The notes beneath the pieces were generated by a model. The model saw only the letters and a list, made by a program, of their open reading frames with translations. It searched no databases and had not been told where the DNA came from. Positions 1 through 64,000 of a stretch of DNA of 64,000 bases are shown here, piece by piece. The stretch lies in sequence record NC_054920.1, one strand, 5' to 3'. The position numbers were made by a program, and so were the translations under genes. This DNA is from Escherichia phage vB_EcoM_G9062. Positions within the stretch are counted from its first letter, which is position 1. Each line of letters opens with the position of its first letter.

Positions 1-50
1 TTCCTTCAATTCAAATGAGATTTAATTTTATAACTAATTTAATAAAGCAA

Positions 51-440
51 TTAACGATTAAAATCAGCCGCAATTGTTTCCGCAACAATTTGAGCAGCAA
101 CAATTAGACGTTCATCTGCATTACCGCAATAATCATCTTCAAGACGTTCACCACATGAAGTCATAATAAATTTAGCACCGGCGTTTAGGGATTCTGTAGT
201 ATGTTTGCGCATTAGTTCAATCCATTTATTACTTACTTCACGATCGATAGCTTCATAATACGCATGACGAGCAGGTGCAGATTTAATTTTGTTCTGAATA
301 ACTTCCATTGCGTTATCAGAAAGAGACAAAACCCATGCTCGACGAATTTTATTTTGGTTTTGTGGATTTGATTCAGAACGCACGTGTTTTGGCTGAATAT
401 CTTTTACATCAACAGTATAATTCACAGTAATTTTAGTCAT
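51..440 (-). CDS. rpbA: RNA polymerase-binding protein RpbA-like (129 aa)
   Basis: 129-aa ORF just upstream of 45.2/46 in T4 order (45-rpbA-45.2-46); length matches T4 RpbA; sequence identity not verified. Confidence 0.4.
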
Positions 441-449
441 AATACACCT

Positions 450-638
450 TTAGTCATAATAATCAGTAACAGTCCAAGCTTCATTTCTATTGGACATTAT
501 TTTTGTATATTCTGCTTTAAATGCATTCCTAAGCATAGATTCAGTAACTATATGCTCTTCATTAGAAAAATTATTTCTCAGAATATATCGTTTTATTTCA
601 GGAATAGTTAATAGATGCTGTCCGGTTGAATATTCCAT
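450..638 (-). CDS. small hypothetical protein (62 aa), position and size of T4 45.2
   Basis: 62-aa ORF between rpbA-like ORF and gene 46; synteny only. Confidence 0.35.
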   Translation of the reverse strand: MEYSTGQHLLTIPEIKRYILRNNFSNEEHIVTESMLRNAFKAEYTKIMSNRNEAWTVTDYYD

Positions 639-693
639 GTTTTTCCTCCATAGAGATTATACTCTAATAAATTAAAGCATAATCTCTTATAAA

Positions 694-2376
694 TTAAACC
701 ATTACAGTAAATCGACCAACTTTCTTCATTTGAAGATGCTGACCGTATGCTTGCGGGTCATGGTCTCTATGTGAAATAACAAAAACGTTAGTATTTTTTA
801 AACTATCTAAAATAGTTGAAATAGCTTTTACACCTTCAACGTCGGTCGCTGAATCAAAAACTTCGTCAAGAATTAACGTGTTTATTTTAACACCTGAAAC
901 TTTTTCAGCAATATCACGCCAAGTAAATAAAAGAGCAATATCAATTCGTGCTTTTTCACCTTGACTGAATGAAGCATAACTAAAATCTTCGCGACCACGG
1001 GATTTAATTGTCTCATTAAATTCTTCATCTAATGTAAACACATAATCCGCTTCCATTATTTTAAGATAATGGTTAATCTGCTTATTAAATAATGGAATGT
1101 ACTTTTTAATAATAGCACCTTTAATACCAGAATCTTTGAGCATATCAGTCAAAATTCCTCGGTGGTATTTTTCCATTACTAAATTAGTTTTTGTCTTAAC
1201 AATTTTATCAAGTTCTTCTTGAAGCAGTGCTATTTCATCAGCATGGTCAATAAACTCAGAAGATGCTTTTTCTATAGCCGCTTTAACCTTTTTAGCTTTA
1301 TCTACTGCTGCGATCAGAGATTGCTTTTTATTGCGAATATCATTTGCTAACGACTGTTGGGTTTTAATATTATCTCGGTATTCATCAACAAGAACTTTTA
1401 AATTATCACGATGTGTTGAAAGCTGTTCAAACGAATGCGTACATTCAGAAACTTTATCTTTAATTTTAGAAACAACTTTATCACCGGAACTCAATTGTGA
1501 CAAACAGGTTGGACATAATCCACCTTCGTGATACATATTAATGACTTTATTATACGAGTCAATTTTTGATTTAATTAAAACTGCTTCTTGACCGATTTTA
1601 TTAAATGCATCAGTCGGGTCTTCATCTAAAACAATATTAACTAATCTTTCATTAGCTTCTTCTATTTCCGATTTTAGCGTTCTAGCTTCTTTTGCCAAAT
1701 CATCATACATATTTTGCAGACGAGTAAGATTGTCACCCGTTAATTTTTTCTGGCGTTCAACGTTATCATTATATATTTTAATTTGTTGGATAATACTATC
1801 TTTTTTAACGTCAAGCACTTGGTTTTGTGAATTTAATTCACGTATTAGTGCTTTATTAAGCTTATCCATTTCAGCTAATGTTCCTACCTCAAGCAGGTCT
1901 TCCACAAGCTTTCTTCGCGCAGGGGTCGACAAACCCATGAAAGGGGTATACCCTGCTGTACCAAGGACAACAATCTGCTTGAAACTGGCATATGACATTC
2001 CGATAAGCTGTTCAAATTCTGCTTGGAAATCTTTACTGCTGGCAGATTCATTAAGACGTGTACCGTTAACGGTGATTTCAAAAACGTTCGGTTTTTGTCC
2101 TCTTTTGATATAGTACTTTTTCTCATCATATTCCATCCACAGTTCAACTAAAAGTTCTTTCTTATTTGTGCTGTTTATTAATTGACCTTTCTTTACATCA
2201 CGAAATGGCTTGCCAAAAAGCCCAAATGTGATGGCTTCTAACATAGTAGACTTACCACCGCCATTTCGTCCAGTAATAAGAGTTTTTTGAACCTTATCTA
2301 ATTGAATGTCAATAGGATTTCCACCTACTGACATTATATTTTGATACCTAACTCGGTTTAGTTTAAAATTCTTCAC
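694..2376 (-). CDS. 46: recombination/repair exonuclease subunit gp46 (Rad50/SbcC-like ATPase)
   Basis: 560 aa as in T4 gp46; Walker A GRNGGGKST; long coiled-coil middle; followed by gene 47. Confidence 0.9.
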   Translation of the reverse strand: MKNFKLNRVRYQNIMSVGGNPIDIQLDKVQKTLITGRNGGGKSTMLEAITFGLFGKPFRDVKKGQLINSTNKKELLVELWMEYDEKKYYIKRGQKPNVFEITVNGTRLNESASSKDFQAEFEQLIGMSYASFKQIVVLGTAGYTPFMGLSTPARRKLVEDLLEVGTLAEMDKLNKALIRELNSQNQVLDVKKDSIIQQIKIYNDNVERQKKLTGDNLTRLQNMYDDLAKEARTLKSEIEEANERLVNIVLDEDPTDAFNKIGQEAVLIKSKIDSYNKVINMYHEGGLCPTCLSQLSSGDKVVSKIKDKVSECTHSFEQLSTHRDNLKVLVDEYRDNIKTQQSLANDIRNKKQSLIAAVDKAKKVKAAIEKASSEFIDHADEIALLQEELDKIVKTKTNLVMEKYHRGILTDMLKDSGIKGAIIKKYIPLFNKQINHYLKIMEADYVFTLDEEFNETIKSRGREDFSYASFSQGEKARIDIALLFTWRDIAEKVSGVKINTLILDEVFDSATDVEGVKAISTILDSLKNTNVFVISHRDHDPQAYGQHLQMKKVGRFTVMV

Positions 2377-2636
2377 AAAAGATTCCTTTTAATGTATCTT
2401 TTAGACCATTCTATCATATCATCATAATCTAAAAAGTATTCATCAAATTCAGCCATGCAAACAACGCCTTGTGCTGTTTTTGATGTAATATAAATTATTC
2501 CAACATATCTAGAATCTTCTTCGGTATAATCAATGTTTGCTATGAATTCATCATTAATGTCAAATGTCGAAAACTTCACAGTATGCATCCTTAATACAAG
2601 ATACGGCCATATCTCGTAATGATTTAGGTGTGTCAT
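2373..2636 (-). CDS. hypothetical protein (87 aa)
   Basis: ORF between genes 46 and 47; start uncertain (internal Met MHTVK possible). Confidence 0.3.
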   Translation of the reverse strand: MTHLNHYEIWPYLVLRMHTVKFSTFDINDEFIANIDYTEEDSRYVGIIYITSKTAQGVVCMAEFDEYFLDYDDMIEWSKRYIKRNLL

Positions 2637-2823
2637 TATCTAAAATGTTGAAGTTAAAAGATACAGCCCAGTCAGTGCAGACTGTAACCTTTTTAATACA
2701 ATTATCTTCAACCTCTAACGGTTCAAACCAATATTCAATAATTTCTTTATGCCCAATATCATCTTTTACTTCGCATTCAAAATGCTGACTCATCATAACA
2801 TTTTTAAATTCATCAAAAGTCAT
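2560..2823 (-). CDS. hypothetical protein (87 aa)
   Basis: ORF abutting gene 47 stop; overlaps the next ORF in another frame. Confidence 0.3.
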   Translation of the reverse strand: MTFDEFKNVMMSQHFECEVKDDIGHKEIIEYWFEPLEVEDNCIKKVTVCTDWAVSFNFNILDNDTPKSLRDMAVSCIKDAYCEVFDI

Positions 2824-3839
2824 TGTGTTGCCTCTACATATAGCTGATTTGCATATTGAATAAGTGCTTCACGGTCAGAATCAGTGATGTCTGGAATTGC
2901 ATTAATATACTCTTCCATTAATGTCTGAAGCGATTGGACTTCAACTTCTTCACTGTCATCTGACTCGACAGAGTTATCAATCTTTGACACAACTCGTAAT
3001 GAATGCACAACTTTCTCTAGTTCAGATTCAAACTTCGTCAGATTTTTGTCTACTTCAGTTACTATAACACGTACTGATAGATTTGTAAAATCTTTATAGT
3101 CAATTTTTCCTTTAAATGGATAATGAATTCTACGATGCCAGGTAGTATTGTTTGGAATAAATTCCATTCGTTCTGTTTCTGTATCAAACATCCAGAACCC
3201 GCGAGGGTCATTCTCGTCACCTGCAGTTAGTGTCCATGGTGTCCCAATATATCTGACGTTAGCAGCCTCAGAGATAGTATGGAAGTGACCAGACCACACT
3301 TCTTTATAAGTCTTAAGGAAATCAGGTTCAAGACCATGAGATTTCATTCCTTTATAAAAATAAAATCCATTCAGTTCCCAGTGACCAACACAAAAAGAAG
3401 CAGATGAAGTTTTGATGTGTTCAAGAATTTCACCAGTATTTTCTTCACACATCCAAGGAATTAAATCAATCAAACATCCGTCAAAATCTACTGTAGTAGG
3501 CTTATCATACACTTTAACATTATGATATTTAGCCAAAAGCTCAGTAGAAGCATTTGGATGCATTACATTTTTGTAGTGGAGATCGTGATTTCCTACAATA
3601 GTATGTAATGTGATTCCAGCGTCATCAAGCATTTGAACTATTTCACGGGCAAACTCCATAGTTTTATGTGTAATTGCTTTTCGCACATCAAAGATATCAC
3701 CATATTGAATCCATACAGTAATTCCATTTTTCTTAGAATATTCTATCGCTTGCTTAATTCCATCAATTTGAATACCGCGAATCCACTCATCATCAGCTTT
3801 AACGCCTAAATGCCAATCACCCAAGTTTAGTATTTTCAT
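2820..3839 (-). CDS. 47: recombination/repair nuclease subunit gp47 (Mre11/SbcD-like)
   Basis: 339 aa as T4 gp47; N-terminal phosphoesterase motifs (LGDWHLG, GNHD). Confidence 0.9.
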   Translation of the reverse strand: MKILNLGDWHLGVKADDEWIRGIQIDGIKQAIEYSKKNGITVWIQYGDIFDVRKAITHKTMEFAREIVQMLDDAGITLHTIVGNHDLHYKNVMHPNASTELLAKYHNVKVYDKPTTVDFDGCLIDLIPWMCEENTGEILEHIKTSSASFCVGHWELNGFYFYKGMKSHGLEPDFLKTYKEVWSGHFHTISEAANVRYIGTPWTLTAGDENDPRGFWMFDTETERMEFIPNNTTWHRRIHYPFKGKIDYKDFTNLSVRVIVTEVDKNLTKFESELEKVVHSLRVVSKIDNSVESDDSEEVEVQSLQTLMEEYINAIPDITDSDREALIQYANQLYVEATQ

Positions 3840-4440
3840 GGTGTCTTTTCCATCCTAATTTAGCTGCTTTTGAAACCAGTTCTTTAATTTTTCCTTTTGT
3901 CCATTCAGGACCAGGAGGTTCATGACATAACATTTGCTTAACTCCGTTATTATACCATTTTTTACCTTTATTATGTGATGAAGCTTTAAATTTATTTGAC
4001 CTTCCTTTTACATAACCTTCTGGAATATAAGGCAAAAAGGCAGATTTTCCTGTTAATGGATCATGTGAATGTATATTTCCTTTACAATTATGAGAACCAT
4101 ATAATGGATGATTTTGTCCTTTATTATCTCTTCCAAATGAACCTTTTGGAGCAGCATATGACATATTAAAGAATAATGGATTTTTAACTGCATCATGCAA
4201 TCGTTGATAATATAACTCGCATTTAATAGCTTCTTCACGCGTATCAAATTCAGCTAAAATGCATGAATCAAATAAGTGAGGATTATCTGAAAGCTCTTTA
4301 TTATAAATTTTCTTATACTTTTTAGATAAAACTGAGCCATGATATCCAGCTAAATGCCTATCTAAAGACGTAGATCCAATATAAAAAGGAGGAAGTTTAT
4401 CTCCGCTATATATTGTTAAATAAGTTATATATTTTTTCAT
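3817..4440 (-). CDS. putative GIY-YIG family endonuclease-like protein (207 aa)
   Basis: N-terminus YITYLTIYSG...FYIGSTS...R..H resembles the GIY-YIG motif; basic His/Lys-rich C-terminus; sits in an intergenic slot between conserved genes 47 and agt. Confidence 0.45.
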   Translation of the reverse strand: MKKYITYLTIYSGDKLPPFYIGSTSLDRHLAGYHGSVLSKKYKKIYNKELSDNPHLFDSCILAEFDTREEAIKCELYYQRLHDAVKNPLFFNMSYAAPKGSFGRDNKGQNHPLYGSHNCKGNIHSHDPLTGKSAFLPYIPEGYVKGRSNKFKASSHNKGKKWYNNGVKQMLCHEPPGPEWTKGKIKELVSKAAKLGWKRHHENTKLG

Positions 4441-4575
4441 ATATCAAGAACCGTCATTGAAATGCAAAATAAAATTATTGAAATAAACCCATCTGGTGTG
4501 CTAAAGAACCCAATCCAACATGCTCTAGTGAATAGATAAAATGCGAGAAAAAGTATCACATATCCAAGAAATATC

Positions 4576-4600
4576 ATTATATCAAACTCCGTATAAAGCT
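4576..4600 (-). promoter_or_regulatory. possible middle/sigma70-type promoter (minus strand AGCTTTA ... TGATATAAT)
   Basis: minus-strand TATAAT with upstream TG and a MotA-box-like GCTTTA about 12 nt upstream, in the 176-bp gap before the GIY-YIG-like ORF. Confidence 0.25.
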
Positions 4601-4616
4601 AAAGGGCCGAAGCCCT
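4601..4616 (-). terminator. UUCG-tetraloop hairpin immediately after agt stop
   Basis: minus-strand AAGGGC-UUCG-GCCCUU directly following the TAA stop; weak U tract. Confidence 0.4.
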
Positions 4617-5819
4617 TTATTTTGTAATAATGTCAAACTGTTCTTTAAAGCAGAAGCTTGAATCTTGATGTTGATACAAAAATTCATATGCTTTTTCTCG
4701 CTCACGGTCATAAAGAGCTCGGTCAGATGACAGTTCTTTAATACGTTCAAACGTTGATTCCATATCATTTTCATCAAACCAAATGATACCGCTATCATGC
4801 GAGGTCAAAGGAGTATTATCAACACGGAATTTTAAATTTTCGCCAGTAGATTTCCAAAATACCGGAATTGTTCCACATGCACCAAGCTCGAGATGAGTAT
4901 ATTCTAAAGAACGTTGTAGATATTTTTTGTCCAACTTACTCAGCTGATAACCAAAACCGGATTTACTCATGCGTTCAAGCATTTCGCTATTTACATAACG
5001 GTCAAGAATTTGCGTTGGCAAATTAGGAGCAATTTTAATTTGGTCTACTTGATGAAGACGATAATACTCGTATGGAATTCCCTTTTCTTTAATAGGAATG
5101 AACGCTGGAGAACGTTCCAGACCTTCCATAATAGTACTTAGTCCTGCAGGTTTAAGATGTTTTTCATGAAAATCAAACATCTGATAAAAACCTTTCCATG
5201 TAGTCGTACGACCAATCCAACGGTTGATATTCATGTTAATTTCAGAAACATCTTTCCAGTAGGTTGACCGAACCTTCGCAATATCCATAGGAGGCTGAAA
5301 GTTATATACTGTCGGTGCTTCTTCAATATCATCAAACAGAGAAACAGTTTCTGGATACCATTCTTTCATCAGAACTTTATTAAAATCACCATTATCAGAA
5401 TGACTAAAAATAACATCAGCTCGACGAACAGTTTCTTCTAATCCCAAATTTCGACGCAAAGAAAGAGAAGAATGGTCATGTTGATAAACTACAACACGAA
5501 CAGAAGGTTTAATGTTATCAATAATTTTTTTATAGTTATTAATAGTGTCTTCTTCAACCGAAGTAGCAGGAACTGAATTGATAATTAGAATATCACAATC
5601 ATTTACTAGCTTAAGTGTTTTATCATATTCTTTTGCCAATAAAACCGGAATTGAAAATGATTTATAATCATGCGCGCAATTACGAGTAAATGATTTATCT
5701 TTAGCATAAACCAAAGTTACTTCATGACCATTTTTAATAAACCAATCACGTTGCTCGAGTGAGAATTTTGTTACACCACAACCTTCAAGACCTCGAGCCA
5801 TAAAAATACATACTTTCAT
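4617..5819 (-). CDS. agt: DNA alpha-glucosyltransferase
   Basis: 400 aa; N-terminus CIFMARGLEGCGVTKFSLEQRDWFIKNGHEVTLVYAKDKSF matches my recollection of T4 AGT. Confidence 0.85.
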   Translation of the reverse strand: MKVCIFMARGLEGCGVTKFSLEQRDWFIKNGHEVTLVYAKDKSFTRNCAHDYKSFSIPVLLAKEYDKTLKLVNDCDILIINSVPATSVEEDTINNYKKIIDNIKPSVRVVVYQHDHSSLSLRRNLGLEETVRRADVIFSHSDNGDFNKVLMKEWYPETVSLFDDIEEAPTVYNFQPPMDIAKVRSTYWKDVSEINMNINRWIGRTTTWKGFYQMFDFHEKHLKPAGLSTIMEGLERSPAFIPIKEKGIPYEYYRLHQVDQIKIAPNLPTQILDRYVNSEMLERMSKSGFGYQLSKLDKKYLQRSLEYTHLELGACGTIPVFWKSTGENLKFRVDNTPLTSHDSGIIWFDENDMESTFERIKELSSDRALYDREREKAYEFLYQHQDSSFCFKEQFDIITK

Positions 5820-5885
5820 TTAATATCCTCTTTGTTTTGGTTTATTTTACCAAAAATTTATAAAGCAATATAGGAGCCGAAGCTC

Positions 5886-6077
5886 CTATCCACATAATAC
5901 GCCATACAGAGGCTCGTTAGAACTTTTAAATTTTATGCGCTTATATTTTATAGTTCCTTCTGCTTTAGCTTTATCATGAGACTCTTTAAAGCGTCTCATC
6001 ATTTCCTCTTGAGAGGAACGAATTTTATTATAATCTATTTCAGAAGTCTGGTGTTCATCTTTCATAACTGCCACCAT
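5886..6077 (-). CDS. hypothetical protein (63 aa)
   Basis: small ORF in compact minus-strand array; stop overlaps a UUCG hairpin (5870-5889). Confidence 0.3.
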   Translation of the reverse strand: MVAVMKDEHQTSEIDYNKIRSSQEEMMRRFKESHDKAKAEGTIKYKRIKFKSSNEPLYGVLCG

Positions 6078-6268
6078 TTTTTGACTTGATAAGAATCAAC
6101 CCACACTTTCATATTGGGGTCTGCTCTTACAATAGGAGGATTAACTTCTTTAATTGAACTATCATGGTATTCTTTTTCAGAAATTTTCACACAAAGATGA
6201 CCATTCAAAGATTCAGTAAATCCTGCATTAATTTTAAGACGCTTGAATTTTACGTGTGTAAGCATCAA
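6062..6268 (-). CDS. hypothetical protein (68 aa)
   Basis: small ORF, compact spacing. Confidence 0.3.
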   Translation of the reverse strand: MMLTHVKFKRLKINAGFTESLNGHLCVKISEKEYHDSSIKEVNPPIVRADPNMKVWVDSYQVKKWWQL

Positions 6269-6551
6269 TCATATCCTCAATCTGCGATCTAGTAGTCTTC
6301 CAAAGAATACTGATGAGTTCATCGTTATATGGCTGTTTCAGAATATCCCGACTTTTCTTGATAGCATATTCGTATTGAGCAAAATTATTGTTTTCAGCTG
6401 CGATCTGAGCGTGCTTATAAAGACGATTCAGTTCGCGTTTGTTTTTAGACAATAACTTATTTGCTTTTCTTTCTGCTTCAAGACGGTTCTTTTCTTCAAT
6501 AGAAGAAATAAGCTTTTCCACTTCATCATTAATTTCGAGTTTATCAGTCAT
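6234..6551 (-). CDS. hypothetical protein (105 aa)
   Basis: ORF with charged coiled-coil-like composition; no motif recognised. Confidence 0.35.
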   Translation of the reverse strand: MTDKLEINDEVEKLISSIEEKNRLEAERKANKLLSKNKRELNRLYKHAQIAAENNNFAQYEYAIKKSRDILKQPYNDELISILWKTTRSQIEDMIDAYTRKIQAS

Positions 6552-6552
6552 A

Positions 6553-6771
6553 TTATTTCTCTAATATAAAATAAAAATCATCATCTGTTAAATGATACCT
6601 GTAATTTAATTTTACACCATTAGATTTAAAAGCGGTATCATACGGATTTTCTGGATCAATATCAATGTCAAGAGCTAAAACTTCCCTGAGATACATTTTA
6701 AGTAAATAGGGAATAGCTTCAACTTCAGGTATTTCTTCCAAGAATCCGGAGAGGTTAATCGTTAGCCTCAT
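6553..6771 (-). CDS. hypothetical protein (72 aa)
   Basis: small ORF immediately downstream of gene 55. Confidence 0.35.
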
Positions 6772-7312
6772 ATAAAAAATCCAAACTAGGAGAATCGTCT
6801 ACAACACTTTTCTTTTCAGCCCCCGGTGTTCTATAGGTTGATTCTTCGTAATGCGTCATTTTATCGTAGATGTCTTGAATAAAAGTTTCATCTACTAACG
6901 CAACCATATCGTCGTCACGGCTGTCATAGACATTGTGAACGAAGTAACTATATTTCTTTGCAACTTCCTTACGTTCTTTTTTAATACGTTGGACGAATGC
7001 ATTAAAACAAGCTTGAGTTATATACGCATGTGGGTTTTTATATTTCGTTTCATCAAAATTATGAAGCCCCTTAATAGAAGCTTCTATACCATCTGCAATC
7101 ATTTCTTGTTTCCAAGACTGGGTGTATCCTGAAAAGTTGAAACGTTTAGATAAGCCTTCTGCAATAAGCATAATGGCTAATCCGATAGTATCGTTCTGAC
7201 GAACTACTTTATTTGGGTCTTTATTATTTGCTAATTCTGTTTTCCAATCAATAATAGCTTGTAAAAGCTCTTTATTGTTTACGTAATTATATTTAGGCTT
7301 AGTTTCTGACAT
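6755..7312 (-). CDS. 55: late-transcription sigma factor gp55
   Basis: starts [23 protein letters not shown]; 185 aa from that Met, as T4 gp55; ORF track has a 2-codon upstream extension. Confidence 0.85.
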
Positions 7313-7390
7313 TTTCACCTCTTAGCTCAATTCATAGATCTATTATATCATAATATTTGAAGATCTATCTTAAAGCATAGAGGATATCAG

Positions 7391-7660
7391 TTATCTAAGT
7401 AAACAGTATGCTTGGAACACTTTTTCCATCATCTTTTTAAATTCATGAATATCTATGTAATGACTAGTTAAATCAGCATGATATAAAAAGTCTAAAAACT
7501 TTTCATGTGTACTAACATATTCACTTTCATTTAATTCAGAAACATGGCTTTCCCAATATCCAACACCAGTCTTATTTGGGAAAAATGAAATTTTCATGTA
7601 TTTGTCAACATAGAAAATGCCATAATTTTCAATAGTAATAGAAATATTAATAAATTTCAT
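7391..7660 (-). CDS. hypothetical protein (89 aa)
   Basis: ORF in minus-strand array. Confidence 0.35.
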   Translation of the reverse strand: MKFINISITIENYGIFYVDKYMKISFFPNKTGVGYWESHVSELNESEYVSTHEKFLDFLYHADLTSHYIDIHEFKKMMEKVFQAYCLLR

Positions 7661-7872
7661 ACATTCATCAACTTAGCCGCTTCAAGAGCTGCATCTAGTG
7701 AATCAAATTGATCAACATATTCAATCAATTCGCCGTAATTAGCATATAACCACCATTGGCTAAATTCATACTCAAGGATGAATCCGTTTCCTTCAATTTG
7801 AGTTAAACCAATGCCATTTGTATTTACTTCATACCCAGCAAGACGTAAATCGTTAATAAGAGCTTCGTTCAT
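7657..7872 (-). CDS. hypothetical protein (71 aa)
   Basis: ORF, stop overlaps downstream start. Confidence 0.35.
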   Translation of the reverse strand: MNEALINDLRLAGYEVNTNGIGLTQIEGNGFILEYEFSQWWLYANYGELIEYVDQFDSLDAALEAAKLMNV

Positions 7873-7874
7873 AA

Positions 7875-8201
7875 TTATACCTTAGTAATTTTCAGGTCTG
7901 CAAATTTTTTCTTGCGTTGATTTTTCATGCGACGAATAGTTTTATCGGAAATTTCATGCTTTTGATAAGCTTTAGATTCTACACCAAAAGCTTTAACATC
8001 AAATTCTGACAAGATATATTGAACCAACAATTCACGGACAGTATTGCGTCCAATCTTCTGATCATTCTGTTTCATCGTCTGATGAAGCTCTTTTTCCCAT
8101 TTATCCAAAATTTGAGGAGTTACAATATCGCCTTTTTCTAGCAAAGAAACTACTTTATCATATGCGTAAGAATTAATGACGTTTTTAATTTGAATAGTCA
8201 T
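7875..8201 (-). CDS. hypothetical protein (108 aa)
   Basis: ORF; no motif recognised. Confidence 0.4.
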   Translation of the reverse strand: MTIQIKNVINSYAYDKVVSLLEKGDIVTPQILDKWEKELHQTMKQNDQKIGRNTVRELLVQYILSEFDVKAFGVESKAYQKHEISDKTIRRMKNQRKKKFADLKITKV

Positions 8202-8232
8202 ACATTATCCTCAATTACGTTAAAATTTTATT

Positions 8233-8254
8233 ATCCAAAAAGGGCCGAAGCCCT
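8233..8254 (-). terminator. intrinsic terminator (GGGC-UUCG-GCCC + U tract)
   Basis: minus-strand hairpin with UUCG tetraloop followed by UUUUUGG, at the stop of ORF 8254..8454. Confidence 0.5.
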
Positions 8255-8454
8255 TAGCTAAACTTTTTGGCACCCTTCCAGCCTTCGTACATCATTGCGA
8301 CTGACAATGACAAAGCTCCTTCACATGCTGCATACTTATTATTCCAGAACCAATTTAGAAAAACTTCATCCTCAATACCATTGTGTTTCATGTTCTGGAA
8401 AAATTTGGCGCGTTCTTCAGCAATTCGCTGCGATAATTTAGATTCAGGATTCAT
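8254..8454 (-). CDS. hypothetical protein (66 aa)
   Basis: small ORF ending at a terminator hairpin. Confidence 0.35.
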   Translation of the reverse strand: MNPESKLSQRIAEERAKFFQNMKHNGIEDEVFLNWFWNNKYAACEGALSLSVAMMYEGWKGAKKFS

Positions 8455-8670
8455 TTAAATTTCCCAATTACCATTTTCATCAATAAATTTAATCCAGTCA
8501 TTTACTGACCACTTAGTTGTATCGCCTTTTGGAGTAGCATTTAAAGTATATAGCCCTTGCTTAAAAAGCATTCGTTTGATATTCATATTTTCCTCAGCTG
8601 TAACGATAGCACTCGTTTGATTTACGTTTAGCAACTCGTTGAGAAATATTATAATCAAAATCATCGTCAA
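8455..8670 (-). CDS. hypothetical protein (71 aa)
   Basis: small ORF. Confidence 0.3.
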   Translation of the reverse strand: MTMILIIIFLNELLNVNQTSAIVTAEENMNIKRMLFKQGLYTLNATPKGDTTKWSVNDWIKFIDENGNWEI

Positions 8671-8932
8671 TGTAAACTGATTTTTTCAACTTTCTTACTT
8701 CACCACGTAATTGACGATTCAATTCATTCTTAACCTCTGAATCAACACCTCGCATACGTCGCCATTTATCTGAGCGAAAAATGTTTTCAACCATATCTTT
8801 ATGACTTACACCGTCTGGAGCTTTACGCTTTCCAAAATAGTCATAATCACGCACTTTTAAGTCTTTACGACGATACGTTTTACCCATGGAGTTTAATTTC
8901 CTTAGCAACTGAACTAAATACAGCACGGTCAC
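8594..8932 (-). CDS. hypothetical basic protein (112 aa)
   Basis: ORF rich in Arg/Lys; overlaps neighbour by 77 nt so start or neighbour is uncertain. Confidence 0.3.
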   Translation of the reverse strand: MTVLYLVQLLRKLNSMGKTYRRKDLKVRDYDYFGKRKAPDGVSHKDMVENIFRSDKWRRMRGVDSEVKNELNRQLRGEVRKLKKSVYIDDDFDYNISQRVAKRKSNECYRYS

Positions 8933-9062
8933 AAATCATGTGTTTATGTAACTTAAGTATAATATAGCAAACTTCAAAACTATTTACATGAGTAACACGA
9001 ACAGCATTACCATTAATGAGATAATACTGTCCCTTTTTAATTTCTTTATCAACCACAACCAT
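8880..9062 (-). CDS. hypothetical protein (60 aa)
   Basis: small ORF directly downstream of a PeSL-like early promoter, with GAGGA RBS. Confidence 0.3.
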   Translation of the reverse strand: MVVVDKEIKKGQYYLINGNAVRVTHVNSFEVCYIILKLHKHMICDRAVFSSVAKEIKLHG

Positions 9063-9092
9063 ATCAATTCCTCAAAGGTAATTCATGTGTTA

Positions 9093-9122
9093 ATAATACC
9101 ATGGTTTGAACTTGTTGTAAAC
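9093..9122 (-). promoter_or_regulatory. T4-type early promoter (minus strand -35 GTTTACA, 17-nt spacer, -10 TATTAT)
   Basis: plus strand shows tgtaaac at 9116-9122 and ataata at 9093-9098; A/T-rich upstream region; member of the repeated promoter cassette. Confidence 0.5.
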
Positions 9123-9193
9123 AACTTTGTGAAAATTATTTTAGGGAATGATAAGAAGGGAACGATAGCTTAGAATGGTAATATACAGAATGC

Positions 9194-9217
9194 GAGAAAG
9201 AAAGGCCCAGAGGGCCC
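9194..9217 (-). terminator. intrinsic terminator after nrdH
   Basis: minus-strand GGCCC-UCU-GGGCC hairpin followed by UUUCUUUCUC, 3 nt after the nrdH stop. Confidence 0.5.
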
Positions 9218-9220
9218 GTC

Positions 9221-9544
9221 TTAATCTTCTATGATATCTCTATCATATCCAAGTGAAATGAGAGTTTCTTTGAAGTGTTTAATGTTCTTTTGTCTGGAAT
9301 CATTAATGAAAATGACTGGATAACGAATGTTAAGAGATGTGAATCCAGCACGTTTAGCAAGAGATACAATCAGTGGACGATCATACTCAATCTTACCATT
9401 ATTTGTAAGAACTTTATAGAAAGTAAAAGGAGCATTGAGCTCCTTTAGAAGTTTTGTAACTGATTGACATCCAGGACAACGACCTACTTCTTCGGGGATG
9501 CCATAGATTTCAATCTTATTCTTTAAGTTCGAGTTTTGTTCCAC
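9221..9544 (-). CDS. nrdH: glutaredoxin-like protein NrdH (probable GTG start)
   Basis: KIEIYGIPEEVGRCPGCQ glutaredoxin fold with CPGC active site; no in-frame ATG precedes the domain, GTG at 9544 with upstream AGGA; adjacent to nrdG/nrdD. Confidence 0.5.
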   Translation of the reverse strand: MEQNSNLKNKIEIYGIPEEVGRCPGCQSVTKLLKELNAPFTFYKVLTNNGKIEYDRPLIVSLAKRAGFTSLNIRYPVIFINDSRQKNIKHFKETLISLGYDRDIIED

Positions 9545-9827
9545 GAGAAATAATTCCTTGATAAGCCCAGTATGGCGGGTTAACAGAATCCTCACCAGAG
9601 TTTTCTTCAGGAAAATAAACCTGGATAACGAAGCCGGATTCATCAAAGGTGAAATAAGTAGTAGGCAGTTCACCTAACAAATCGGCACGAGCGTTGATTT
9701 CTTCGAGGTCTTGTTCACGTCCAGCCCAGAAGCTTGGGTTCAGACTACATTCATAGAAATAATAGTCATTACCGAACATATCAAAACCATTCCAACTCTC
9801 TACTACATACCGCTCAAAACTAATCAT
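9516..9827 (-). CDS. hypothetical acidic protein (103 aa)
   Basis: ORF whose stop overlaps the nrdH start region in another frame. Confidence 0.3.
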   Translation of the reverse strand: MISFERYVVESWNGFDMFGNDYYFYECSLNPSFWAGREQDLEEINARADLLGELPTTYFTFDESGFVIQVYFPEENSGEDSVNPPYWAYQGIISRGTKLELKE

Positions 9828-9829
9828 AA

Positions 9830-10045
9830 TTAAGCCTTTTTATCAAGAACAGCATTCAGCTTGTTAGTAATTTTATCCAGACGCTCATTAAACTCACTAG
9901 AAGATAATCCCTTTTCTGGAGAAATTAAACTAATCACGAAAAATATAGCAATAAAAGGAATAAGGAAAATAGCTCCAACTGCCATAAACAGAAAGAATGT
10001 TACAGTTGTAAGAAAATCAGCTAAACCTTTACGAAATTTATACAT
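9830..10045 (-). CDS. small membrane protein (71 aa)
   Basis: one strongly hydrophobic helix (FLFMAVGAIFLIPFIAIFFVISLI). Confidence 0.4.
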   Translation of the reverse strand: MYKFRKGLADFLTTVTFFLFMAVGAIFLIPFIAIFFVISLISPEKGLSSSEFNERLDKITNKLNAVLDKKA

Positions 10046-10160
10046 ATTTTACCCTTAATTAATTAACCAAGCATTGATAAGCACTAAACTATATTGGGAA
10101 TAAAATTCTGGACCAAAATGAAAAATCATATCATTTATAGTATCCATAATGTAATTCAGT

Positions 10161-10631
10161 TTAATCATGTTTCCACACCCCATCGGTATTTGACCAAAGT
10201 CGCTGATTATCTGATCCTCGCCACAGCTTTTTAGTCGGAAGATTTTTCTCATACTTCCCATCAATAATAACATCAACATATTTAAGCATTTCTAGCTGTT
10301 TAATATCTTCAAACTTATATCCTGTCCACAACCAAATGCTTTTATTGGGATAAAGATTTTTAATAGTTTGAACCACAGAGTGAATCACGTCTCTGTTATC
10401 AGGATAAAGAGGGTCACCTCCGGTTATAGTTAATCCTTCTATATAATCATTATTCAAACATTCAATCAATTGTTCTAGCGTTTCACCAGTGAATGGAATA
10501 CCATTTCTAGCATTCCATGTTGATTTATTATAACACCCTTCACATTTATGCAAACAACCTGTAACGAAAAGAACGACCCTGCAACCAGGGCCATTCACAA
10601 AATCACAAGGATAAAATCTATCATAATTCAT
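10161..10631 (-). CDS. nrdG: anaerobic ribonucleotide reductase activating protein (radical SAM)
   Basis: 156 aa; CLHKCEGC radical-SAM cysteine triad; immediately downstream of nrdD. Confidence 0.9.
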   Translation of the reverse strand: MNYDRFYPCDFVNGPGCRVVLFVTGCLHKCEGCYNKSTWNARNGIPFTGETLEQLIECLNNDYIEGLTITGGDPLYPDNRDVIHSVVQTIKNLYPNKSIWLWTGYKFEDIKQLEMLKYVDVIIDGKYEKNLPTKKLWRGSDNQRLWSNTDGVWKHD

Positions 10632-12445
10632 TGATGCTTAACCCTATGCATGATTTCTTTATTTTTACCGAGATTAAATCCGCGTTCGTTCGGGTTTCCA
10701 AGATATCCGCATGTTCTTCTTATTGTGTTCATCTTTTTAGGATCAGTTTCTCCACAAATAGAACAAACAAATCCGTTTTCAGTAGGAGTCATTTCATGGG
10801 TACTTCCGCATGTAAAACACTTATCTACTGGCATGTTAACACCAAAATAATCTAAATGTTGTACAGCATAATCCCATACAGCCTCAAGACCTTTTAGGTT
10901 ATTTTTCATATCAGGAAGTTCAACATAAGAAATGTGACCACCTGTCGCAATGAAATGATATGGCGCTTCACGAGAAATTTTTTCAAACGGAGTAATATTT
11001 TCTTCTACTGAAACGTGGAAACTATTAGTGTACCAGCCTTTATCGGTAACATCTTTTACACTTCCATATTTTTCTGTATCAAGTTTACAGAAGCGATAAC
11101 AAAGGTTTTCAGCAGGAGTCGAATATAAACTAAAAGCAAATCCAGTTCTTTCAGTCCACTGTTTAAGATGAGCATTCATTTTAGTTAAAATTTCTTGTCC
11201 AATATCACGACCGACAAGAATATTCAATTCGTGAATACCAATGTATCCTAGGGACACTGAACTTCTGCCGTTTTTAAATAACTCAATTATGTCATCATCA
11301 GGTTTAAGACGAACCCCGAATGCACCTTCTTGGTAAAGAATAGGAGCTACAGTTGCTTTAACACCCTTTAAAGAACTAATTCTACGCATCAAGGCTTCAA
11401 AGCACAGATCCATTCGTTCATTAAATAGCTCAACAAATTTCTGTTCATTGAACTGTGTTCCAATATAAGAATCTAATGCGATACGAGGAAGATTCAGTGT
11501 TACAACACCGAGATTATTACGTCCATCAAGAATTTCATTACCAGTCGAATCTTTCCATACGCTCAAGAAACTACGGCAGCCCATCGGAGAAACAGGAATA
11601 GATGAACCAGTGATAGCTTTATTGTTCTTAGCTGAAATAATATCAGGATACATCCTTTTGCTTGCACACTCTAGAGCAAGCTGCTTAATATCATAGTTCG
11701 GATCGTCTTTATAAAGATTAACACCTTCTTCAACGAACATAACAAGCTTAGGGAAAATAGGAGTTATCCCATCACGACCGAGACCTTTAATACGATTTTT
11801 CAGAATTGCTTTCTGAATCATTCGTTCAGTCCAGTCAGTTCCCGTACCAAATGTAATTGTTACAAAAGGTGTTTGCCCGTTTGAACTAAAGAGAGTATTT
11901 ACTTCATATTCATAAGCTTGAAATGCATCGTATACGTCTTTTTCTGTTTTAGATTGAGCATAATTCAACGCATCGGCGATTTGCCATTTTTCTGCATCCT
12001 CAATATGTTTTGCATAGGTGCGTTTAACATAAGGAGAAAGTACTTTATCTACATTCGCAAAAGTCGTTCCGCCGTATTGGTGAGAAGCAACCTGTGCAGT
12101 AATTTGTGCCATAATTGCAGTAGCAACGCCAATTGATTTAGGAGTTTCAATCTGTGCATTACCAAGCTTAAATCCGTTCTCAAGCATTCCTTTTAAATCT
12201 ACTAAACAGCAATTAGTAAATGGAAGAGCAGGGGAATAATCAATATCATGGAAATGAATAATTCCGCTTTCATGCGCTTTCATAATAAAAGACGGGACCA
12301 TATTTTTGGCAATGTGTTTAGACACAATACCAGCCATAAGGTCCCGTTGAGTTGGAAAAACACGAGAATCTTTATTAGCATTCTCGTTTAAAAGGTCTTT
12401 ATTAGTTTTATGAATCAATCCTTCAATTTCTTTTTCAATTGTCAT
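10628..12445 (-). CDS. nrdD: anaerobic ribonucleoside-triphosphate reductase (glycyl radical enzyme), intron-less
   Basis: 605-aa continuous ORF; C-terminal glycyl radical motif RRTCGYLG and CxxC zinc site; length equals spliced T4 NrdD. Confidence 0.9.
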   Translation of the reverse strand: MTIEKEIEGLIHKTNKDLLNENANKDSRVFPTQRDLMAGIVSKHIAKNMVPSFIMKAHESGIIHFHDIDYSPALPFTNCCLVDLKGMLENGFKLGNAQIETPKSIGVATAIMAQITAQVASHQYGGTTFANVDKVLSPYVKRTYAKHIEDAEKWQIADALNYAQSKTEKDVYDAFQAYEYEVNTLFSSNGQTPFVTITFGTGTDWTERMIQKAILKNRIKGLGRDGITPIFPKLVMFVEEGVNLYKDDPNYDIKQLALECASKRMYPDIISAKNNKAITGSSIPVSPMGCRSFLSVWKDSTGNEILDGRNNLGVVTLNLPRIALDSYIGTQFNEQKFVELFNERMDLCFEALMRRISSLKGVKATVAPILYQEGAFGVRLKPDDDIIELFKNGRSSVSLGYIGIHELNILVGRDIGQEILTKMNAHLKQWTERTGFAFSLYSTPAENLCYRFCKLDTEKYGSVKDVTDKGWYTNSFHVSVEENITPFEKISREAPYHFIATGGHISYVELPDMKNNLKGLEAVWDYAVQHLDYFGVNMPVDKCFTCGSTHEMTPTENGFVCSICGETDPKKMNTIRRTCGYLGNPNERGFNLGKNKEIMHRVKHQ

Positions 12446-12915
12446 TTTAAACTCTTTCTAAGCTGCTTCTTAAATGAAGCTATTAACTGTGTTTTGGTGT
12501 CAGATTCATTATATTCAAATCCTCTTTGAAGCATCTCGGCCATCATTTCCTCTTTTCCTAAACGAGAAAATTCCTTTGATTTATCTCCAACAAAGTTAGG
12601 GTGAATATTATTTTGGGTGTAATCGGATTTTAAATAAGTAAGTAAATTTTCTAACCATTCAAGATAATCAACACCTTGTCCCTTTAAGCCAGAACGATTA
12701 AATTTATGCTTCATTTGACCTTCTGCGGCATTGCAGAGATTACAAAGCAATCCACGTATCTTTCCTGCTTTTGGTCCATTTAATTCATGGTCATGATCAA
12801 GATGATTAGCTTGAACATCAGGATTTAGTTCTCGTTGGCAAATTAAACATTTACCGTTTTGTGCATCATAAAATTTCTGTTTTTCTTCTTTATATAATTT
12901 GCCAGTCAATAACAT
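12442..12915 (-). CDS. 49: endonuclease VII (Holliday junction resolvase)
   Basis: 157 aa; MLLTGKLYKEEKQKFYDAQNGKCLICQREL... with His/Cys zinc motif matches my recollection of T4 endo VII. Confidence 0.85.
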   Translation of the reverse strand: MLLTGKLYKEEKQKFYDAQNGKCLICQRELNPDVQANHLDHDHELNGPKAGKIRGLLCNLCNAAEGQMKHKFNRSGLKGQGVDYLEWLENLLTYLKSDYTQNNIHPNFVGDKSKEFSRLGKEEMMAEMLQRGFEYNESDTKTQLIASFKKQLRKSLK

Positions 12916-12956
12916 AATAAACCCTTACCTTAAATAGATAAGGGTATTTATTATTT

Positions 12957-13133
12957 TTAAGTATTGTAAAACATTCGATGCAATCGTTTATACTGTCGAA
13001 TCATCTTTTTAGTAGGACGAGAATAGGTTCCTACGCAAGTGGTCATATGAGGGTCCGTAGAATGTCCTTTAATAAAAAGTTTCCAAACCTTACCGCCATT
13101 TAACTTTTCAGTATAAACCAATTCGGTTTTCAT
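12957..13133 (-). CDS. mini-ORF (58 aa) whose last 15 codons duplicate the 3' end of the upstream gene
   Basis: ATG at 13133 with AUUUUA-rich leader; C-terminus MIRQYKRLHRMFYNT nearly identical to the end of ORF 13170..13673 (MIRQYKRLHQMFYNT). Confidence 0.3.
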   Translation of the reverse strand: MKTELVYTEKLNGGKVWKLFIKGHSTDPHMTTCVGTYSRPTKKMIRQYKRLHRMFYNT

Positions 13134-13243
13134 TAAAATGCCTTGTCAGAAAAAGAATTTTGAGTTTTTTCAAGTATTATAAAACATTTGATGCAATCGC
13201 TTATATTGCCGAATCATTTGGTCAGAAAAAGAATTTTGAGTTT
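12957..13243. repeat. imperfect segmental duplication (about 75-bp unit; one copy carries a 135-bp insert)
   Basis: gtcagaaaaagaattttgagttt occurs at 13145-13167 and 13221-13243; ttcaagtatt(g/a)taaaacatt(c/t)gatgcaatcg(t/c)ttata(c/t)tg(t/c)cgaatcat occurs at 12957-13005 and 13169-13216. Confidence 0.7.
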
Positions 13244-13673
13244 CAAGCCATTCAATATATTCTGCCGCAGCTTGCATCAGGTTACCTTCATAATCATCAA
13301 TATCTTTTTTCAATGCCACTTTAGCTAATGCATATGAAATACGTTCACCTTGAAAAGCGGCTTTAGGCTTCTTAACATCTTGGCTAGTTCTCTCTACAAC
13401 TTCCTCGATTTCACCATTTTCAACGGATTCAGTATTCCACAAACACCAATACGTAATTGGCTTATCATAGATGTTAATAATTTTTCCATCAGAAAGTTCA
13501 ATTTCAATAATTCCAGTGTCAGGCTCTATATCATCTTCACATTCTTTTGCAAGTTCACGAACTTTAAAGACAGTACCTGCACTAAGTTCCGGCCAGTAAT
13601 TACACAGCCCTGTATCAGCACGATTAATTCTAAACCACTTATCTACTGTAATCATGTCCCATCTCCATATCAA
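13170..13673 (-). CDS. hypothetical protein (167 aa), at the position of T4 pin
   Basis: ORF between gene 49 and nrdC; start overlaps the duplicated segment; identity with pin not verifiable. Confidence 0.4.
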   Translation of the reverse strand: MIWRWDMITVDKWFRINRADTGLCNYWPELSAGTVFKVRELAKECEDDIEPDTGIIEIELSDGKIINIYDKPITYWCLWNTESVENGEIEEVVERTSQDVKKPKAAFQGERISYALAKVALKKDIDDYEGNLMQAAAEYIEWLETQNSFSDQMIRQYKRLHQMFYNT

Positions 13674-13777
13674 TTAAGTCATTTATCGTTGGTTCATTAT
13701 ATACTGTTTCTTCATCAGTGTAAACCGGTTCTTCCGGCTCTGGCTCTACAGTTTCCCATCTAGCCGCCCACCAAGGT

Positions 13778-13972
13778 TTAACCCCGAAGCTTATTAAGTT
13801 CTTCATAATCAACCCAGGATTCTAATCCTGATGGCAGGTCACATTCAATTTCCCAAAGAAGTTCTTCAATTTTATGAAGACGATCTAATTCTTCAACAGG
13901 AATAGTAACCATTGATGGAGCTCTTGCTGCACTAATATCGTATATCATATTTACCCCAGTTTGACCATGCAA
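13778..13972 (-). CDS. hypothetical protein (64 aa)
   Basis: small ORF. Confidence 0.3.
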   Translation of the reverse strand: MHGQTGVNMIYDISAARAPSMVTIPVEELDRLHKIEELLWEIECDLPSGLESWVDYEELNKLRG

Positions 13973-14166
13973 TCACCGTATTTCCACTTAGAAATAGACT
14001 TTTCACCATTAGAATAATAAACTTCGAGTTTAGCACGATTATTTTTAATTTGAATAACCTTGGCTGTCATTAAAGTTCCATACCCATAGTAAACTGCAAC
14101 TTCATCACCTACATATACCGCGCTTCCGCGGTAATCATGGATATAATCAGTTCCTTCGAGCATCAT
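13951..14166 (-). CDS. hypothetical protein (71 aa)
   Basis: small ORF abutting nrdC. Confidence 0.35.
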   Translation of the reverse strand: MMLEGTDYIHDYRGSAVYVGDEVAVYYGYGTLMTAKVIQIKNNRAKLEVYYSNGEKSISKWKYGDCMVKLG

Positions 14167-14426
14167 TTAAAGTATTCCCGCAATTGGTCAAATCCACCAA
14201 TATGACTTCCATCAGGAGCAAATACCTGAGGCATTGTTAAGCCGATTTGAGTATCACGACCTAGTTTAGTCAGAAGCTCAGCGATTTTCTCATCATCAAA
14301 AACACCTTTTTCCGGCATAATGTTGATAAATTCAAACGGCTGTTTCTTCACGGTCAAAAGACGTTTTGCATTATCGCAATACACGCATTTGTGGATGTTG
14401 CTATCATAACCATATACTTTAAACAT
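14163..14426 (-). CDS. nrdC: glutaredoxin (T4 thioredoxin)
   Basis: 87 aa; MFKVYGYDSNIHKCVYCDNAKRLL... with CVYC active site matches my recollection of T4 NrdC. Confidence 0.9.
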   Translation of the reverse strand: MFKVYGYDSNIHKCVYCDNAKRLLTVKKQPFEFINIMPEKGVFDDEKIAELLTKLGRDTQIGLTMPQVFAPDGSHIGGFDQLREYFK

Positions 14427-14427
14427 A

Positions 14428-14673
14428 TTATTCCTTAATTCCTAATACTTGTTTAAAAGTCTCGTCGTAATCAAGACTTTGGCCTGTTTGTTCTTTATGT
14501 TTGTATATAATATCACTTACTTCTGATAGCATATTTTTATATGAACGAGTTAAAGCAGATTTAAGCACGCTGTATCTATCAGGAAATTTACCGTGTTCAT
14601 TATAATAAGCTATTGCTAATTCACGGACTGCCTTTTCAGCAGCCTCCATATATTCTTTACGCTTTGTCATTTT
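14428..14673 (-). CDS. hypothetical protein (about 81 aa from internal Met MTKRKEY)
   Basis: ORF track extends to 14811 but that part overlaps the next gene; internal start chosen. Confidence 0.3.
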
Positions 14674-14971
14674 CTTCTCGGTCAAATCGGTGTTTACAAT
14701 GGCGACATTTATAACGAAGATTACTAGTCTGCCAATGGACCAATTGCACCTGTTTAGTTCCACATTCAGGGCAATTAGGAACGTTTTTAGAAGCACGTTC
14801 GCGGCGTTCAACCATGACCATTACAGAATCCCAATTAATAGGGCTGCTATAATCATCACAACCATGAATCTTTCCACGCATTTCCAAATCGTCTTCTTCA
14901 CCGGCCATAATAATTTTAATTAAACTGGAATTACTTGAAGCTGCAATGTCTTCTAATAGACGCTTTTTCAT
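14657..14971 (-). CDS. zinc-ribbon protein (104 aa)
   Basis: CPECG ... CRHCKHRF paired CxxC motifs. Confidence 0.4.
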
Positions 14972-15897
14972 TTCAATACCTCAATAGCATTACGTAAACC
15001 ATTTGCTTTTGCATTAAGAGCTTTTAACAATTTGGTGTGTTCTGCAATTTGGGCTTCAACTTCAATCAAACGAGCATTGAGATATTCGCGTTCTTCACTC
15101 AGATTATCAATCTTTTCTACTTTAGGCTCTTTTACAACTGTCTTATATGTATTAGGGTTCTTCAGTTTAATTAGAATGCGTGAACTGTATAACATTGAAC
15201 CATTATCTTCGGTTTCGTCATACATTTCTACTACGTCCATGATTTTTAACATCATGCGGAGTTTATAAGACAACGAACGAATAGTTTTGTTGTGCTTATT
15301 AATTTCTTTAGCTGTCATGGTGCCAAGATTACGTGAGTAATAATAAGGAACCTGGATATTAATTAATACTGATGAACCACCTGGCTTGTGTGTTACTTCA
15401 TCAGCAATAACCCAGTCCTTAACATGAACTGTATTTGTACGGTCATCGCCCGCGGTAAATAGTTTGCGAGCATGCTTAAAAAGCATATTCACTTGGTCAT
15501 TGAATTGACAAGCAAATTTATCAGCAAATTTAGTTTCAGGAATGGTAGAAAACCAATCAGCCAAATGAGTCTTTTTAACATCATTAACAATAGTAAATTC
15601 AACCAAATCGGTTATAGATGTCTCAGATTTAATGAAGCTCGGCTTCATAAAGTTTTTAATGTTCTCATGAGCTACAGTAGAAGATAACATACGAGAACGT
15701 TTAAACCATTCAAGCAAATTGCCTAACGAATGAGAATAAGCGTTTTGAGTATCTTTACAGATATGATTTTCCTGACCAACATATTGAAGGAAATCACGAA
15801 GAATATTATTGATTACTGCTCTGTGCCCGATCTGATAATTACGGTGTTTAGTAATAAGACTGTCAAAATAATCAATATAATGTTTACGAGTTTTCAT
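14968..15897 (-). CDS. hypothetical protein (309 aa), member of tandem paralogue family with C-terminal coiled coil
   Basis: C-terminus [44 protein letters not shown] is heptad-like; same architecture as the two downstream ORFs. Confidence 0.5.
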   Translation of the reverse strand: MKTRKHYIDYFDSLITKHRNYQIGHRAVINNILRDFLQYVGQENHICKDTQNAYSHSLGNLLEWFKRSRMLSSTVAHENIKNFMKPSFIKSETSITDLVEFTIVNDVKKTHLADWFSTIPETKFADKFACQFNDQVNMLFKHARKLFTAGDDRTNTVHVKDWVIADEVTHKPGGSSVLINIQVPYYYSRNLGTMTAKEINKHNKTIRSLSYKLRMMLKIMDVVEMYDETEDNGSMLYSSRILIKLKNPNTYKTVVKEPKVEKIDNLSEEREYLNARLIEVEAQIAEHTKLLKALNAKANGLRNAIEVLK

Positions 15898-15949
15898 ATT
15901 CTTCTCACTTGGTTAATGGTTTATACTCCGAGCCATCCTTGGCTTTAAA

Positions 15950-16951
15950 TTACTTAATTAACTGTAAAGCTTGTTCAAGACGATCAAGACGATTAACGGA
16001 TTCTTCCCAAATCTTTTTAGCCTGCTCATATTCTTTCTGCGCTTTATTAGAAATTTCTAGAACTTCTTTATAAGCTTTTTCTAGTGCAATAACTTCTGGA
16101 CGAATTTCTACTGGTTCAGGCGAATCGTCAAGACATTCCATTAGTTCCTCAAGGGTAGTTTCTTCTTTAGGAGTATTCACAATTTCATCACATTTTTGTT
16201 GGTAAATTTCTTTATCAGTCGGTGAGTACGCACACTTTACTTCACGGAGACTAACTACAATTTTATATCCTTCCCAACCGCATATATTCTTAAAAGGATA
16301 AGTATGAATATTTTCTACTGTTTCCATACAAAGTAATGCGGTCTCTAACTGACGAGTTATATCGCTAGCAATTGAGAAAAATTTATTAATGTTCTTTTGA
16401 TTAGCTTCTGGTGTAAAAAATTCATAATTCACAAAAATAGCTGCTTTATTTTTATCAAGCTCATATTCTTTTATGATAATCATATCAGAAGCCCAAGGAT
16501 GGATTTGACGATAATCACCATAGCATAATTTAGAAGCTGATTTTAGAATTTGCTTCTTGAAAAGTCTAAAATTACTAATCCAACGACGAGTAAAAATATT
16601 CTCAGGGTCTTCTTTATTATTAAGATGATAAGAATTAACATCACCGAACCAACTGTATCCTACTACATCTTTAGTTCGTTTAATTTCTTTCCCAAATTTA
16701 CCAAGAATATCTTGATTAACTAAATATGAAAGAAGACGAGAACCTTTAAAAGTTTCCTTAATATCATCTTTATATTCGCGACTAGAAATTTTATGAACTT
16801 CATGAATAAATTTGCTTGAAGAAACAATACTTGCATCAATATTATTGAGCCATTGATTGATAATGGAAATAACACTATTCTGACTAAACACAGGTTTAAC
16901 TTTATCATCAATAACGCTATTGAATGATTTGATATATTCGTTACGAGTCAT
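15950..16951 (-). CDS. hypothetical protein (334 aa), paralogue family member
   Basis: true start MTRNEYIK preceded by GAGGAG RBS (ORF track extension reads through the promoter); FRLFKKQILKSASKLCYGDY aligns with FIALFRKQLKQILSTASRLKGSD in ORF 17009..18028. Confidence 0.5.
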   Translation of the reverse strand: MTRNEYIKSFNSVIDDKVKPVFSQNSVISIINQWLNNIDASIVSSSKFIHEVHKISSREYKDDIKETFKGSRLLSYLVNQDILGKFGKEIKRTKDVVGYSWFGDVNSYHLNNKEDPENIFTRRWISNFRLFKKQILKSASKLCYGDYRQIHPWASDMIIIKEYELDKNKAAIFVNYEFFTPEANQKNINKFFSIASDITRQLETALLCMETVENIHTYPFKNICGWEGYKIVVSLREVKCAYSPTDKEIYQQKCDEIVNTPKEETTLEELMECLDDSPEPVEIRPEVIALEKAYKEVLEISNKAQKEYEQAKKIWEESVNRLDRLEQALQLIK

Positions 16952-16979
16952 ATTAATCTCCTCAGTAGAAAGTAAGAAC

Positions 16980-17009
16980 ATTATACCACATCCTTGTGGC
17001 AAAGTAAAC
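16980..17009 (-). promoter_or_regulatory. T4-type early promoter (minus strand -35 GTTTAC, -10 TATAAT) with inverted repeat in spacer
   Basis: plus gtaaac 17004-17009 and attata 16980-16985; spacer contains ccaca...tgtgg inverted repeat. Confidence 0.45.
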
Positions 17010-18028
17010 TAGTTTAGTGCATTTAGTGCATTGTTCAGTTTAGAACGTTGCTTCGTAAGATTTTTGACTTTTTCTTGAGCTTTTTCTAGCATCTTTTCAG
17101 CTTCTAACACTTCATTAGTTGCTTTAACGAGTTCATCATCTACTGCCTTGATAGACTTCTCAATCGCATCCGCGTGCCATTTTTCAACAGGTTTAAGACT
17201 CGGATTTTCAACAGGAAGAAAATTCACTTTGTTGAATTTCCATGTATCTTTATTACCTGAACTATACATCCAAAATTTAGGATCGTTTGATGAGTAATTG
17301 GATAAATTTAAGATATCTTGCACTTCCTGCTTTTTCTCTTGCGGGACTTCGTCCTTTCTCAAAAAATCGTATTTAAATGAAACGATCATATCAAGTTCAT
17401 ACGTTGTTGTATGTTCCCAATTTCGCTCAAAATGAGGTAAAATCTTAGACTGAACCGCGGCAACTACATCCATATACTTAAATGCTTCTGTCAACTGTGA
17501 TTTAAGGCATTCACAAATTGAAAGAGAATTTTTTGTATTAGGTTTAAAGCTAATTCGTGCAGTTCTGTTATTTTCTTTTAATGGTCTTACTTCCATCTGA
17601 AGAGTATAACCATCAAATTTCAGATTCTTTAAGTTAATATCAGAACCTTTTAATCGACTAGCCGTCGACAAAATTTGCTTTAATTGTTTACGGAATAGAG
17701 CAATAAATCTCCACTCAATACGATAATGATTTGGATTAAAAAATCCTGTTGATAAATCAACCTTACTCTGACCAACGCCTTGAACAAATAGAGGATTTTT
17801 ATAATCAATAGTTTTACAGAAATCGGTGAGCTGCTCACGAGCCGTCATTTGTGTAATATACCCCGCTTTACTAAAATGACGTAACCATTCACTGCTATTC
17901 ATATATTTAAAGTGAATATCACGATTAACTTTATCAGGGTCTAAATTATTTTGGCACAAAAATGTCATAACATCACGAGTATAACTGGCATTACGAACCA
18001 TATCTTCAATTTGAGAACGAGTTTTCAT
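17009..18028 (-). CDS. hypothetical protein (339 aa), paralogue family member
   Basis: shared internal motif with ORF 15950..16951 and C-terminal coiled coil VKATNEVLEAEKMLEKAQEKVKNLTKQRSKL. Confidence 0.5.
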   Translation of the reverse strand: MKTRSQIEDMVRNASYTRDVMTFLCQNNLDPDKVNRDIHFKYMNSSEWLRHFSKAGYITQMTAREQLTDFCKTIDYKNPLFVQGVGQSKVDLSTGFFNPNHYRIEWRFIALFRKQLKQILSTASRLKGSDINLKNLKFDGYTLQMEVRPLKENNRTARISFKPNTKNSLSICECLKSQLTEAFKYMDVVAAVQSKILPHFERNWEHTTTYELDMIVSFKYDFLRKDEVPQEKKQEVQDILNLSNYSSNDPKFWMYSSGNKDTWKFNKVNFLPVENPSLKPVEKWHADAIEKSIKAVDDELVKATNEVLEAEKMLEKAQEKVKNLTKQRSKLNNALNALN

Positions 18029-18036
18029 GGTGTTCC

Positions 18037-18939
18037 TTAAAATTTAAGTAAATCAACGATTTTAATTAATTTTTCACGCTCAGATTTAGCTTTACTACTC
18101 AATCCAGATAGTCTGAAAATTTCATCATCATATTGCTGAATAGAAATATTTAGCTCTTCAATCTGTTTATTAAAATAATCAATTTGTTCAGAATGTTTTT
18201 CGTTACTACGAACTGGTACAGGTTTTGTAGGCAATTTAGTTGAACTGGATTCATCCGGGCGATAAATTAAAATACAACTTGAACCAATAGGGCATTTTGC
18301 ACCAGATGAATATTCTAATGTTCCGGCTTCTTTTAAAACTTCAAAAGCTAAACAGAGATGATGCCCCATATTGACATAATCTGTAGAGTGAGCTCTGATG
18401 TAATAATCATCTCCACGAGTACTAAATTTAAAGCATTTAAGGTCTTCTGTATTATTGGTCTTAAAAATCATTTGTTTATCTAGACCCTTAGCTAATCGAG
18501 CGCCTAATGCTAATAATCGTCGTTGATTTTCCCACAAATCCTCAATCATTTGATCGAATGATAATTTTGGCATTAGTCGACCATAAAGGTCATATCCTTT
18601 ATTATAATTACGAAGGATTTCACTCGCGTTAATACGAGACAACGCTCCAATTTTATTAAGGGCTTTCATAATGCGATTAGATAAACCCATTCCAGACCCG
18701 TTTGTTCGTTGTAAATGTTTTTCTAATCCAAACCCAATATCAACTTTAAATTTATCTAAAATTTCAGCATGAACGTCTCTGTCAATAACATTCAAATCCA
18801 AAGTTGGGTTAAATCTATGAAAAAATTTATCTGGCTCTCCACGACGAAGTACAGTCCATTCATTCAATTTTTTATTAACTAAAGATTTAATTACTGCATT
18901 GACATTATTAATTACTACTGACATATTTTCCTCACTCAA
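18037..18939 (-). CDS. hypothetical protein (300 aa) with C-terminal coiled coil
   Basis: C-terminus FNKQIEELNISIQQYDDEIFRLSGLSSKAKSEREKLIKIVDLL; possible fourth family member. Confidence 0.45.
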   Translation of the reverse strand: MSEENMSVVINNVNAVIKSLVNKKLNEWTVLRRGEPDKFFHRFNPTLDLNVIDRDVHAEILDKFKVDIGFGLEKHLQRTNGSGMGLSNRIMKALNKIGALSRINASEILRNYNKGYDLYGRLMPKLSFDQMIEDLWENQRRLLALGARLAKGLDKQMIFKTNNTEDLKCFKFSTRGDDYYIRAHSTDYVNMGHHLCLAFEVLKEAGTLEYSSGAKCPIGSSCILIYRPDESSSTKLPTKPVPVRSNEKHSEQIDYFNKQIEELNISIQQYDDEIFRLSGLSSKAKSEREKLIKIVDLLKF

Positions 18940-19340
18940 TTTTCAATTTTACTAAATACACAGAATATGATGGAACAGACTATATAAGCACCACACACAG
19001 ATTGAACTAATACCATTCCAAAGAACCAAACAATATTATCAAACAATGTCTGTTTTACGTCGAAAGGACGTAAACTTACAGTAATATTATCGCCTTTTTC
19101 TATTGATGAATACATCTCTGGTGAAATATATTCGCTAAATCTATAACCGTCTTTGAGTTCATATACGGCAATAAACGATAAACTAGACCCCTTTCCTTGA
19201 GTTCCTGTAAGGGTATTAACTACAGTAACATCATAATCTTTATAATGCATATAATCATTAATAGCATAATAACCATATGCAACTACTACACATAAACAAC
19301 ATATCAATAAATTCAATCTTTTAATTATCAACTGTTTCAT
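18936..19340 (-). CDS. membrane protein (134 aa)
   Basis: hydrophobic N-terminal (LLICCLCVVVAYGYYAI) and C-terminal (VWFFGMVLVQSVCGAYIVCSIIFCVF) helices. Confidence 0.45.
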   Translation of the reverse strand: MKQLIIKRLNLLICCLCVVVAYGYYAINDYMHYKDYDVTVVNTLTGTQGKGSSLSFIAVYELKDGYRFSEYISPEMYSSIEKGDNITVSLRPFDVKQTLFDNIVWFFGMVLVQSVCGAYIVCSIIFCVFSKIEN

Positions 19341-19395
19341 AATAATCTCAATTAAAAGGGCTTAGAACCATTATACCATCCTTGGTATAAAGCGG

Positions 19396-19923
19396 TTATG
19401 CGAGTACCGTCTTTAACCGTTCTTCAAACTTCCGAAGAGTATTCTGGCGTTCAGCTCTTTGCTTTTTGTAAGTTTCAATACGCTCTGAAATGAGAGTGTA
19501 TCGTTCATTTACTGATTCTTTCATAAAATCAGGAATTTCACGAGAAGCTTTAATCTCGTCAAATTTATCAATAACTGCTTGCTCTTCAGCAATTAAGTTA
19601 TCATACATCAAAATATCTTTCTTGATGAACTCAATATCTTCTTGAGTTACACGAGATAATTTAGATGCTTTATCCTTTTTGTACTGTTCGTTAGTATCAC
19701 GAGACCAGTGTAATGTACGATTTTTATTCGTATTCTTGTAAATTTCTACAATACCAATCTCATCGATAATAACGATCCAATTCCAACGAGATTTGTAAAT
19801 TTGTCCTCCGTCAACCGTGATTTCACCTCCGATTGAGATGTCATTAAAGAACTTGCTTTGTGCTTCAGATTTAAATTTACCATCGTTGTAATTTACCAGG
19901 TTGAAAATATCTTTAGCGTTCAT
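19396..19923 (-). CDS. hypothetical protein (175 aa)
   Basis: ORF with GGAGGA RBS, downstream of PeSL-like promoter; charged C-terminus. Confidence 0.45.
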   Translation of the reverse strand: MNAKDIFNLVNYNDGKFKSEAQSKFFNDISIGGEITVDGGQIYKSRWNWIVIIDEIGIVEIYKNTNKNRTLHWSRDTNEQYKKDKASKLSRVTQEDIEFIKKDILMYDNLIAEEQAVIDKFDEIKASREIPDFMKESVNERYTLISERIETYKKQRAERQNTLRKFEERLKTVLA

Positions 19924-19951
19924 TTTGTGTTCCTCCGTAGTTGATAGTTGT

Positions 19952-19981
19952 ATAGTACCACAGAGGAACAGTCTTGTAAAC
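19952..19981 (-). promoter_or_regulatory. T4-type early promoter cassette (minus strand GTTTACA ... TACTATAC)
   Basis: plus tgtaaac 19975-19981, atagta 19952-19957; shares gttgatagttgtatagtacca core with the elements at 21874, 25470 and 36138. Confidence 0.5.
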
Positions 19982-19983
19982 CA

Positions 19984-20298
19984 CTAAAAGAAACTTCTTT
20001 CACAATTTTTTCCACTGAACCATGCGCTTACCGCTTTCTTAGTCTCAGGAGCAGTGTTATCCATAAACCATTCAAAGGCAGCCTTTTTATGATTCTGGAG
20101 GGCTTCTCGGGCTTTAATCTGCTCACGGTCTATTAACACTAACATATGAGCCTTTCTTGTCACCATGGGCTTCTTATGATTTTTTGAATACTCCCAGTCA
20201 TTTGTCCATCGCATTGTCGTTGCGAACTTAAATACTGCTTCTTTAATTTTAGTTTCGTAAATTTCACGAGCCTTTGAGTATAACATCATTACCTCCAT
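19984..20298 (-). CDS. hypothetical protein (104 aa)
   Basis: ORF; no motif recognised. Confidence 0.35.
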   Translation of the reverse strand: MEVMMLYSKAREIYETKIKEAVFKFATTMRWTNDWEYSKNHKKPMVTRKAHMLVLIDREQIKAREALQNHKKAAFEWFMDNTAPETKKAVSAWFSGKNCERSFF

Positions 20299-20388
20299 TC
20301 ACCAGTTTAATTCTAGTCATCTTTTTAATGGCAGTCCATATAATCTATTTCTGAACTGCCTTTTTGTCATAGAAGTCCTCTTATGAAT

Positions 20389-21375
20389 TTATTTCAGAAG
20401 AGTAACCTCAGCGATTTCTTCCCAACCGTTTTTGTCGGTCATAATAAAGTCAGCAAGATAAAGAGCAGTACGCAGTGAAACATTGCGTAAACGATTAACA
20501 TTAACTTTCATCCATGATAATGCTTTATAAGTTTCTTCATCAGAAAGACCGCGCTTTTGCATCATGTCGGTTGAAAGAATAACATCTTCAACCCTGACCA
20601 TAATTTCTTCATTAGTGTGAACACCCAAATCTAAATAAACTGAGCGGGACACTAATGCTTGTAAATGTGGAGCAAGTTTAGTACCGCGGTCTAATTCGCG
20701 GTCAATGTCAACGTTTGTGATAAAAACAATCGTTCCTTTAAATTCAAACTCACGGTCAATGCCTTTTTCTTCTAAGTAAGAAGATGCAGTGCTCCAGCAG
20801 ACTTTACGGGTCTCTCCAGTGTCCAGAGCAGCTTTTAGAAGATTAAGAATGTCCATATCAGAGAAAACATCCACATCATCAATCAAAAGGACAGAGTTCT
20901 CTTCACGATTATACCAAAGCTGCTCATAAAGACCAATACCAGAGATTTTACCATTAATGCTTTTATATTCAATGTATCCAATATCGTTTGCTTTATTTAA
21001 AGCTTTATCTAAAGAATACGTTTTACCAATACCTGCTGCGCCAGAGATAATTAATGAACGAATATTTCCATTAATAATACCATTCGTCATCATTCCCATA
21101 ACATTAAATCTTTTATTAATGCGGGTTTTCATATCTTCATATGATTCTTTAACTTCTTCAACTTTTACACCATCATATGAAATATCTGATTTGTAAACCC
21201 AAACACCACGACGTTTACCGTCAATTTCAACAAAAACTTTACCATCTCCTTGTGCATCTACCGGAGCATTATCTGGGAACCATTCGCCTAAGAGCTCAAA
21301 AGTTCCAGAGATTTCTTTACCGAAGTAGATACCCTTATTGATAGTTACAGTTTTCATTTTATTCTCCAATCTCAC
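20389..21375 (-). CDS. P-loop NTPase (AAA-like ATPase), 328 aa
   Basis: Walker A GAAGIGKTYSL and Walker B-like VLLIDDVDVF. Confidence 0.55.
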   Translation of the reverse strand: MRLENKMKTVTINKGIYFGKEISGTFELLGEWFPDNAPVDAQGDGKVFVEIDGKRRGVWVYKSDISYDGVKVEEVKESYEDMKTRINKRFNVMGMMTNGIINGNIRSLIISGAAGIGKTYSLDKALNKANDIGYIEYKSINGKISGIGLYEQLWYNREENSVLLIDDVDVFSDMDILNLLKAALDTGETRKVCWSTASSYLEEKGIDREFEFKGTIVFITNVDIDRELDRGTKLAPHLQALVSRSVYLDLGVHTNEEIMVRVEDVILSTDMMQKRGLSDEETYKALSWMKVNVNRLRNVSLRTALYLADFIMTDKNGWEEIAEVTLLK

Positions 21376-21393
21376 ATTTGTTTTGATAGGGTA

Positions 21394-21423
21394 ATAGTAT
21401 CACACTACTACCCTTTTGTAAAC
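21394..21423 (-). promoter_or_regulatory. T4-type early promoter with stem-loop (PeSL-like)
   Basis: plus tgtaaac 21417-21423, atagta 21394-21399, flanked by agggta ... taccct inverted repeat. Confidence 0.5.
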
Positions 21424-21426
21424 AAT

Positions 21427-21690
21427 TTATTTTAACGTTCGCCAAATTTTTACTGCTTCACGGCGAGATACTTCTACAGCTCCAAGTTCTACAGCTTTTT
21501 GGCGTCGGCGAGCGTGTAAGTCATAATGTTTAATGCGTTTATCTTGAAACCAAGAACGTTTCATTCCTATTGCTTCTGCCATTTCATGAAGCTCTTCAAT
21601 ATCTCCATCAGTGAACATATGACAATTTTTAGTTGGATGACCGCGAAGTTTCCATCCATGATTCATTAAAACATCTACGTAAACTGTCAT
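21427..21690 (-). CDS. hypothetical protein (87 aa)
   Basis: ORF; no motif recognised. Confidence 0.35.
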   Translation of the reverse strand: MTVYVDVLMNHGWKLRGHPTKNCHMFTDGDIEELHEMAEAIGMKRSWFQDKRIKHYDLHARRRQKAVELGAVEVSRREAVKIWRTLK

Positions 21691-21836
21691 TGATTCTTCT
21701 CCAAATAAGTTTCGATAATTTTCTGAGCGAGATAAACTGCATTATCTTCAGTTGCATCTTCTAAGAAACTTTCAAAACACTCTGAAATTTCTTCTGTATC
21801 AATCAACTTTTTTACTTCAATTGGTGTAATTTTCAT
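21687..21836 (-). CDS. small hypothetical protein (49 aa from MKITPIEV)
   Basis: ORF track's upstream part is a read-through translation of the promoter; GGAAAA RBS before the internal ATG. Confidence 0.3.
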   Translation of the reverse strand: MKITPIEVKKLIDTEEISECFESFLEDATEDNAVYLAQKIIETYLEKNQ

Positions 21837-21873
21837 TTTGTTTTTCCGTTTAAGTGTTTGTTTTGATAGTTGT

Positions 21874-21903
21874 ATAGTACCATAAAGCTTTATGCTTGTA
21901 AAC
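21874..21903 (-). promoter_or_regulatory. T4-type early promoter cassette (GTTTACA ... TACTATAC)
   Basis: plus tgtaaac 21897-21903, atagta 21874-21879; upstream A/T tract ttttgtgaaaaattttt. Confidence 0.5.
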
Positions 21904-21926
21904 AATTTTGTGAAAAATTTTTGAAA

Positions 21927-21953
21927 TAAAAAAAGGGAGCCCGAAGGCTCCCT
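21927..21953 (-). terminator. intrinsic terminator (GGGAGCC-UUCG-GGCUCCC + U7)
   Basis: minus-strand perfect 7-bp stem, UUCG loop and UUUUUUUA tail, 2 nt after the stop of ORF 21955..22941. Confidence 0.65.
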
Positions 21954-21954
21954 A

Positions 21955-22941
21955 TCATTTATAATAACTTCGGTGGTTTTCAAGATAAACCCTCTCAAGG
22001 AAGTCATCCCAAAAACCCATGTCTACTTTTTGCTGCATACCGTTCTTAGAAGCTTCAGTAGATGCTGCTTCTACTTGATCGACCACATCTTCCAAAAACT
22101 CTTGAACCGTTTTAAATGGATGTTTACCCAACTTCACGTCGAGAATAAATGGAGCATCTTGGAGTGGATAAACCAAGTCACCAGTTTTGTAAATTTCCAA
22201 TAGTTGGAGTCCACCACGGCAAGCATGGCTCAGAGCTTTCCAGTCAATACCTTCATTGGCTTCGGCCTTACGAGCACGTTCACCGTATTCAGCATCTAAT
22301 TTGTTCAGTGACTGCTTAAGCTCAATAAGAGAAAGCGTTGTCTGATATTTACGACCCAACACTGTGTAGAACGTCTGTGGGCCTGTTTTCTCATGATTAT
22401 GGAACACCCATTCACAGAATTCGTTTTCTGGAAGACGATGCTTAATATCTTCAACTTTAGTACGACGCTGCTTAATAGAACCATCTTCTTGGTAATCAAC
22501 CCATTGCTCAGGGATTTGATTAACTACTTTCAATACATCACGTAATGCAGCCAAACGAGAACCCTTAACGCCGTATTTAGAAGCTTGCTTACGGACATAT
22601 CCTAAATAGGATTTCATGTTAGTCGTATAAAAACGAGAACGGTTGTCTTGAATAAACTTCCACACATCAGGCAAATCAGATTTAACCACTAGTTCAGGTG
22701 GAGTGTGAAGCATATCTAACGCTACAGTTTCACCATCTGCTGCTAATTTAAAGAAATATTTAAGACTGTATAGTTCATGGTCAATATCATCTTTAGTGTT
22801 TTTAGATGATGTGTTGTTAGTGTTTTTACTCATGTGCTCTTTAACATTTCCGATAAGAATATCACGAGCAGGAGGAACAAAGATTTCTTTAAAATCTACA
22901 TCAGATTCTGGGGGTAGAAGTTCCATAAAGATGACTACCAA
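21955..22941 (-). CDS. hypothetical protein (328 aa)
   Basis: large ORF in hypervariable block; start uncertain; no motif recognised. Confidence 0.45.
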   Translation of the reverse strand: MVVIFMELLPPESDVDFKEIFVPPARDILIGNVKEHMSKNTNNTSSKNTKDDIDHELYSLKYFFKLAADGETVALDMLHTPPELVVKSDLPDVWKFIQDNRSRFYTTNMKSYLGYVRKQASKYGVKGSRLAALRDVLKVVNQIPEQWVDYQEDGSIKQRRTKVEDIKHRLPENEFCEWVFHNHEKTGPQTFYTVLGRKYQTTLSLIELKQSLNKLDAEYGERARKAEANEGIDWKALSHACRGGLQLLEIYKTGDLVYPLQDAPFILDVKLGKHPFKTVQEFLEDVVDQVEAASTEASKNGMQQKVDMGFWDDFLERVYLENHRSYYK

Positions 22942-22965
22942 AATAGCTTTTCATTACTGTTTTCA

Positions 22966-23427
22966 TCATTCAGCCTTATATTCAATAACAGGACATACTT
23001 TAGCTTTACGAGCTTTTAAAAATTCAACGATAATCGATTTCTTGGGTTGAATAGGAGGTAAACCTTTATACGCCCTATCAATATTTTCTACGTGTAAAGC
23101 ATAATCCTTTTTCCATTTATAATCTTTATATTTTTCACGCAGTTGTGCAGGAATAACAAATGAACCGATAATAAGTAAAACAAGCAAAATGGCAAGTATA
23201 AATGCTGATGGAATAAGAGTCCATAAACTACCAAAAATAAGCCATTTCTGTATGATTTCTGCGCAGATGATAGTTAGACCTACGAGTATAGTACATCCGA
23301 AAAAAGAAACGAAAAATGTAGGAATAACAATAGACCAAAAATACGCGCACAGTGTCTTAGGTCGTTTCCATTCATCATTAAACATTTTGAATAATTTATA
23401 ATGCCAAGAGTTTTCATTAATAATCAT
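22966..23427 (-). CDS. polytopic membrane protein (153 aa)
   Basis: three or more hydrophobic helices. Confidence 0.45.
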   Translation of the reverse strand: MIINENSWHYKLFKMFNDEWKRPKTLCAYFWSIVIPTFFVSFFGCTILVGLTIICAEIIQKWLIFGSLWTLIPSAFILAILLVLLIIGSFVIPAQLREKYKDYKWKKDYALHVENIDRAYKGLPPIQPKKSIIVEFLKARKAKVCPVIEYKAE

Positions 23428-23429
23428 AA

Positions 23430-23951
23430 TTATCCTTTCATTGAAGGTGTAACAGTTGTTAAATACTTAATCATAGCTTCAGCTTCTGATTTTGATAATG
23501 AAATTTCTCCATTGTTTTGACGAATAGAAATAAAATCCGGATGACGGTCACCACCAGCTTTTAAAACACACATATAAGTATCAGTTTCATCTTCAATATT
23601 TGAAATGATTGAAGCAGTTCCACATGAATGTGGTTTTTGATAAATCAATACAGCTTTTCTTCCACCGTTTGACTGTTCATAAACTTTTAACACATCAAAC
23701 AAATCACTTCTTTTATCAATAGCTAAGATGTTGTTTTCATCTTCAATGTTAAATCCTTCGGATACTTCATAAAGCGTTACCCATAAATCACCTATATCGA
23801 TAGTAGCATTTTCCTTTCCATGACTTTCAAGAGCATGACAAATTTTCTTGATTTCATCATAACTCATTTTAATAATATCATCTCCTTGAATAAGGAAGAT
23901 GTCATTTTTAAATTCAACACGAATTAAACCGCTTCCACTTGAAATAAACAT
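23430..23951 (-). CDS. hypothetical protein (173 aa), paralogue of upstream ORF
   Basis: C-terminus SKSEAEAMIKYLTTVTPSM resembles TKDEAIALKTYLDSAIPTM of ORF 23958..24524. Confidence 0.45.
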   Translation of the reverse strand: MFISSGSGLIRVEFKNDIFLIQGDDIIKMSYDEIKKICHALESHGKENATIDIGDLWVTLYEVSEGFNIEDENNILAIDKRSDLFDVLKVYEQSNGGRKAVLIYQKPHSCGTASIISNIEDETDTYMCVLKAGGDRHPDFISIRQNNGEISLSKSEAEAMIKYLTTVTPSMKG

Positions 23952-23957
23952 ATTTCC

Positions 23958-24524
23958 TCACTTTGAAATCATAGTTGGAATGGCAGAATCAAGATAAGTC
24001 TTTAGCGCAATAGCTTCGTCTTTTGTAAATGTAACAATATGTGCTCGAAAATCGTCAATTTGGCGAATAGTTAAGACATCTCCTTCTTCATAACATTTTG
24101 ATACATTTAAAACAGTTTCATCATTCTGATCGCACTGATCGCAAGCGTTAGTAATAATAGCATTGCAATTTTTGAGCCATTTTAAACTATGTTTTCTTTC
24201 ATTAGAATAATAAAAATATTTAATCTTAGCTATAAAACTATCCCAATGGATAACTGATAAACACATTGACTCACTTTTAATATTAAATCCTGGGCATGAA
24301 GAATAAAAATGAATTTTGTGCTCATCATTGATGCTTACTATTTTATCAGTATAAGGATATTCAATTTGGATTAAATGAACGATTTCACTAGGCGTAAAAT
24401 ATAGCATATCGTCTTCTTGCGTCAAACGATACATGTTATTTACTTTTTCTATAGCCAATTCACCAAAAAGCGGACTAACTTCTAATACTAATCGTTTCAT
24501 ATTGATTCTCTTCGACTCACTCAC
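23958..24524 (-). CDS. hypothetical protein (188 aa), paralogue pair member
   Basis: shared C-terminal motif with ORF 23430..23951. Confidence 0.45.
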   Translation of the reverse strand: MSESKRINMKRLVLEVSPLFGELAIEKVNNMYRLTQEDDMLYFTPSEIVHLIQIEYPYTDKIVSINDEHKIHFYSSCPGFNIKSESMCLSVIHWDSFIAKIKYFYYSNERKHSLKWLKNCNAIITNACDQCDQNDETVLNVSKCYEEGDVLTIRQIDDFRAHIVTFTKDEAIALKTYLDSAIPTMISK

Positions 24525-24659
24525 AATTACATACTCCTTTGAATAATATCAATAATGTTGTTCACCAGATTATAAGTAAACATTGGGTAATTATATTGAA
24601 TCATCACATACACAACAAACAAAACTTTCATTCTCTTCTCCTTGACCGTTGACAAGATT

Positions 24660-24689
24660 ACTATACCATAACCTTGTCAACTTGTAAAC
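24660..24689 (-). promoter_or_regulatory. T4-type early promoter with stem-loop (GTTTACA ... TATAGT)
   Basis: plus tgtaaac 24683-24689; inverted repeats gttgacaag (24652-24660) and cttgtcaac (24676-24684) bracket the -10. Confidence 0.45.
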
Positions 24690-24854
24690 CATTAAATGAC
24701 GTTTTCAATAAAATTCTGAAGCTTTGTGTGAGCATCAACCATAATTTTCATTTCTTCCTTTGCGAAAGCTGTACCTCTTTCCCGAGCAGAATACTCATAG
24801 TCAGAAACTGCATTAGCATATTCTTCAATTAGCTTCATTAAAAACATTTGCTTT

Positions 24855-25085
24855 TCAGTTTTCATTATTCCACCTAATCATTTCAAGATATTGAACTAAC
24901 TTAGCTTTGGATTTATCCAAATCCTTTTTAGCTGCTTCTATACCGTCGTATGAATATCCTTCACAGTGCTCAACTGCCAATTGATATGAATCTATTTCAA
25001 TATCACGTGCTAATTTAATGATTTTTTCAAACTGTTCACGTGTTAGCATACTAAACTCTCGTATTATGATCAATAATTTCATCAA
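24855..25085 (-). CDS. hypothetical protein (76 aa)
   Basis: small ORF. Confidence 0.35.
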   Translation of the reverse strand: MMKLLIIIREFSMLTREQFEKIIKLARDIEIDSYQLAVEHCEGYSYDGIEAAKKDLDKSKAKLVQYLEMIRWNNEN

Positions 25086-25290
25086 GAAACATATCTAACG
25101 CTTCTAAAGCATTATCAACTTTAGCTTCAAATTTTTCAATACCTTTATTTGCAATGCCTGCCGAAAACCAAGCAAAGTCACTAAGTTCCTCATCTGCTTT
25201 GCGAATTAAAGCTACCAATTCTTTAATTTTATCTGCTTGTTCAATTCTAGTCATTATTCCACCACATATGAAAGAGAGAATATTGCACAC
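25051..25290 (-). CDS. hypothetical protein (79 aa)
   Basis: small ORF. Confidence 0.35.
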
Positions 25291-25442
25291 GCCATATGAG
25301 TTGCAGCTTCATCACACATATCATAACGTTTCTTAAGAAGTTCTACAAGTTCTTCACTAGTAACTTCATCCATGTCGACGAAAAAATCACCATTAATGAT
25401 GACGTAGATATTTCCTTCTTGATTGAGTGCTTCAATTTTCAT
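25254..25442 (-). CDS. hypothetical protein (62 aa from [10 protein letters not shown])
   Basis: AAGAGGAGAA RBS precedes the internal ATG; ORF track's first 15 codons translate the promoter. Confidence 0.35.
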
Positions 25443-25469
25443 GATGTTCTCCTCTTTATCCGATAGTTG

Positions 25470-25500
25470 TATAGTACCACAGCTCAAACGGAAAGTAAAC
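25470..25500 (-). promoter_or_regulatory. T4-type early promoter cassette (GTTTAC ... TACTATAC)
   Basis: plus gtaaac 25495-25500 and gatagttgtatagtaccacag core. Confidence 0.5.
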
Positions 25501-25510
25501 CGGCAAAATG

Positions 25511-25532
25511 AAAAAAGTCTCCCGAAGGAGAC
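25511..25532 (-). terminator. intrinsic terminator (GUCUCC-UUCG-GGAGAC + U6)
   Basis: minus-strand hairpin with UUCG loop and UUUUUUC tail, after the stop of ORF 25538..25924. Confidence 0.6.
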
Positions 25533-25537
25533 TAATG

Positions 25538-25924
25538 TTATTCGAGGGAAAGAAGATACTTACTCTGGTAAAACATTCCAGTAATATCATCTATCGTGCT
25601 TTGAATGGCTGGAGGCATTTCTTTATAAATGCTGTTAGATTGATCTAGTATGCGATCAATCATTTTAATTGTGTCGGTAGGAAGTTTACTGGCATCTGGA
25701 ATTGAAGGCGTGTATTTTCTACCAGAATACCCCAAATATTGCTCACCAAATTTATCAATCAAATCTGGCAACTCGGAGAAAATAAAATCGTATGCTTTGT
25801 GTCTAGCATAACTTTTAGTTTCAAAATGTGCAGAATGAAAATAAGCTTGTGCAGCCATTAATAAACCTAAGTATTCATCTGCCTTTGAAGGTTTTCCACT
25901 TTGTGAAAAGTCGCTGAATTTCAT
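25538..25924 (-). CDS. hypothetical protein (128 aa), position of T4 rI.-1
   Basis: ORF immediately downstream of rI; synteny only. Confidence 0.4.
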
Positions 25925-26214
25925 TCAGTCTCCAATTTAATGTTCATAATTCTAGCGTATGATTGTGCCATCTCCGCGCCTCGCTCTATACATTCAAAAT
26001 CGGAAGAGCACGGGTCATTTTTATAAGTCGTTCGCATAAAACTATAGAACTGTTCAGATGATTCTACGCTTTTGTTTTCAAAAAGCATATAAACGTGTCT
26101 AATACCAGATTCCATAAATTTATCAAAATGAGAATCGACATTCGCTTCAATTGGTGGAGATAAAGCAAATGCTAATCCTAGCATGGCAAATAGTGCCGTT
26201 GCTTTTAAGGCCAT
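25921..26214 (-). CDS. rI: lysis inhibition regulator RI (membrane-anchored antiholin)
   Basis: 97 aa; MALKATALFAMLGLAFALSPPIEANVD... signal-anchor N-terminus matches my recollection of T4 RI. Confidence 0.8.
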   Translation of the reverse strand: MALKATALFAMLGLAFALSPPIEANVDSHFDKFMESGIRHVYMLFENKSVESSEQFYSFMRTTYKNDPCSSDFECIERGAEMAQSYARIMNIKLETE

Positions 26215-26226
26215 AAAGGCCTCCTA

Positions 26227-26439
26227 TCATTTTTGTCCTGTATTTACTTTATGCCGATGCACGGCCTTAACTTTATCAAGGTATTTTTCAAAATTTCGCA
26301 ATCTAGTATAGTCTGCCGGAGATTGGTTGAGTGATACTTCTCGACGCAAAGCTGAAATGATATTTCCAACTTCCCTACGAATTTCATCTAATTGAAGAAC
26401 AGTAAGATTGCGAAGTTGCTTTTCAGTTAATTGTAGCAT
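26227..26439 (-). CDS. hypothetical protein (70 aa)
   Basis: small ORF between tk and rI, preceded by a late-promoter motif. Confidence 0.4.
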
Positions 26440-26464
26440 ATATACCCCTTTAGTTAGATAAACC

Positions 26465-26472
26465 TATTTATA
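26465..26472 (-). promoter_or_regulatory. late promoter motif TATAAATA (minus strand)
   Basis: plus tatttata at 26465-26472, about 25 nt upstream of the ORF 26227..26439 start. Confidence 0.4.
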
Positions 26473-26481
26473 ACTTTTGCA

Positions 26482-27063
26482 CTAACCGAGCTTTTTAGTT
26501 AATTCATTCCAATGTTTTCTACACAAAGAAACATAAATTTCATCACCAATACAGATTTGATTACCTTCTTTAACTGGTGTTCCATCTTCCATTAATCGAG
26601 CTGTTATAATAGCTTTTTTACCACAATGACAAACTGCCTTTAGTTCAATAAGTTTATCTGCAATCGCCAAAAGTTCTTTAGAACCTTCAAATAATTTTCC
26701 AGCGAAATCAGTCCTTAGCCCATAAGCCATAACAGGAACATTATATGTATCAACAATTCGACTTAATTGATGCACCTGTTCAGTTTTTAAAAACTGAGCT
26801 TCATCTACAAATACACAATGAATATCTTTTTGTGCTTCAGCCCATTTATAGAACTCAAAAATATCCATATCATCCGTAATAATATTCGCTTCCTGCTTAA
26901 TTCCAATGCGAGAAACGACTTCACAGACAGAATCGCGAGTATCAATAGCAGGCTTAAGAACTAATACACCCATTCCGCGTTCTTTATAATTATGTGCAGC
27001 AGTCAAAAGAGAAGCAGATTTTCCAGCATTCATTGCTGCGTAAGTAAAAATTAAACTCGCCAT
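26482..27063 (-). CDS. tk: thymidine kinase
   Basis: 193 aa; P-loop NAGKSASLL; C-terminal zinc-ribbon cysteines; matches T4 Tk length and N-terminus. Confidence 0.9.
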   Translation of the reverse strand: MASLIFTYAAMNAGKSASLLTAAHNYKERGMGVLVLKPAIDTRDSVCEVVSRIGIKQEANIITDDMDIFEFYKWAEAQKDIHCVFVDEAQFLKTEQVHQLSRIVDTYNVPVMAYGLRTDFAGKLFEGSKELLAIADKLIELKAVCHCGKKAIITARLMEDGTPVKEGNQICIGDEIYVSLCRKHWNELTKKLG

Positions 27064-27072
27064 ATCACCTTC

Positions 27073-27258
27073 TTAAAGCATATTCACATAAGCTATTAAT
27101 TCGTTTTCTTTCTTATCAAACCGATCAGCAAATTCTTCTTGCTGTTCGGGAGATAGCGGGCCGTATTCATCATAAAAGGTGTTTGCTTCTGTATGCTCAT
27201 CTAGAAGTTCATGGATAAGCTCAAACAATTTATCTTTTTGTTCTTTACTCAGACTCAT
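27073..27258 (-). CDS. hypothetical acidic protein (61 aa)
   Basis: small ORF upstream of tk. Confidence 0.35.
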   Translation of the reverse strand: MSLSKEQKDKLFELIHELLDEHTEANTFYDEYGPLSPEQQEEFADRFDKKENELIAYVNML

Positions 27259-27424
27259 ATATTAATTTCCAGGAGTTTTAAAATAATTCGCTTTTGCTTA
27301 AATATTTCCATAGTTAAATGACCAGTATCTTTTTGACCGATTCCAATGGCAAAACCTTTATTGACAGCGAGTTCAATTAAATTATCAAGCTCACGTAACA
27401 CTTCATACTGTAACTCAAAACTAT

Positions 27425-27637
27425 TCATTTCGGTTTACCTTCTTTAACGAAATCTGGATAAGGATAAAATCCCGAATAAAATCCTTCACCTTTATGATTG
27501 ATGCATCCTTTATTAGAACAATAGCACCAATAATCGAAATCACAAGCCATTTCATCGTTGCATAAAGCAAAAACAACTGGCCATTTACACTTTTCACAAT
27601 GGGCATTTTTAAGAATACTAGTTTGGCTCATAACCAT
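27425..27637 (-). CDS. cysteine-rich small protein (70 aa)
   Basis: eight Cys including HCEKCKW and CYCSNKGC, suggesting a metal-binding fold. Confidence 0.35.
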   Translation of the reverse strand: MVMSQTSILKNAHCEKCKWPVVFALCNDEMACDFDYWCYCSNKGCINHKGEGFYSGFYPYPDFVKEGKPK

Positions 27638-27855
27638 GTAACCTTTAAGCAGTATTCTTCTACATGCTGTTTACGACCTTTCTTATCAATAAAGGTATAT
27701 TCAACGAATGTTCCAATGTAGTCTTTATCTACATCATGCGGACTATTAATTGGACATTTAGTACGGCAAATGCGTTCCCATTGACGAATAATTACTGCCT
27801 TATTCTTTGGGTCATATGGATGTGGATAATGTATATTCATAATAACGGTTCCCAA
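27628..27855 (-). CDS. hypothetical protein (75 aa)
   Basis: small ORF. Confidence 0.3.
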   Translation of the reverse strand: MGTVIMNIHYPHPYDPKNKAVIIRQWERICRTKCPINSPHDVDKDYIGTFVEYTFIDKKGRKQHVEEYCLKVTWL

Positions 27856-28304
27856 TCAACAATCACAATTTCTAATTTAGAGGAATATGTATCTAAAATC
27901 CCCTCAATAATATCCCAGTTCCCTTTACCTATGCCTGCACCAATCCTAGGCATATAGATTGTAGGTTTAATCAGTTTATTTTCACCAAACTCATTTAATT
28001 CTAACATACAATTCATTAAAGCGGAATACTCAAAATTTGGCCCTGGTTGAAATTGAGTATAAAGGTTGAAGCAATACGCTTTATGAGTCCTAAAATATTT
28101 TTCATAGACTGAGTAAGAACCGAGTTTAGTTACATCACCCCATTCAGTCTGTAATTTATCAGCTTCCAAAATTTTAGGGAAAGCTTTGGTTAATTGACCC
28201 GCTACGCCTGAACCCATAGTATGAAAACAATTGCATCCATGCGCAATATTTTTACCTTCAGCGAAAAGGGCGACAATATCGCCCTTGATATATTTTACAA
28301 TCAT
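27837..28304 (-). CDS. macro-domain-like protein (ADP-ribose binding/processing), 155 aa
   Basis: KGDIV...IAHGCNCFHTMGSGVAGQL and PRIGAGIGKGNW resemble the two conserved glycine-rich loops of macro domains. Confidence 0.45.
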   Translation of the reverse strand: MIVKYIKGDIVALFAEGKNIAHGCNCFHTMGSGVAGQLTKAFPKILEADKLQTEWGDVTKLGSYSVYEKYFRTHKAYCFNLYTQFQPGPNFEYSALMNCMLELNEFGENKLIKPTIYMPRIGAGIGKGNWDIIEGILDTYSSKLEIVIVDWEPLL

Positions 28305-28642
28305 CTAGTACTCAATCCTCGATTATAAGAATCTACCAAACGGTCAACCATTGAATGACAAGCGGCTTTATCTTTCTCCTCCGCAACTGAACATTCTAAG
28401 GTATTCCACTTTTTAGCATATCGTTTTAATAATGTATCGTTTTTGTATCTGCTTGATTTATCTCTTTCTCCGTCTTTATATGCATATATTAATTTCTGCG
28501 CAAATTCAGCTTGGCATGCTTTATTTTTCCCACAATAATCTGCCGCAGTGCGATTTACATATTCTCTAATTTCAGTATATGATGTATCTGCTAACGCAGA
28601 AAATGAAATTAATCCTATACATAAAACCAAAATTTTAGTCAT
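28301..28642 (-). CDS. secreted/periplasmic small protein (113 aa)
   Basis: N-terminal signal peptide MTKILVLCIGLISFSALA; four Cys. Confidence 0.4.
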   Translation of the reverse strand: MTKILVLCIGLISFSALADTSYTEIREYVNRTAADYCGKNKACQAEFAQKLIYAYKDGERDKSSRYKNDTLLKRYAKKWNTLECSVAEEKDKAACHSMVDRLVDSYNRGLSTR

Positions 28643-29180
28643 TTACTATTTCCAAAAGTTTATTATTTTTAAGGTAATTAGCCTTTTCTAGGACTTCAGA
28701 AGCATATTTAGAACCTGCTTTAACATTCCATCCCGAATTATAAGATGATATTGCTTTTCTTATATCGCCCTTATGTATATTTAACCAATAAGAAAGTTCA
28801 ATGTACGCCCAGGAAGCTGAATTGGATCGTTTATTCAACATTCTTTTTATTTCAGCATCGGTCATATTATAACCAAGTTCCTTAACTCTTGCTCGCATAG
28901 TAGGCAAATAATTTTGGAACATTCCATAAGCGTGATGCTTTGGTTTAGATTTTAAATTAACTCCGCCAGAGCTTTCTTGCCATAAAATAGCAGCCATTAT
29001 ATGACCTAATCCGCTCTTGTGGATATTTTTGTGTGTTTTATATTTTCCATCCTTAGAAAATTGTTCCCCGAATTGATACGCGTAACGCATGTTATCGAGT
29101 TGGACATTACTGAAAGTATGCTCGGAGCTATGTGCCATCATTGAAATGGCCAATAGACCAGCGAGTAGTGCTTTTCTCAT
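28635..29180 (-). CDS. secreted lytic transglycosylase-like protein (SLT domain), 181 aa
   Basis: signal peptide MRKALLAGLLAISMMAHS; catalytic-type motif WQESSGG, then YGMFQ and SSYNSGW. Confidence 0.5.
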   Translation of the reverse strand: MRKALLAGLLAISMMAHSSEHTFSNVQLDNMRYAYQFGEQFSKDGKYKTHKNIHKSGLGHIMAAILWQESSGGVNLKSKPKHHAYGMFQNYLPTMRARVKELGYNMTDAEIKRMLNKRSNSASWAYIELSYWLNIHKGDIRKAISSYNSGWNVKAGSKYASEVLEKANYLKNNKLLEIVND

Positions 29181-29187
29181 GCTTACC

Positions 29188-29649
29188 TCATTGAGTTTTA
29201 ATTACTGCTTTAGAAGCCTTTCCTGGTAAACGACGACTGTTGATAATTGCCATCCTGCATTGAAGTGACGGGTTTTTGAACTTCTCATTAGGCTTACAAA
29301 CCGTAAATCCAAGCCAAAGATTTCCATCTGTGATTTCTAAACGTCCAGGACGATATTCAACCCCATCAATAAAATCCTCGTCAATGTCAGGACGCGGAGG
29401 CATACTCAGGAATTCATTAACTTCTAAAACATGGTCTTTTATTTTATGGAATAATTCAAAAACATATGTCTCATCAATCTCCCGTTGAATTGCACGATCA
29501 AGAAGATGTTGAGAATATTTTAGATGAAACGATGAGACTCCTGCTGCTTTTGATGCCTCACGAATCTCATTGTTAATTTGACGAAACTCCGACTCAAAAT
29601 GACGACGAAGCTTATTTCTACGGATAAAAACTTCTGTATTGATAGTCAT
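29188..29649 (-). CDS. regB: sequence-specific endoribonuclease RegB
   Basis: 153 aa; MTINTEVFIRRNKLRRHFESEFRQ... matches my recollection of T4 RegB; preceded by an early promoter. Confidence 0.8.
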   Translation of the reverse strand: MTINTEVFIRRNKLRRHFESEFRQINNEIREASKAAGVSSFHLKYSQHLLDRAIQREIDETYVFELFHKIKDHVLEVNEFLSMPPRPDIDEDFIDGVEYRPGRLEITDGNLWLGFTVCKPNEKFKNPSLQCRMAIINSRRLPGKASKAVIKTQ

Positions 29650-29676
29650 GTTATTCTCCTCTTAACTGATAGAAAA

Positions 29677-29706
29677 ATTATACCACAGTCAAGAGGAAAA
29701 GTAAAC
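29677..29706 (-). promoter_or_regulatory. early promoter of regB (minus strand GTTTAC, 18-nt spacer, TATAAT)
   Basis: plus gtaaac 29701-29706, attata 29677-29682; AGAGGAGA RBS then ATG. Confidence 0.55.
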
Positions 29707-29708
29707 AG

Positions 29709-30029
29709 TTATTCTTTAAATCTAATCAATTTATTCATAGACTTTGTAACTTCTGCACGAACCTCATGTAAGTTTTTAAGCTGTTCAAGACTTTGCTCAT
29801 AGTAAGCAATTTCATCTTCTTCGAGGCAGTCCTGTGAATCTTCTTTAAGATAACGTGCATAGTCCTGGAAAGCTTTACGGACTACTTCCTGGAAGTCATC
29901 AAGACTTTGAATTTTCTTAGGAGCAACAGATACACGACGAGGGGCAGTATAATACTCATAACCAAACCCTGCGCTTAATTGAGCCATTAGTATTTTTCCT
30001 CTGGTTGGAACACTGCGCGACAAGCCCAC
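29709..30029 (-). CDS. hypothetical protein (106 aa)
   Basis: ORF upstream of regB. Confidence 0.35.
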
Positions 30030-30253
30030 ATACTGGCTTCTTTGAGTTTCATTTTAGCAATAGTTAACTGATCGAGGCTTTCGGCGTAATTCTTCGCGAG
30101 TTCATCATCTTCACAGCTATCAAATGCTTCCCAGAATTCATCATATAAAGCATCAAAGATAAGCCCTAAACGAACTTCAGCATCTTTGATAGCATTCACT
30201 TTACTGATTTTATCGTCAGTATGTGGTTTATAACCTTTAATGTCTTCAATCAT
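29987..30253 (-). CDS. hypothetical acidic protein (88 aa)
   Basis: small ORF. Confidence 0.35.
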
Positions 30254-30467
30254 ATTTTACTTCCTCACCTGTTCCCAAATCATATTCAACTAAACGAATA
30301 GGTTCATGAATGCCATATCCTTGAACAGAAATTTCTGTCGTAGGATAAATTCCATTAATATCACCCATGTTCCATGCTTCGTTAAATTGCTGTTCGCCTG
30401 AATTACTAAACCACTCGGCGAAAGCATTTAGCACATCTTCAGAACCTTCAATAATTATCTTTGCCAT
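30246..30467 (-). CDS. hypothetical protein (73 aa)
   Basis: small ORF. Confidence 0.35.
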   Translation of the reverse strand: MAKIIIEGSEDVLNAFAEWFSNSGEQQFNEAWNMGDINGIYPTTEISVQGYGIHEPIRLVEYDLGTGEEVKYD

Positions 30468-30829
30468 TACAAACTCTCGGTGAAGGTACGAGCGATAACG
30501 TCGCGCTGCTGTTCCGGAGTCAGAGAGTTAAAGCGAACTGCATAACCGGATACACGGATGGTCAGCTGCGGATATTTTTCCGGATGCTTAACTGCATCTT
30601 CCAGAGTTTCACGACGCAGAACGTTAACGTTCAGGTGTTGACCACCTTCAATTTTAACTGTAGGCTGTTGCTCAATTTCAATTTCACGGGCATGCAAACC
30701 ATAGAAAATTTCTGGGTCTACAAAAGAGTCCTCTTTAAAGGTTTTAGAGACAATAATTCGTGCTTGAATACCATCTTCAAAATAAATAGTACCTTTATGT
30801 GTGCCTTCAAGAATTTGATATGCTTTCAT
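30467..30829 (-). CDS. autonomous glycyl radical cofactor (GrcA/YfiD-like; T4 Y06I-type)
   Basis: C-terminal [60 protein letters not shown] carries the glycyl-radical RVSGY motif and matches E. coli GrcA as I recall it. Confidence 0.8.
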
Positions 30830-30835
30830 ATAACC

Positions 30836-31216
30836 TCAATTAGAAAATAAATTTATCCAAGATTGTTCTTTAATTAAAAATGGCTCAGAATCATATGCCA
30901 TTAAACTCTGTGTGATTAGTCCTTTAAAAGGCCCATCAATAAATTCCATGGTAAAATATGGAATTTTATTCATTAGCCGTGCATTAGGAGCCGTGCACAA
31001 AACTCTGCATCCTTTGAATACGCCTTTTTGTAATTTGTATTGCTTGGGATAAAATTCGCTCAAAATGTTATTTTTTGCCAAAATTTCAAAATGATTCACC
31101 AATTTATTTTTAATAGTTTTTGGCGAAAAATAAAGATATTCGAAAAGCTGAGTGTCTGTCATCATTGCATTCCGATTACGAAAAACTGTGGACGAGTAAT
31201 ACCACCAATGCAACAT
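30836..31216 (-). CDS. hypothetical protein (126 aa)
   Basis: ORF; start uncertain. Confidence 0.35.
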   Translation of the reverse strand: MLHWWYYSSTVFRNRNAMMTDTQLFEYLYFSPKTIKNKLVNHFEILAKNNILSEFYPKQYKLQKGVFKGCRVLCTAPNARLMNKIPYFTMEFIDGPFKGLITQSLMAYDSEPFLIKEQSWINLFSN

Positions 31217-31749
31217 TTAATATTACAGCAGCAGTGTACAGTGTCAATATGGACACTATAAATCTTATCCATATCAGGAGATTTGACAGGCTCATCAATT
31301 ATATACAAAATTCGCGAAAGCGATAAACCTCTGAACTTGCTTCCTTTATTACCAATAAAACTGCGCACAGAATCAGTAAATAAACGAAAACGTATATCAT
31401 CATTAGAATAACGCGAAAATTCCTTTTTAATATTATCTGCGGAAATTTTAGCGTAAGCTGAAGTATTAGAAAGAACAATAACTGTTCCACCGTCATACAA
31501 CCAATTAGCGGCAAAATTAGTTACTGCAGTTGATTTACCAGATTGACGCCCACCATCTAGTCGAAGTGTACAATACTGTTTAAGTAAGTCTTCAAATGGC
31601 GGGATATATTCGTTTTTACAAATTTCTTCTACTCTAGCATCAGAATGGTGTGTAAAAGCATTCATCAGGGATAGATAAGGACCAGTTAAAAATGTTCTCA
31701 TTTTGTTCTCTCTAGGTTTGGGCCATTCCATGGCGCATGAATTGTCCAT
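31162..31749 (-). CDS. hypothetical P-loop-containing protein (up to 195 aa)
   Basis: Walker A-like GGRQSGKST and IIDEP; true start may be MRTFLTG at about 31701. Confidence 0.35.
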   Translation of the reverse strand: MDNSCAMEWPKPRENKMRTFLTGPYLSLMNAFTHHSDARVEEICKNEYIPPFEDLLKQYCTLRLDGGRQSGKSTAVTNFAANWLYDGGTVIVLSNTSAYAKISADNIKKEFSRYSNDDIRFRLFTDSVRSFIGNKGSKFRGLSLSRILYIIDEPVKSPDMDKIYSVHIDTVHCCCNIKCCIGGITRPQFFVIGMQ

Positions 31750-31846
31750 TTCTGTATTTACCCATTACCGCACTTGGGCTCGACCTTATTACAGGTTGGC
31801 GGGAATCCCTCACAGAATCATGAGGTCCAGGTTATTCCCATGTTAT

Positions 31847-32263
31847 TTAAATGTAAATATTTTTGCCGTAATACTTATACCAGTGTGGCTTCATTAAAAT
31901 TTTTTCATCGAGTCGTTGTTGACTCAACTTAATAGCTGATTTGCATGGATTATAATCATTTTTCCATTCTACTGGAATATCGCTGATGTCAGGAACTTCA
32001 GTATCTTTTATACTGAACCCGCGTTTTAAGCATTCCGTTATAATGTCCGATTGACGCTTTCGCAAAAATTCTAACTTATCGTAAAAGAAAGTAACATGAC
32101 CAGAACCTAAAATAAATTTAGAAGATATTTTAAAATCTTTAACGCGCTTACCGTTTGCCACATGCTTACGAACTATACCAAAAACACGCGGCAATTCACG
32201 GTATTCTGCGATTAAATGTTGATCAGCAAGTTCAGATACTAAAGTCAAATTAATACGAGTCAT
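31847..32263 (-). CDS. denV: endonuclease V (pyrimidine dimer DNA glycosylase)
   Basis: 138 aa; [28 protein letters not shown] matches my recollection of T4 endo V. Confidence 0.85.
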
Positions 32264-32287
32264 TTTATCCCTCCAAGTAACTGTGAA

Positions 32288-32318
32288 TATACTATCACAA
32301 TTCTAGGAGAAAGTAAAC
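32288..32318 (-). promoter_or_regulatory. early promoter upstream of denV (GTTTAC ... TAGTAT)
   Basis: plus gtaaac 32313-32318; -10-like tagtat; GGAG RBS follows. Confidence 0.4.
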
Positions 32319-32322
32319 AACT

Positions 32323-32853
<531 letters not shown>

Positions 32854-33309
32854 TTAAAAGAGGCTGTTCATTATTCGGTAAAGTGAAGGACCCATCACAT
32901 ATTGCCACTGAGTACGAGGAATAAGAGCAAAAGCATCCATCTCTGGAATCATAACGCCATCTTTATTTTCAAAATAAGACTCGCAATGGCAATTTCTAAA
33001 CATCTCATGCTCTACTGGAATCGTATAATAAAATAACTGTAAGTCTTTATTACTAGAATATTTAAATACACCTAAGTCTTCTAGAAGGTCTGGATTATAA
33101 TCGATAAAACCAGTCTCTTCTGAGCATTCTCTTTTTGCAGCTTCCAGTGCATTCAAATCAGAACTTTCTACGCGGCCCTTTGGAATATCCCAGCGATGTG
33201 CCATCATTCCAGGCTTACGAGAACCAGTAACCCGACCCATAAATAAATCTTTATCTTCTGTCATAAAGATAATACCAGCTGATAGTGTTTTCATTTTAAT
33301 TTCCTGCAT
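32854..33309 (-). CDS. nudE: Nudix hydrolase
   Basis: 151 aa; Nudix box GRVESSDLNALEAAKRECSEETGF; adjacent to e as in T4. Confidence 0.7.
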   Translation of the reverse strand: MQEIKMKTLSAGIIFMTEDKDLFMGRVTGSRKPGMMAHRWDIPKGRVESSDLNALEAAKRECSEETGFIDYNPDLLEDLGVFKYSSNKDLQLFYYTIPVEHEMFRNCHCESYFENKDGVMIPEMDAFALIPRTQWQYVMGPSLYRIMNSLF

Positions 33310-33482
33310 TCAGTGATAAAGTTATTTAAATTTTGAGTATATTTCTTTTCATCAAAAATCTTTTGTTGTCTGCGTAAACGCCATGGCATTTCAATGAACA
33401 TACGCCATATTCCTGATAATACTGCTGCTGTAAAAATATTAACAAGTATAGTTAAAAGAACCCAATCTCCTATTCTGTCCAT
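33291..33482 (-). CDS. small membrane protein (63 aa)
   Basis: hydrophobic N-terminal helix. Confidence 0.3.
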   Translation of the reverse strand: MDRIGDWVLLTILVNIFTAAVLSGIWRMFIEMPWRLRRQQKIFDEKKYTQNLNNFITECRKLK

Positions 33483-33490
33483 TGGATTTT

Positions 33491-33778
33491 TTATAAAAAG
33501 TAAAATACGAACGATGATATAGGAAGACTAATGATATACCACAGAAGAACCTTCTTATCTGTGAACCAATCAGCATTCGTTAACTTAGCGCGACCGTTTT
33601 GAATACATACGAACTTATCATCTGTTACAGTAAATGGCTTAGCTGCTTGATATCCCATTCTAAACTCCCTAATCAACAAATTTTTCATATCTTCGGAACA
33701 ACCATTCCAGTCAACTCTATCAACTGAAATGCCATCATCCCCATCATCTAAATCATACCAGCGAGTTTTTAAAATCAT
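33491..33778 (-). CDS. hypothetical protein (95 aa)
   Basis: ORF with C-terminal hydrophobic helix. Confidence 0.35.
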   Translation of the reverse strand: MILKTRWYDLDDGDDGISVDRVDWNGCSEDMKNLLIREFRMGYQAAKPFTVTDDKFVCIQNGRAKLTNADWFTDKKVLLWYIISLPISSFVFYFL

Positions 33779-34137
33779 TTAATTTTCCTACAATCACTCA
33801 CAAACTCTTTCATTGACTCATTTTCAATATAAGACATGTAGCTATTATATTCTTTTAATTGTATTTTGTAATCCTTTTTTCTTTGCCAATTTATTTTAAA
33901 ATTATCATAATGAAAATATAACATGGTACCAAAGAATGAAAATAATGAAATCGCTATAGTAAAACGAAGTTCACTCCAAACCTCTGTTATAATTACTGTG
34001 CCGTCGATATTTAAAATAAAACAGTCAATTAACAATCCAATAAGACTACCCGCAAGAGCTGTAAATACTGATACAGCAAGAATTAATAGTGCCTCAGGAA
34101 ACGAATATTTGACTTTATTTAGTTTTGGCTTTTGCAT
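33775..34137 (-). CDS. membrane protein (120 aa)
   Basis: two or three predicted TM helices. Confidence 0.4.
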   Translation of the reverse strand: MQKPKLNKVKYSFPEALLILAVSVFTALAGSLIGLLIDCFILNIDGTVIITEVWSELRFTIAISLFSFFGTMLYFHYDNFKINWQRKKDYKIQLKEYNSYMSYIENESMKEFVSDCRKIK

Positions 34138-34532
34138 CGTGATTCCTTAACAAATTTCATAATTTCATCAAATTCATACATATCTAGCTTAAGCTGGTGT
34201 TCCTTTTTAATCTTTTTACACTGAGCTTTCCAATCACGTACACGTTTACGATAATGTCTTCCTTGATACCAGTATCCTACCCAATTTACGGGTACTAATA
34301 AAAGTGGAACTATTAATGGAAGAATTAGCATTAACACAAGTATTTCGCCAGAATCAATATCAGTCATAACATCTAAAACACCTCCAATAATCAATAGAAT
34401 TACAAATGATATGAGTATAACAGGACCTATTAACACATCAGTAGAAATTATCTGACGCTTTGGTTCATACTTCACAGGTTTACTTGGAAGGTATAGTGAT
34501 GGTTTTGACATATTCTCTACATTCCTTAACAA
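34119..34532 (-). CDS. membrane protein (137 aa)
   Basis: two TM helices, basic C-terminus. Confidence 0.4.
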   Translation of the reverse strand: MLRNVENMSKPSLYLPSKPVKYEPKRQIISTDVLIGPVILISFVILLIIGGVLDVMTDIDSGEILVLMLILPLIVPLLLVPVNWVGYWYQGRHYRKRVRDWKAQCKKIKKEHQLKLDMYEFDEIMKFVKESRCKSQN

Positions 34533-35094
34533 ATTTTTCTAGTAATAAATCACTTTCAAAATTGGGATTTTCTACAAATTTATCAAAAAGATCATCAACA
34601 ATAGTTAAGATATTCTTTTTACTAAGAATACGTTTATTTTCATGCTTCGTTTCAGAATCAACTATAAGAGTAAAGAAATATTTCTTGCCCTGAAATTTTA
34701 CAGTAGTATCAATATAAAATAAATTTGACTTTTGTAAATTACGTTTAAACCATGCGTCACTTAAACTATAAACACCGAGATAATCAAAATCGTCGTTTAA
34801 ATAACAAACCGTCCATTCAGGAGAAATGAAATCAGTAAATTCAACATCAAAATCACACGTCAATGAATGAATTGATTCAATACTGTTAATGAGTATTCCA
34901 GGACGTATTAAAGACTTTTTACCTCTAGAAAATCTTCCGGAAAGGCTTTCATCAGTTTCATATGAAGACCCCCAATAGTAATTACGTCCTTCTGCCATGC
35001 GTTTAAGAGCATTTAGTAATTGGTCTGGAACATCAACCTGTCTTTGGAACTCTTCAAACATTGAATTGAAATCACTTTGCATTTTCATTTTCAT
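34480..35094 (-). CDS. hypothetical protein (204 aa)
   Basis: ORF; no motif recognised. Confidence 0.45.
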   Translation of the reverse strand: MKMKMQSDFNSMFEEFQRQVDVPDQLLNALKRMAEGRNYYWGSSYETDESLSGRFSRGKKSLIRPGILINSIESIHSLTCDFDVEFTDFISPEWTVCYLNDDFDYLGVYSLSDAWFKRNLQKSNLFYIDTTVKFQGKKYFFTLIVDSETKHENKRILSKKNILTIVDDLFDKFVENPNFESDLLLEKFVKECREYVKTITIPSK

Positions 35095-35118
35095 TCCTAT
35101 TTACTCCAAGTATAAGGG

Positions 35119-35140
35119 GCCGAAGCCCCTTATCATTATT
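35119..35140 (-). other. intercistronic UUCG-tetraloop hairpin (AAGGGGC-UUCG-GCCCCUU)
   Basis: perfect 7-bp stem right after the upstream stop codon; no U tract, so more likely an RNA stability/processing element than a terminator. Confidence 0.45.
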
Positions 35141-35729
35141 TCAGAGAATTAATGTATTCCTGAACATCGGCAGAGGTAGTTTCAACCCCAGAAATATTAC
35201 CGTTAAAGGTTTCAACTCGAGCAAGGGTATCTTCAATATCAACCTTAGTCAGTGCTGCAATTTCAACTACATCATCAGCAGTACTAATTCCAAGGGCATT
35301 TGCTGCACGAGTTTCACGGATATATTCCAATTTAACCGCAAGTTCTTGACGAGCATCATCTAACTCAACTACTTTCTTGGCGATTTCAATTCGCATTTCA
35401 GCATAACCGTCAGCCTTAGTAGTCAACTGCTCAGCTGTTCGACGATATAGTAAACCGAGTTTAGCATGCATTGTTACATCTTGGCCTTCGGAAAGAAGTT
35501 TACGAATTTCACGCTCTTTTGATTCGGCCTGTCGATTCTTTTCGATAACAAGTTCACGAATACGTTTTTCTTCGTTAATAGATTTAACAGAAGCAGTTTT
35601 TAGATCTTTAATTTTATCAAGTAGTTTTGCTGCTGCAGCAGTATACTGTTCTTCGACAGATAGATTTTTAGCCATAGCAGAACCAAGTTTAGTGCGAATA
35701 AACTCAACAATTTTCTTCAGTGTGTTCAT
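35136..35729 (-). CDS. coiled-coil protein (197 aa), possibly PspA/IM30-like
   Basis: long heptad-like helical sequence resembling PspA-family architecture; weak call. Confidence 0.35.
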
Positions 35730-35800
35730 AGTATTTCCTTAGGTTAATTGAGATTTAAAATCCGTAGGAGTATAATACTCTATCGTCAAATTATAGGCTC

Positions 35801-35830
35801 ATAATATCTCAATCATGAGCCTGCGTAAAC
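35801..35830 (-). promoter_or_regulatory. early promoter with stem-loop (GTTTAC ... TATTAT)
   Basis: plus gtaaac 35825-35830; ggctcat...atgagcc inverted repeat around the -10. Confidence 0.4.
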
Positions 35831-36094
35831 TTATTTCATATTATTGAAATATTCTTCTGCGATTTCGTCGTTATCATGGTAAACTTTAGAAGACAGTTTA
35901 ACATAACCTTCTGCTGTGAACATATTAATCACAACTTTTACAGTATACCACTGACCGTCTTCATTACCCATTACTGCGTAAGTTTCAAACATCGGATGAT
36001 CAGGACCGATAACTTTAATATCATTCACTGTACGACCGAAATCTTCTGAAACGCATTTCATAAAGAAGTTGAACAGTTCGCCGTAATTATCCAT
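35831..36094 (-). CDS. hypothetical protein (87 aa from MDNYGELF)
   Basis: internal ATG with GGAGAA RBS; ORF track's N-terminal 40 codons translate the promoter (FFTKLFTS motif). Confidence 0.4.
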   Translation of the reverse strand: MDNYGELFNFFMKCVSEDFGRTVNDIKVIGPDHPMFETYAVMGNEDGQWYTVKVVINMFTAEGYVKLSSKVYHDNDEIAEEYFNNMK

Positions 36095-36137
36095 TTCATT
36101 CTCCAAGTTGTTTTCTGTATCAGTAGTTGATAGTTGT

Positions 36138-36167
36138 ATAGTACCATGGAAGAACAGAGATGTAAAC
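36138..36167 (-). promoter_or_regulatory. T4-type early promoter cassette (GTTTACA ... TACTATAC)
   Basis: plus tgtaaac 36161-36167, atagta 36138-36143, gttgatagttgtatagtacca core. Confidence 0.5.
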
Positions 36168-36289
36168 AGTTTTGTGAAAAAATTTTTAGGGAATTCTAGG
36201 GCAGGGATGGGCAATTAAAGGATAGGTAATATATTATAAAGGGTATAAACTAAATGATGCCTAGAGAGGTCCAGAAAGGCCTAGATACC

Positions 36290-36314
36290 AAAAAGCCCTA
36301 TCATTTAGATAGGG
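36290..36314 (-). terminator. intrinsic terminator (CCCUAUC loop GAUAGGG + U5)
   Basis: minus-strand hairpin followed by CUUUUU, 8 nt after the stop of ORF 36323..36886. Confidence 0.5.
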
Positions 36315-36322
36315 ATTTAAAA

Positions 36323-36886
36323 TTATTTACCTAGTTTACTTATTATAGCTTCTGCAGCAGCTTTTAGCTTAGATGCAGTGTTAATACGATTTTTAATTTC
36401 AGTATACGCATCGCCAAGAACATCAAGGCTATCAGAATAAACACTTACACTATTGCGTTCGCTATTTGAAATAGAACCTTTAGTTTTGCGGTCAAAATCG
36501 GTGTACACGTCTTGAAGATCGCGGGCTGCCTTCTTTGCATCATCCAATGCATCAAGAGCTTTATTCAAAGCATTAACGTATTTTTTAGTGTCGAACATAT
36601 TCTTAGAAATTTTAACAGGTGCGCGTTCAGGAGTAGCTAACACAGATTTAGGAACCTGAGCGCCAGATGCCAATTTCTTAGAAATTTTGAAAAATGCTTT
36701 ATTGAATTTATTTTCTTGACTCATTGTAAAAGAACTATTATCGATGTTGTACATTTCAATAGCTTTAGCTTTCCACTTAAGAAAATCGCCGCGGTCTTTT
36801 GGGTCCAATTGGAAGAATACTTTAGTAAGATCTGCTTCAGATGGTAATTTTGCTGCTTCGGTTAAAAATTCGGCATAGGTTTTCAT
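36323..36886 (-). CDS. internal-protein-like capsid-targeted protein (187 aa)
   Basis: N-terminus MKTYAEFLTEAAKL resembles the T4 IP capsid-targeting sequence (MKTYQEFIAEA) with prohead-protease-type LxE site. Confidence 0.5.
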   Translation of the reverse strand: MKTYAEFLTEAAKLPSEADLTKVFFQLDPKDRGDFLKWKAKAIEMYNIDNSSFTMSQENKFNKAFFKISKKLASGAQVPKSVLATPERAPVKISKNMFDTKKYVNALNKALDALDDAKKAARDLQDVYTDFDRKTKGSISNSERNSVSVYSDSLDVLGDAYTEIKNRINTASKLKAAAEAIISKLGK

Positions 36887-36974
36887 TTAAAATCCTTGAA
36901 ATAATTTATCGGTTGGTTATTAATTATTTATTACTTTGTTACTATCCGTAACAGCGTTATCCGAGTGATTCAAA

Positions 36975-37004
36975 CTAAAAAGCCCCAACCTTTCGGTCGG
37001 GGCT
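36975..37004 (-). terminator. intrinsic terminator, copy 2 of a repeated 33-bp element
   Basis: minus-strand AGCCCCGACC-GAAA-GGUUGGGGCU + UUUUUAG; identical to the element at 37531-37559. Confidence 0.65.
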
Positions 37005-37011
37005 AAGAATG

Positions 37012-37485
37012 TCATTTGATTTGTTTAGCAGACCAAATGCGGTCTTTAATAATTTTTTGGATGTCTTCAACATACTCAAGAGAGTGAACATGTGGATTAT
37101 CTTTGAAACTATAAGCACGGGCTAACTTTTGGCCTTCGGTTTTGATTACTAAAAGCTCTTTAAGGATAGCTTCATATTTGGAGATAATTCCTTTAACAAT
37201 ATTTTTCTCTTGTGTGACTTTAGGATCTTCTTTAGGAGCAGGTTTACCTGAAGCCTTTGCAAAAGCAGCTCCAGTAGCAACTAAACTTTTCCAAGCCATA
37301 CTAACTGCATTCCCTGTAAATCCTTCGGCTTTCATATCACGAGCAAATTGGAATCGTGATTCATCGGAAGCATCTTTATAGGAATATTTACCCGCGGCAA
37401 TGGCAGCTTTTGCAACAGCTTGAATTTCAGTGCTAGATGCTTCATTTAACACCGCTTCATTTAAAAATTGAGTATATGATTTCAT
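37012..37485 (-). CDS. internal-protein-like capsid-targeted protein (157 aa)
   Basis: N-terminus MKSYTQFLNEAVLNEA is CTS-like; Ala/Lys-rich body. Confidence 0.5.
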   Translation of the reverse strand: MKSYTQFLNEAVLNEASSTEIQAVAKAAIAAGKYSYKDASDESRFQFARDMKAEGFTGNAVSMAWKSLVATGAAFAKASGKPAPKEDPKVTQEKNIVKGIISKYEAILKELLVIKTEGQKLARAYSFKDNPHVHSLEYVEDIQKIIKDRIWSAKQIK

Positions 37486-37530
37486 CTTATTTCCTGTTTT
37501 AATTCGGGGTTTTAATATACTTATTTATAC

Positions 37531-37559
37531 TAAAAAGCCCCAACCTTTCGGTCGGGGCT
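37531..37559 (-). terminator. intrinsic terminator at the 3' end of the tRNA/stable-RNA operon, copy 1
   Basis: same hairpin + U tract as 36975-37004. Confidence 0.65.
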
Positions 37560-37564
37560 AAGCC

Positions 37565-37876
37565 TTGCGGCAACCTTGTCGGGGTTCCACCTGCTAAGGC
37601 AAGTGTTTGTACGAAACGCCGGGATTCGAACCCGGTTATTAAGCAGTTGACGCTACTCAATATTTTTTAAAAGGCCATATCTCGACCATATCCGAACGTT
37701 CCGTCAAAAACGCTACTCGGCTTACGGCAAAGATATTTCCTCGAATCGATAATTCGGTGCGCCGTTTCTGCTGTGATATAAGGGGACATTAACAAAACAT
37801 AAAGATTTATTAATACCAGTCCTTAAACAGGGAACATCAGTCCGACGACTTGCCGGTAGCGACCCGGCTTCTTGTC
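37565..37876 (-). ncRNA. candidate stable RNAs downstream of tRNA-Arg (position of T4 RNA species 1/2)
   Basis: about 310 nt non-coding between tRNA-Arg and the terminator; contains a tRNA T-arm-like CCGGGTTCGAATCCCGG (37618-37640 rc); synteny with T4 rnaC/rnaD. Confidence 0.35.
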
Positions 37877-37952
37877 TGGTCGAGGCAGTAGGGATCGAAC
37901 CTACGACCCAGGACTTAGAAGGTCCTTGCTCTTCCTTCTGAGCTATGCCTCG
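37877..37952 (-). tRNA. tRNA-Arg (anticodon TCT)
   Basis: cloverleaf with acceptor CGAGGCA/TGCCTCG, anticodon loop CTTCTAA, T-loop GGTTCGATCC, encoded CCA. Confidence 0.85.
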
Positions 37953-37956
37953 TATT

Positions 37957-38031
37957 TGGCGGACGTGATAGGATTCGAACCTATAACCAATCGCTTAACA
38001 GGCGATCGCTCTGCCATTGAGCTACACATCC
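37957..38031 (-). tRNA. tRNA-Asn (anticodon GTT)
   Basis: acceptor GGATGTG/CACGTCC, anticodon loop CTGTTAA, T-loop GGTTCGAATCC, encoded CCA. Confidence 0.8.
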
Positions 38032-38035
38032 AAAT

Positions 38036-38122
38036 TGGTGGGGAGTGGTGGAGTCGAACCACCCGAGTCGCAATGACAATGAATTTACAGTCCACACCGC
38101 TACCTCTACGGGATAACTCCCC
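38036..38122 (-). tRNA. tRNA-Tyr (anticodon GTA), type II with long variable arm
   Basis: acceptor GGGGAGT/ACTCCCC, anticodon loop CTGTAAA, T-loop GGTTCGACTCC, 87 nt with CCA. Confidence 0.75.
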
Positions 38123-38131
38123 AAATTAATT

Positions 38132-38206
38132 TGGTGGCCCTGGGTGGAATTGAACCACCATCTGGCGATTATGAGTCGCTTGCTTGAACCTTCCAGCTAC
38201 AGGGCC
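38132..38206 (-). tRNA. tRNA with CAT anticodon (probably tRNA-Ile, lysidine type; alternatively Met)
   Basis: acceptor GGCCCTG/CAGGGCC, anticodon loop CTCATAA, T-loop GGTTCAATTCC; sits where T4 has tRNA-Ile. Confidence 0.6.
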
Positions 38207-38207
38207 T

Positions 38208-38283
38208 TGGTGCTGATTGACGGAATCGAACCGCCGATCTTCTCATTACAAGTGAGTTGCTCTACCTACTGAGCTAAATCAGC
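38208..38283 (-). tRNA. tRNA-Thr (anticodon TGT)
   Basis: acceptor GCTGATT/AATCAGC, anticodon loop CTTGTAA, encoded CCA. Confidence 0.85.
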
Positions 38284-38288
38284 AAAAC

Positions 38289-38378
38289 TGGCGGAGGCGA
38301 TAGGATTTGAACCTATGAGTCGCCGGAGCGACTGCCGGTTTTCAAGACCGGTGCATTAAACCACTCTGCCACGCCTCC
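38289..38378 (-). tRNA. tRNA-Ser (anticodon TGA), type II
   Basis: acceptor GGAGGCG/CGCCTCC, anticodon loop CTTGAAA, long variable arm, encoded CCA. Confidence 0.85.
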
Positions 38379-38380
38379 AG

Positions 38381-38454
38381 TCTCCGTGGCAGGATTTGAA
38401 CCTACGACATTCTGCTCCCAAAGCAGACGCTCTACCAAACTGGGCTACACGGAG
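38381..38454 (-). tRNA. tRNA-Pro (anticodon TGG)
   Basis: acceptor CTCCGTG/CACGGAG, anticodon loop TTTGGGA, T-loop GGTTCAAATCC; CCA not encoded. Confidence 0.8.
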
Positions 38455-38463
38455 TAAATTAAA

Positions 38464-38538
<75 letters not shown>

Positions 38539-38543
38539 AAATT

Positions 38544-38630
38544 TGGTGCGAGAAGTGGGACTCGAACCCACAAGGAAATCATTCCGCAGCATTTTAAGTG
38601 CTGTGCCTTTACCAATTTGGCCATTCTCGC
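38544..38630 (-). tRNA. tRNA-Leu (anticodon TAA), type II
   Basis: GCGAGAATGGCCAAATTGGTAAAGGCACAGCACTTAAAATGCTG... matches my recollection of T4 tRNA-Leu. Confidence 0.85.
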
Positions 38631-38631
38631 G

Positions 38632-38704
38632 CTGGGAATAAAGGACTCGAACCTTTGCATCCTGGAATCAAAATCCAGTGCCTTACCAACTTGGCTAATT
38701 CCCA
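38632..38704 (-). tRNA. tRNA-Gln (anticodon TTG)
   Basis: acceptor TGGGAAT/ATTCCCA, anticodon loop TTTTGAT, T-loop GGTTCGAGTCC; 1-nt spacer to tRNA-Leu. Confidence 0.8.
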
Positions 38705-38801
38705 ATTATTAACAAAGGCTCTTAAGCAAGAACCCTTGATGATAGAGGGTATTAATCAGTGCGATATGAGTTAATAATAACAAATAATTCTTAAAGCATA
38801 T

Positions 38802-39089
38802 TTACCATTTATAATAATACATATTTACGATGCATTCAAGACCCAAAGGATTCTTGAAAATATCATATTCAAGAGGACCTTTTTCTGTTTCAATAAAGAA
38901 ATCAAAATTTACTGTATTAAATTTACGTTCTTCCTTCACTAATTTAACTTGAGAAGATGAACGGTCAATGTAAACCTTTTCAACTTCAAAACATGTTAAA
39001 ATGCCATAATCATCAATCAAAGCTTTAGCCGCGTCTTGATCATATTTATATCCATTTTCAATGGATGATACTTTCGCATAAAGAATCAT
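38802..39089 (-). CDS. hypothetical protein (95 aa)
   Basis: ORF upstream of the tRNA cluster. Confidence 0.4.
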   Translation of the reverse strand: MILYAKVSSIENGYKYDQDAAKALIDDYGILTCFEVEKVYIDRSSSQVKLVKEERKFNTVNFDFFIETEKGPLEYDIFKNPLGLECIVNMYYYKW

Positions 39090-39091
39090 TA

Positions 39092-39490
39092 TCAGCCTTC
39101 ATCAACAATAGTGTGAGTATTAGCATTTACGATTTGCCACCAATCAAAGCGATTAGAATCCATCGGTTTGTTTTCATTTTCTTTGATAATGTCACGGAGT
39201 TCATCTTCAGAGAATGCTTTAGCAATTAAATCGGTATACCCACCACGGGGATAATAATTATCACCTGCAAACAAAAGGAAATTTACCTTCCCGGAAGCAA
39301 CATATGCTTCCTTAGGATACTTGTTTCCTGCGTGGTCAACCACTTCAATATAACGGTAAGGAATATCGGTTCTTTCAACCCATTGCCATGCCGCCGCAGG
39401 GGAATCGAAAGCATCTACACCTAAACGATTATCTTCATCTTTAGACGGATTATTTTCGTAATCCGCATATACATAATATTCAACGTTCAT
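39092..39490 (-). CDS. hypothetical protein (132 aa)
   Basis: ORF; no motif recognised. Confidence 0.4.
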   Translation of the reverse strand: MNVEYYVYADYENNPSKDEDNRLGVDAFDSPAAAWQWVERTDIPYRYIEVVDHAGNKYPKEAYVASGKVNFLLFAGDNYYPRGGYTDLIAKAFSEDELRDIIKENENKPMDSNRFDWWQIVNANTHTIVDEG

Positions 39491-39675
39491 TATTCACCTT
39501 TAGAAATTTTATCCATAACAATAGCAATTAAACCAATTAAAAATGCTACTACAAGTGAAAACACATTTTCTGCTGTAGTCAATAATCCACATATAAATCC
39601 AACAAACATTGAAAAACTAAAAGCGGAAGCAGAAATTGCAATAGCAACATTTCGAATTAATTCACAACGTTTCAT
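39490..39675 (-). CDS. small membrane protein (61 aa)
   Basis: two hydrophobic segments; GAGGAG RBS; PeSL promoter upstream. Confidence 0.35.
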   Translation of the reverse strand: MKRCELIRNVAIAISASAFSFSMFVGFICGLLTTAENVFSLVVAFLIGLIAIVMDKISKGE

Positions 39676-39703
39676 TTTATTCTCCTCAGTAGTAGATAGG
39701 GTA

Positions 39704-39733
39704 ATAGTATCACTACCCTATCTAAAAGTAAAC
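39704..39733 (-). promoter_or_regulatory. PeSL-like early promoter (GTTTAC ... TACTAT inside a 9-bp inverted repeat)
   Basis: plus agataggg-ta ATAGTATCAC ta-ccctatct then gtaaac 39728-39733. Confidence 0.55.
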
Positions 39734-39967
39734 TTATTTTTTACGAAAAATTGATTTATTTTCTGCTGCCCATTTTTCAATAACTGCAGCAGGACCAGTA
39801 ACAACAATTTTATCACCGTAATCTTCTGCGGCGAGTTGACCGAAATTATCTAATGCATCACGAAGAACTCCATGAGGCATTTCACCCATTTTATCTTTCT
39901 TGCCAGTGTAAATAAACTCAACTTTTACATCAGCAGTTTCAGCAATAAATTCTTGGTAAGTTTTCAT
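39734..39967 (-). CDS. internal-protein-like capsid-targeted protein (77 aa from MKTYQEFIAE)
   Basis: N-terminus MKTYQEFIAE is identical to the T4 IP capsid-targeting consensus; ORF track has a 4-codon upstream extension. Confidence 0.55.
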   Translation of the reverse strand: MKTYQEFIAETADVKVEFIYTGKKDKMGEMPHGVLRDALDNFGQLAAEDYGDKIVVTGPAAVIEKWAAENKSIFRKK

Positions 39968-40001
39968 TTTGATTTCCATTTGGTTTTGTTTTGATAGGGT
40001 A

Positions 40002-40031
40002 ATAGTATCACAACTAAAACCCTATGTAAAC
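40002..40031 (-). promoter_or_regulatory. PeSL-like early promoter (GTTTACA ... TACTAT)
   Basis: plus tgtaaac 40025-40031, atagta 40002-40007, gatagggta...accctat inverted repeat; upstream caactttgtgaaattattttaaat is shared with the element at 40333. Confidence 0.55.
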
Positions 40032-40043
40032 AACTTTGTGAAA

Positions 40044-40301
40044 TTATTTTAAATCTTCTAATCGTTTCTTCATCTTAGAACCATTTTTAGCAATTTCTCC
40101 TGCATCGGAGCATAATGCTAAAAGTGCTTTAACTTTAGTTTGGTCTCCTTTAAAAGATGAAGGATCGACCGCAGCAGCAAGTTCTTTAATACGAGAGAAA
40201 AGACGCTCAGCTTCAGCTAAAGCCATTCCAAGCTTTACTTCCATACCGTGGGAAGATTCAGTGATAGTAGTTTTTGTAGCAAACTCTTTGAAAGTTTTCA
40301 T
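40044..40301 (-). CDS. internal-protein-like protein (85 aa)
   Basis: N-terminus MKTFKEFATKTTITE is CTS-like with a candidate I/L-x-E cleavage site. Confidence 0.45.
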   Translation of the reverse strand: MKTFKEFATKTTITESSHGMEVKLGMALAEAERLFSRIKELAAAVDPSSFKGDQTKVKALLALCSDAGEIAKNGSKMKKRLEDLK

Positions 40302-40332
40302 TTTTATTTTCCTAATTAATTTTGATGAGGTA

Positions 40333-40361
40333 ATAGTATCACTACCTCATCAGTATGTAAA
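40333..40361 (-). promoter_or_regulatory. PeSL-like early promoter (GTTTACA ... TACTAT within a perfect 10-bp inverted repeat)
   Basis: plus tgatgaggta ATAGTATCAC tacctcatca then tgtaaac 40355-40361. Confidence 0.55.
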
Positions 40362-40374
40362 CAACTTTGTGAAA

Positions 40375-41059
<685 letters not shown>

Positions 41060-41060
<1 letters not shown>

Positions 41061-41785
41061 TATAGTACCTTTAGTGTATTTTTAATTTTAGAAAAAAGTT
41101 CTTCAAGAGAACCATCGTTTGTAATTACTAAATCGCCATCACGAATTGGCAATCCAGCTTCTGTAATATGTGTATCATTGGATTTTTGACCAGGACGAAC
41201 TACATGAATTACTGTAGCACCCATCGCCCTAGCCGCATCCATTTCATGATCTTGACGGGTATCAGGAACGATATAATAATCATAACCTGAGTTAAATTTA
41301 TCAAGATAATCTAAAGCAAATAATTTTACCCAGTACATGCGGTCGAAGTTATTAACAATCAAATCCGTACCTAGGGCTTGCATCAGACGACGGACTGACC
41401 ATTGATCTTCAATATTATTTATAACGTCAATAATCTTGTTAAATGCTACGGAATTAACTGATTCTTGTCCTTCGTCATCAAAAACAAACACACCTTTAAT
41501 TGGGCTTTTACCATTAAGATAGCAAAATGCTTGTTCCATAATCGTGATTACTTCTAATTTAGTTAGATTTAAATTAGTCTCACGATCATAGTCAATTCCT
41601 TCAAACTCTTTACGAGTTAAGCAAGGATAGTCGGTATTTGCTGCAAATACTCCCCATGCATAAGCCAATGCATCCTTAATAGGACCAGCAAGTTGGTATT
41701 TAACTGCAGAATAATTGCTCATGATAAAATCAGCAGTAGTATCTTTTCCACTACGCTTTACACCGCTTAAAAAGATTAGTTTCAT
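41060..41785 (-). CDS. 1: deoxynucleoside monophosphate kinase
   Basis: 241 aa; MKLIFLSGVKRSGKDT P-loop as T4 gp1. Confidence 0.9.
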
Positions 41786-41834
41786 ATGTTTCTCCTCAAA
41801 TTTAGTTAAGATTATAACACATGAAACTGAAGCA

Positions 41835-42365
41835 TTAAACTTCCGCTATAATTTTTCCATCTTTTTCTACTTGAAAATACGTATAAGGAATCGTTGCTGT
41901 ACATACTAAAGCCGGGTCTGAATCTTCTGTGTAGCTAAATTCTACTTCAGATAGGTCAGAAACCCAAGGCTTATAAAAATTTATTGACATCACGATTTCA
42001 GTTTTGCTATTATCTAAAATGTAAAGCGTAATGTATTCAGGACCTGTTTTTTGGGCAGTATTTTCACCTGTAAGATAGTTGCTAGTTCCTAGCATCCATT
42101 CATACATTCCTATCCATGACTTAAGTTCTTCATCAACTATAAATCTCACGATGAGTGGATCGTACTCAAATGTAGCACCTGGACGTTGTGCTCGGCCCAG
42201 TCCAAACGGCCCAGTCACGGTATCAGTAACAGGTATTCTAATTCCTGGAATAGGAACTGACTGAGCATTTAAAGTAAAAGCAGATGTAGTATTACTATGT
42301 GGTATTGATACTACAAAGTTAGTTGTATTTGCTTGGTTAAAAATTTGTTGCAGTGCTTGCGACAT
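41835..42365 (-). CDS. 3: tail completion/sheath stabiliser gp3
   Basis: 176 aa from internal Met MSQALQQIF (T4 gp3 length); ORF track extends 27 codons upstream. Confidence 0.75.
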   Translation of the reverse strand: MSQALQQIFNQANTTNFVVSIPHSNTTSAFTLNAQSVPIPGIRIPVTDTVTGPFGLGRAQRPGATFEYDPLIVRFIVDEELKSWIGMYEWMLGTSNYLTGENTAQKTGPEYITLYILDNSKTEIVMSINFYKPWVSDLSEVEFSYTEDSDPALVCTATIPYTYFQVEKDGKIIAEV

Positions 42366-42471
42366 ATATTCCTCATAATGCTTTATAACTGTTGGTGGTA
42401 TAATGGGTCTAAGTCCCTTCCATTCAATTCCATTTAGAACAAACAACAGAAAAGAATGGAAGATAATAGAA

Positions 42472-43296
42472 TTAGATATTTGACCAGACTTTGTTTGCAG
42501 AGAAACGTTTTCCTTTTGAAACGAACTGCTGAAGTGGCATTAACACAACGTTCGCCCAGTCTTTCGGGGCGATTTCAACAAGGCTACCCATAATATTACC
42601 AGGTATATATGCCTTAATCATTTGGTCTGCACCCCTAAATCCTTTCACTTGACTCCAATCAATTTTTAATTTCGTTTTATTAGTAATAGTAGGTGTATTT
42701 GAATATTGCTTTAAAAGCTCTTCTAGGAATTGCTGGCGAGCTTTAGGTGGAATATAGTGCAAGTTCAATCCGTACATTAAATTATGCTTACCTAAACCAA
42801 GGTAAATTATCAAAGGAAATTTATCCCAGTAAGGAAGAGTTTCCTTGTGTTTAGCATCATAAGCAAAAGCATATATTCGTCCCGGCTGCGGGCGAACAAC
42901 TTTATGTCCTTTTACTTGCTTAATAGTTTCAGCAAACCACTTTCTGGTTTTATTATTAATTGCTGCGCCTTCATTACGAATTTTATCGCGCAATGTTTGT
43001 CTGAATGAATTTATCATAAGCAGTTGTCTTTCTTGCTTATTGAGTTTATTCATTGGTTTTGATTCAAGCTTTTGAATCTTTTCAGCCGTTTTAATTCCTG
43101 AAGCATATTTTGACATTGCTGAAGTAAACGTAGAGTATTTGATTCCTCTTTCTTCAGCAAATTGCTTTCCTGTCATTCCTTTTGCTTTGGCCTTTTTATA
43201 TTCAAGACCTATCTGAATCCATTTCTTTTCGTTTAATGATTGCTTAACCTTTGGAACTTGGGGTGTGCTTTCATTAATTATTTGAAAAATAGCCAT
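42472..43296 (-). CDS. 2: DNA end-protector protein gp2
   Basis: 274 aa as T4 gp2; start overlaps gene 4 stop. Confidence 0.8.
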
Positions 43297-43748
43297 TATG
43301 CCCCCTTAAAGCCAAGAGCTCGTAATCCATCTTCTGTTAAAATTCTAAATTTTATTCCACGCTTTTCAGCTAAAGATTGTGCTGCTTTCCATTTGTCGGT
43401 GTTAACAGACCAGGTATAAATTTCATTCATAAATCTTTTCTTCGCTGCGGTTGTTAGATGCGCCGGTTTAACTGGTGGTTGTGTTTCTTTTTTAGGTTTT
43501 ATTTCAATAAAAAATTCTTGTCCAGAAGAATCTTTCATCCAAATATCCATGAAGTATCTACGTTTTTTCCCTTCTGCATTACAAAAATAAGGAATTACTG
43601 CTGTTTCACTACCCCATGCAATAATTTCTGGATTTTTATCTAACCATTCAAAAAAGAATTTTTCCCAATTTGATCTATACGTAATTTTTTTAGGGTCACC
43701 TCTATACTTTGATATATTTTTAGGAACCCATTTTCCAGAATATGCCAT
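43296..43748 (-). CDS. 4: head completion protein gp4
   Basis: 150 aa as T4 gp4; TAAGGAGA RBS and late promoter upstream. Confidence 0.8.
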
Positions 43749-43759
43749 TGGATTCTCCT

Positions 43760-43767
43760 TATAAATA
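43760..43767 (+). promoter_or_regulatory. late promoter TATAAATA for gene 53
   Basis: exact TATAAATA 28 nt upstream of the gene 53 ATG, followed by AGGAGG RBS. Confidence 0.65.
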
Positions 43768-43775
43768 GATAATAT

Positions 43776-43783
43776 ATTTATAA
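43776..43783 (-). promoter_or_regulatory. late promoter TATAAATA for gene 4 (divergent)
   Basis: plus tatttata; minus strand reads TATAAATA 27 nt upstream of the gene 4 ATG. Confidence 0.65.
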
Positions 43784-43795
43784 ACAGGAGGGCCC

Positions 43796-44386
43796 ATGCT
43801 CTTTACATTTTTTGATCCGATTGAATATGCGGCCAAAACGGTGAATAAAAACGCGCCGACTATTCCTATGACAGATATTTTTAGAAACTATAAAGACTAT
43901 TTTAAACGCGCTCTTGCGGGATACCGCTTACGTACTTATTATATCAAAGGTTCACCACGCCCGGAAGAATTAGCAAATACTATATATGGAAATCCACAGT
44001 TGTATTGGGTTTTATTGATGTGTAATGATAATTATGACCCGTATTATGGATGGATTACTTCACAAGAAGCAGCTTATCAAGCATCTATACAAAAATACAA
44101 AAATGTAGGTGGAGACCAAATAGTATATCATGTGAATGAGAACGGTGAAAAATTTTATAATTTAATATCATACGATGATAATCCATATGTTTGGTATGAT
44201 AAAGGTGATAAAGCTAGAAAATATCCTCAATATGAAGGAGCACTTGCTGCTGTTAATACGTATGAAGATGCTGTTCTTGAAAATGAAAAACTTCGTCAAA
44301 TAAAAATAATAGCAAAATCAGACATTAATTCATTTATGAACGACCTTATACGTATAATGGAGAAATCTTATGGAAATGATAAGTAA
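43796..44386 (+). CDS. 53: baseplate wedge protein gp53
   Basis: 196 aa as T4 gp53; first plus-strand late gene. Confidence 0.85.
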   Translation: MLFTFFDPIEYAAKTVNKNAPTIPMTDIFRNYKDYFKRALAGYRLRTYYIKGSPRPEELANTIYGNPQLYWVLLMCNDNYDPYYGWITSQEAAYQASIQKYKNVGGDQIVYHVNENGEKFYNLISYDDNPYVWYDKGDKARKYPQYEGALAAVNTYEDAVLENEKLRQIKIIAKSDINSFMNDLIRIMEKSYGNDK

Positions 44387-46097
44387 TAACCTTAATTGGT
44401 TTGTTGGTGTTGTTGAAGATAGAATGGACCCATTAAAATTAGGTCGTGTTCGTGTTCGTGTGGTTGGTCTGCATCCACCTCAAAGAGCACAAGGCGATGT
44501 AATGGGTATTCCAACTGAAAAATTACCATGGATGTCAGTTATTCAACCTATAACTTCTGCAGCAATGTCTGGAATTGGAGGTTCTGTTACTGGACCGGTA
44601 GAAGGAACTAGAGTTTATGGTCATTTTTTAGACAAATGGAAAACTAACGGAATTGTCCTTGGCACGTATGGTGGAATAGTTCGCGAAAAACCGAATAGAC
44701 TTGAAGGATTTTCTGACCCAACTGGGCAATATCCTAGACGTTTAGGAAATGATACTAATGTATTAAACCAAGGCGGAGAAGTAGGATATGATTCGTCTTC
44801 TAACATTATCCAAGATAGTAACTTAGACACTGCAATAAATCCCGATGATAGACCACTATCAGAGATTCCAACCGATGATAATCCAAATATGTCAATGGCT
44901 GACATGCTTCGCCGTGATGAAGGATTAAGACTAAAAGTTTATTGGGATACTGAAGGATATCCGACAATTGGTATTGGTCATCTTATCATGAAGCAGCCAG
45001 TTCGTGATATGGCTCAAATTAATAAAGTTTTATCAAAACAAGTTGGTCGTGAAATTACTGGAAACCCAGGTTCTATTACGATGGAAGAGGCGACGACTTT
45101 ATTTGAACGTGATTTGGCTGATATGCAACGGGACATTAAATCACATTCTAAAGTAGGACCAGTCTGGCAAGCTGTCAACCGTTCTCGTCAAATGGCGTTA
45201 GAAAATATGGCATTTCAAATGGGTGTTGGCGGTGTAGCTAAATTTAACACAATGTTAACTGCTATGTTAGCCGGAGATTGGGAAAAAGCATATAAAGCCG
45301 GTCGTGATTCATTGTGGTATCAACAAACAAAAGGCCGTGCATCCCGTGTTACCATGATTATTCTTACGGGGAATTTGGAATCATATGGTGTTGAAGTGAA
45401 AACCCCAGCTAGGTCTCTATCAGCAATGGCTGCTACTGTAGCTAAATCTTCTGACCCGGCTGACCCTCCTATTCCAAATGACTCGAGAATTTTATTCAAA
45501 GAACCAGTTTCTTCATATAAAGGTGAATATCCTTATGTGCATACAATGGAAACTGAAAGCGGACATATTCAGGAATTTGATGATACTCCTGGGCAAGAAC
45601 GATACAGATTAGTTCATCCGACTGGAACTTATGAAGAAGTATCACCGTCAGGAAGAAGAACAAGAAAAACTGTCGATAATTTGTATGATATAACCAACGC
45701 TGATGGTAATTTTTTGGTAGCCGGTGATAAAAAGACTAACGTCGGTGGATCAGAAATTTATTACAACATGGATAATCGTCTTCACCAAATAGATGGAAGC
45801 AATACAATATTTGTACGTGGCGATGAAACTAAGACAGTTGAAGGCAATGGAACTATCCTAGTTAAAGGTAATGTTACTATTGTAGTTGAAGGTAATGCTG
45901 ACATTACAGTTAAAGGAGATGCTACCACTTTAGTTGAAGGAAATCAAACTAACACAGTAAATGGAAATCTTTCTTGGAAAGTTGCTGGGACAGTTGATTG
46001 GGACGTTGGTGGTGATTGGACAGAAAAAATGGCATCTATGAGTTCTATTTCATCTGGTCAATACACAATTGATGGATCGAGGATTGACATTGGCTAA
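44370..46097 (+). CDS. 5: baseplate hub subunit and tail lysozyme gp5
   Basis: 575 aa; internal lysozyme domain DEGLRLKVYWDTEGYPTIGIGHL (paralogous to gene e); C-terminal VxGxxxxx beta-helix repeats. Confidence 0.9.
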   Translation: MEMISNNLNWFVGVVEDRMDPLKLGRVRVRVVGLHPPQRAQGDVMGIPTEKLPWMSVIQPITSAAMSGIGGSVTGPVEGTRVYGHFLDKWKTNGIVLGTYGGIVREKPNRLEGFSDPTGQYPRRLGNDTNVLNQGGEVGYDSSSNIIQDSNLDTAINPDDRPLSEIPTDDNPNMSMADMLRRDEGLRLKVYWDTEGYPTIGIGHLIMKQPVRDMAQINKVLSKQVGREITGNPGSITMEEATTLFERDLADMQRDIKSHSKVGPVWQAVNRSRQMALENMAFQMGVGGVAKFNTMLTAMLAGDWEKAYKAGRDSLWYQQTKGRASRVTMIILTGNLESYGVEVKTPARSLSAMAATVAKSSDPADPPIPNDSRILFKEPVSSYKGEYPYVHTMETESGHIQEFDDTPGQERYRLVHPTGTYEEVSPSGRRTRKTVDNLYDITNADGNFLVAGDKKTNVGGSEIYYNMDNRLHQIDGSNTIFVRGDETKTVEGNGTILVKGNVTIVVEGNADITVKGDATTLVEGNQTNTVNGNLSWKVAGTVDWDVGGDWTEKMASMSSISSGQYTIDGSRIDIG

Positions 46098-46131
46098 TAT
46101 ACTTCCAATGAGCGCTGATTTAGGAGAATCC

Positions 46132-46626
46132 ATGGAAGGTTCTTCTATCGACGTCACCTTTACCGCTCAATTAGAAACAGGTGAAACGTTAGTATCTATA
46201 AATATAACTAGTTACGAAGAAACTCCTGGGGTTTTAGTAGAAGAAAATCGCTTATACGGAACATATGAATCTGTGTTTGGATTTGGAAATGACGCGTTGA
46301 AATATCGTTTAGGCGATGAATTTAAAACTGCTGCTTCATGGGAAGAACTTCCTACTGATTCTGATACTCAGTTGTATTTATGGAAAGCTCCTCAAAACCT
46401 CCAGAAGACATTCACTTACGAAGTAACATTAATATATGACTACCAAGAACAAAGTGAATCTGGAGGTTCTGGCAGTAATTCTAGGTCATCTTCTGATACT
46501 ACTGAACCGACAGATCCTCCTGCTCCAGTAAGAAAAACTCTCGTTAAAAATTATACTAAAACTATAGTTGGAAATTGGAGTCGTTGGGCTAATAAATTAA
46601 GAAGCTATGTGTATGAGAGGTCATAG
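46132..46626 (+). CDS. hypothetical protein in the 5.1 position (164 aa from MEGSSIDV)
   Basis: GGAG RBS 5 nt before ATG at 46132; ORF track start 46069 overlaps gene 5; alternative start at 46108. Confidence 0.5.
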
Positions 46627-46920
46627 ATGTCAGGATTAAGTTATGATAAATGTGTTACTGCTGGTCATGAAGCATGGCCTCCAACAGTTGTGAATGCTAC
46701 ACAAAGTAAAGTATTCACTGGAGGAATTGCTGTTCTCGTAGCAGGTGATCCAATTACAGAACATACAGAAATTAAAAAGCCATATGAAACACATGGCGGA
46801 GTGACACAACCCAGAACTTCTAAGGTATATGTCACTGGAAAGAAAGCTGTTCAAATGGCTGATCCAATATCATGCGGTGATACTGTGGCTCAGGCATCAT
46901 CTAAAGTATTCATTAAATAG
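46627..46920 (+). CDS. 5.4: baseplate spike tip protein gp5.4 (PAAR-like)
   Basis: 97 aa as T4 gp5.4; His/Cys metal-site residues. Confidence 0.75.
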
Positions 46921-46928
46921 GATTTAAA

Positions 46929-48911
46929 ATGGCAAATACCCCTGTAAATTATCAATTAACAAGAACAGCAAATGCTATTCCCGAGATATTCGTCGGGGGT
47001 ACGTTTGCTGAAATAAAACAAAACCTCATTGAATGGCTTAATGGCCAAAATGAATTTTTGGATTATGATTTTGAAGGCTCAAGATTAAACGTTCTGTGTG
47101 ACCTTTTAGCTTATAATACATTGTACATTCAACAGTTTGGTAATGCTGCTGTGTATGAAAGCTTTATGCGTACTGCTAACTTACGAAGTTCAGTTGTTCA
47201 AGCTGCACAAGATAACGGATATTTACCTACTTCAAAATCCGCTGCGCAGACCGAAATTATGTTAACATGCACCGACGCATTGAATAGGAATTACATTACT
47301 ATTCCTCGCGGAACTCGCTTTTTAGCATATGCAAAAGATACTTCTGTTAATCCATATAACTTCGTTTCTACCGAAGACGTTATTGCTATTCGTGATAAAA
47401 ATAACCAATATTTTCCGCGTTTAAAATTGGCCCAGGGACGTATAGTAAGAACTGAAATCATTTATGATAAATTAACACCTATTATCATTTATGATAAAAA
47501 TATTGATAGAAACCAGGTTAAATTATACGTTGATGGAGCAGAATGGATTAACTGGACAAGAAAGTCAATGGTTCATGCTGGTTCTACATCGACAATTTAC
47601 TACATGCGTGAAACTATTGATGGAAATACTGAATTCTATTTTGGTGAAGGTGAAATTTCTGTTAATGCTTCTGAAGGAGCTTTGACCGCTAATTATATCG
47701 GAGGTCTTAAACCTACTCAGAACTCTACGATTGTTATTGAGTACATCAGTACTAATGGTGCTGACGCGAACGGAGCAGTCGGATTTTCATACGCAGATAC
47801 ATTAACAAATATAACTGTCATCAATATTAATGAAAATCCAAACGATGACCCAGATTTTGTTGGGGCAGATGGCGGCGGTGATCCAGAAGATATTGAGCGT
47901 ATCCGCGAATTGGGTACTATTAAACGCGAAACCCAGCAACGCTGCGTAACTGCGACTGACTATGATACATTCGTTTCAGAGAGATTTGGTTCTATTATTC
48001 AAGCAGTTCAGACTTTCACTGATTCTACTAAACCTGGTTATGCATTTATTGCTGCTAAACCTAAATCAGGTCTGTATTTAACTACTGTACAGCGTGAAGA
48101 TATTAAAAATTATCTCAAAGACTATAATTTAGCTCCTATTACGCCATCAATTATTTCTCCTAATTATCTTTTTATTAAGACTAATTTAAAAGTCACATAT
48201 GCTTTAAATAAGCTGCAAGAATCCGAACAGTGGCTCGAAGGTCAAATAATTGATAAAATTGATCGTTATTATACCGAAGACGTAGAAATTTTTAATTCAT
48301 CTTTCGCTAAATCTAAGATGTTGACATATGTAGATGATGCAGATCATTCTATCATTGGCTCATCAGCGACAATTCAAATTGTTCGTGAAGTACAAAACTT
48401 CTATAAAACGCCTGAAGCAGGTATTAAATACAATAATCAAATAAAAGATCGTTCTATGGAATCTAATACGTTTTCATTTAATTCTGGACGAAAGGTTGTA
48501 AATCCTGATACTGGTTTAGAAGAAGATGTATTATATGACGTTCGCATAGTATCAACAGACCGAGATTCTAAAGGAATTGGTAAAGTTATTATTGGTCCAT
48601 TTGCTTCTGGCGATGTTACAGAAAATGAAAACATTCAGCCATATACAGGCAACGATTTTAACAAATTAGCAAATTCTGATGGACGCGACAAATACTATGT
48701 TATCGGTGAAATAAATTATCCAGCTGATGTGATTTATTGGAATATCGCTAAAATTAATTTAACATCTGAAAAATTTGAAGTTCAGACCATCGAATTATAT
48801 TCTGACCCAACCGATGATGTTATCTTTACTCGCGACGGTTCACTGATTGTATTTGAAAATGACTTACGTCCACAATACTTAACTATCGATTTGGAGCCTA
48901 TATCACAATGA
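46929..48911 (+). CDS. 6: baseplate wedge protein gp6
   Basis: 660 aa as T4 gp6; synteny. Confidence 0.9.
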   Translation: MANTPVNYQLTRTANAIPEIFVGGTFAEIKQNLIEWLNGQNEFLDYDFEGSRLNVLCDLLAYNTLYIQQFGNAAVYESFMRTANLRSSVVQAAQDNGYLPTSKSAAQTEIMLTCTDALNRNYITIPRGTRFLAYAKDTSVNPYNFVSTEDVIAIRDKNNQYFPRLKLAQGRIVRTEIIYDKLTPIIIYDKNIDRNQVKLYVDGAEWINWTRKSMVHAGSTSTIYYMRETIDGNTEFYFGEGEISVNASEGALTANYIGGLKPTQNSTIVIEYISTNGADANGAVGFSYADTLTNITVININENPNDDPDFVGADGGGDPEDIERIRELGTIKRETQQRCVTATDYDTFVSERFGSIIQAVQTFTDSTKPGYAFIAAKPKSGLYLTTVQREDIKNYLKDYNLAPITPSIISPNYLFIKTNLKVTYALNKLQESEQWLEGQIIDKIDRYYTEDVEIFNSSFAKSKMLTYVDDADHSIIGSSATIQIVREVQNFYKTPEAGIKYNNQIKDRSMESNTFSFNSGRKVVNPDTGLEEDVLYDVRIVSTDRDSKGIGKVIIGPFASGDVTENENIQPYTGNDFNKLANSDGRDKYYVIGEINYPADVIYWNIAKINLTSEKFEVQTIELYSDPTDDVIFTRDGSLIVFENDLRPQYLTIDLEPISQ

Positions 48912-51900
48912 CAGTAAAAGCACCTTCAGTCACTAGTCTCAGAATTTCCAAGTTATCCGCAAATCAGGTGCAAGTACGCTGGGATGACGTTGGTGCTAAT
49001 TTCTACTATTTTGTAGAAATCGCTGAGACAAAAACGAACTCGGGGGAAAATCTCCCGAGTAATCAATACAGATGGATTAACTTAGGATATACTGCAAATA
49101 ACAGCTTCTTTTTTGATGATGCTGACCCATTGACATCATACATTATCAGAGTAGCTACAGCTGCGCAAGATTTTGAGCAGTCTGATTGGATTTATACCGA
49201 AGAGTTTGAAACTTTTGCTACAAATGCTTATACATTTCAAAACATGATTGAAATGCAATTAGCCAATAAATTCATTCAGGAAAAATTTACTCTTAATAAT
49301 TCTGATTATGTTAATTTTAACAATGACACTATAATGGCTGCATTGATGAATGAATCATTTCAATTCAGCCCATCGTATGTTGATGTTTCATCAATAAGTA
49401 ATTTTATTATTGGTGAAAATGAGTATCATGAAATACAAGGTTCTATTCAGCAAGTATGTAAGGATATTAACCGAGTTTATTTGATGGAATCAGAAGGAAT
49501 TCTATATCTTTTTGAGCGCTATCAACCTGTAGTTAAAGTATCCAATGATAAAGGACAAACCTGGAAAGCCGTAAAGCTCTTCAATGACCGTGTAGGATAT
49601 CCTTTATCTAAGACAGTATATTACCAATCTGCGAACACAACATACGTTCTAGGATACGACAAGATTTTCTATGGCCGTAAATCGACTGACGTTAGATGGT
49701 CAGCAGATGATGTCAGATTCAGTTCGCAGGATATAACATTTGCTAAACTTGGCGACCAGTTACATTTAGGATTTGATGTAGAAATCTTTGGTACTTATGC
49801 GACTTTACCAGCGAATGTATATCGTATAGCTGAAGCCATTACTTGTACGGATGATTATATCTATGTTGTTGCCAGAGATAAAGTTAGATATATAAAAACG
49901 AGCAATGCACCTATAGATTCTGATCCATTATCTCCAACATATTCGGAAAGGCTATTTGAATCTGATACAATGACTATAACTGGAAATCCTAAAGCAGTAT
50001 GCTATAAAATGGATTCTATTGGTGATAAAGTTTTTGCTCTTATTATCGGTGAAGTTGAAACATTAAATGCTAATCCTAGAACGTCAAAAATAATTGATTC
50101 TACTGATAAAGGAATATATGTTTTAAATCATGACACAAAAACGTGGAAAAGAGTTTTTGGCAACACTGAAGAAGAAAGAAGACGTATTCAACCTGGGTAT
50201 GCGAATATGTCAACTGATGGTAAATTAGTTTCTCTATCTTCGAGTAATTTTAAATTTTTAAATGATAACGTTGTTAATGACCCTGAAACTGTAGCAAAAT
50301 ATCAGTTAATCGGTGCCGTTAAATATGAATTTCCTCGTGAATGGTTAGCTGATAAGCATTATCATATGATGGCATTTATAGCAGATGAAAAGTCTGATTG
50401 GGAAACTTTTACGCCTCAGCCAATGAAATACTACGCAGAACCGTTCTTTAATTGGTCTAAAAAATCTAACACACGCTGTTGGATAAACAACTCTAATAGA
50501 GCTGTAGTAGTTTATGCTGATTTAAAATACACTAAAGTTATAGAAAATATTCCGGAAACATCACCAGATAGATTAGTTCATGAATACTGGGATGATGGTG
50601 ATTGTACGATAGTAATGCCAAATGTTAAATTCACGGGATTTAAAAAATATGCGTCTGGGATGCTTTTTTATAAATCTTCTGGTGAAATAATTTCTTATTA
50701 TGATTTTAACTATCGTGTGAGAGATACAGTAGAAATTATTTGGAAGCCGACTGGAGTATTTTTAAAAGCATTTTTACAAAACCAAGAGCATGAGACTCCT
50801 TGGTCGCCAGAAGAAGAGCATGGATTAGCTGACCCTGATTTAAGACCATTAATTGGCACAATGATGCCTGATTCTTATTTGTTGCAGGATTCGAATTTTG
50901 AGGCATTTTGCGAAGCATATATTCAGTATCTTTCTGATGGATATGGAACTCAGTATAACAATTTACGAAATTTAATTCGTAATCAGTATCCACGAGAAGA
51001 GCATGCGTGGGAATATTTGTGGTCAGAGATATATAAAAGAAACATTTATTTAAATGCTGACAAACGTGATGCTGTTGCAAGATTTTTTGAATCACGTAGT
51101 TATGATTTTTATTCTACTAAAGGAATTGAAGCATCATACAAGTTTCTTTTTAAAGTTCTTTATAATGAAGAAGTTGAAATTGAAATTGAATCTGGGGCCG
51201 GTACTGAATATGACATAATCGTTCAATCTGATTCTTTGACTGAAGATTTAGTAGGACAAACGATTTATACGGCAACAGGAAGATGTAATGTTACTTATAT
51301 AGAAAGAAGTTATTCTAATGGTAAATTGCAATGGACCGTAACTATTCATAATCTTTTGGGAAGATTAATTGCTGGTCAAGAAGTTAAAGCAGAAAGACTC
51401 CCTAGTTTTGAAGGCGAAATTATTCGTGGAGTTAAAGGAAAGGATTTGCTTCAAAACAATATAGACTATATTAATAGAAGTAGATCATACTATGTAATGA
51501 AAATTAAATCCAATTTACCTTCTTCCCGCTGGAAATCTGACGTTATTCGTTTTGTTCATCCAGTAGGATTTGGATTTATAGCAATTACCCTTTTAACGAT
51601 GTTTATTAATGTTGGTTTAACTCTTAAACACACAGAGACAATAATTAATAAATATAAAAACTATAAATGGGATTCTGGATTGCCTACTGAATATGCTGAT
51701 AGAGTAGCTAAATTAACTCCAACCGGTGAAATTGAGCATGATTCAGTAACAGGCGAAGCAATTTATGAGCCTGGCCCAATGGCTGGTGTAGAATATCCTC
51801 TTCCTGATGACTATAATGCTGAAAATAATAATTCAATATTTCAAGGTCAATTGCCGTCTGAACGACGTAAATTAATGAGTCCCCTATTTGATGCTTCTGG

Positions 51901-52006
51901 AACAACATTTGCGCAATTTAGGGATTTAGTTAATAAACGTCTAAAAGATAATATAGGAAATCCAAGAGACCCTGAAAATCCAACACAGGTTAAAATAGAT
52001 GAATGA
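48908..52006 (+). CDS. 7: baseplate wedge initiator gp7
   Basis: 1032 aa as T4 gp7. Confidence 0.9.
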   Translation: MTVKAPSVTSLRISKLSANQVQVRWDDVGANFYYFVEIAETKTNSGENLPSNQYRWINLGYTANNSFFFDDADPLTSYIIRVATAAQDFEQSDWIYTEEFETFATNAYTFQNMIEMQLANKFIQEKFTLNNSDYVNFNNDTIMAALMNESFQFSPSYVDVSSISNFIIGENEYHEIQGSIQQVCKDINRVYLMESEGILYLFERYQPVVKVSNDKGQTWKAVKLFNDRVGYPLSKTVYYQSANTTYVLGYDKIFYGRKSTDVRWSADDVRFSSQDITFAKLGDQLHLGFDVEIFGTYATLPANVYRIAEAITCTDDYIYVVARDKVRYIKTSNAPIDSDPLSPTYSERLFESDTMTITGNPKAVCYKMDSIGDKVFALIIGEVETLNANPRTSKIIDSTDKGIYVLNHDTKTWKRVFGNTEEERRRIQPGYANMSTDGKLVSLSSSNFKFLNDNVVNDPETVAKYQLIGAVKYEFPREWLADKHYHMMAFIADEKSDWETFTPQPMKYYAEPFFNWSKKSNTRCWINNSNRAVVVYADLKYTKVIENIPETSPDRLVHEYWDDGDCTIVMPNVKFTGFKKYASGMLFYKSSGEIISYYDFNYRVRDTVEIIWKPTGVFLKAFLQNQEHETPWSPEEEHGLADPDLRPLIGTMMPDSYLLQDSNFEAFCEAYIQYLSDGYGTQYNNLRNLIRNQYPREEHAWEYLWSEIYKRNIYLNADKRDAVARFFESRSYDFYSTKGIEASYKFLFKVLYNEEVEIEIESGAGTEYDIIVQSDSLTEDLVGQTIYTATGRCNVTYIERSYSNGKLQWTVTIHNLLGRLIAGQEVKAERLPSFEGEIIRGVKGKDLLQNNIDYINRSRSYYVMKIKSNLPSSRWKSDVIRFVHPVGFGFIAITLLTMFINVGLTLKHTETIINKYKNYKWDSGLPTEYADRVAKLTPTGEIEHDSVTGEAIYEPGPMAGVEYPLPDDYNAENNNSIFQGQLPSERRKLMSPLFDASGTTFAQFRDLVNKRLKDNIGNPRDPENPTQVKIDE

Positions 52007-53003
52007 TTCAAGTGTTATCTATCGTGCGATAGTTACTTCAAAATTTAGAACAGAAAAAATGTTGAATTTTTATAATTCAATTGGAAGTGGTCCGGATAAA
52101 AACACTATCTTTATCACATTTGGAAGATCAGAACCGTGGTCATCAAATGAAAATGAGGTGGGCTTTGCCCCACCTTATCCAACCGATTCTGTATTAGGCG
52201 TAACTGACATGTGGACGCATATGATGGGAACAGTAAAGGTTCTTCCATCAATGCTTGACGCAGTTATTCCTCGTCGAGATTGGGGAGATACTAGATATCC
52301 GGATCCATACACATTTAGAATTAACGATATTGTAGTGTGTAACTCAGCTCCTTACAACGCTACTGAATCAGGCGCAGGCTGGTTAGTATATCGTTGTTTA
52401 GATGTTCCTGATACTGGAATGTGTTCAATTGCATCTTTAACTGATAAGGATGAATGCCTTAAATTAGGCGGAAAATGGACTCCTTCTGTTAGGTCAATGA
52501 CTCCTCCTGAAGGTCGAGGAGATGCGGAAGGAACAATCGAACCTGGAGACGGATATGTTTGGGAATATCTTTTTGAGATTCCGCCTGATGTATCTATAAA
52601 TAGATGCACAAATGAATATATCGTAGTTCCTTGGCCTGAGGAATTAAAAGAAGATCCAACTAGATGGGGGTATGAAGATAATCTCACTTGGCAGCAAGAT
52701 GATTTTGGATTAATTTACCGGGTTAAGGCAAATACTATCCGTTTTAAAGCATATTTAGATTCAGTTTATTTTCCTGATGCTGCATTGCCAGGAAATAAAG
52801 GATTTAGACAAATATCAATAATCACGAATCCTCTTGAAGCTAAAGCTCATCCAAATGACCCAAACGTTAAAGCTGAAAAGGATTATTATGACCCAGAAGA
52901 TTTAATGAGGCATTCGGGCGAAATGATTTATATGGAAAATAGGCCACCTATTATCATGGCAATGGATCAGACAGAAGAAATCAATATTCTGTTTACATTT
53001 TAA
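51999..53003 (+). CDS. 8: baseplate wedge protein gp8
   Basis: 334 aa as T4 gp8. Confidence 0.9.
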   Translation: MNDSSVIYRAIVTSKFRTEKMLNFYNSIGSGPDKNTIFITFGRSEPWSSNENEVGFAPPYPTDSVLGVTDMWTHMMGTVKVLPSMLDAVIPRRDWGDTRYPDPYTFRINDIVVCNSAPYNATESGAGWLVYRCLDVPDTGMCSIASLTDKDECLKLGGKWTPSVRSMTPPEGRGDAEGTIEPGDGYVWEYLFEIPPDVSINRCTNEYIVVPWPEELKEDPTRWGYEDNLTWQQDDFGLIYRVKANTIRFKAYLDSVYFPDAALPGNKGFRQISIITNPLEAKAHPNDPNVKAEKDYYDPEDLMRHSGEMIYMENRPPIIMAMDQTEEINILFTF

Positions 53004-53008
53004 ATTAA

Positions 53009-53034
53009 GGGAGCCCATGGGCTCCCTTTTTCTT
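53009..53034 (+). terminator. intrinsic terminator after gene 8
   Basis: GGGAGCCC-AUG-GGCUCCC hairpin followed by UUUUUCUUU. Confidence 0.65.
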
Positions 53035-53042
53035 TATAAATA
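53035..53042 (+). promoter_or_regulatory. late promoter TATAAATA for gene 9
   Basis: exact TATAAATA 24 nt upstream of the gene 9 ATG, directly after the terminator. Confidence 0.65.
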
Positions 53043-53066
53043 CTATAAACTCATAAGGAAACCGCT

Positions 53067-53933
53067 ATGTTCATTCAAGAACCAAAGAAATTGATTGATA
53101 CCGGCGAAATTGGTAACGCTTCTACTGGTGATATCTTATTCGACGGTGGTAATAAAATTAATAGTGATTTTAACGCAATTTATAATGCGTTTGGCGATCA
53201 GCGTAAAATGGCAGTAGCAAATGGCACTGGAGCAGATGGTCAAATTATCCATGCTACTGGGTATTATCAAAAACACTCTATTACAGAGTACGCAACTCCA
53301 GTGAAAGTTGGCACTAGACATGATATTGATACCTCTACTGTAGGTGTTAAAGTTATTATTGAAAGAGGCGAACTCGGCGATTGTGTTGAATTCATTAACT
53401 CTAATGGATCAATATCAGTTACTAATCCTTTAACGATTCAAGCTATTGATTCAATTAAAGGTGTTTCAGGTAATTTAGTAGTAACTAGCCCATATAGTAA
53501 AGTAACTTTACGCTGTATTTCATCTGATAATTCTACATCGGTTTGGAATTATTCTATTGAAAGTATGTTTGGACAAAAGGAATCACCAGCTGAAGGTACA
53601 TGGAATATTTCTACATCCGGATCAGTTGATATTCCACTATTTCATCGCACTGAATACAATATGGCTAAATTGCTAGTTACGTGCCAATCAGTAGATGGAA
53701 GAAAAATTAAAACAGCAGAAATAAATATTCTTGTGGATACTGTTAATTCAGAAGTTATTTCTTCTGAGTATGCTGTCATGAGAGTTGGAAATGAAACAGA
53801 AGAAGACGAGATTGCTAATATTGCATTTAGTATTAAAACCAACTATGTAACGGCGACTATAAGTTCTTCTACCGTTGGCATGAGAGCAGCAGTTAAAGTT
53901 ATCGCTACGCAGAAAATCGGGGTGGCTCAATAA
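53067..53933 (+). CDS. 9: baseplate wedge protein gp9 (long tail fibre socket)
   Basis: 288 aa as T4 gp9. Confidence 0.9.
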   Translation: MFIQEPKKLIDTGEIGNASTGDILFDGGNKINSDFNAIYNAFGDQRKMAVANGTGADGQIIHATGYYQKHSITEYATPVKVGTRHDIDTSTVGVKVIIERGELGDCVEFINSNGSISVTNPLTIQAIDSIKGVSGNLVVTSPYSKVTLRCISSDNSTSVWNYSIESMFGQKESPAEGTWNISTSGSVDIPLFHRTEYNMAKLLVTCQSVDGRKIKTAEINILVDTVNSEVISSEYAVMRVGNETEEDEIANIAFSIKTNYVTATISSSTVGMRAAVKVIATQKIGVAQ

Positions 53934-55738
53934 TGAAACAAAATATTAATATCGGTAATGTTGTTGATGATGGTACCGGTGACTACCTGCGTAAAGGTGG
54001 TATAAAAATAAATGAAAACTTTGATGAACTTTATTATGAACTTGGCGATGGAGATGTTCCATATTCAGCCGGTGCCTGGAAAACTTATAATGCTTCATCC
54101 GGTCAAACATTAAAAGCTAAGTGGGGAAAATCATACGCTATTAATACCTCTTCTGGAAGAGTAACTTTACAACTTCCTAAAGGAACTGTTAATGATTATA
54201 ATAAAGTAATTAGAGCTAGGGATGTATTTGCAACATGGAACATTAATCCAGTTACTTTAGTAGCTGCTTCTGGGGATACAATTAAAGGGTCGTCATCGTC
54301 AGTTGAAATTAATATTCAATTTAGTGATTTAGAGCTCGTTTATTGCGCTCCAGGACGTTGGGAATATGTCAAAAACAAACAAATTGACAAAATTATTAGT
54401 TCAGATATTAGTAATGTAGCACGTAAAGAATTTTTAGTCGAAGTTCAAGGACAAACAGACTTTTTAGATGTTTTCCGCGGAACTAGCTATAATGTTAATA
54501 ACATCCGAGTAAAACACCGTGGTAATGAATTATATTACGGCGATGTATTTAGTGAAAACAGTGACTTTGGCTCTCCCGGAGAAAATGAAGGAGAATTGAT
54601 TCCTCTTGATGGATTTAATATTAGGTTAAGACAGCCTTGTAATATTGGTGACACTGTTCAAATTGAAACATTTATGGATGGTGTATCACAATGGAGAAGT
54701 TCATATACAAGACGCCAAATAAAAGTACTGGATTCAAAACTAACGTCAAAAACGTCTTTAGAAGGAAGTATTTACGTTACTGATTTATCAACAATGAAAT
54801 CAATTCCATTTTCTGCATTTGGATTAATTCCTGGAGAACCTATTAATCCTAATTCTCTTGAAGTTCGTTTTAATGGAATTTTACAACAACAAGCTGGAAC
54901 AGCAGGATATCCTCTGTTTTTGTGTGAAGGTGCTAACTCAGATACGCAAGCAGGATGTATATCTCTTGGTGGTGAATGGAAAGAATCGAACACAGATTAT
55001 TCTATAGAATATGAAGATGGAAAACCTGTCAGTCTTTTATTTGATAGAAAATTTGAATCAGGTGATATAATCGTTATAACATGGTTTAATAATGATTTAG
55101 GAACTCTTTTAGAAAAAGATGACATTATTGAATTAACTGATGACCGTTATGTTAGTAAAGGATCATCTACTGAAGTTACTGGGGATGTAGCCTTAACAGA
55201 TTTTGATAAAATCGGTTGGCCAAATGTTGAAAAAGTTGATTCTTATACTAGAACGTATAATTCAATATCATCTATTTTCGACAGCATTTATCCTGTTGGT
55301 TCAATTTATGAAAATGCTATAAACCCAAATAATCCGGTGACTTATATGGGATTTGGTTCATGGAAATTATTTGGTAAAGGACAAGTTTTAGTAGGATGGA
55401 ATGATGATGTTACGGATCCAAACTTTGCTTTAAACAATAATGATTTAGATTCTAGCGGAAATCCTTCACATACTGCCGGTGGAACAGTTGGTACAACATC
55501 AGTAACGCTTGAAAACGCAAATCTTCCTGCGACTAAAACTGATGAAAGAGTTTTAATTGAAGACGAAAATGGATCAGTTATTATTGGAGGATGTCAATAT
55601 GACCCAGACGAAACTGGTCCTATATATACAAAATATCGTGAAGACTACGCAACAACAAACTCTTCACATACTCCTCCTACTAATATTAGTAATATTCAAC
55701 CGTCTATTACTGTATACCGTTGGATAAGGATTGCATAA
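53933..55738 (+). CDS. 10: baseplate wedge protein gp10
   Basis: 601 aa (T4 gp10 about 602). Confidence 0.9.
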
Positions 55739-56397
55739 TGAGTTTACTTAATAATAAAGCGGGAGTTATTTCCCGCTTAGCAGATTTTCTTGGTTTTAGA
55801 ACTAAGAAAAATGATATTTCGGTTATGAATAATCAGCCAGTAGGCGCTGTAACAATTTCACAAATATCAAAAGGTTTTTATGATTCAAATGTAGAATCTG
55901 CTATCAATGACGTTAGAAATATGGCAGAGCAACCAGTTGGAGCTGTATTAGTTAATATAAGCGGCGTATCTCCTACTGGCGTGCAACAGACCGACTATTG
56001 GTCATTTGAAGGAACTGTTACTGATACTTCAGTCAAATCAGGTGACCCAGTTATTGTTAACATGTTTGGTATTCCAGTTAAAGCTACTAATGGAATGACT
56101 TCAATTGAATTTACTAGTGCCGTTAGAATAGCTCTACAGGAAATGGTTGTAAAATTTATTGCAATTGATTCATTTGAAGACCATCCTACCATAGGAAATA
56201 AAATACAAGTTAAGTATTTAGATAACCAAGAACATATCTTAGAACAATACTCTGATAAAGGAATTACTTTCAAACAGGAAATAATTTCTCCTTCTAAACC
56301 TGGGTATGGAACTTGGCAATTATTAGGTGCGCAAACTGTTACGCTAGATAGTCACACACAACCTACAGTATTTTATTATTTTGAGAGAGTAGCATGA
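55738..56397 (+). CDS. 11: baseplate wedge protein gp11 (short tail fibre attachment)
   Basis: 219 aa from [21 protein letters not shown]; ORF track has a 6-codon upstream extension. Confidence 0.9.
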
Positions 56398-57944
56398 GTA
56401 ACAATACATATCAGCACGTATCAAATGAATCAAAATATGTTAAATTCGATCCTACTGGATCGAATTTTCCTGGCACTGTTACGACAGTACAGTCTGCATT
56501 ATCAAAAATAAGTAATATCGGCGTAAATGGTATTCCTGATGCAACTATGGAAGTTAAAGGAATAGCAATGATTGCGTCAGAACAAGAGGTTTTAGATGGA
56601 ACTAATAATTCTAAAATCGTTACACCAGCTACATTAGCAACAAGATTATTATATCCAAATGCTACTGAAACTAAATATGGTTTAACGCGTTATTCAACAA
56701 ATGAAGAAACATTAAAAGGCTCAGATAATAATTCATCAATAACACCACAAAAACTGAAATACCACACTGACGATGTGTTCAAAAATAGATATTCGTCTGA
56801 GTCATCAAACGGGGTTATTAAAATATCATCTACACCTGCAGCTTTGGCTGGAGTTGATGATACTACTGCGATGACTCCGCTAAAAACCCAAAAACTTGCA
56901 ATAAAATTAATTTCGCAAATAGCTCCTTCAGAAGACACTGCAACAGAATCGGTGAGAGGAGTAGTTCAATTATCTACTGTTGCACAAATTCGTCAAGGAA
57001 CTCTCCGCGAAGGATATGCAATTTCCCCGTATACCTTTATGAATTCTGTTGCAACACATGAATATAAGGGTGTTATACGCCTAGGAACGCAGACTGAAAT
57101 TAATAATAATTTGGGTGGTGTTGCAGTAACAGGTGAAACACTAAATGGTCGAGGAGCTACCGGTTCTATGCGTGGAGTAGTTAAATTAACGACGCAAGCC
57201 GGTATTGCCCCTGAAGGTGATAGCTCTGGAGCATTAGCATGGAACGCAGATGTAATTAATACTCGTGGTGGACAAACTATTAATGGTTCTTTAAATTTAG
57301 ACCATCTTACAGCAAATGGAATTTGGTCACGCGGTGGAATGTGGAAAAATGGCGATCAACCTGTTGCCACTGAAAGATATGCGTCCGAACGAGTTCCGGT
57401 TGGAACTATTATGATGTTTGCGGGTGATTCAGCACCTCCAGGTTGGATTATGTGTCATGGTGGAACCGTGTCAGGTGACCAATTTCCTGATTATAGAAAC
57501 GTAGTTGGAACAAGATTTGGTGGCGATTGGAATAATCCTGGCGTTCCTGATATGCGAGGTCTTTTCGTCAGAGGAGCCGGCACAGGCGGTCATATTTTAA
57601 ATCAACGAGGACAAGATGGTTATGGAAAGGATAGACTTGGCGTAGGATGTGACGGAATGCATGTTGGTGGTGTTCAAGCACAACAAATGTCATACCATAA
57701 ACACGCCGGTGGTTGGGGGGAATATAACAGAAGTGAAGGCCCATTTGGCGCGTCTGTTTATCAAGGATATCTTGGAACTAGAAAATATTCCGACTGGGAT
57801 AATGCTTCATACTTCACTAATGATGGATTTGAATTAGGCGGACCGAGAGATGCCCTTGGTACACTTAATCGTGAAGGATTAATTGGTTATGAAACTAGAC
57901 CATGGAATATATCATTAAACTATATTATTAAAGTTCATTACTAA
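56394..57944 (+). CDS. 12: short tail fibre protein gp12
   Basis: 516 aa (T4 527); repetitive N-terminal region and C-terminal receptor-binding domain. Confidence 0.9.
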
Positions 57945-57953
57945 GGATTACAA

Positions 57954-59399
57954 ATGATTGAATTAAAAGATTTACCTTTTGTTGATAGCGTTCCTGACGA
58001 AGGTCAGGAACGTATTTCATGGATTAAAAATGGTGAAGAAATACTAGGAGCTAGCACTAAGTATGGAAACGATGGATCAATGAATAGACCAATTGTTTCC
58101 GTGTTTAAAAACGTCGAGGTTCTTGATGAAAATGTGGGAATTCTTAAAACTGCCATTGAAACATCGCAGAAAGATATTAAAACAATTCAAGGAGTTTTAG
58201 ATGTATCAGGAGATATAGAAGCACTATCGCAGATCAGTGTTAATAAAAATGACATATCAAATTTAAAGACACTTACTAATGAACACACTGATATATTAAC
58301 TGGAGTTGACAAAATTATTGCTGATATAGGTCCATTTAATGATGAAGAAAACTCTGTTTATAGAACAATTAGAAATGATTTATTGTGGATTAAACAAGAA
58401 CTAGGGCAATATTCTGGCCAAGACATTAACGGTCTTCCTGTTGTTGGTAATGCTAGCACAGGAATGAAACATAGAATAATAACAAATAGTACATTATTAT
58501 CTTCACAAGGCATTCGTTTAAGTGAATTAGAAAATAAATTTACTGAATCTGACGTAGGATCATTGACGGTTGAAGTTGGTAAATTACGCGATGAACTTGG
58601 TAATAAACCAGTAGATTTTGGACCAAATATTTATAATAGATTAAACACTATAGATGATAAACAAACTTTAATAAATTCTGATATAGCAGAAATTAAATCT
58701 TCTATTGGATACCCAGAAAATGTTTCTATAATAACAGAAATTAATAATAACAAAAGTAGCATTGAATCTATTAATAATGAATTAAATCAGAGTGAAGGTG
58801 TTAAACAGCGCTTAACGGCTATTGAAACTTCTATAGGTTCAGATGATATTCCTTCTAGTATTAAAGGAAAAATTAAAAATCACACAACTTCTATTGAGTC
58901 TTTAAACGGAATTGTTGGTGAAAACACTTCGTCTGGTTTAAGAGCGAATGTTTCGTGGTTAAATCAAATTGTTGGAACTGACTCCAGCGGAGGACAACCG
59001 TCTCCTTCTGGATCTCTATTAAATAAAGTTTCAGTGCTTGAAGGAGAAGTTTCAGTTTTAAACAATAATGTTCAAAATATACAAGTTGAAATAGGAAATA
59101 ATAGAACAGGAATTAAAGGTCAAGTTATTGAACTTACTTCACTTATAAATGGAAATAATCCTGACGGATCAACTGTTGAAGAACGAGGATTAACTAATTC
59201 TATAAAAACGAATGAAACTAACATTGCGGCAGTCACGCATGAAGTAAATACAGCTAAAGACAATATATCCTCTTTACAGAGCAGCGTTCAAGCTCTACAA
59301 GAAGCGGGTTATATTCCTGAAGCTCCAAAAGATGGCCAAGCTTACGTTCGTAAAGACGGCGAATGGGTACTACTTTCTACCTTTTTATCACCAGCATAA
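57954..59399 (+). CDS. wac: fibritin (whisker antigen control)
   Basis: 481 aa coiled coil ending in foldon [27 protein letters not shown]. Confidence 0.9.
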
Positions 59400-59403
59400 C
59401 ATG

Positions 59404-59419
59404 GGGCCGCAAGGCCCCA
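59404..59419 (+). other. GNRA-loop hairpin after wac (GGGGCC-GCAA-GGCCCC)
   Basis: perfect 6-bp GC stem; no U tract, so a weak terminator or RNA stability element. Confidence 0.35.
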
Positions 59420-59430
59420 AAGGATTTTAA

Positions 59431-61996
<2,566 letters not shown>

Positions 61997-62037
61997 TAAA
62001 TATTATAAACTAATTAAAGCCCAGATTAGGAGAAATC

Positions 62038-64000
<1,963 letters not shown>

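Follow-up and report, generated by a model that had tools for sequence, protein, structure and literature searches.

An ORF of 207 codons plus a stop (3817-4440, minus strand) was found between genes 47 and a-gt in a window of 64,000 nucleotides from Escherichia phage vB_EcoM_G9062 (NC_054920.1). We conclude with a probability of about 0.8 that it is an intact gene for a homing endonuclease of the GIY-YIG (Seg-like) class, free-standing and intron-less, and that SegE of phage T4 is a distant relative of its lineage. An initial annotation made from the letters of this DNA had proposed a GIY-YIG-like endonuclease at this position, and that proposal is now supported by the ORF call, Pfam and PHROG profile matches, homology to Seg proteins, an AlphaFold fold, synteny and a C-terminal half that aligns with SegE. 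The lineage is so far uncharacterized, though the element is of an ordinary type and leaves the general understanding of homing elements unchanged. It represents a new seg-like lineage that is absent from T4 and that is tied, across several genera, to one conserved place at the start of gene 47.

Domain organization of the endonuclease

The ORF product opens in translation with MKKYITYLTIYSGDKLPPFYIGSTS...LDRH..., and its N-terminal GIY-YIG catalytic domain occupies approximately residues 1-100 (4141-4440, minus strand). Pfam profile PF01541 (GIY-YIG) matches residues 4-84 with an E-value of 3.1e-4 and a score of 21.4 bits, slightly below the gathering score of 22.6, and is matched by 15 of 41 homologs at E <= 0.01. 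A parallel check for NUMOD motifs gave a divided result, with the window protein having no NUMOD3 match at E <= 10 in the Pfam scan but 18 of the 41 family members matching NUMOD3 (PF07460). The protein also matches PHROG 10820 with an E-value of 1e-94 and phrog_314, annotated as "homing endonuclease", with an E-value of 5e-18; the former match together with conservation rules out a chance ORF. Residues Y7, Y20, G22, E75 and N92 are invariant across the 41 homologs. The window protein additionally has R28, the counterpart of the canonical GIY-YIG arginine, R27 of I-TevI, in a family column that holds R or K and occasionally neither; residues were matched to those of I-TevI by motif order and secondary structure rather than by superposed coordinates.

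Fold comparison was needed because a search of PDB sequences with the family profile found nothing at E <= 10. Additionally, hhalign comparison of the family with I-TevI aligned a NUMOD3-like stretch alone and not the catalytic domain, and NCBIfam gave no meaningful match for the endonuclease. The AlphaFold model (mean pLDDT 85) displays a GIY-YIG fold composed of a three-stranded sheet plus helices, and its top Foldseek matches are the I-TevI catalytic domain (probability 0.99). A search of BFVD returned 80 matches at E <= 1e-3, and nearly all of those that are named are GIY-YIG, Seg-like or NUMOD endonucleases. These results correct a widespread misannotation, as many phage records list the gene as an "HNH endonuclease" or a "hypothetical protein". 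The HNH label stands in many RefSeq entries and on PHROG 10820 itself, but other records read "putative homing endonuclease", Pfam at E <= 10 returns GIY-YIG alone with no HNH family, and both the structural neighbors and the Seg homology are GIY-YIG. We therefore regard an HNH enzyme as ruled out for practical purposes.

A different concern is that the reading frame has stayed open while catalysis was lost, as could be read from the sub-threshold Pfam score and from an arginine column that is not strictly kept in the family. We consider such an inactive remnant very improbable, as the window protein has all of Y7, Y20, G22, R28, E75 and N92, many independent isolates encode a 100% identical protein, and purifying selection is seen between genera. 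Furthermore, the active SegE likewise lacks arginine, or any basic residue, at the position that BLASTP aligns to R28.

The basic C-terminal half (3820-4140, minus strand) is presumed to bind DNA on the grounds of its module alignment with T4 SegE, strand and helix prediction and pI. The initial annotation had described this end as basic and rich in His and Lys, in agreement with a pI of 9.97 for residues 101-207 and a content of 17 K, 3 R and 8 H. In this half GQNHPLYGSH, a NUMOD3-like motif in truncated form, is accompanied by two modules of the beta-hairpin type, HSHDPLTGKSAFLPYIPEGYVKG and KKWYNNGVKQMLCHEPPGPEWTKGK, after which comes a terminal helix, with strands predicted at 123-126/133-136 and 161-164/169-172 and the helix at 186-202. 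The truncated motif aligns to the place of the first NUMOD3 repeat in homologs that bear NUMOD3, and the two modules align with two matching modules of T4 SegE by both BLASTP and hhalign.

Relationship to Seg proteins and other GIY-YIG systems

When the family HMM was compared with T4 proteins, SegE was the best match (2.4e-10), followed by SegG (2.4e-6), SegC (1e-5) and SegD (1.7e-3), and no unrelated T4 ORF scored below 0.01. BLASTP aligned residues 20-192 of the endonuclease to SegE with 28% identity, and hhalign gave a probability of 96.7%. Homology to characterized Seg proteins spans both domains. SegE and the endonuclease have in common a catalytic domain of the form YIG...GY.GS... and two C-terminal modules of the type W.NNG......P...P.G(F/W).KG, and both are free-standing proteins of about 205 residues that are served by a middle promoter (PMC2988022 for SegE). 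They differ in location, with SegE residing between inh/hoc and uvsW and the endonuclease at 47.1/47. Unlike SegE, the endonuclease has the first beta-strand motif YITYLTIY, a linker with a truncated NUMOD3-like motif and a 3' end that overlaps an essential downstream gene.

SegG, SegC, SegD, SegB, SegF and SegA are members of the same superfamily (family HMM range 2.4e-6 to 0.04) and are likewise intron-less homing genes located between conserved T4 genes. However, their matches are weaker than that of SegE, their C-terminal regions and targets differ, and none of them sits at the gene 47 locus, for which a review of T4 lists no endonuclease gene (PMC2988022). I-TevI is encoded within the intron of T4 td, whereas the endonuclease has no intron and, unlike I-TevI, no zinc finger or helix-turn-helix; similarity between the two catalytic domains is undetectable by profile comparison. 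GIY-YIG/NUMOD3 paralogs are also present upstream of gene 39 in Dhakavirus phages IME281 and EcWhh-1 and in Yersinia phage TG1, with catalytic domains that are 45-58% identical to that of the window protein over the part aligned by BLASTP. These paralogs, too, are insertions that lie immediately before a conserved gene of DNA metabolism and overlap it, but they have C-terminal NUMOD3 repeats and their host gene is gene 39, the large subunit of topoisomerase II. They thus illustrate domain swapping and target switching.

Neighboring genes and transcription signals

Downstream of the ORF lies its presumed target, gene 47 (2820-3839, minus strand), which encodes an Mre11/SbcD-like recombination nuclease subunit and whose first 23 nt overlap the last 23 nt of the endonuclease ORF. 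On the other side is gene 47.1 (4437-4577, minus strand), which encodes a 46-residue hydrophobic protein that is conserved in T4 and 100% identical to T4 gp47.1. The TGA of 47.1 overlaps the endonuclease ATG (ATGA) in the same manner that 47.1 overlaps the gene 47 ATG in T4. Beyond 47.1 is a-gt (4617-5819, minus strand). The initial annotation was thus right to place the ORF between gene 47 and a-gt, but the slot is not strictly intergenic, as the ORF overlaps both of its neighbors. It had also described 4441-4616 as a 176-bp downstream gap with a possible promoter and a UUCG hairpin. Both signals exist, and only these remarks on the gap needed correction: the stretch is upstream of the minus-strand ORF, and it is no empty gap, as it holds gene 47.1.

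The promoter was located by pattern match as a MotA box GCTTTA, a 12-nt spacer and TATAAT (4576-4599, minus strand); T4 has the identical sequence, and its position matches that of the middle promoter P47 published for T4, at T4 coordinate 36576 (PMC2988021 Table 1). This coordinate maps 8 nt past the 47.1 ATG, placing the probable P47 start site at approximately 4569, within 47.1, so that the endonuclease would be the first complete cistron of the P47 transcript. Middle promoters typically serve seg genes (PMC2988022). The promoter in 4441-4616 is of the MotA type; a sigma-70 promoter scan found none in this stretch and fewer sites overall than expected by chance, and no late promoter (TATAAATA) occurs near the ORF. 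The hairpin, UAAAGGGC UUCG GCCCUUUA (4600-4619, minus strand), closes a-gt, its first three bases being the a-gt stop codon. It contains GGGC-UUCG-GCCC in an 8-bp stem, is identical in T4 and carries a terminator annotation in phage fPS-90, and the 71-nt stretch that contains it folds at -14.6 kcal/mol. The hairpin belongs to a-gt, as its terminator or stabilizer, and lies outside of the mobile element. RNA folds at the endonuclease start and at the gene 47 start are no stabler than those of shuffled sequences, which leaves start-site sequestration unsupported.

Presence and absence of the gene among related phages

Comparison of the 47-agt interval across T4-like phages revealed that the ORF is a presence/absence polymorphism of exactly 601 bp (3840-4440, minus strand). 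The segment has no counterpart in T4 or in most Tequatrovirus genomes. A 7-nt direct repeat, ATGAAAA, formed by the start of the ORF itself and the start of gene 47, marks its two ends, and flank markers lie 601 nt apart in carriers versus 0 in non-carriers. The slot is empty in T4, where a conserved non-nuclease gene would have argued against the endonuclease assignment, and the insertion is also missing from T2, RB14, RB32, RB51 and hundreds of further phages. Counts were taken from BLAST searches with chimeric junctions because a scan of IMG/VR gave 28 gene 47 loci alone. The insertion is present in 67 of approximately 550 records with the locus, or about one in eight (~12% of Tequatrovirus records), and every one of these 67 shares at least 96% junction identity with the window type. 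Its presence is sporadic among near-identical phages, with neighbors 47.1 and 47 both intact. For example, the flanks of non-carrier PYPS2T are 98.4% identical, which is as close as those of carriers. Some carriers look damaged, with a deletion inside the gene in KNP5 and matches split in two pieces in ESh34 and KMB22.

Relatives with 50-80% identity immediately precede gene 47 in Dhakavirus and Gelderlandvirus and in Klebsiella, Serratia, Erwinia and Aeromonas phages, and orthologs adjoin gene 47 on its upstream side in eight other phage groups. Several Straboviridae genera thus have this lineage at one identical position. Among these sequences the dN/dS of the endonuclease is 0.1-0.26, indicative of purifying selection. 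Such retention of one locus in many genera under purifying selection could also be expected of a domesticated gene that is no longer mobile and is kept for the benefit of the phage, be it as a weapon against coinfecting phages, as a local promoter of recombination or amplification, or as a translational partner of gene 47. Conservation of the overlap with the gene 47 start, which gives rise to a shared ...ENxx C-terminus, is in line with this, as is a 2026 report (PMC13096335) that SegB benefits the phage by amplifying anti-defense loci. However, the low share of carriers, the differences in carriage between close relatives, the existence of non-carriers with clean junctions as fits a dispensable selfish gene, and the damaged carriers all stand against domestication, which we consider improbable.

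Linked changes at the gene 47 start and a proposed homing mechanism

Polymorphisms linked to the insertion are confined to nt 9, 10, 15 and 18 of gene 47, with all other flanking polymorphisms being mosaic. Codons 3-6 read ATA CTA AAC TTG in carriers versus ATT TTA AAT TTA in T4, a difference of four synonymous changes (3822-3831, minus strand), and no further carrier-linked polymorphism was found over 330 nt of left flank and 420 nt of right flank. The four changes sit within 18 nt of the insertion, inside the overlap of the two ORFs. The window-type allele also occurs in about 8 of roughly 438 non-carrier records, counts that are approximate as the identity bands of the chimeric-junction searches mix full and half matches. 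Carriers and non-carriers of Dhakavirus differ at the same codons, independently and in the opposite direction. Because the linked changes are confined to codons 3-6 and this pattern is repeated independently in Dhakavirus, alignments and population counts suggest that the endonuclease target, and hence a putative recognition or immunity site, is at the start of gene 47.

We infer the following course of homing. In a mixed infection the endonuclease would be made from the P47 middle transcript, and its C-terminal region would bind where 47.1 meets 47 in a co-infecting phage without the gene. A double-strand break would then be made in this gene-lacking genome by the N-terminal domain, leaving 2-nt 3' overhangs by analogy with other GIY-YIG enzymes. 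T4 recombination-dependent repair on the carrier template would give the broken genome a copy of the gene along with markers close to it, while carrier genomes would be shielded by the insertion itself and by the four synonymous changes in codons 3-6 of gene 47.

A target at the junction would be atypical, as characterized T4 Seg enzymes cleave hundreds of bp away from their own genes (PMC2988022). The protein may instead be a genuine Seg-like endonuclease that cuts at such a distance in gene 47, gene 46 or a-gt, as do SegF, SegG and SegE, with the four changes being a donor leftover. Since these changes are so near to the insertion, recombination would rarely separate them, and physical linkage to donor DNA could alone hold them together without selection for immunity. 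Three of the window-type codons (ATA CTA AAC) are also seen in the Dhakavirus non-carrier L024, which makes a foreign origin of the changes conceivable and fits a distant cut. However, were the site inside the 330 nt of left flank or 420 nt of right flank, some difference in immunity should be seen there, so the absence of any other linked polymorphism there counts against distant cleavage, as does the independent, opposite difference at the same codons in Dhakavirus. On balance we regard a distant cut as unlikely.

Taken jointly, the observations are tentatively read, at less than even odds, as a free-standing endonuclease that acts like an intron-encoded one. Such an enzyme would cut at the gene 47 start, only a few codons from its own insertion point, and would have tracked this site through many Straboviridae genera, with the overlap with gene 47 making deletion risky and non-carriers with the four changes being resistant. 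If cutting at the junction is correct, then deletion of the overlapped ORF would risk harming a nuclease needed for homing; the gene 47 start adjoins the codons that specify GDxH, the catalytic motif of this Mre11-like enzyme. Non-carriers with the four changes, such as SHFML-26 and others, would then be naturally resistant alleles, and a full cycle of invasion, immunity and loss would be visible in sequenced phages. As carriers, susceptible alleles and putatively resistant alleles are all found among sequenced phages, target choice, immunity and loss are directly testable. At least one of the carriers, Bas45 PaulHMueller, is in the BASEL collection.

The endonuclease gene and the 601-bp insertion that carries it

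The candidate endonuclease ORF (3817-4440, minus strand; 207 codons, beginning MKKYITYLTIYSGDKLPPFYIGSTSLDRHLAGYHGS) lies between gene 47 (2820-3839, minus strand) and a-gt (4617-5819, minus strand), both assigned by comparison with annotated T4, and this comparison agrees with the ORF listing and the initial annotation on its position. That annotation also treated 4441-4616 as a gap downstream of the ORF. This description needs correction, as the stretch is upstream because the ORF is on the minus strand, and it is not empty but holds gene 47.1 (4437-4577, minus strand), encoding a hydrophobic protein of 46 aa that is 100% identical to T4 gp47.1. The endonuclease ORF begins with an ATG that overlaps the 47.1 stop (ATGA) and ends within gene 47, sharing its last 23 nt with the first 23 of that gene.

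Megablast located the ORF in 67 phage records at 95-100% identity, all of them Tequatrovirus-like. A 1.9-kb query covering both flanks matched ~600 records, with the middle part present in 67 only and the flanks joined in T4, T2, RB14, RB32, RB51 and the remaining records. Alignment with T4 gives an indel of exactly 601 bp, bounded by the 7-nt repeat ATGAAAA. The gene 47 ATG of T4 is overlapped by the 47.1 stop (…GATATATGAAAATTTT…); in the window this upstream sequence leads into the ATG of the endonuclease ORF (…GATATATGAAAAAATAT…), and the gene 47 start lies 601 nt further on (…GACACCATGAAAATACT…). The region where translation of gene 47 originally started has been taken over by the insertion. 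In T4 the synteny comparison revealed no conserved gene for a non-nuclease at this position. There are hints of decay in a few copies, as the KNP5 copy (locus L038, 951-1450; an unverified record) lacks nt 178-400 of the endonuclease ORF and those of ESh34 and KMB22 give tblastn matches in two pieces; all three could equally reflect assembly or sequencing errors.

Protein family, fold and relation to the T4 Seg proteins

The reading of this protein as a GIY-YIG enzyme held up when the Pfam profiles were searched. The sole match is GIY-YIG PF01541 over residues 4-84 (E 3.1e-4), at 21.4 bits just below the gathering score of 22.6. The C-terminus is basic as had been proposed, with a pI of 9.97 over residues 101-207 (17 K, 3 R and 8 H). 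Among 5.8 billion proteins there are 170 relatives, many of which carry NUMOD3 (PF07460) and one PF01541; when 41 aligned relatives were scanned singly, GIY-YIG was found in 15, NUMOD3 in 18 and SegE_GIY-YIG in 1. An exhaustive HMMER search returned 1460 cluster representatives at E<=1e-3, most of which match residues 1-120 (the catalytic domain) only, with about a dozen matching over the full length.

Residues Y7, T9, Y11, G13, P17, Y20, I21, G22, S23, Y33, G35, S39, L56, F57, A71, E75 and N92 are invariant in the family alignment. Judged by motif order, this set includes the two tyrosines, glycine, glutamate and asparagine of the predicted GIY-YIG site. The counterpart of I-TevI R27 is R28, with the caveat that family members have R or K at this position and, in occasional cases, neither. 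An AlphaFold model has a mean pLDDT of 85 (>90 over residues 1-90), and its top Foldseek match in the PDB is the I-TevI catalytic domain (prob 0.99, E 0.04). A search of PDB sequences with the family profile gave no match, and the catalytic domain stayed unaligned when the family was compared with I-TevI by hhalign, so that the connection to I-TevI is structural only. BFVD contributes 80 matching viral models at E<=1e-3; nearly all of those with names are GIY-YIG, Seg-like or NUMOD endonucleases.

A search of all T4 ORFs with the family HMM matched SegE (E 2.4e-10), SegG (2.4e-6), SegC (1e-5), SegD (1.7e-3), SegB (0.023) and SegF (0.042) with no unrelated T4 ORF ranking above them, and SegA was found at 0.013 using the N-terminal model. 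SegE is 28% identical to the endonuclease by BLASTP over residues 20-192 (hhalign probability 96.7%). This alignment spans the catalytic domain and two C-terminal modules, which read CYTNGTKNIFIKPGELVPEGFVKG and FWVNNGAINKLIQPDGIIPDGFIKG in SegE and HSHDPLTGKSAFLPYIPEGYVKG and KKWYNNGVKQMLCHEPPGPEWTKGK in the window protein. Homology to SegE/G/C/D, a GIY-YIG fold, a free-standing position and a sporadic distribution are the features of seg-type genes that can be read from sequence. The element has all of them and would function in the manner of a T4 seg gene, with putative cleavage and homing.

PHROGs places the protein in phrog_10820 (1e-94), labelled 'HNH endonuclease', and also matches it to phrog_314, 'homing endonuclease' (5e-18). 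We regard the former label as a mislabel; identity as an HNH enzyme was rejected on the SegE/G/C/D homology and the GIY-YIG fold. GenBank names the protein 'hypothetical protein', 'HNH endonuclease' or 'putative homing endonuclease'. An endonuclease gene at 47.1/47 is absent from the list in the 2010 review of T4 mobile elements (PMC2988022), and our literature search found no paper naming it.

The set of homing endonuclease genes in this phage seems to differ from that of T4. A Seg-family HMM found no second GIY-YIG ORF among window ORFs of at least 70 aa over the 64 kb, while in the T4 genome it matched SegA-G, segB and segC among them. The HNH gene mobB, directly upstream of a-gt in T4 (L001, 29-823), appears absent from the window, which like fPS-90 has only small ORFs upstream of a-gt (5820-6080).

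Carrier-linked changes in gene 47 and a putative target site

We compared the flanks of the insertion, 330 nt on the left and 420 nt on the right, in four carriers, plus KNP5 with its internally deleted copy, and nine non-carriers. Flank polymorphisms are mosaic and independent of carriage except at gene 47 nt 9, 10, 15 and 18, which are the only variable sites in the first 44 nt of gene 47 among these phages. Carriers have A, C, C and G (codons ATA CTA AAC TTG) while non-carriers have T, T, T and A (ATT TTA AAT TTA), each of the four differences being synonymous. Identity to the window type is >=96% at every one of the 67 carrier junctions; the one at 96%, P922, retains three of the four changes. 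A chimeric query fusing the end of 47.1 to a carrier-type gene 47 start matched with <=1 mismatch only ~8 non-carrier records, namely SHFML-26 (two records), BCPEco_001, BCPSen_003, Ec_YwIITB1, PBM-1, UGKSEcP1 and EPIMAM01, while several hundred others, T4 and T2 included, show the four mismatches; these junction counts are approximate because identity bands mix full and half matches. The common junction is the T4 type. In Dhakavirus the same codons distinguish four non-carriers, with ATA (T/C)TA AAC AC(A/T), from three carriers, with ATT CTT AAT AC(G/A).

The linked changes are probably target-site divergence that would protect carriers, and from these codon differences we place the recognition site, probably at least in part, in gene 47 codons 3-6, which adjoin the sequence encoding the GDWH metallophosphoesterase motif. 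Linkage alone could also keep the four changes together with the insertion, as all four sites lie no more than 18 nt from it. Two caveats bear on a target at the junction: the four sites fall within the overlap of the two ORFs, and those Seg enzymes of T4 that have been characterised cleave at a distance of hundreds of bp (PMC2988022). What makes the locus mildly interesting is this apparent junction-proximal target together with naturally occurring alleles that are carrier, susceptible or putatively resistant. In SHFML-26 (L037, 901-1007) the carrier-type allele of codons 3-6 is joined straight to 47.1, and genomes of this type may represent losses by deletion between the ATGAAAA repeats or resistant alleles.

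Association with gene 47 in other genera

Relatives at 50-80% identity directly precede the gene 47 homolog, in most cases running over its ATG, in Dhakavirus (IME08, NC-G, KIT01 and vB_EcoM_005), Gelderlandvirus SEA1, a Klebsiella phage of the KP185 type, Erwinia phage FBB1, Aeromonas phage L9-6 and, without overlap, Serratia phage LC53. Their pairwise dN/dS is 0.1-0.26, with dS near saturation. The common C-terminal ...ENxx is gene 47 ATGAAAAT read in the other frame, and therefore the overlap between endonuclease and gene 47 is old. In the IME08 record (L045, 921-1394) the gp47 annotation (1104 nt) includes an N-terminal extension of 81 nt, which reaches into the 3' portion of the endonuclease ORF, itself unannotated, and is probably a mis-annotation.

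A 251-256-aa variant in vB_EcoM_005 and KIT01 (L028 and L047) has a different C-terminal tail after ...KGRKWYNNG, and the gene 47 start beside it is distinct even in protein (MKILNIGDLHIG vs MKILNTGDWHLG); this form may differ in specificity and have a resistant target to match. In a group of paralogs the catalytic domain is retained and the C-terminal region is of NUMOD3 type instead. These paralogs lie upstream of and overlap gene 39 (topoisomerase II large subunit) in IME281, EcWhh-1 and Yersinia phage TG1 (GIY-YIG/NUMOD3 paralog at 2501-3184 of L049, L050 and L051), a familiar pattern in which recombination joins one catalytic module to varied DNA-binding modules and so reaches new targets.

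Promoter and hairpin upstream of the endonuclease gene

The possible promoter noted in 4441-4616 is the known middle promoter P47 (4576-4599, minus strand; GCTTTA-TACGGAGTTTGA-TATAAT), in which a 12-nt spacer separates a MotA box core from a perfect -10 element and which is identical in T4. Hinton's review gives the MotA box consensus with 12±1 spacing and lists P47 at T4 coordinate 36576 (PMC2988021). This agrees with our assignment, as after applying the 13-nt offset between T4 records it maps 8 nt after the 47.1 ATG, at about window 4569; 47.1 would therefore be translatable only from longer upstream transcripts. In carriers the endonuclease would be the first complete cistron of the P47 transcript, before 47 and 46. 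Promoters specific to seg genes are middle or late (PMC2988022); we found no late promoter near the endonuclease ORF and no sigma-70 site in 4441-4616. The window has 23 occurrences of GCTTYA-N11-13-TANNNT vs 6.7 expected, mostly on the minus strand (0/100 shuffles reach 23), and these sites are candidate middle promoters of the phage.

The UUCG hairpin that had been noted is present at 4600-4619 (minus strand) with an 8-bp stem, the first three bases of which are the a-gt stop codon. It also occurs in T4, is an annotated terminator in fPS-90, and is part of a-gt, not of the mobile gene. No stable RNA structure masking the endonuclease or gene 47 start was found. A two-part module, in which a UUCG-tetraloop hairpin is followed directly by a MotA-box-type promoter, occurs on both sides of a-gt on the minus strand, upstream at 5844-5889 (hairpin 5870-5889, promoter 5844-5866) and downstream at 4576-4619 (hairpin 4600-4619, promoter 4576-4599). 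Terminator-like hairpins number five in 3600-6000, vs 1.1 expected.

Follow-up and report, generated by a model that had tools for sequence, protein, structure and literature searches.

T4-type early promoters, most with an embedded hairpin, occur fourteen times in the nrdC-ipI region of a Tequatrovirus

A single module is present 14 times, always on the minus strand, between positions 9093 and 40361 of the window that we analysed (64,000 nt, one strand, of the Tequatrovirus, or T4-like phage, Escherichia phage vB_EcoM_G9062, NC_054920.1), and these elements are orthodox T4-type early promoters, usually with a small embedded hairpin. Their identity as promoters is established by sequence and by orthology to T4, and their immediate-early timing is taken over from the T4 literature. 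The module is already known: it corresponds to the PeSL element in its T-even form (Repoila 1994; Arbiol 2010; Comeau 2014). What we add to the published picture is modest, namely a regular hairpin geometry across T4-like genera and a junction-matched comparison of breakpoints. The account as a whole, in which early promoters carry hairpins that would insulate transcription units and occasionally recombine with one another, is in our view very probably correct. The initial annotation had listed about 14 repeated early-promoter and stem-loop cassettes on this strand and matched them to PeSL elements: there are exactly 14, all of its coordinates are 3' ends of -10 hexamers, and the match is borne out by a T4-type early promoter with an embedded stem-loop, the PeSL or PeSL-like element of the Krisch group. 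We name the copies 9093 to 40333 after these 3' ends, or by alternative names as in 35801/35829. Each copy occupies an intergenic gap of the nrdC-mobD-tk-vs-e-tRNA-ipI early region, with an SD and ATG next downstream, and the ORFs behind the copies encode 34-333 aa (Table 1).

The pattern GTTTAC-N18-TAnnAT is found in identical register in all 14 aligned copies, and together with the position weight matrix (PWM) this agrees with the GTTTAC -35, 17-18 nt spacer and TACTAT/TATAAT -10 proposed at the outset; the 18-nt gap is invariant, and equals 17 when the -35 is taken as TTTACW. The -10 hexamer reads TACTAT in eight copies, TATAAT and TATTAT in two each, and TAGTAT and TATAGT in one each, and is extended by TG at -15/-14 in every copy except 35829. 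An exact fit to the T-even PeSL consensus TTTACW-N17-TAYWAT is seen in 11 of the 14, the departures being TTTACG in 35829, TAGTAT in 32317 and TATAGT in 24688. The CTATC initiation region is conserved, as is a predicted +1A. Upstream of the -35, from -40 to -60, all copies carry an A/T-rich UP tract whose consensus consists of A/T runs; the A/T richness of the tract first described is thus general, and its exact sequence, AAATAATTTCACAAAGTT, is confined to copies 40030 and 40361, with the variant TTTCACAAA (repeat family D4) in five copies. The division of the near-identical cores into two types of four also stands, with four matches to core type 1, GTTGATAGTTGTATAGTACCA, at up to three mismatches where 0 are expected, and four to core type 2, GATAGGGTAATAGTATCAC, where 0.02 are expected. 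In an independent repeat search, the four largest families of direct repeats consisted of these elements. When both strands were scanned with a 71-column PWM, no further copy scored above 8 bits, the copies themselves reaching 30-62 and shuffles at most 19; leaving one copy out of a 51-column PWM gave 20-43 bits for 13 copies and 4.9 bits for copy 35801/35829, the weakest member. A generic sigma-70 scan showed no enrichment (87 found against 82.5 expected), and the signal is therefore specific to the T4 family.

Table 1 Predicted early promoters and associated features in the window
Feature	Position	Strand	Copy	Core/UP type	Hairpin	z	T4 position	Remarks
Early promoter, 55.6 homologue	9081..9146	-	9093/9121	UP TTTCACAAA (family D4)	Not significant	+0.5	41705	-35 9117-9122; -10 9093-9098; predicted +1 near 9086
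Early promoter, nrdC.4 homologue	16968..17033	-			5-bp stem CCACA/TGTGG within spacer	-2.4	50972	
Early promoter, nrdC.8	19925..20005	-	19952/19980	Core type 1	8-bp inverted repeat TGTTCCTC/GAGGAACA around -10	-5.8	53942	SD covered by 3' arm
Cassette, promoter to promoter (DUF4031)	21370..21862	-						49-aa ORF 21687-21836; DUF4031 ORF 21427-21690
Early promoter, nrdC.10	21382..21447	-	21394/21422	Core type 2	11-bp inverted repeat over -10	-3.1		Downstream boundary copy of DUF4031 cassette
Early promoter, 49-aa ORF and DUF4031 ORF	21862..21927	-	21874/21902	Core type 1; UP TTTCACAAA			55383	Upstream boundary copy of DUF4031 cassette
UUCG-loop intrinsic terminator	21934..21953	-						Directly upstream of promoter 21902
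Early promoter, mobD.2	24648..24713	-	24660/24688		13-bp palindrome (1 mismatch) GTTGACAAGGTTA/TAATCTTGTCAAC centred on -10	-5.7	57989	
Early promoter, mobD.5	25459..25524	-	25470/25499	Core type 1	Weak	-1.3	58779	
UUCG-loop intrinsic terminator	25516..25533	-						Directly upstream of promoter 25499
Early promoter, regB	29655..29730	-	29677/29705		12-bp inverted repeat (1 mismatch), spacer with SD region			
Early promoter, here driving denV	32265..32342	-	32288/32317		SD within hairpin	-3.7	66497	Orthologue of T4 ipIII promoter; ipIII and ipII missing in this phage
Degenerate half element	35750..35790	-			GAGTA-TTA-TACTC inverted repeat			Lacks -35; between promoter 35829 and e.6
Early promoter, most divergent copy	35789..35854	-	35801/35829		8-bp inverted repeat GGCTCATG/TATGAGCC over -10	-3.9	70358	Lacks TGn; orthologue of T4 e.7 promoter; e.7 missing here
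Early promoter, e.8	36126..36191	-	36138/36166	Core type 1; UP TTTCACAAA	Weak	-0.8	70695	
Early promoter, trna.4	39692..39757	-	39704/39732	Core type 2	11-bp palindrome AGATAGGGTAG/(C)TACCCTATCT centred on -10	-4.4		
Cassette, promoter to promoter (ipVI-like)	39714..39991	-						Gene 39734-39979
Early promoter, 81-aa internal-protein gene	39990..40055	-	40002/40030	Core type 2; UP TTTCACAAA			73571	
Early promoter, 85-aa Ip5-like internal-protein gene	40321..40386	-	40333/40361	Core type 2	10-bp palindrome GATGAGGTAG/(C)TACCTCATC	-5.0	73938	T4 promoter upstream of ipI; hairpin compensatory relative to copy 39732

Positional orthologues in T4 were found for 12 of the 14 elements, which share strand and intergenic position with their T4 counterparts and include the regB promoter, a "typical early promoter" in the literature. 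Nothing essential differs from the T4 early promoters, with which the elements have in common the UP tract, the GTTTAC -35, the 17-bp spacer, the TGn, the TA(C/T)(A/T)AT -10 and conserved positions around +1. Those of T4 were reportedly described by Liebig & Ruger, by Wilkens & Ruger and by Miller in 2003. They have been characterised as 'uber' promoters in which UP, -35, TGn and -10 are joined by extra consensus regions (Hinton 2010, PMC2988021), and dRNA-seq of T4 gave the early -10 motif TGTG(A/G)TA(C/T)(A/T)AT with a preference for +1A. Relative to T4, copy 21422 and the 39732/40030 pair are extra because the cassettes are present, and the absence of ipIII/ipII and of e.7 leaves 32317 and 35829, respectively, in front of the next gene, which they now drive. 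The T4-orthologous elements precede conserved genes (55.6, nrdC.4, nrdC.8, mobD.2, mobD.5, regB, e.8, trna.4 and others), and the variable cargo is limited to the DUF4031 cassette and the internal-protein genes, among them the 81-aa gene behind promoter 40030, which is ipVI-like with an MKTYQEFIAE leader. The idea that the genes downstream were recently acquired therefore does not hold for most of them, given the orthology of 12 elements and the conservation of their genes. The chief value of the analysis thus lies in correct annotation: the 14 sites provide the predicted early transcription map of this phage. They also show which cargo truly varies, namely the DUF4031 cassette and the two internal-protein loci, and it is there that functions in anti-restriction or host range are most plausible.

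That the -10 often sits within an inverted repeat, as had been remarked from the outset, is supported by two measures: the inverted-repeat score is at least 8 in 7 of the 14 copies, compared with 5% of random 63-nt windows (binomial P = 2e-6), and the folding z-score averages -3.2, compared with -0.2 in controls (P = 9e-7), with 10 of 14 copies below -2. Folding found no significant hairpin in the remaining four (9121, 21902, 25499 and 36166). Outside its consensus positions, the spacer of about 10 of the 14 copies is complementary to a downstream segment, which is the SD in three cases and the discriminator/+1 region in the others, and the -10 is therefore enclosed in a hairpin-forming inverted repeat. 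Since transcription starts downstream of the 5' arm, the promoter's own transcript cannot contain the hairpin, which is possible only in read-through RNA or extruded DNA. The same arrangement is seen family-wide. Among 73 T4-like loci, the early strand carries the pattern GTTTAC-N18-TAnnnT 294 times and the opposite strand 11 times, and 52% of the 248 unique sequences fold with a z below -2, compared with 7% of controls. Here too the spacer forms the 5' arm, and the segment from the -10 through +1 forms the 3' arm, which in a second class lies at the SD instead; across these phages the arm sequences vary and their complementarity is kept (covariation). The preferred dyad axis falls between -12 and -11, and the register i+j = 49 is used by 15 of 131 non-redundant promoters where 0.6-1.7 are expected, a count as high being reached in none of 500 permutations. 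The hairpin geometry, spacer against discriminator/+1 with its dyad at -12/-11, is thus very regular in T4-like genera, and to our knowledge it has not previously been quantified or tested.

As a potential mechanism, we propose that the unmodified host sigma-70 RNA polymerase would read the 14 promoters immediately after infection, a timing expected from the T4 literature, and that each would start a short minus-strand early transcription unit. The most likely role of the hairpin is that of an insulator between adjacent early units, in which it would attenuate or pause read-through RNA, or alternatively end and stabilise it. Where the 3' arm includes the SD, read-through RNA would be kept untranslatable, and locally initiated RNA would be translated. 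A control of this kind is known for T4 e, soc, 49 and I-TevI, where a helix in the read-through RNA sequesters the SD and the promoter lies inside the helix, local transcripts without the 5' arm being translated (Uzan & Miller 2010, PMC3014915). Copies 19980, 29705 and 32317, the only three of the 14 whose hairpins include the SD, have the same geometry, although the T4 cases concern late promoters and are experimentally shown, whereas here an early promoter is involved and the structure is predicted. The embedded hairpins have no T tract and are followed by A/C-rich rather than T-rich sequence, and are therefore not canonical intrinsic terminators. A UUCG-loop terminator does lie directly upstream of copies 21874 and 25470, so that the terminator-promoter-ORF units initially ascribed to several copies are seen in these two and not in the other 12; a G/C-rich hairpin with a T tract at or just upstream of the -35 is limited to the same two copies (21902 and 25499 by their alternative names) here, and is also present in Krischvirus-like loci. 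One could also speculate that fixed-dyad complementarity and the SD-reaching class together amount to a general 'self-insulating promoter' device of T4-like phages. We think this rather doubtful; if true, RNA from upstream would fold over the promoter, and the fold would attenuate it, stabilise it or prevent translation of the next gene from it, so that early genes would be expressed solely from their own promoters.

Because the 40-70 nt module recurs between genes in one orientation, it would offer short homology for occasional recombination, and exchange from promoter to promoter could add, delete or swap single-gene cassettes. We compared indel breakpoints against ten relatives, as had been suggested with the initial annotation, with a divided outcome. 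An indel boundary lies on 6-8 of the 14 elements, breakpoint clusters coincide with elements in 7 of 66 cases compared with a uniform expectation of 2.9% (P = 0.003), and in-register promoter-to-promoter junctions are found at four loci. Gene starts that bear an element are nonetheless not enriched for breakpoints relative to other gene starts (6/14 vs 23/58, Fisher P = 0.53), and six elements have no breakpoint in any of the ten comparisons. The DUF4031 cassette, missing from T4, RB51, VEc74, L004 and L007, has both junctions just after CTATCAA (+1 to +5), and the T4 nrdC.10 promoter consists of the upstream part of copy 21902 and the leader of copy 21422, joined after CTATCAA. The in-register pattern also holds at 39732/40030, where T4 and RB51 lack the ipVI-like cassette and N2 and VEc74 have another sequence in its place; at 32317 and 35829, the junctions fall at about +1 to +10. 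Promoter-to-promoter recombination is one route of shuffling among several, and not the dominant one.

A stronger form of the PeSL model would see in the elements regulatory cassettes that are mobile and serve, in evolutionary terms, mainly to target recombination, including that by which promoter-bounded mini-circles are excised and integrated, and that are the principal drivers of shuffling here. We regard this as possible but on balance unlikely. It fits the clean in-register cassettes, the multi-allelic hot spots directly downstream of 32317, 35829 and 39732-40361 (4-5 states among ten relatives), the degenerate half element and the demonstration of mini-circles in RB49/phi1. It also fits the finding that UP types and core types occur among the paralogues in all four combinations, a mosaic that could reflect convergent selection instead. 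The comparison of gene starts, despite its small sample, tempers the view that the elements drive shuffling, as do the six elements without a breakpoint, and most boundaries lie at homing-endonuclease genes (mobC, I-TevII, mobD, segB-like), overlapping stop/start junctions and repeated terminators. Moreover, distant genera have the DUF4031 cassette at the same position, and a single deletion may therefore account for the difference from T4.

The regular geometry might instead point to a role at the level of DNA, with a cruciform or transient hairpin centred on -12/-11 helping or gating promoter melting, or serving as a target for a structure-specific nuclease (endonuclease VII) that seeds recombination. 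The dyad preference at the very position where melting starts, the freedom of the arms to vary as long as they remain complementary, and the exclusion of the hairpin from the promoter's own transcript are all compatible with this, but we consider it improbable: the stems are short and AT-rich, their 4-18 nt loops are poor for cruciform extrusion, the quasi-palindromic consensus TGTGATACTA may simply nucleate the preferred register, and the second class, in which the spacer pairs with an SD 20-30 nt downstream, is better explained at the level of RNA. Cruciforms and endonuclease VII are also without mention or experimental support in the cited literature. It is very unlikely that the palindromes are operators bound by a dimeric phage protein that shuts off the early promoters 2-5 min after infection. 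Operators do classically take the form of a palindrome over the -10, and how T4 shuts off its early promoters is not completely understood, but the arms are unrelated between copies (GTTGACAAG, GGCTCAT, AGATAGGGTA, TGTTCCTC, CCTCTTGACTG) and covary rather than being conserved, which rules out a common operator sequence at all sites; the repeat is missing from four promoters, which excludes a sequence-specific binder and leaves a structure-specific one as the only kind that would fit. Coincidental resemblance within A/T-rich intergenic DNA, conceivable in a genome of 33-38% G+C where shuffles yield as many generic sigma-70-like matches, is refuted by the core counts, the PWM scores, the strand bias and the retention of the elements at orthologous sites in T4 and distant genera.

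With early promoters carrying insulating hairpins as the preferred reading, the elements can be placed among the PeSLs described so far. Those of RB49/phi1 (Arbiol et al. 2010, PMC2839356) are similar in combining an early promoter with a stem-loop, in bounding cassettes by two elements, and in that the stem of their commonest subclasses overlaps the -10 or lies between it and the -35; they differ in their near-perfect TTGACA/TATAAT and in their efficient termination at G/C-rich stems with T tracts behind them. In the Krischvirus-like loci that we examined, the hairpins enclose the -35. The PeSL authors themselves regard the T-even elements as analogues rather than homologues, and 'PeSL-like' elements of the IP locus go back to Repoila et al. 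1994, as described in Arbiol 2010 (PMC2839356). The PST/T4 PeSLs, with the consensus TTTACW-N17-TAYWAT, build on T4 early promoters and carry stem-loops that are weak and AT-rich (Comeau, Arbiol & Krisch 2014, PMC4122927). Their stem-loops are placed just upstream of the promoter in the 2014 figure legend (PMC4122927), whereas most stems here overlap the -10, spacer against discriminator; an upstream terminator is present in only two copies here, and breakpoints were no more frequent at the elements than at other gene junctions in our small comparison. The elements here share with the PST/T4 PeSLs (PMC4122927) the consensus, the AT-rich upstream region, the SD and start codon at the 3' end, weak AT-rich stem-loops of variable size, a setting in hyperplastic regions, including both internal-protein loci, and degraded half elements beside indels. 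The half element of the present phage is homologous to the VEc74 sequence upstream of e.6.

Gap-free alignment of the 14 minus-strand modules that the initial annotation had described as a family of promoter cassettes confirms the proposed -35 GTTTAC, the spacer, which is exactly 18 nt, and the -10, TAnnAT, in all 14 copies; each coordinate listed for a copy is the final base of a minus-strand -10 hexamer, and the A/T-rich upstream tract is present throughout. The -10 hexamers are TACTAT (eight copies), TATAAT (two), TATTAT (two), TAGTAT (one) and TATAGT (one), with TG at -15/-14 in 13 of the 14 copies and CTATC conserved around the predicted +1A. Both near-identical cores were recovered at the sites claimed for them, with four matches each (0 and 0.02 expected by chance). 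A 71-column PWM separates the family, the copies scoring 30-62 bits, and on both strands no site beyond these 14 exceeds 8 bits, while shuffles reach 19 at most. When a 51-column PWM was evaluated by leave-one-out, 13 copies scored 20-43 bits and copy 35829 was the weakest member at 4.9 bits. Two weak intragenic minus-strand matches to the latter PWM, at 3089 (15.1 bits) and 8676 (11.7 bits), are non-members and were not counted; the early-promoter-like match at 3089 is conserved in T4 at 35697. The 14 copies also stand out among the matches to a loose regular expression (24 on the minus strand versus 6 on the plus strand of the window), and the four largest direct-repeat families of an independent repeat finder are the elements themselves. 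A generic sigma-70 scan is not enriched: it gives 87 hits where 82.5 are expected and 57 where 57.5 are, and it does not pick out the family; the signal is therefore specific to these elements. The claim that several copies directly follow a UUCG-loop terminator holds for copies 21902 and 25499 but not for the other 12, so that "several" was generous. Copies 9121 and 36166, which lie in unusually long intergenic gaps, have CCCT-repeat pyrimidine-rich tracts upstream (9150-9185 and 36190-36230, minus strand) ending ATTCCCTAAAA, which might be candidate rut-like sites.

Over 19000-26000 the window shares 99.9% identity with Escherichia phage vB_EcoM_G2540, and some 500 further Tequatrovirus records match this segment at 95-99%. 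The GC skew of the window is negative to ~44 kb and positive beyond, which fits the T4 layout of minus-strand early/middle genes followed by plus-strand baseplate genes; the stretch that holds the elements extends from gene 55 to ipI and 57B and takes in nrdC, mobD, tk, vs, e and the tRNAs. Because promoters are not annotated in the GenBank and RefSeq entries for T4, orthology to the T4 elements was computed. Twelve T4 copies lie at homologous positions (see table), and one more T4 element, GTTTAC-N18-TATTAT, which the PWM threshold missed, sits at the place matching window 35750-35790. The regB promoter, a typical early promoter according to the literature, corresponds to the T4 copy at 62796. 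The elements match the UP/-35/TGn/-10 anatomy and additional conserved positions of T4 early promoters (PMC2988021), as well as the early -10 motif TGTG(A/G)TA(C/T)(A/T)AT and the +1A preference found by T4 dRNA-seq, and by analogy with the T4 literature they are probably transcribed early. Arbiol et al. 2010 (PMC2839356) described the PeSLs (promoter-early stem-loops) of RB49 and phi1 as an early promoter plus a stem-loop, with the stem mostly between -35 and -10 or over the -10, and reported analogous elements, built on T4 early promoters and with weaker AT-rich stem-loops, at T-even internal-protein loci; Comeau et al. 2014 (PMC4122927) gave the consensus TTTACW-N17-TAYWAT for the PeSLs of PST and T4. 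Matched against these descriptions, the core reading of the modules as PeSL-like, T4-type early promoters with a stem-loop is correct. They constitute an already described class in a new isolate, and the interest of the finding is therefore low. The initial annotation thus stands in its observation and its core interpretation, but three of its secondary claims were overstated. An Rfam scan of 8800-41000 returned nine tRNAs only, with no match on the elements.

Coordinates of the elements, their T4 counterparts and neighbouring features (window coordinates unless marked T4)
Feature	Position	Strand	Description
Element copies	9093-40361	minus	14 copies
T4 copies	T4: 41705, 50972, 53942, 55383, 57989, 58779, 62796, 66497, 70358, 70695, 73571, 73938
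Genes behind copies			55.6, nrdC.4, nrdC.8, nrdC.10, 49-aa ORF + DUF4031 protein, mobD.2, mobD.5, regB, denV, e.6, e.8, trna.4
Internal-protein genes behind copies			two, ipVI-like and Ip5-like; leader MKT(Y/F)xEF
DUF4031 cassette	21427-21836		DUF4031 protein, 87 aa (E = 8e-22), and 49-aa ORF
Internal-protein-like ORF	37012-37485	minus	157 aa, MKSYTQFLNEA
Internal-protein-like ORF	36323-36886	minus	187 aa, MKTYAEFLTEAA
GAAA-loop terminator hairpins	36281-36320, 36968-37007, 37523-37562	minus	three copies
Direct repeat	13145-13167, 13221-13243		perfect, 23 nt, GTCAGAAAAAGAATTTTGAGTTT; spacing 76 nt

The -10 had been said to sit often inside an inverted repeat. Indeed, a gapless repeat scoring at least 8 surrounds it in 7/14 copies, a score reached by 5% of random 63-nt windows (binomial P = 2e-6). 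When each copy was folded between the end of its -35 and position +25, z averaged -3.2 in the copies and -0.2 in control windows (P = 9e-7); ten of the 14 copies have z < -2, and their folding energies range from -13 to -21 kcal/mol. The arms of copy 40361 (GATGAGGTA/TACCTCATC) are compensatory relative to those of copy 39732 (GATAGGGTA/TACCCTATC). We extended the comparison to T4-like viral contigs (73 loci, 1.47 Mb), in which the pattern GTTTAC-N18-TAnnnT was counted 294 times on the strand of the early genes versus 11 times on the opposite one, and in which 52% of 248 unique promoter sequences have z < -2, versus 7% of controls. The pairing profile has the same hairpin architecture family-wide, with a second class in which the spacer is paired with the Shine-Dalgarno. 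The promoter upstream of nrdC.10 is retained across genera, its arms varying in sequence while complementarity is kept (for example GATAGGACTA/TAGTCCTATC, GGTATGAG/CTCATACC and GGAGCT/AGCTCC); Krischvirus-like loci have at this site instead a G/C hairpin around the -35, followed by T's. The dominant register, whose dyad axis falls between -12 and -11, is found in 15/131 non-redundant promoters, where 0.6 are expected from within-sequence shuffles and 1.7 when halves are swapped between sequences, and 0/500 permutations reach 15. These sequence comparisons argue that the hairpin is selected and not accidental.

The 5' arm is formed by the non-consensus part of the promoter spacer, and the 3' arm comprises the 3' half of the -10, the discriminator and the positions up to about +5; in copies 19980, 29705 and 32317 it extends as far as the Shine-Dalgarno. 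Since the 5' arm lies upstream of the start site, the hairpin is absent from the promoter's own RNA and is possible only in read-through RNA or extruded DNA. Acting on read-through RNA, it could attenuate it, stabilise its 3' end or mask it from translation; such masking would have a parallel in the late promoters of e, soc, 49 and I-TevI, which are documented to be embedded in hairpins (PMC3014915). A role of the inverted repeats at the DNA level is possible but unsupported. We rejected the embedded hairpins as canonical intrinsic terminators, given that they have no T tracts and that A and C predominate past the 3' arm. That the arms differ between copies and covary excludes a sequence-specific operator.

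The proposed coincidence of breakpoints with the elements was examined against ten comparators, among them T4, G2540, RB51, N2, VEc74 and four Tequatrovirus contigs, the only close ones that IMG/VR gave, which limits the power of the analysis. Clean in-register events occur at four loci. Segment 21370-21862 is missing from T4, RB51, VEc74 and two contigs, and the T4 promoter at this locus consists of copy 21902 through CTATCAA plus the leader of copy 21422; the ipVI cassette (39714-39991), between copies 40030 and 39732, behaves in the same way. At copy 32317, T4 homology stops ~10 nt past the start site; ipIII/ipII are absent from the window. Copy 35829 is the same promoter followed by four or five alternative ORFs, or none, depending on the phage. 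Between promoter 35829 and e.6 lies a degenerate half element (35750-35790) with the inverted repeat GAGTA-TTA-TACTC and no -35, homologous to VEc74 sequence upstream of e.6. The elements thus appear both able to act as recombination sites and to have done so, and the cassettes may have originated by homologous exchange between copies. The claimed coincidence holds for these junctions but not as an excess over other gene starts: in the interval from -10 to +110 around the gene start, 6/14 starts with an element have a breakpoint, versus 23/58 element-free starts (Fisher P = 0.53). Although 7/66 breakpoint clusters lie at elements, against a uniform expectation of 2.9% (P = 0.003), this enrichment arises because indels concentrate at gene boundaries, and nothing more; a preference for the elements is not shown with ten comparators. 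Many other indel boundaries involve homing-endonuclease genes or repeated terminators.

The genes behind the elements, previously put forward as candidate recent acquisitions, are mostly conserved T-even genes. About 160 phage records carry the DUF4031 cassette, T4-like phages of Enterobacter and Klebsiella among them; each record has it at a single place, and in Karamvirus-like loci it adjoins nrdC.10. Between 57B and trna.4, VEc74 has four small ORFs (31658-32920), N2 two (31945-32586), the window two and T4 one, and we therefore regard this stretch as an array of internal-protein cassettes that grows and shrinks. The three GAAA-loop terminator hairpins flank the two internal-protein-like ORFs, and in-register indel boundaries fall inside these terminator copies (36314 to 37527 versus T4, N2 and VEc74; 36306/36314 to 36974 versus G2540, RB51 and the viral contig locus L071); the segments between them are terminator-to-terminator cassettes. 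A late-promoter motif, TATAAATA, follows the 37536 terminator. Near pin/49, the 23-nt direct repeat coincides with a recurrent 13004/13167 breakpoint.

Follow-up and report, generated by a model that had tools for sequence, protein, structure and literature searches.

Between gene 49 and pin, the T4-like (Tequatrovirus) genome analysed here carries two diverged copies of the same gene end, one closing pin and the other closing a separate ORF of 58 aa (ORF58). The initial annotation explained this as a local duplication of the 3' end of pin together with a 23-bp motif, in which a 135-bp insert supplied a new start and so created a chimeric mini-ORF, with a novel 43-aa N-terminus fused to a borrowed C-terminus, and regarded it as a recombination footprint or a case of gene birth. 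The question is therefore to which of the two genes the shared end belongs, and how both copies came to lie at one locus. The window (the whole stretch of DNA that was analysed, 64,000 nt) has every gene around pin and gene 49 on the minus strand, namely nrdD (10628–12445), gene 49, ORF58, pin and 49.1. The 421 nt from 12880 to 13300 are 100% identical to the corresponding DNA of APTC-EC-2A, AV119 and AV120, and 99% identical to that of RB32 and RB33. The features of the locus are as follows.

12442..12915, minus strand: gene 49 (endonuclease VII), which anchors the locus downstream
12921..12945, minus strand: hairpin 3' of ORF58, with a 10-pair stem; it overlaps the ribosome-binding site of gene 49 and is the right-hand edge of the variable segment
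12957..13133, minus strand: ORF58, intact, 58 aa, a member of the DUF7279 / phrog_3272 family (Pfam 3e-17, PHROG 3e-34, full length)
12957..13004, minus strand: tail copy 1, the last 15 codons and stop of ORF58, MIRQYKRLHRMFYNT and stop, most likely native
13134..13144, minus strand: putative relic of the last codons of an ancestral pin, AAG GCA TTT TA(A), K A F stop, now non-coding
13145..13167, minus strand: D2 relic, a 23-nt piece of the putative ancestral pin 3' end (codons E-T-Q-N-S-F-S-D), lying beyond the present pin stop
13168..13172, minus strand: novel joint, the pin stop TGA and AA running into the relic, ACTTGAAAAAACTCAAAATTC; apparently a non-homologous join in an A-run
13170..13217, minus strand: tail copy 2, the last 15 codons and stop of pin, MIRQYKRLHQMFYNT and stop, most likely captured from ORF58
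13218..13655, minus strand: pin core, residues 1–146, PinA peptidase inhibitor I24, Lon inhibitor (PF10465, 1.6e-46, residues 4–140)

The pin ORF spans 13170–13673, and its annotated start, ATG at 13655, gives a protein of 161 aa. Its core includes the in-gene copy of D2 (13221–13243) and, at 13218–13220, the codon CAA at the fusion junction. At the other end of the relic, the ancestral pin stop overlaps the ORF58 ATG as TAATG.

The Repeat between Gene 49 and pin

Two repeats were found in this interval. The first, D1, pairs 12940–13004 with 13153–13217 over 65 nt at 82% identity in the repeat search; its core consists of the 48-nt 3' ends of the two minus-strand ORFs (12957–13004 and 13170–13217), which are identical at 42 of 48 positions and encode the C-termini MIRQYKRLHRMFYNT in ORF58 and MIRQYKRLHQMFYNT in pin, and its outer 17 nt (12940–12956 and 13153–13169) show weak similarity. 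The second, D2, is a perfect match (23/23) between 13145–13167 and 13221–13243. The region is AT-rich, and this, together with the weak outer part of D1, could suggest a chance resemblance or a fault of assembly, but the best ungapped self-match within 12900–13300 scored 33, while 300 dinucleotide shuffles gave 9.0 ± 1.2 with a maximum of 15, and the D2 23-mer has just two sites in the 64 kb even when three mismatches are allowed, the number expected elsewhere being 0. The same joint was found in about 112 independent phage records, each aligned in one piece, so that the arrangement is not an assembly artefact, and the probability that either explanation applies is negligible. The diverged repeat described in the initial annotation is thus real, and the coordinates given there for both ORFs were correct. 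Extra DNA is indeed present in the lower-coordinate copy, but it amounts to a net 137 nt and not 135, the gap between tail and 23-mer being 140 nt there and 3 nt in pin.

ORF58 and Its Protein Family

ORF58 belongs to a recognised family. It scored 62.7 bits with Pfam DUF7279 (PF23945; cut-off 24.5), residues 7–56 covering positions 1–53 of the 53-position model, and matched phrog_3272 at 3.4e-34, over residues 1–58 with a profile of 59 positions. It gave no match to PF10465 at E ≤ 1 and none to phrog_2167; ORF58 is not a Pin, and shares with Pin only the tail, which lies outside the Pin profiles. Its equivalents RB32ORF078c (an identical protein), RB69ORF087c and JS98 orf76 agree with it in position and in their full-length profile match, with no material difference. 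When the 43 N-terminal residues were used in a tblastn search they found homologues of 44–100% identity in 324 phage records from four genera (Tequatrovirus, Dhakavirus, Gaprivervirus and Mosigvirus), all at the same position, so that this N-terminus is not novel; in RB69 (Mosigvirus), JS98 (Dhakavirus) and VR7 (Gaprivervirus), for example, the homologue lies between the pin-related ORFs and gene 49. The C-terminus of the homologues always reads RPTKKMIRQ(Y/F)KR(L/F)HR-FY..., i.e., a RPTKKMIRQYKRLHR-FY tail, and ORF58 has both this basic motif (RPTKK-IR--KR-HR-F) and the conserved location, with pin on one side and gene 49 on the other. Conservation in the family is highest in the tail, where I45, R46, K49, R50, H52, R53 and F55 are invariant, and even a distant member of 54 aa, detected by an exhaustive HMM search, ends in LIRRYKRINRLF.

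Nei–Gojobori dN/dS ratios between the window ORF58 and its homologues in PP01, P8, VR7, JS98, RB69 and five IMG/VR loci (the IMG/VR scan yielded six loci only) were 0.08–0.27, and were alike for the N-terminal 43 codons and the tail, in a gene of 58 codons for which dS is saturated in the most distant pairs. The reading frame of ORF58 is under purifying selection. In the exhaustive HMM search, which covered 1.84 billion representatives, there were only 4–5 true clusters of small proteins, showing the family to be very small; the long matches were unrelated repeat proteins (as checked for P0014 and assumed for the other three), and no other fusion of the ORF58 tail was found among those representatives. 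AlphaFold2, run with an alignment of 10 sequences, predicted strands at residues 2–9, 15–22 and 31–37 and a C-terminal helix at 42–56 that corresponds to the tail, with a mean pLDDT of 81.5 for the best model and 52–67 for the other four. A Foldseek search of the PDB with this model returned nothing below E = 0.27, giving no functional lead from the fold; sequence and profile searches of the PDB had no match for Pin or the ORF58 family, nor did NCBIfam. One IMG/VR locus (IMGVR_UViG_2974497520, about 1060–1390) has a DUF7279 homologue directly 3' of a 49.1-like gene and no pin, which indicates that the role of ORF58 does not strictly depend on Pin. Our best guess is that ORF58 is a small, basic, early protein that acts on a host target.

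These results bear directly on the idea that ORF58 is a newly born chimera. When the window is viewed alone the map looks exactly like that, and some GenBank records call ORF58 a 'host protease inhibitor' owing to the shared tail. A gene born de novo would leave its new coding part without homologues in outgroups, but the supposed insert is the conserved N-terminal part of a Pfam and PHROG family, found at the same locus in four genera; the tail, moreover, is the best-conserved part of that family and is absent from Pin outside Tequatrovirus. Given also the purifying selection on ORF58, and copies that trace to different lineages (see below), birth of a new gene by local duplication is highly improbable. 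Of the two readings offered in the initial annotation, the recombination footprint holds and gene birth does not, ORF58 being an old conserved gene.

Several relatives vary in other ways. The Shigella phage sb4 has a premature TGA inside the ORF58 tail (MIRQYK and stop; locus L019, 906–1055), probably a sequence error rather than a natural truncation, because the same record also splits the annotations of gene 49 and nrdD. Another IMG/VR locus (IMGVR_UViG_2974735671) carries an extra hydrophobic ORF of 30 aa, MDALITVFWVGVVLFGLLLVLSCTAKLLGY, between its DUF7279 homologue and the gene 49 hairpin. RB69ORF089c, 5' of pin in RB69 (locus L005, 960–1076), is a truncated DUF7279 paralogue (phrog_3272, E = 1e-16) that ends in VRPTKRQLRKAKRSHRNFYREY, so that the RB69 pin has DUF7279-type ORFs on both sides.

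The C-Terminal Tail of Pin

The profile matches of pin stop short of its tail. Residues 1–146 align to phrog_2167, a profile of 146 positions, and residues 4–140 to PinA/Inhibitor_I24, while residues 146–161 match positions 43–58 of phrog_3272. By tblastn, the Pin homologues of Mosigvirus, Karamvirus (CC31) and phages of Klebsiella and Serratia align to residues 1–146 or 3–142 only, and the 15-residue tail is present on Pin in Tequatrovirus only, the distant Pin homologues being without it. In JS98, VR7 and the VR5-like locus L013, the ORFs carrying the Pin C-terminal domain end in ...FSD(E/K)(A/V)F and a stop, and in L013 FSDKAF and its stop are followed through TAATG by the ORF58 homologue, the same junction as in PP01 and SP1. 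Since ORF58 matches its family over the full length, tail included, and the Pin profiles end before the tail, the chimeric gene would be the T4-type pin and not the mini-ORF. The direction of borrowing proposed in the initial annotation is thus reversed, pin residues 146–161 matching the profile of the ORF58 family, and the tail is most likely native to ORF58. On the Pin side some residues that are invariant in the family have been lost, with R53 changed to Q in all, R46 to Q in T4 and H52 to N in ECO4, which fits a passenger sequence under different or weaker constraint.

In Dhakavirus (JS98, locus L006, 1029–1686) and Gaprivervirus (VR7, locus L007, 1056–1677), Pin is not a single gene. The first ORF there, of 57 aa, matches the Pin C-terminal domain and ends in FSDE(A/V)F and a stop with a TAATG overlap. 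The second is 90–100 aa long; in JS98 it has a weak likeness to the Pin N-terminal domain (27% identity, E = 1e-4 in a pairwise comparison) and in VR7 it looks unrelated to that domain. The DUF7279 ORF comes last, and the order of the Pin domains is permuted relative to T4 pin.

Three Allelic Layouts and the Probable Source of Each Copy

Aligning the window with RB32, PP01, T2 and T4, together with a reading of 20 related loci, revealed three allelic layouts, which could be matched to one another base for base. In the T4 type (T4, T2, G2540), a 161-aa pin ending in ...SFSD(R/Q)MI(Q/R)QYKRLHQMFYNT and a stop is followed directly by the gene 49 hairpin. In the PP01/SP1 type (PP01, P8, SP1, ZCEC14, sb4), a 148-aa pin ends in ...SFSDR(A/T)F and a stop, the TAA of which overlaps the ATG of ORF58 as TAATG, and the ORF58 tail is MIRQYKRLHRMFYNT; the individual pin ends are DRAF in PP01, DRTF in SP1 and DKAF in the VR5-like locus, each followed by its stop, TAATG and ORF58. 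The third layout, that of the window, RB32, JB75, ECO4, BCPSen003 and the IMG/VR locus L008, has a T4-type pin and stop, then AA, AAACTCAAAATTCTTTTTCTGAC (23 nt), A(A/G)GGCA / AGGACA-TTTTAATG and ORF58. Among roughly 505 records with a pin of at least 80% identity, 112 are of the window type, about 72–76 of the PP01/SP1 type and roughly 320 of the T4 type, all but the first figure being estimates from BLAST coverage and not a census. Because outgroups share both the FSD-x-x-F, TAATG and ORF58 junction and a tail-less Pin, we infer that the ancestral layout was pin (...FSD-x-x-F and stop), TAATG and ORF58, as seen in PP01, SP1 and VR5-like phages.

The two copies of the tail were then compared with genomes that have only one. 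The window pin tail differs from that of G2540, a T4-type phage, at 1 of 48 positions, and the pin tail of BCPSen003 is the same as that of G2540. The ORF58 tail differs from those of SP1 and ZCEC14 also at one of 48, in the stop codon only. Between the two copies within the window there are six differences in 48. Copies made by duplication in situ should be each other's closest relatives; here each has its near-identical counterpart in a different single-copy lineage, which argues against divergence in place. The relic points the same way as the ORF58 tail, as the relic and ORF58 of RB32 and JB75 equal the pin end and ORF58 of SP1 base for base, and the D2 relic of the window shows no difference from the matching stretch inside SP1 pin. 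JB75, ECO4 and BCPSen003 combine the T4 variant of the upstream 23-mer (AAATTTC, 22/23) with the SP1 variant of the relic (AAAATTC). Ahead of the joint, the 3' body of pin resembles that of SP1 in the window and RB32, and that of T4 in JB75 and ECO4, a mixture that indicates later homologous exchange and blurs parentage. The joint itself is identical in the window, RB32, JB75, ECO4, BCPSen003 and L008, and this identity in all sampled window-type genomes points to a single origin followed by spread.

The gene content 5' of pin and 49.1 also varies. At 13778–14166 the window has an RB69ORF091c-like ORF, annotated as 'antitoxin', and RB32ORF082c, as in RB32; in the same place T4 (locus L002, 5507–6132) has 49.2 and 49.3. 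Here too, in the same plastic region, one allele has replaced another.

Proposed History of the Locus

With good confidence we attribute the window layout to two recombination events at the pin–49 junction, a deletion that fused pin to the end of ORF58 and a later unequal join of two alleles; the order of events and the crossover mechanism are what we infer from the surviving sequences. Ancestrally, pin would have ended in ...WLE-x-Q-x-x-FSD-x-x-F and a stop overlapping the start of ORF58 as TAATG, with ORF58 carrying the native basic C-terminal helix RPTKKMIRQYKRLHR-FY. In one Tequatrovirus lineage (T4 and T2 among its members) a 137-bp deletion would then have removed the last two or three codons of pin with its stop, and the first 43 codons of ORF58, placing the pin body in frame with the last 15 codons of ORF58 to give the 161-aa PinA of T4. 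Later, a T4-type allele resembling that of G2540, broken just past its stop (...ACTTGAAAA), would have been joined to an SP1-type allele broken inside the pin end (AACTCAAAATTC...), the join falling in a run of A's with microhomology of about 1 nt. Such a join would leave a T4-type pin complete, ORF58 intact and, between them, 34 nt of non-coding DNA from the former pin end. The simplest account of this last step is an unequal, essentially non-homologous join. The motif CTTGAAA occurs near the joint in both parents and may have helped to misalign them. A clean crossover between the two CTTGAAA motifs, or an origin from a mini-circle, was considered, but the joint has three A's more than a CTTGAAA/CTTGAAA crossover would leave, and this stays a possibility only.

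The events could also have run in a different order, with a tandem duplication of the pin end relic and ORF58 in an SP1-like genome, followed by the 137-bp deletion in the upstream copy, which would give the window layout directly, and with T4-type genomes arising later by homologous deletion between the two 48-nt tails of the window layout. The final map and joint would be the same, through its direct repeats (48 nt, 87.5% identity; 23 nt, 100% identity) a window-type locus could be reduced to either of the other layouts, and recombination in T4 reportedly requires patches shorter than 50 bp (Singer et al. 1982, as cited in PMC2839356). The upstream tail should in that case be the SP1 allele, but it differs from SP1 at 5 of 48 positions and from G2540 at 0–1 of 48, unlike the rest of ORF58, which differs from SP1 at 2 of 177 nt only. 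Nor does this order readily fit JB75, ECO4 and BCPSen003, where a T4-like upstream 23-mer accompanies an SP1-like relic, and T4-type genomes would require three rare events, against one if the deletion fusion came first. We therefore regard a prior duplication as unlikely, though it is the main alternative, and prefer the deletion fusion followed by the unequal join.

Expression Signals and Stability

The 34-nt relic (13134–13167) is non-coding, and has a Shine–Dalgarno-like AAGG 7 nt before the ORF58 ATG (AGGA in RB32); a purine-rich motif of this kind occurs 4–7 nt before the ATG in every ORF58 homologue. The relic would thus act as an intercistronic leader, with AAGG or AGGA replacing the stop–start coupling that was lost. 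A promoter scan gave no minus-strand promoter-like site within 12957–13243 or between pin and ORF58. It did give a strong early-type match, TTTACA-17-TATAAT, on the minus strand at 13724–13696, upstream of pin. With no promoter between the two genes, an early-type match 5' of pin and a hairpin 3' of ORF58, co-transcription of pin and ORF58 is likely, with ORF58 probably translated on its own.

A synonymous change of TAC to TAT at 13176–13181 (minus strand), present in the window and RB32 only, turns part of the pin tail into a perfect TATAAT, some 40 nt before the ORF58 ATG. As a promoter it was rejected, there being no acceptable -35 or MotA box by eye and no entry for it in the scan list.

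Folding of the minus-strand RNA across 12900–13260 was unremarkable overall (z = -0.56 against shuffles), and only the gene 49 hairpin, AATAAATACCCTTATCTATTTAAGGTAAGGGTTTATTATG (12913–12952, minus strand), stands out. It buries the Shine–Dalgarno sequence and start codon of gene 49, appears in both the MFE and centroid folds, is conserved in RB69, JS98 and VR7, and hardly varies among Tequatrovirus, Mosigvirus, Dhakavirus and Gaprivervirus. A single Rfam hit, to ohsC, fell below the threshold (26 bits, gathering score 50, E = 0.24) and was judged to be chance.

To judge from its direct repeats, of 48 nt (87.5%) and 23 nt (100%), the layout could be unstable. An exchange between the two tails would restore the T4 type and free a circle of 213 bp; one between the 23-mers, with the loss of 76 bp, would restore the PP01/SP1 type. 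Natural genomes matching both predicted outcomes exist, though their existence does not show that they originated by such deletions.

Relation to Known Systems and Significance

The kind of event described here is well known (deletion fusion, unequal recombination, a plastic region of T-even genomes), and the locus is a new, well-resolved instance of what is otherwise ordinary modular evolution in phages. As in other deletion fusions of adjacent coupled genes, a stop–start junction would have been lost and the upstream body placed in frame with the downstream C-terminus; unlike the usual case, the pre-fusion state, the fusion, and a composite of the fusion with the intact donor all survive in sequenced relatives. 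There is also a likeness to the PeSL mini-circle shuffling of T4-type phages (Arbiol et al. 2010, PMC2839356; Comeau et al. 2014, PMC4122927), in which, likewise, small non-essential ORFs are gained or lost between close relatives in a plastic region, and the window ORF, being flanked by direct repeats, could excise as a small circle. The PeSL repeat unit, however, contains a strong sigma-70-like promoter and an intergenic stem-loop, whereas the window repeats, which consist of the coding 3' end of one gene and a fragment of another, showed neither a promoter-like site nor a stem-loop, and the founding joint is non-homologous.

The window pin is a T4-type Pin of 161 aa (91% identity class by tblastn), like T4 PinA, the inhibitor of E. 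coli Lon (Inhibitor_I24); ORF58 shares the last 15 residues of PinA and nothing of the remainder. The biochemically studied T4 PinA itself appears, from these comparisons, to be a fusion of the Pin core with a 15-residue DUF7279 tail. A literature search on DUF7279, ORF078c/ORF087c and PinA, the coverage of which did not extend to Skorupski 1988 and Hilliard 1998, yielded nothing on ORF58 or on the origin of the PinA tail.

ORF58 is already annotated in many GenBank records, besides having a Pfam DUF and a PHROG, and RB32ORF078c is described in RB32 as 'hypothetical protein; similar to RB69ORF087c, JS98orf087c-like, pin'. In OK274152.1 (APTC-EC-2A) the equivalent gene is listed twice and labelled 'host protease inhibitor', presumably through the 15 residues it shares with Pin; the label is likely to be an annotation error, and one that could propagate. 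Neither 'protease inhibitor' nor 'novel chimera' is a suitable annotation for ORF58.

It could be speculated that the basic amphipathic helix of DUF7279 is a portable host-targeting module, that the tail of PinA helps it to bind or inhibit Lon, and that ORF58 acts as a second modulator of host proteostasis, although we think this rather unlikely, and the target of ORF58 may alternatively be another acidic or nucleic-acid target. If it were true, window-type phages would have been selected to keep both a tailed Pin and the intact donor gene, and the three allelic states would be natural tail-plus and tail-minus variants of Pin. With the ancestral, fused and composite alleles all sequenced, the locus is a clean, small example of how gene ends are remodelled in T-even phages by deletion and unequal recombination, and these alleles give ready material for asking whether the PinA tail matters for Lon inhibition.

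Follow-up and report, generated by a model that had tools for sequence, protein, structure and literature searches.

Here, we provide evidence that four consecutive genes of the Tequatrovirus Escherichia phage vB_EcoM_G9062 arose, by sequence comparison, through ancient tandem duplication and belong to a single superfamily confined to T4-like phages (Straboviridae), and we propose that their products are oligomeric, non-enzymatic binders that would neutralize host defense proteins, an overall best explanation to which we assign a probability of about 55%. This proposal draws on experiment for nrdC.5 and extends putatively to nrdC.3, nrdC.4, and nrdC.6, which become concrete candidate counter-defense factors because their paralog nrdC.5 disarms the defense system Dsr1. 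To our knowledge, most of the ~130 accessory genes of T4, the best-studied phage, have no known function, and three such orphan genes would now be specific candidates for inclusion in defense-system panels. The genes themselves have long been known and one function is already published, so that the advance is incremental.

The window, by which we mean the whole 64,000-nucleotide stretch analyzed (NC_054920.1), carries four minus-strand open reading frames orthologous to T4 nrdC.3, nrdC.4, nrdC.5, and nrdC.6, which adjoin nrdC, nrdD, and nrdG:

14968..15897, minus strand: nrdC.3 ortholog, 309 aa, pI 9.3 (open reading frame; T4 annotation; phrog_1435, E=5e-116; PF26897 Phage_T4_Y04OP on close homologs)
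15950..16951, minus strand: nrdC.4 ortholog, 333 aa, pI 5.9 (open reading frame; early promoter; GAGG ribosome-binding site and ATG at 16951; phrog_1435, E=2e-166; PF26897)
17009..18028, minus strand: nrdC.5 ortholog, 339 aa, pI 9.2 (DUF7235 at 420 bits, cutoff 30; 93% identity to T4 nrdC.5)
18037..18924, minus strand: nrdC.6 ortholog, 295 aa, pI 9.1 (GAGG ribosome-binding site; phrog_2257; PF26899 Phage_T4_Y05B on homologs; AF2 pLDDT 77.5)
16980..17008, minus strand: T4 early-type promoter, TTTACT-17-TATAAT, TG-extended, driving nrdC.4 and nrdC.3 (consensus scan and sequence)
19952..19980, minus strand: T4 early-type promoter 5' of nrdC.8 (consensus scan)

The first-pass annotation had the coordinates of the nrdC.3, nrdC.4, and nrdC.5 frames right and had also recognized the nrdC.6 frame, for which its start (TTG at 18939) is less likely than the ATG at 18924, since a GAGG ribosome-binding site sits 5 nt upstream of the latter. 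It had pointed to the nrdC.x genes of T4 for comparison, and the window genes prove to be the orthologs of nrdC.3-6 themselves, with nrdC.5 occupying the same genomic slot as in T4. Phage ASO78A has an annotated early promoter corresponding to each of the two sites (the same site for 16980..17008, the equivalent site for 19952..19980), and the upstream promoter is the likely source of a transcript that would extend over nrdC.8-7-6-5.

Current family resources divide these genes. The nrdC.5 product matches Pfam DUF7235 (PF23882) over its full length (420 bits, E=8e-126; gathering score 30 bits), and DUF7235 in the strict sense comprises nrdC.5 only, because nrdC.3, nrdC.4, and nrdC.6 gave no match to that model. 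PF26897 was assigned to nrdC.3 and nrdC.4 from precomputed annotation of homologs rather than by direct scan, being recorded on 99%-identity homologs of nrdC.4 and on two genes (333 aa and 308 aa) in a related contig; as both genes fall in PF26897, Pfam already treats them as paralogs. The nrdC.6 product matches phrog_2257 (E=9e-153), and PF26899 is precomputed on its homologs at 96-98% identity. In these resources, PF26897, PF26899, and PHROGs 1435, 2351, and 2257 stand as separate families with no function assigned and no cross-matches recorded. Whereas Pfam and PHROGs keep three families apart, the profile-profile and bridge evidence below unites them, and merging Y04OP, DUF7235, and Y05B into one superfamily is a modest new point.

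The relationship of nrdC.3 to nrdC.4 is that of plain paralogs, with a BLASTP match (E=6.5e-6, 25% identity) lying wholly inside the N-terminal 229 residues and an hhalign value of 98%. Profile comparison brings in nrdC.5, which hhalign matched to the combined nrdC.3/nrdC.4 profile at 90%, and still at 86% once the C-terminal 62 aa were trimmed. The nrdC.6 product is joined transitively because its direct hhalign matches to nrdC.5 or to the nrdC.3/nrdC.4 profile were weak (2-8%); the link runs through bridge proteins from other T4-like genera, picked by the nrdC.6 profile alone when 1.84 billion proteins were searched exhaustively. With tails trimmed, the bridge profile matched nrdC.6 at 96.4%, nrdC.4 at 92.4%, and nrdC.5 at 92.5% (controls, <=0.3%), and the bridge tail alone matched the tails of nrdC.5 and nrdC.6 at 95% and 97%. 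The curated DUF7235 model reached its cutoff of 30 on these nrdC.6-selected proteins (30.2 and 30.7 bits), and MAFFT alone aligned five collinear elements across 28 diverse members from 8 genera.

Could such similarity reflect low-complexity coiled-coil composition and chance motif matches, with no real family behind it? BLASTP was not significant for any pair involving nrdC.5 or nrdC.6, and the direct nrdC.6 comparisons noted above are as faint as that reading would predict, but the links survive loss of the C-terminal 62 residues, the reversed-profile and unrelated-family controls stayed at <=2.1% and, with tails trimmed, at <=0.3%, the nrdC.3-nrdC.4 similarity avoids the tail entirely, and DUF7235 recognizes proteins chosen with a different profile; we therefore hold it very improbable, and the trimmed-profile tests already refute it. 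The family that the first-pass annotation had proposed for three and "possibly" four genes accordingly holds for all four, nrdC.6 included, and its members share more than coiled-coil composition.

The same order of elements runs through all four proteins. An N-terminus that varies is followed by two conserved core helices (motif 1, S..LS...A...L..FG; motif 2, N....LA..ARL..G.DR), a β-rich middle that is likewise variable, a third helix, a linker (P.PV), and finally the C-terminal heptad module. The MAFFT alignment of the 28 members shows both motifs, the third helix, the linker, and the tail consensus R.KL..A...LK, and the secondary-structure order in the AF2 model of nrdC.6 agrees with the aligned elements. 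The core helices and tails lie as follows:

15643..15720, minus strand: nrdC.3 motif 1 helix, NLLEWFKRSRMLSSTVAHENIKNFMK (hhalign of bridge versus nrdC.3/nrdC.4 profiles; superfamily alignment)
15442..15528, minus strand: nrdC.3 motif 2 helix, ..FNDQVNMLFKHARKLFTAGDD (hhalign of bridge versus nrdC.3/nrdC.4 profiles; superfamily alignment)
16688..16762, minus strand: nrdC.4 motif 1 helix, IKETFKGSRLLSYLVNQDILGKFGK (hhalign of nrdC.4 versus nrdC.5; superfamily alignment)
16511..16588, minus strand: nrdC.4 motif 2 helix, RRWISNFRLFKKQILKSASKLCYGDY, the motif noticed earlier (hhalign of nrdC.4 versus nrdC.5; superfamily alignment)
17813..17887, minus strand: nrdC.5 motif 1 helix, WLRHFSKAGYITQMTAREQLTDFCK (hhalign; superfamily alignment)
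17639..17716, minus strand: nrdC.5 motif 2 helix, EWRFIALFRKQLKQILSTASRLKGSD, the motif noticed earlier (hhalign; superfamily alignment)
18577..18672, minus strand: nrdC.6 motif 1 helix, IMKALNKIGALSRINASEILRNYNKGYDLYGR (hhalign of bridge versus nrdC.6; AF2 helices, pLDDT ~90)
18478..18558, minus strand: nrdC.6 motif 2 helix, FDQMIEDLWENQRRLLALGARLAKGLD (AF2; hhalign; superfamily alignment)
14971..15102, minus strand: nrdC.3 C-terminal heptad helical module (heptad test, p=0.023; aligned tail)
15953..16102, minus strand: nrdC.4 C-terminal heptad helical module (heptad p=0.0005; aligned tail)
17012..17194, minus strand: nrdC.5 C-terminal long helix, residues 279-339 (AF2 helix 280-338, pLDDT 74-92; heptad pattern; tail-only hhalign with bridge, 95%)
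18040..18204, minus strand: nrdC.6 C-terminal module of two helices, broken at RLSG (AF2 helices 242-271 and 277-294; heptad p=0.0005; tail-only hhalign with bridge, 97%)

The internal motif remarked on in the first-pass annotation is real: hhalign pairs residues 122-147 of nrdC.4 exactly with residues 105-130 of nrdC.5, and the motif recurs in nrdC.3 and nrdC.6. Its description of a divergent N-terminal domain followed by a coiled coil stood as regards the heptad tail and was incomplete in that a conserved central core is also common to all four proteins. Against shuffled sequences, the tail heptad pattern gave p~0.02 for nrdC.3, 0.0005 for nrdC.4 and nrdC.6, and <0.0005 for nrdC.5; a separate heptad test of nrdC.5 gave z=5.8, with 0 of 300 shuffles as high. 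The AF2 model of nrdC.5 was poor overall (pLDDT 43.5), its long tail helix being predicted with confidence. Sequence identity within the nrdC.6 family is 67% for the core and 68% for the tail but drops to 17% at the N-terminus and 28% in the middle.

The functional proposal starts from T4, where plasmid-borne nrdC.5 lets a deletion mutant plate again on a host that carries dsr1, a SIR2-type, NAD-depleting bacterial defense (Srikant, Guegler, and Laub, eLife 2022; PMC9391042). The window protein is the ortholog of this T4 protein by identity, DUF7235 score, and genomic slot, and its 93% identity suggests that it would likewise act against Dsr1, whereas nrdC.3, nrdC.4, and nrdC.6 are remote paralogs that have the core helices and C-terminal module of NrdC.5, fail the DUF7235 model, and may share its anti-defense role. 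These are early, cytoplasmic, non-essential accessory proteins in which a conserved helical scaffold holds an N-terminal and a β-rich middle segment that both vary strongly. We envisage that the C-terminal helices would mediate putative oligomerization; NrdC.5 blocks Dsr1, probably by direct binding, and the variable segments of the other three would address other targets or variants of the same target. The helix-turn-helix tail of the nrdC.6 monomer model could instead pack inside one molecule. No enzyme signature emerged, as Pfam, NCBIfam, and PADLOC gave no match beyond the family's own models and no PDB sequence or fold match was found. For dissecting Dsr1 neutralization, the conserved core and tail versus the variable segments are the parts to mutate or swap.

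The behavior of the locus among phages bears on this proposal. The T4 nrdC.1-6 block can be removed and is dispensable on laboratory hosts (PMC9825161). Alleles and presence or absence of nrdC.3-6 vary widely between phages, including close relatives; copy number ranges from 1 to 4 per genus, with single-copy relatives in other T4-like genera, and phage ACG-C40 has naturally lost most of nrdC.3-5. At dN/dS of 0.05-0.34, nothing at the level of whole genes points to an arms race or to positive selection, so that the variation would come from the exchange of alleles, mosaicism, and the gain or loss of genes. The earlier suggestion of diversifying paralogs in a host-interaction or anti-defense arms race is thus borne out as to anti-defense for nrdC.5, through its T4 counterpart, and as to a variable block, while the dN/dS values do not support diversification in the sense of gene-wide positive selection. 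The locus illustrates how a counter-defense repertoire changes as genes are duplicated or deleted and as alleles pass from one genus to another.

Similar properties have been described for the T4 counter-defense genes tifA, dmd, adfA (the "anti-TA island"), and ipIII, which are early, non-essential, clustered, and variable between T4-like phages, and whose loss in compensatory deletions costs host range (PMC9391042). The nrdC.3-6 genes share these properties and differ in being tandem 300-340-aa homologs with a common scaffold, whereas the former are small and mutually unrelated. A more distant parallel may be drawn. The DSAD1 protein of SPbeta-like phages inhibits the SIR2 defense DSR2 by binding. 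As a phage accessory protein that neutralizes a SIR2-domain, NAD-depleting defense, DSAD1 offers a functional analogy, a lead rather than a relationship: it belongs to another phage group, targets DSR2 rather than Dsr1, and is likened here by description, not by sequence or structure.

We further put forward, tentatively, that Y04OP, DUF7235, and Y05B might constitute a single Straboviridae superfamily of modular counter-defense adaptors, with scaffold and oligomerizing tail held constant and N-terminal and β-rich specificity segments exchangeable, so that each paralog or allele would act against a different immune protein (e.g., SIR2/NADase systems). If true, this would make nrdC.3-6 a programmable anti-defense island, with alleles that move between genera. 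Rather unlikely in our view, though the strongest of the rival explanations, is that the paralogs are real and nrdC.5 alone serves anti-defense, with nrdC.3, nrdC.4, and nrdC.6 acting in host takeover (on host proteins, nucleoid, or metabolism). The extreme divergence between paralogs (11-25% identity) allows for different functions, dN/dS below 0.35 is ordinary purifying selection, and the literature searched gives no functional data for these three genes; however, the variation in presence, allele, and copy number together with dispensability on laboratory hosts fits host-range or counter-defense genes, and the setting of variable inserts into a conserved scaffold hints at a common mode of action. 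We give a smaller chance to indirect action, in which these basic proteins would bind nucleic acid or a phage component and mask the trigger of defenses such as Dsr1, never contacting the defense protein. The net charge of +7 to +10 of NrdC.3, NrdC.5, and NrdC.6 is in keeping with it, the published experiment demonstrated rescue and not binding (PMC9391042), and NrdC.5 may act indirectly because the literature searched contains no published mechanism.

A thioredoxin-like or nucleotide-metabolism role, suggested by the "thioredoxin" label that many phage records give these frames, by the nrdC gene names, and by the neighboring nrdC, nrdD, and nrdG, has a next to negligible chance, as the nrdC.x names merely mark map position after nrdC and the identity is contradicted by the lack of any thioredoxin or glutaredoxin match in Pfam or NCBIfam, the absence of CxxC from all four translations, and the helical/ββαββ fold of the nrdC.6 model. 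Two other candidates were considered and rejected. The N-terminal SAM-like domain of tyrosine recombinases (Phage_int_SAM) matched the motif 1 region in only 1 of 28 members, and within the window nrdC.3 alone gave sub-threshold hits, both well short of the cutoffs (Pfam, E=0.12; NCBIfam, E=0.003). Acidic DNA mimicry of the Ocr/Arn anti-restriction type does not agree with three basic proteins and a mildly acidic NrdC.4 (pI 5.9). The basic character of the other three (pI 9.1-9.3) is also compatible with nucleic acid binding.

The window genome is a Tequatrovirus (T4-like), and its 4.1-kb array stretch, matched in 655 phage records, shares 99% identity with Escherichia phage YUEEL01. The first-pass annotation had recommended comparison with the nrdC.x genes of T4; by position and sequence, the four window genes are themselves orthologues of these, flanked by nrdC and by nrdC.7 to nrdC.10:

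14163-14426, nrdC, glutaredoxin
14968-15897, minus strand, gene A, orthologue of T4 nrdC.3
15950-16951, minus strand, gene B, orthologue of T4 nrdC.4
17009-18028, minus strand, gene C, orthologue of T4 nrdC.5
Start most likely at the ATG at 18924, minus strand, gene D, orthologue of T4 nrdC.6

We favour this start for D because it is preceded, at 5 nt, by a GAGG that adjoins the stop codon of nrdC.7; the previously assigned TTG at 18939 is less likely. The ATG at 16951 assigned to B was borne out by the order of early promoter, GAGG and ATG, which excludes a longer mechanical open reading frame (ORF). The 'thioredoxin' label on these genes in GenBank is an annotation artefact, as 0/4 proteins contain a thioredoxin domain. 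In many phage records this product name extends over the genes nrdC.3 through nrdC.11, apparently copied from the locus name.

Homology between A and B was detectable by BLASTP (25% identity over the N-terminal 229 residues, E=6.5e-6), well clear of the coiled coil; both fall in phrog_1435 and Pfam PF26897 'Phage_T4_Y04OP', and comparison of their profiles with hhalign gave 98%. No other pair among A-D was significant by BLASTP, so profile methods were required to compare A and B with C and D, and a related-locus search with nrdC.3 returned close relatives only. Family profiles of B and C matched at 71% (hhalign), and a merged A and B profile matched C at 90% (E=1.5e-6, 181 columns), or at 86% after the last 62 residues had been trimmed off every sequence. 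The B-C profile alignment sets the two strings that had been put forward as a shared internal motif exactly opposite one another.

Direct profile comparison of D with the other members reached only 2-8%, and an exhaustive search of 1.84 billion representative proteins with the nrdC.6 family profile returned only 14 at E<=0.001. Three of these 14, picked by the D profile alone (P0234, P0236 and P0237), are distant full-length relatives with mutual identities of 27-33%. With coiled coils trimmed, the profile of these three bridge proteins, which come from other T4-like genera, matched B (92.4%, 158 columns), C (92.5%, 151 columns) and D (96.4%); the matched regions overlap and are collinear, and control families (nrdC.8, nrdC.10 and nrdC.11) and reversed-profile controls gave at most 0.3%. 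Independently, the curated Pfam DUF7235 model, which describes nrdC.5, scored 30.2 and 30.7 bits on two bridge proteins (cutoff 30), and also matched the core region of a third. We conclude from these profile comparisons that A, B, C and D are all homologous, D being joined transitively under good control; the four-gene paralogue family first suggested, with D as a 'possibly' fourth member, stands through this trimmed bridge profile. The tail-trimmed tests refute an explanation of the similarity as a coiled-coil artefact. In 28 members from eight genera, MAFFT aligned five elements unaided.

Sequence elements shared by the 28 members in the MAFFT alignment
Element 1: motif 1, S..LS...A...L..FG
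Element 2: motif 2, N....LA..ARL..G.DR
Element 3: third helix, L..AL..M..V
Element 4: P.PV linker
Element 5: tail ending R.KL..A...LK

Several candidates were rejected as members. The tail module of nrdC.8 (19396-19923, minus strand, 175 aa) gave at most 6.6% and its body at most 0.7%; its helical C-terminus superficially resembles the array tails and is not homologous to them. The neighbours of about 260 aa beside single-copy members in Kanagawavirus, a Klebsiella phage, Moonvirus, Tegunavirus and Lazarusvirus are non-members (at most 2%). A 343-aa Acinetobacter phage protein in the same slot lacked sequence support (at most 4.4%); Foldseek nevertheless matched proteins from Acinetobacter phages Acj61 and Acj9. 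Because a wider bridge set (X2) included the 343-aa protein, we relied on the results of the narrower bridge profiles, X and Xp.

An AlphaFold2 (AF2) model of D (pLDDT 77.5, pTM 0.65) gave the following order of parts.

Predicted elements of D, from the N-terminus
Element 1: N-terminal helical region
Element 2: motif helices
Element 3: β-hairpin, helix and second β-hairpin
Element 4: linker, modelled with low confidence
Element 5: two C-terminal helices with a conserved RLSG turn between them

For C, the model was built on a shallow alignment; its overall quality was poor (pLDDT 43.5), apart from a confident helix at 280-338, and it was left out of fold searches. Tail heptad patterns exceeded composition-matched shuffles in all four proteins (A p=0.023, B 0.0005, C below 0.0005, D 0.0005), and the tail module alone of the bridge family matched C at 95% and D at 97%, with a weaker match to A/B at 45%. 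Within the diverse D family, core and tail show 67% and 68% identity, whereas N-terminus and middle reach only 17% and 28%. The picture is one of a conserved scaffold with variable inserts: the heptad tails of the first-pass annotation hold, while its 'divergent N-terminal domain plus coiled coil' has to be amended to include a conserved core. Searches matched no known fold and no enzyme or defence-related family, NCBIfam and PADLOC gave nothing that reached threshold, and an integrase SAM-like domain considered for the motif 1 region was rejected, as it matched only 1/28 members.

Among 50,697 phage records, tblastn found the array types nrdC.3 in 652, nrdC.4 in 552, nrdC.5 in 616 and nrdC.6 in 740, and their conserved neighbour nrdC.10 in 1310. 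Tequatrovirus carries four copies, Mosigvirus and Dhakavirus three each, and Kanagawavirus, Tegunavirus, a Klebsiella phage and probably Moonvirus a single copy. Losses and rearrangements within the array also occur in natural isolates: one deletion in ACG-C40 (L020 3397-3612) left a 71-aa nrdC.5 stub adjoining the nrdC.3 tail, nrdC.4 of phage G8 (L004 6915-7950) is broken into two ORFs (158 and 193 aa), and the protein P0120 is an nrdC.5/nrdC.3 chimera joined between KVN and MLFKHARK. Relative to the window copy, nrdC.3 alleles fall into three classes of identity: at least 94%, about 75% and about 61%. Window and T4 nrdC.3 share 61% identity between flanking genes at 92-100%, and the gene is mosaic (92% over residues 1-56, 43% over residues 157-255). 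The window copy is nearer to that of Mosigvirus (79%) than to that of T4, and the alleles have a mutual dS of about 1, which points to an exchange of old lineages rather than fast divergence in place. The adjacent nrdC.2 (14657-14971, minus strand) has 95% identity to T4, 53-65% to the related loci L004 and L007 and 47% to a Mosigvirus locus (dS 0.6-1.0), and the mosaic patch therefore reaches past nrdC.3. Gene-wide dN/dS was 0.05-0.34, with nrdC.3, nrdC.4 and nrdC.5 above core neighbours (0.00-0.10) and never near 1; no gene-wide positive selection was found by this measure in the array genes.

Function is documented for one member. A T4 clone with compensatory deletions lost infection of ECOR17 owing to the SIR2-domain defence Dsr1, and plasmid-expressed T4 nrdC.5, to which the window protein is 93% identical, made plating possible again on an MG1655 host with dsr1 (PMC9391042; Srikant, Guegler and Laub, eLife 2022). 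A literature search found no paper on the mechanism of NrdC.5 and none on nrdC.3, nrdC.4 or nrdC.6; nrdC.1-6 are among the T4 fragments removable in a genome-reduction study (PMC9825161). Both nrdC.4 and nrdC.8 are preceded by an early-type promoter that coincides with a T4 early promoter in the annotation of phage ASO78A; we used only such matching sites because the scan total was not above chance (30 versus 32 expected).

The best-supported reading is that the family comprises early, non-enzymatic accessory proteins that would bind host immune proteins, with the conserved core and a putatively oligomerising tail as scaffold and the variable segments setting target specificity. Homology and architecture are established by this analysis; we infer the anti-defence role of nrdC.3, nrdC.4 and nrdC.6. 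It is less likely that nrdC.5 alone acts against defence; it is the sole member backed by experiment, from the literature, and shares its descent and scaffold with the others. Masking of a nucleic-acid or phage trigger is more doubtful still: the basic charge of A, C and D (pI 9.1-9.3; B is mildly acidic at 5.9) would be compatible, but no such domain recurs among the 28 members.

The nrdC.3-6 genes have been known since T4 genome sequencing, and the Pfam pairing of nrdC.3 with nrdC.4 and the nrdC.5 role, published in 2022, were likewise already known. What is new is the evidence uniting three separate Pfam/PHROG families in one superfamily, which has single-copy relatives throughout T4-like genera, and a domain map by which the paralogues can be tested, useful results though no surprise for specialists.

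Further observations concern the surroundings. A 2026 DRT1 paper reported downregulated T4 nrdC.8 mRNA in DRT1-expressing cells and termed the gene a nucleotide reductase, a label for which we found no support in the nrdC.8 sequence. nrdC.10 (20389-21375, minus strand) encodes an AAA+/P-loop protein with sub-threshold matches to AAA and STAND NTPase models, and its range, which includes Vibrio, Aeromonas and Acinetobacter T4-like phages and some jumbo phages, is far wider than that of the adjoining array. The slot between nrdC.10 and nrdC.11 is variable, holding minus-strand ORFs of 87 and 106 aa in the window (21427-21690 and 21687-22007) that are absent from T4 (best identity 13%), and a 161-aa Mod_ADP_RT (ADP-ribosyltransferase-like) gene instead in a related contig. 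The window nrdD (10628-12445, minus strand) is an unbroken 605-aa ORF, and this phage therefore lacks the I-TevII-encoding group I intron of T4 nrdD. Downstream of pin (Lon protease inhibitor; 13170-13655, minus strand), whose product ends in ...QMIRQYKRLHQMFYNT, a 58-aa ORF (12957-13133, minus strand) has the nearly identical C-terminus ...MIRQYKRLHRMFYNT and, from this likeness, looks like a partial copy of the pin 3' end.

Follow-up and report, generated by a model that had tools for sequence, protein, structure and literature searches.

The tk.4 (adfM) gene of Escherichia phage vB_EcoM_G9062 encodes a T4-type stand-alone macro domain with a putative glutamine active site

Does the open reading frame at 27837..28304 of this coliphage encode a macro domain and, if so, which ADP-ribosylated substrate would its product act upon? 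The DNA analyzed here, referred to as the window, is a 64,000-nucleotide stretch of the Escherichia phage vB_EcoM_G9062 (sequence record NC_054920.1). A first-pass annotation made from the sequence alone had proposed that the ORF specifies a macro-domain-like protein that may counter ADP-ribosylation. The idea was right but already known: the ORF is T4-type tk.4, recently renamed adfM (anti-DarT factor macrodomain), a feature that has been annotated and functionally assigned in the literature.

The tk.4 gene and its neighborhood

The first-pass annotation correctly placed an ORF at 27837..28304 but left its strand unstated; it was found on the minus strand, and a plus-strand reading was ruled out, since its translation is full of stops. 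In the ORF list, the coding sequence starts with ATG and specifies 155 amino acids beginning with MIVKYIKGD, in which one macro domain is the only domain. The G+C content of the gene is 35.0%, compared to 34.9% across the window. The protein is identical to T4 Tk.4 (NP_049723) in 155 of 155 residues (100%), the gene shows seven synonymous and no non-synonymous differences from the T4 reference NC_000866, and the protein matched PHROG 335 with an E-value of 1e-65. This identity and the kept gene order establish the ORF as the ortholog of T4 tk.4. The flanking genes are about 96-97% identical to those of T4, and the best matches of the window were to other Tequatrovirus records (98.8% over 24 kb); the phage is a sibling of T4, not T4 itself. 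It is to be noted that the T4 reference record labels Tk.4 as "phosphatase; contains A1pp phosphatase motif", while many other GenBank labels read "macro domain protein" or "Poa1p-like family protein with Macro domain".

The gene order around tk.4 is that of T4, i.e., tk, small ORFs, tk.3, tk.4, vs, vs.1, regB ... denV, and tk.4 sits within the tightly packed string regB-vs.1-vs-tk.4-tk.3. Directly upstream lies vs (28301-28642), the valyl-tRNA synthetase modifier gene, preceded by vs.1 (28635-29180), which carries an SLT lytic transglycosylase domain; the downstream neighbor, tk.3, is a DUF7202 protein. On the minus strand, the stop of vs and the start of tk.4 share the four nucleotides of an ATGA overlap at 28301..28304, and the stop of tk.4 and the start of tk.3 share another at 27837..27840, both being the same in the T4 annotation. 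The vs-tk.4 overlap suggests translational coupling, and the sequence GAGGA (28316..28320, minus strand), 11 nucleotides 5' of the tk.4 ATG, would serve as its Shine-Dalgarno element. The two phages differ in the tk.1/tk.2 segment. The region 27064-27627 (minus strand), between tk and tk.3, had no blastn match to the tk..denV stretch of the T4 reference and, compared with T4 tk.1/tk.2, is a variable cassette; the small ORFs between tk and tk.3 lie at 27073-27258 (DUF7438), 27255-27428 (no Pfam hit), and 27425-27637, the last being Cys-rich and matching PF23895, 'Phage zinc binding domain'. Farther away, ARAGORN called ten tRNAs at 37609-38704 (minus strand), including Asn-GTT, Tyr-GTA and one with a CAT anticodon, with a 'tRNA-???' call at 37609-37704; Rfam supported nine of the ARAGORN tRNAs and, over the window, returned tRNAs only and no other RNA family. 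T4 has eight tRNAs, fewer than the ten of this cluster.

As to expression, a consensus scan pointed to a candidate promoter of the sigma-70 type, TTTACT-17-TATAAT plus an extended TG, ahead of regB at 29677..29705 on the minus strand. Of the promoter-like sites upstream of tk.4 it lies closest, and it heads regB-vs.1-vs-tk.4, although its assignment is weak, because the total of sigma-70 sites in the scan was no higher than in shuffled sequence. The scan returned no terminator-like site on the minus strand between this site and tk.4, and co-transcription of tk.4 with regB, vs.1 and vs is plausible from these consensus scans. No minus-strand match to a MotA-type middle promoter upstream of tk.4 was found between 25111 and 38774. 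In the window as a whole, the MotA-box pattern TGCTTYA-N11-13-TANNNT has 16 matches, where shuffles would lead one to expect 2.5, mostly on the minus strand, as at 654-679, 12508-12533 and 41809-41834. Lastly, a perfect palindromic hairpin with a 9-bp stem, AAGGGCGAUAUUGUCGCCCUU, lies at 28266-28286, inside codons 7-13 of tk.4; it was flagged as terminator-like on the plus strand, and the folding z-score of the region, -0.9, is unremarkable.

Macro fold and conserved residues

The proposal of a macro domain had been based on two glycine-rich loops arranged like the ADP-ribose-binding loops of such domains, and both are indeed present: GCNCFHTMGSGVAGQL at residues 23-38 and PRIGAGIGKGNW at residues 119-130. 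Their likeness to macro-domain loops is not a matter of chance, since the Pfam Macro profile scored above its cut-off and the loop residues are conserved in 119 homologs. The two computational checks that the first-pass annotation had put forward, a profile search and structure prediction, both bore it out. The match of Tk.4 to Pfam Macro (PF01661) reached 27.7 bits, above the gathering cut-off of 22, over profile positions 2-113 of 118, and a sequence search of solved structures retrieved BT1257 (1e-9), then yeast Poa1p, SCO6735, DarG and human TARG1. A single-sequence AlphaFold2 model was discarded for its pLDDT of 38.6; the model built on a 67-sequence homolog alignment reached a pLDDT of 94.6 and a pTM of 0.90, and when compared with the PDB by Foldseek it returned macrodomains on top, with TARG1, Poa1p, BT1257 and DarG first at TM 0.7-0.8. 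The predicted structure has the three-layer alpha/beta/alpha macro fold, and the sequence has both glycine-rich loops and the conserved loop-1 asparagine. Structurally, Tk.4 is nearer to TARG1, DarG, SCO6735 and Poa1p than to MacroD, macroH2A, PARG and the viral nsP3 macrodomains. Overall, Tk.4 is a stand-alone macro domain of the TARG1/DarG/SCO6735 class, also called 'ALC1-like' or TARG1-like.

Conservation of individual residues was counted over the 119 Tk.4 homologs, which extend down to 34% identity. Loop 1, the substrate-binding loop (H22-G-C-N25-C-F-H-T-M-G-S-G33-V-A35; 28200..28241, minus strand), was delineated by translation and by alignments to TARG1, BT1257, DarG and phiKZ gp104. 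Its G33 and A35 are found in 119/119 homologs, N25 in 118 and H22 in 114. By alignment, N25 is the counterpart of SCO6735 Asn27 and phiKZ AdfM Asn23, and this loop-1 asparagine has been mutagenized in both SCO6735 (PMC9411070) and phiKZ AdfM (PMC13309987). Loop 2, the phosphate-binding loop (P119-R-I-G122-A-G124-I-G126-K-G-N-W130; 27915..27950, minus strand), was likewise read from translation and alignments, and P119, I121, G122 and G124 are each present in all 119 homologs; G124 is the counterpart of SCO6735 Gly128, while G126 occupies the position of the catalytic Asp125 of TARG1.

Between the two loops lies the motif N80-L-Y82-T83-Q84 (28053..28067, minus strand), defined by profile and MAFFT alignments, in which Q84 and Y82 are invariant (119/119 each) and N80 is kept in 118 of 119. 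The family-profile alignment set N-L-Y-T-Q84 of Tk.4 opposite Y-L-I-T-K84 of TARG1 and N-M-I-G-Q of BT1257, and MAFFT set Gln84 opposite the lysine of "P-T-K" in M. tuberculosis DarG, T. aquaticus DarG and phiKZ gp104. This position is held by the catalytic lysine in TARG1 (K84) and DarG (K80) and by Gln85 in SCO6735. Judged from these alignments, the active site of Tk.4 is not of the DarG/TARG1 lysine type. Finally, the codon of Asp49 (28158..28160, minus strand) specifies a residue that is kept within the Tk.4 family, being Asp in 118 of the 119 homologs and Glu in one, but absent from SCO6735, BT1257, DarG and TARG1 in the MAFFT alignment.

Tk.4 as a counter to DarTG2

Evidence for a biological role comes from a November 2025 preprint, without peer review (bioRxiv 10.1101/2025.11.20.689424). 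According to its accessible part, a T4 transposon library grown on E. coli expressing DarTG2 yielded tk.4 as the sole significant hit, and a clean tk.4 knockout made T4 sensitive to DarTG2, upon which the authors renamed the gene adfM; in their wording, it "seems likely" that ADP-ribose is taken off the DNA enzymatically. The same part reports neither complementation nor a catalytic mutant of tk.4, and a biochemical assay of Tk.4 was not found in the searchable literature. The knockout phenotype supports the first-pass suggestion that the protein counters an ADP-ribosylating host defense. Also in the accessible text, vs stood out as the T4 gene with the strongest conditional essentiality in minimal medium, in which the DarTG2 assays were likewise run (bioRxiv 10.1101/2025.11.20.689424). 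Another study had predicted a further factor, as T4 without both adfA and adfN was still DarTG2-resistant, adfN being gp30.3, a NADAR enzyme specific for guanosine-ADP-ribose (PMC11825919). In the papers on CmdTAC and Thoeris in which macrodomains are mentioned, there was nothing on Tk.4.

The hydrolytic removal of ADP-ribose from thymidine in single-stranded DNA has been called the 'unifying function' of the macrodomain class to which Tk.4 belongs (PMC9411070). In this class, SCO6735, with Gln85 in place of the lysine, clears the thymidine-ADP-ribose made by DarT more quickly than DarG does and relieves DarT toxicity, while being inactive on guanosine-ADP-ribose; its Q85A mutant has no activity, N27S nearly none, and G128E reduced activity (PMC9411070). 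Because the equivalents of these required residues in Tk.4 (Gln84, Asn25 and Gly124) are nearly or fully invariant, the analogy supports a catalytic role for Tk.4 as a thymidine-ADP-ribose hydrolase, with a glutamine-positioned, water-mediated mechanism and not lysine chemistry. Taken as a whole, we consider it highly probable that Tk.4/AdfM is an orphan antitoxin that hydrolyzes DarT2-made thymidine-ADP-ribose by means of a Gln-type center. In such a scheme, the host toxin DarT2 would ADP-ribosylate thymidines in single-stranded phage DNA upon infection, and replication of the modified DNA would be blocked. Tk.4, in its role as orphan antitoxin, would accommodate the ADP-ribose between both of its glycine-rich loops and presumably itself cleave the N-glycosidic bond between ribose and thymine, restoring the DNA. 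The invariant Gln84, held by the near-invariant Asn25, probably positions the distal ribose such that hydrolysis proceeds through water, the mechanism put forward for SCO6735, and it is from this analogy that the two residues are given their putative catalytic roles.

Other substrates can be envisaged for a macro domain of this class. TARG1 and SCO6735, the nearest characterized relatives, also hydrolyze Glu/Asp-linked ADP-ribose on proteins (PMC9411070), and T4 encodes three ADP-ribosyltransferases (PMC8120803); on these grounds Tk.4 might mainly de-ADP-ribosylate proteins, be they the products of Alt, ModA and ModB or those of a host protein-ADP-ribosylating defense. However, Alt, ModA and ModB are enzymes of the cholera-toxin (R-S-E) family, with mapped sites at arginines (PMC8120803), whereas the Tk.4 class is known for acting on Glu/Asp esters and T/U bases and not on arginine (PMC9411070, PMC13036486), so that tuning of the phage's own ADP-ribosyltransferases, which the first-pass annotation had also suggested, is unlikely. 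Moreover, SCO6735 favors DNA over protein in direct competition (PMC9411070), and DarTG2, a DNA modifier, was the only condition that required tk.4 in the screen as given in the accessible part of the preprint (bioRxiv 10.1101/2025.11.20.689424). A mainly protein-directed role is in our view very unlikely. Extremely unlikely, we believe, is that the main substrate is uracil-linked ADP-ribosylated RNA and not DNA. [quoted passage not shown] CmdTAC, which in the accessible part of its description robustly defends against T-even phages, modifies adenine, and this modification is described as irreversible (PMC13036486). Since all three relatives have it, hydrolysis of uracil-ADP-ribose on RNA is nonetheless plausible, by analogy, as a side activity of Tk.4.

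The phosphatase label of Tk.4 would fit a different kind of alternative, namely an enzyme of small molecules: an ADP-ribose-1''-phosphate phosphatase, an O-acetyl-ADP-ribose deacetylase, or a degrader of ADP-ribose-derived immune signals. That label, however, is a homology-transferred annotation and not a test; T4's own RNA repair (the Pnkp/Rnl pathway) is not known to produce Appr-1''-p; and turnover of small molecules would leave the DarTG2 phenotype of tk.4 unexplained. We judge this role to be highly improbable, and grant hardly any more credence to a non-catalytic one, in which Tk.4 would neutralize DarTG2 either as a binder of DarT2 or as a shield over ADP-ribosylated DNA. Such a mode has precedents, as the neutralization of DarT2 by bacterial DarG2 is due in part to a second domain that binds the toxin (PMC11825919), and some macro domains are binders only (PMC9503650). 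Nonetheless, Tk.4 is without the toxin-binding domain, covering positions 2-146 of the 338-position DarG profile, and the near or full invariance, in 119 homologs, of the residues that SCO6735 uses for hydrolysis suggests selection for catalysis.

Comparison with known macrodomains

A near counterpart of Tk.4 is the Gln-type subclass of thymidine-ADP-ribose DNA hydrolases represented by SCO6735 of Streptomyces coelicolor and BT1257 of Bacteroides (PDB 5E3B, 2FG1). The SCO6735 sequence for alignment was taken from the PDB search, and its Q85, N27 and G128 align with Q84, N25 and G124 of Tk.4. In contrast, the mobile loop of SCO6735 and BT1257, which is five residues longer and contains Lys89, is missing in Tk.4: from the glutamine to a conserved tyrosine there are 8 residues in Tk.4 (Q84-Y93) and 13 in SCO6735 and BT1257, and HMMER placed a 6-residue insertion in BT1257. 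In SCO6735, the Lys-bearing mobile loop appears to be used for DNA binding, and its lack in Tk.4 means that the DNA activity cannot be transferred with certainty. Tk.4 further differs in invariants of its own, D49 and Y82, along with the near-invariant H22, C24 and C26, and in being phage-borne, while theirs is a DNA-damage-regulated chromosomal gene. By its sequence, Tk.4 has the catalytic signature of SCO6735/BT1257 without their loop, and is no plain SCO6735 homolog. It is possible, though we find it doubtful, that the Tk.4 family forms a distinct third catalytic variety in the TARG1/DarG class, with a Gln center, a short-loop scaffold and its own invariants (Asp49, Tyr82, His22, Cys24, Cys26), whose chemistry or substrate range may differ from those of DarG and SCO6735, extending for example to the glucosyl-hydroxymethylcytosine DNA of T-even phages or to uracil-ADP-ribose RNA.

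Among defense-related models, the best match of Tk.4 in the PADLOC library was DarG (E = 1.3e-9), and DarG was also its only match in NCBIfam. That Tk.4 is a DarG antitoxin was nonetheless ruled out by the score, the lack of the catalytic lysine and of the second domain, and the absence of a toxin neighbor. The DarG equivalog NCBIfam NF048014 scored 30.3 bits against a cut-off of 250, and coverage ended at position 146 of 338 in NCBIfam and spanned positions 2-145 of 329 in PADLOC. DarG (PDB 5M31/5M3E/5M3I/7OMU) has Lys80 (T. aquaticus DarG) where Tk.4 has Gln84, as well as a domain at its C terminus that binds DarT and a darT gene next to its own, neither of which accompanies Tk.4, whose neighbors are vs and tk.3. 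Human TARG1/OARD1 resembles Tk.4 in overall length and in the short post-catalytic loop, but its Lys84/Asp125 dyad is Gln84/Gly126 in Tk.4. Yeast Poa1p has the H-x-C-N-C motif in common with Tk.4, and H22 aligns with His23 of the Poa1p active site, the equivalent of its other active-site residue, Ser30, being uncertain; Poa1p differs by a serine at the Gln84 position and by a longer C-terminal half.

Macro domains are the commonest ADP-ribose-processing domain of phages and are found in 41% of myoviruses (PMC9503650), and the name AdfM has been given to two of them. The other, phiKZ gp104, strips DarT2-made ADP-ribose from DNA in vitro (Cell Rep 2026, PMC13309987) and is imported into the phage nucleus (PMC13309987). 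Like Tk.4, it is a stand-alone phage macrodomain with the same DarTG2 target and the loop-1 asparagine kept, but it carries a DarG-like F-P-T-K lysine motif where Tk.4 has glutamine. It matched M. tuberculosis DarG with 91 bits; to Tk.4 it is a distant relative, BLASTP giving 21 bits over 23 residues, which ruled out close homology of the two AdfM proteins, and hhalign a probability of 96.6%. A tblastn search of 50,697 phage records, the sampling of which is heavily skewed to coliphages, found the Tk.4 type in 2,749 (about 5%) and the phiKZ type in 276, so that among sequenced phages the former outnumbers the latter roughly tenfold. Defense through ADP-ribosylation of DNA by DarT is widespread, and the presence of a Tk.4-type gene helps to predict which phages overcome DarTG2 hosts, which is useful in choosing therapeutic phages. 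As read from their sequences, the single name AdfM would cover two enzymes that differ in mechanism, the T4 one being of the Gln type and the phiKZ one of the Lys type; thus, inhibitors and mutational logic based on DarG should not be assumed valid for the T4 type.
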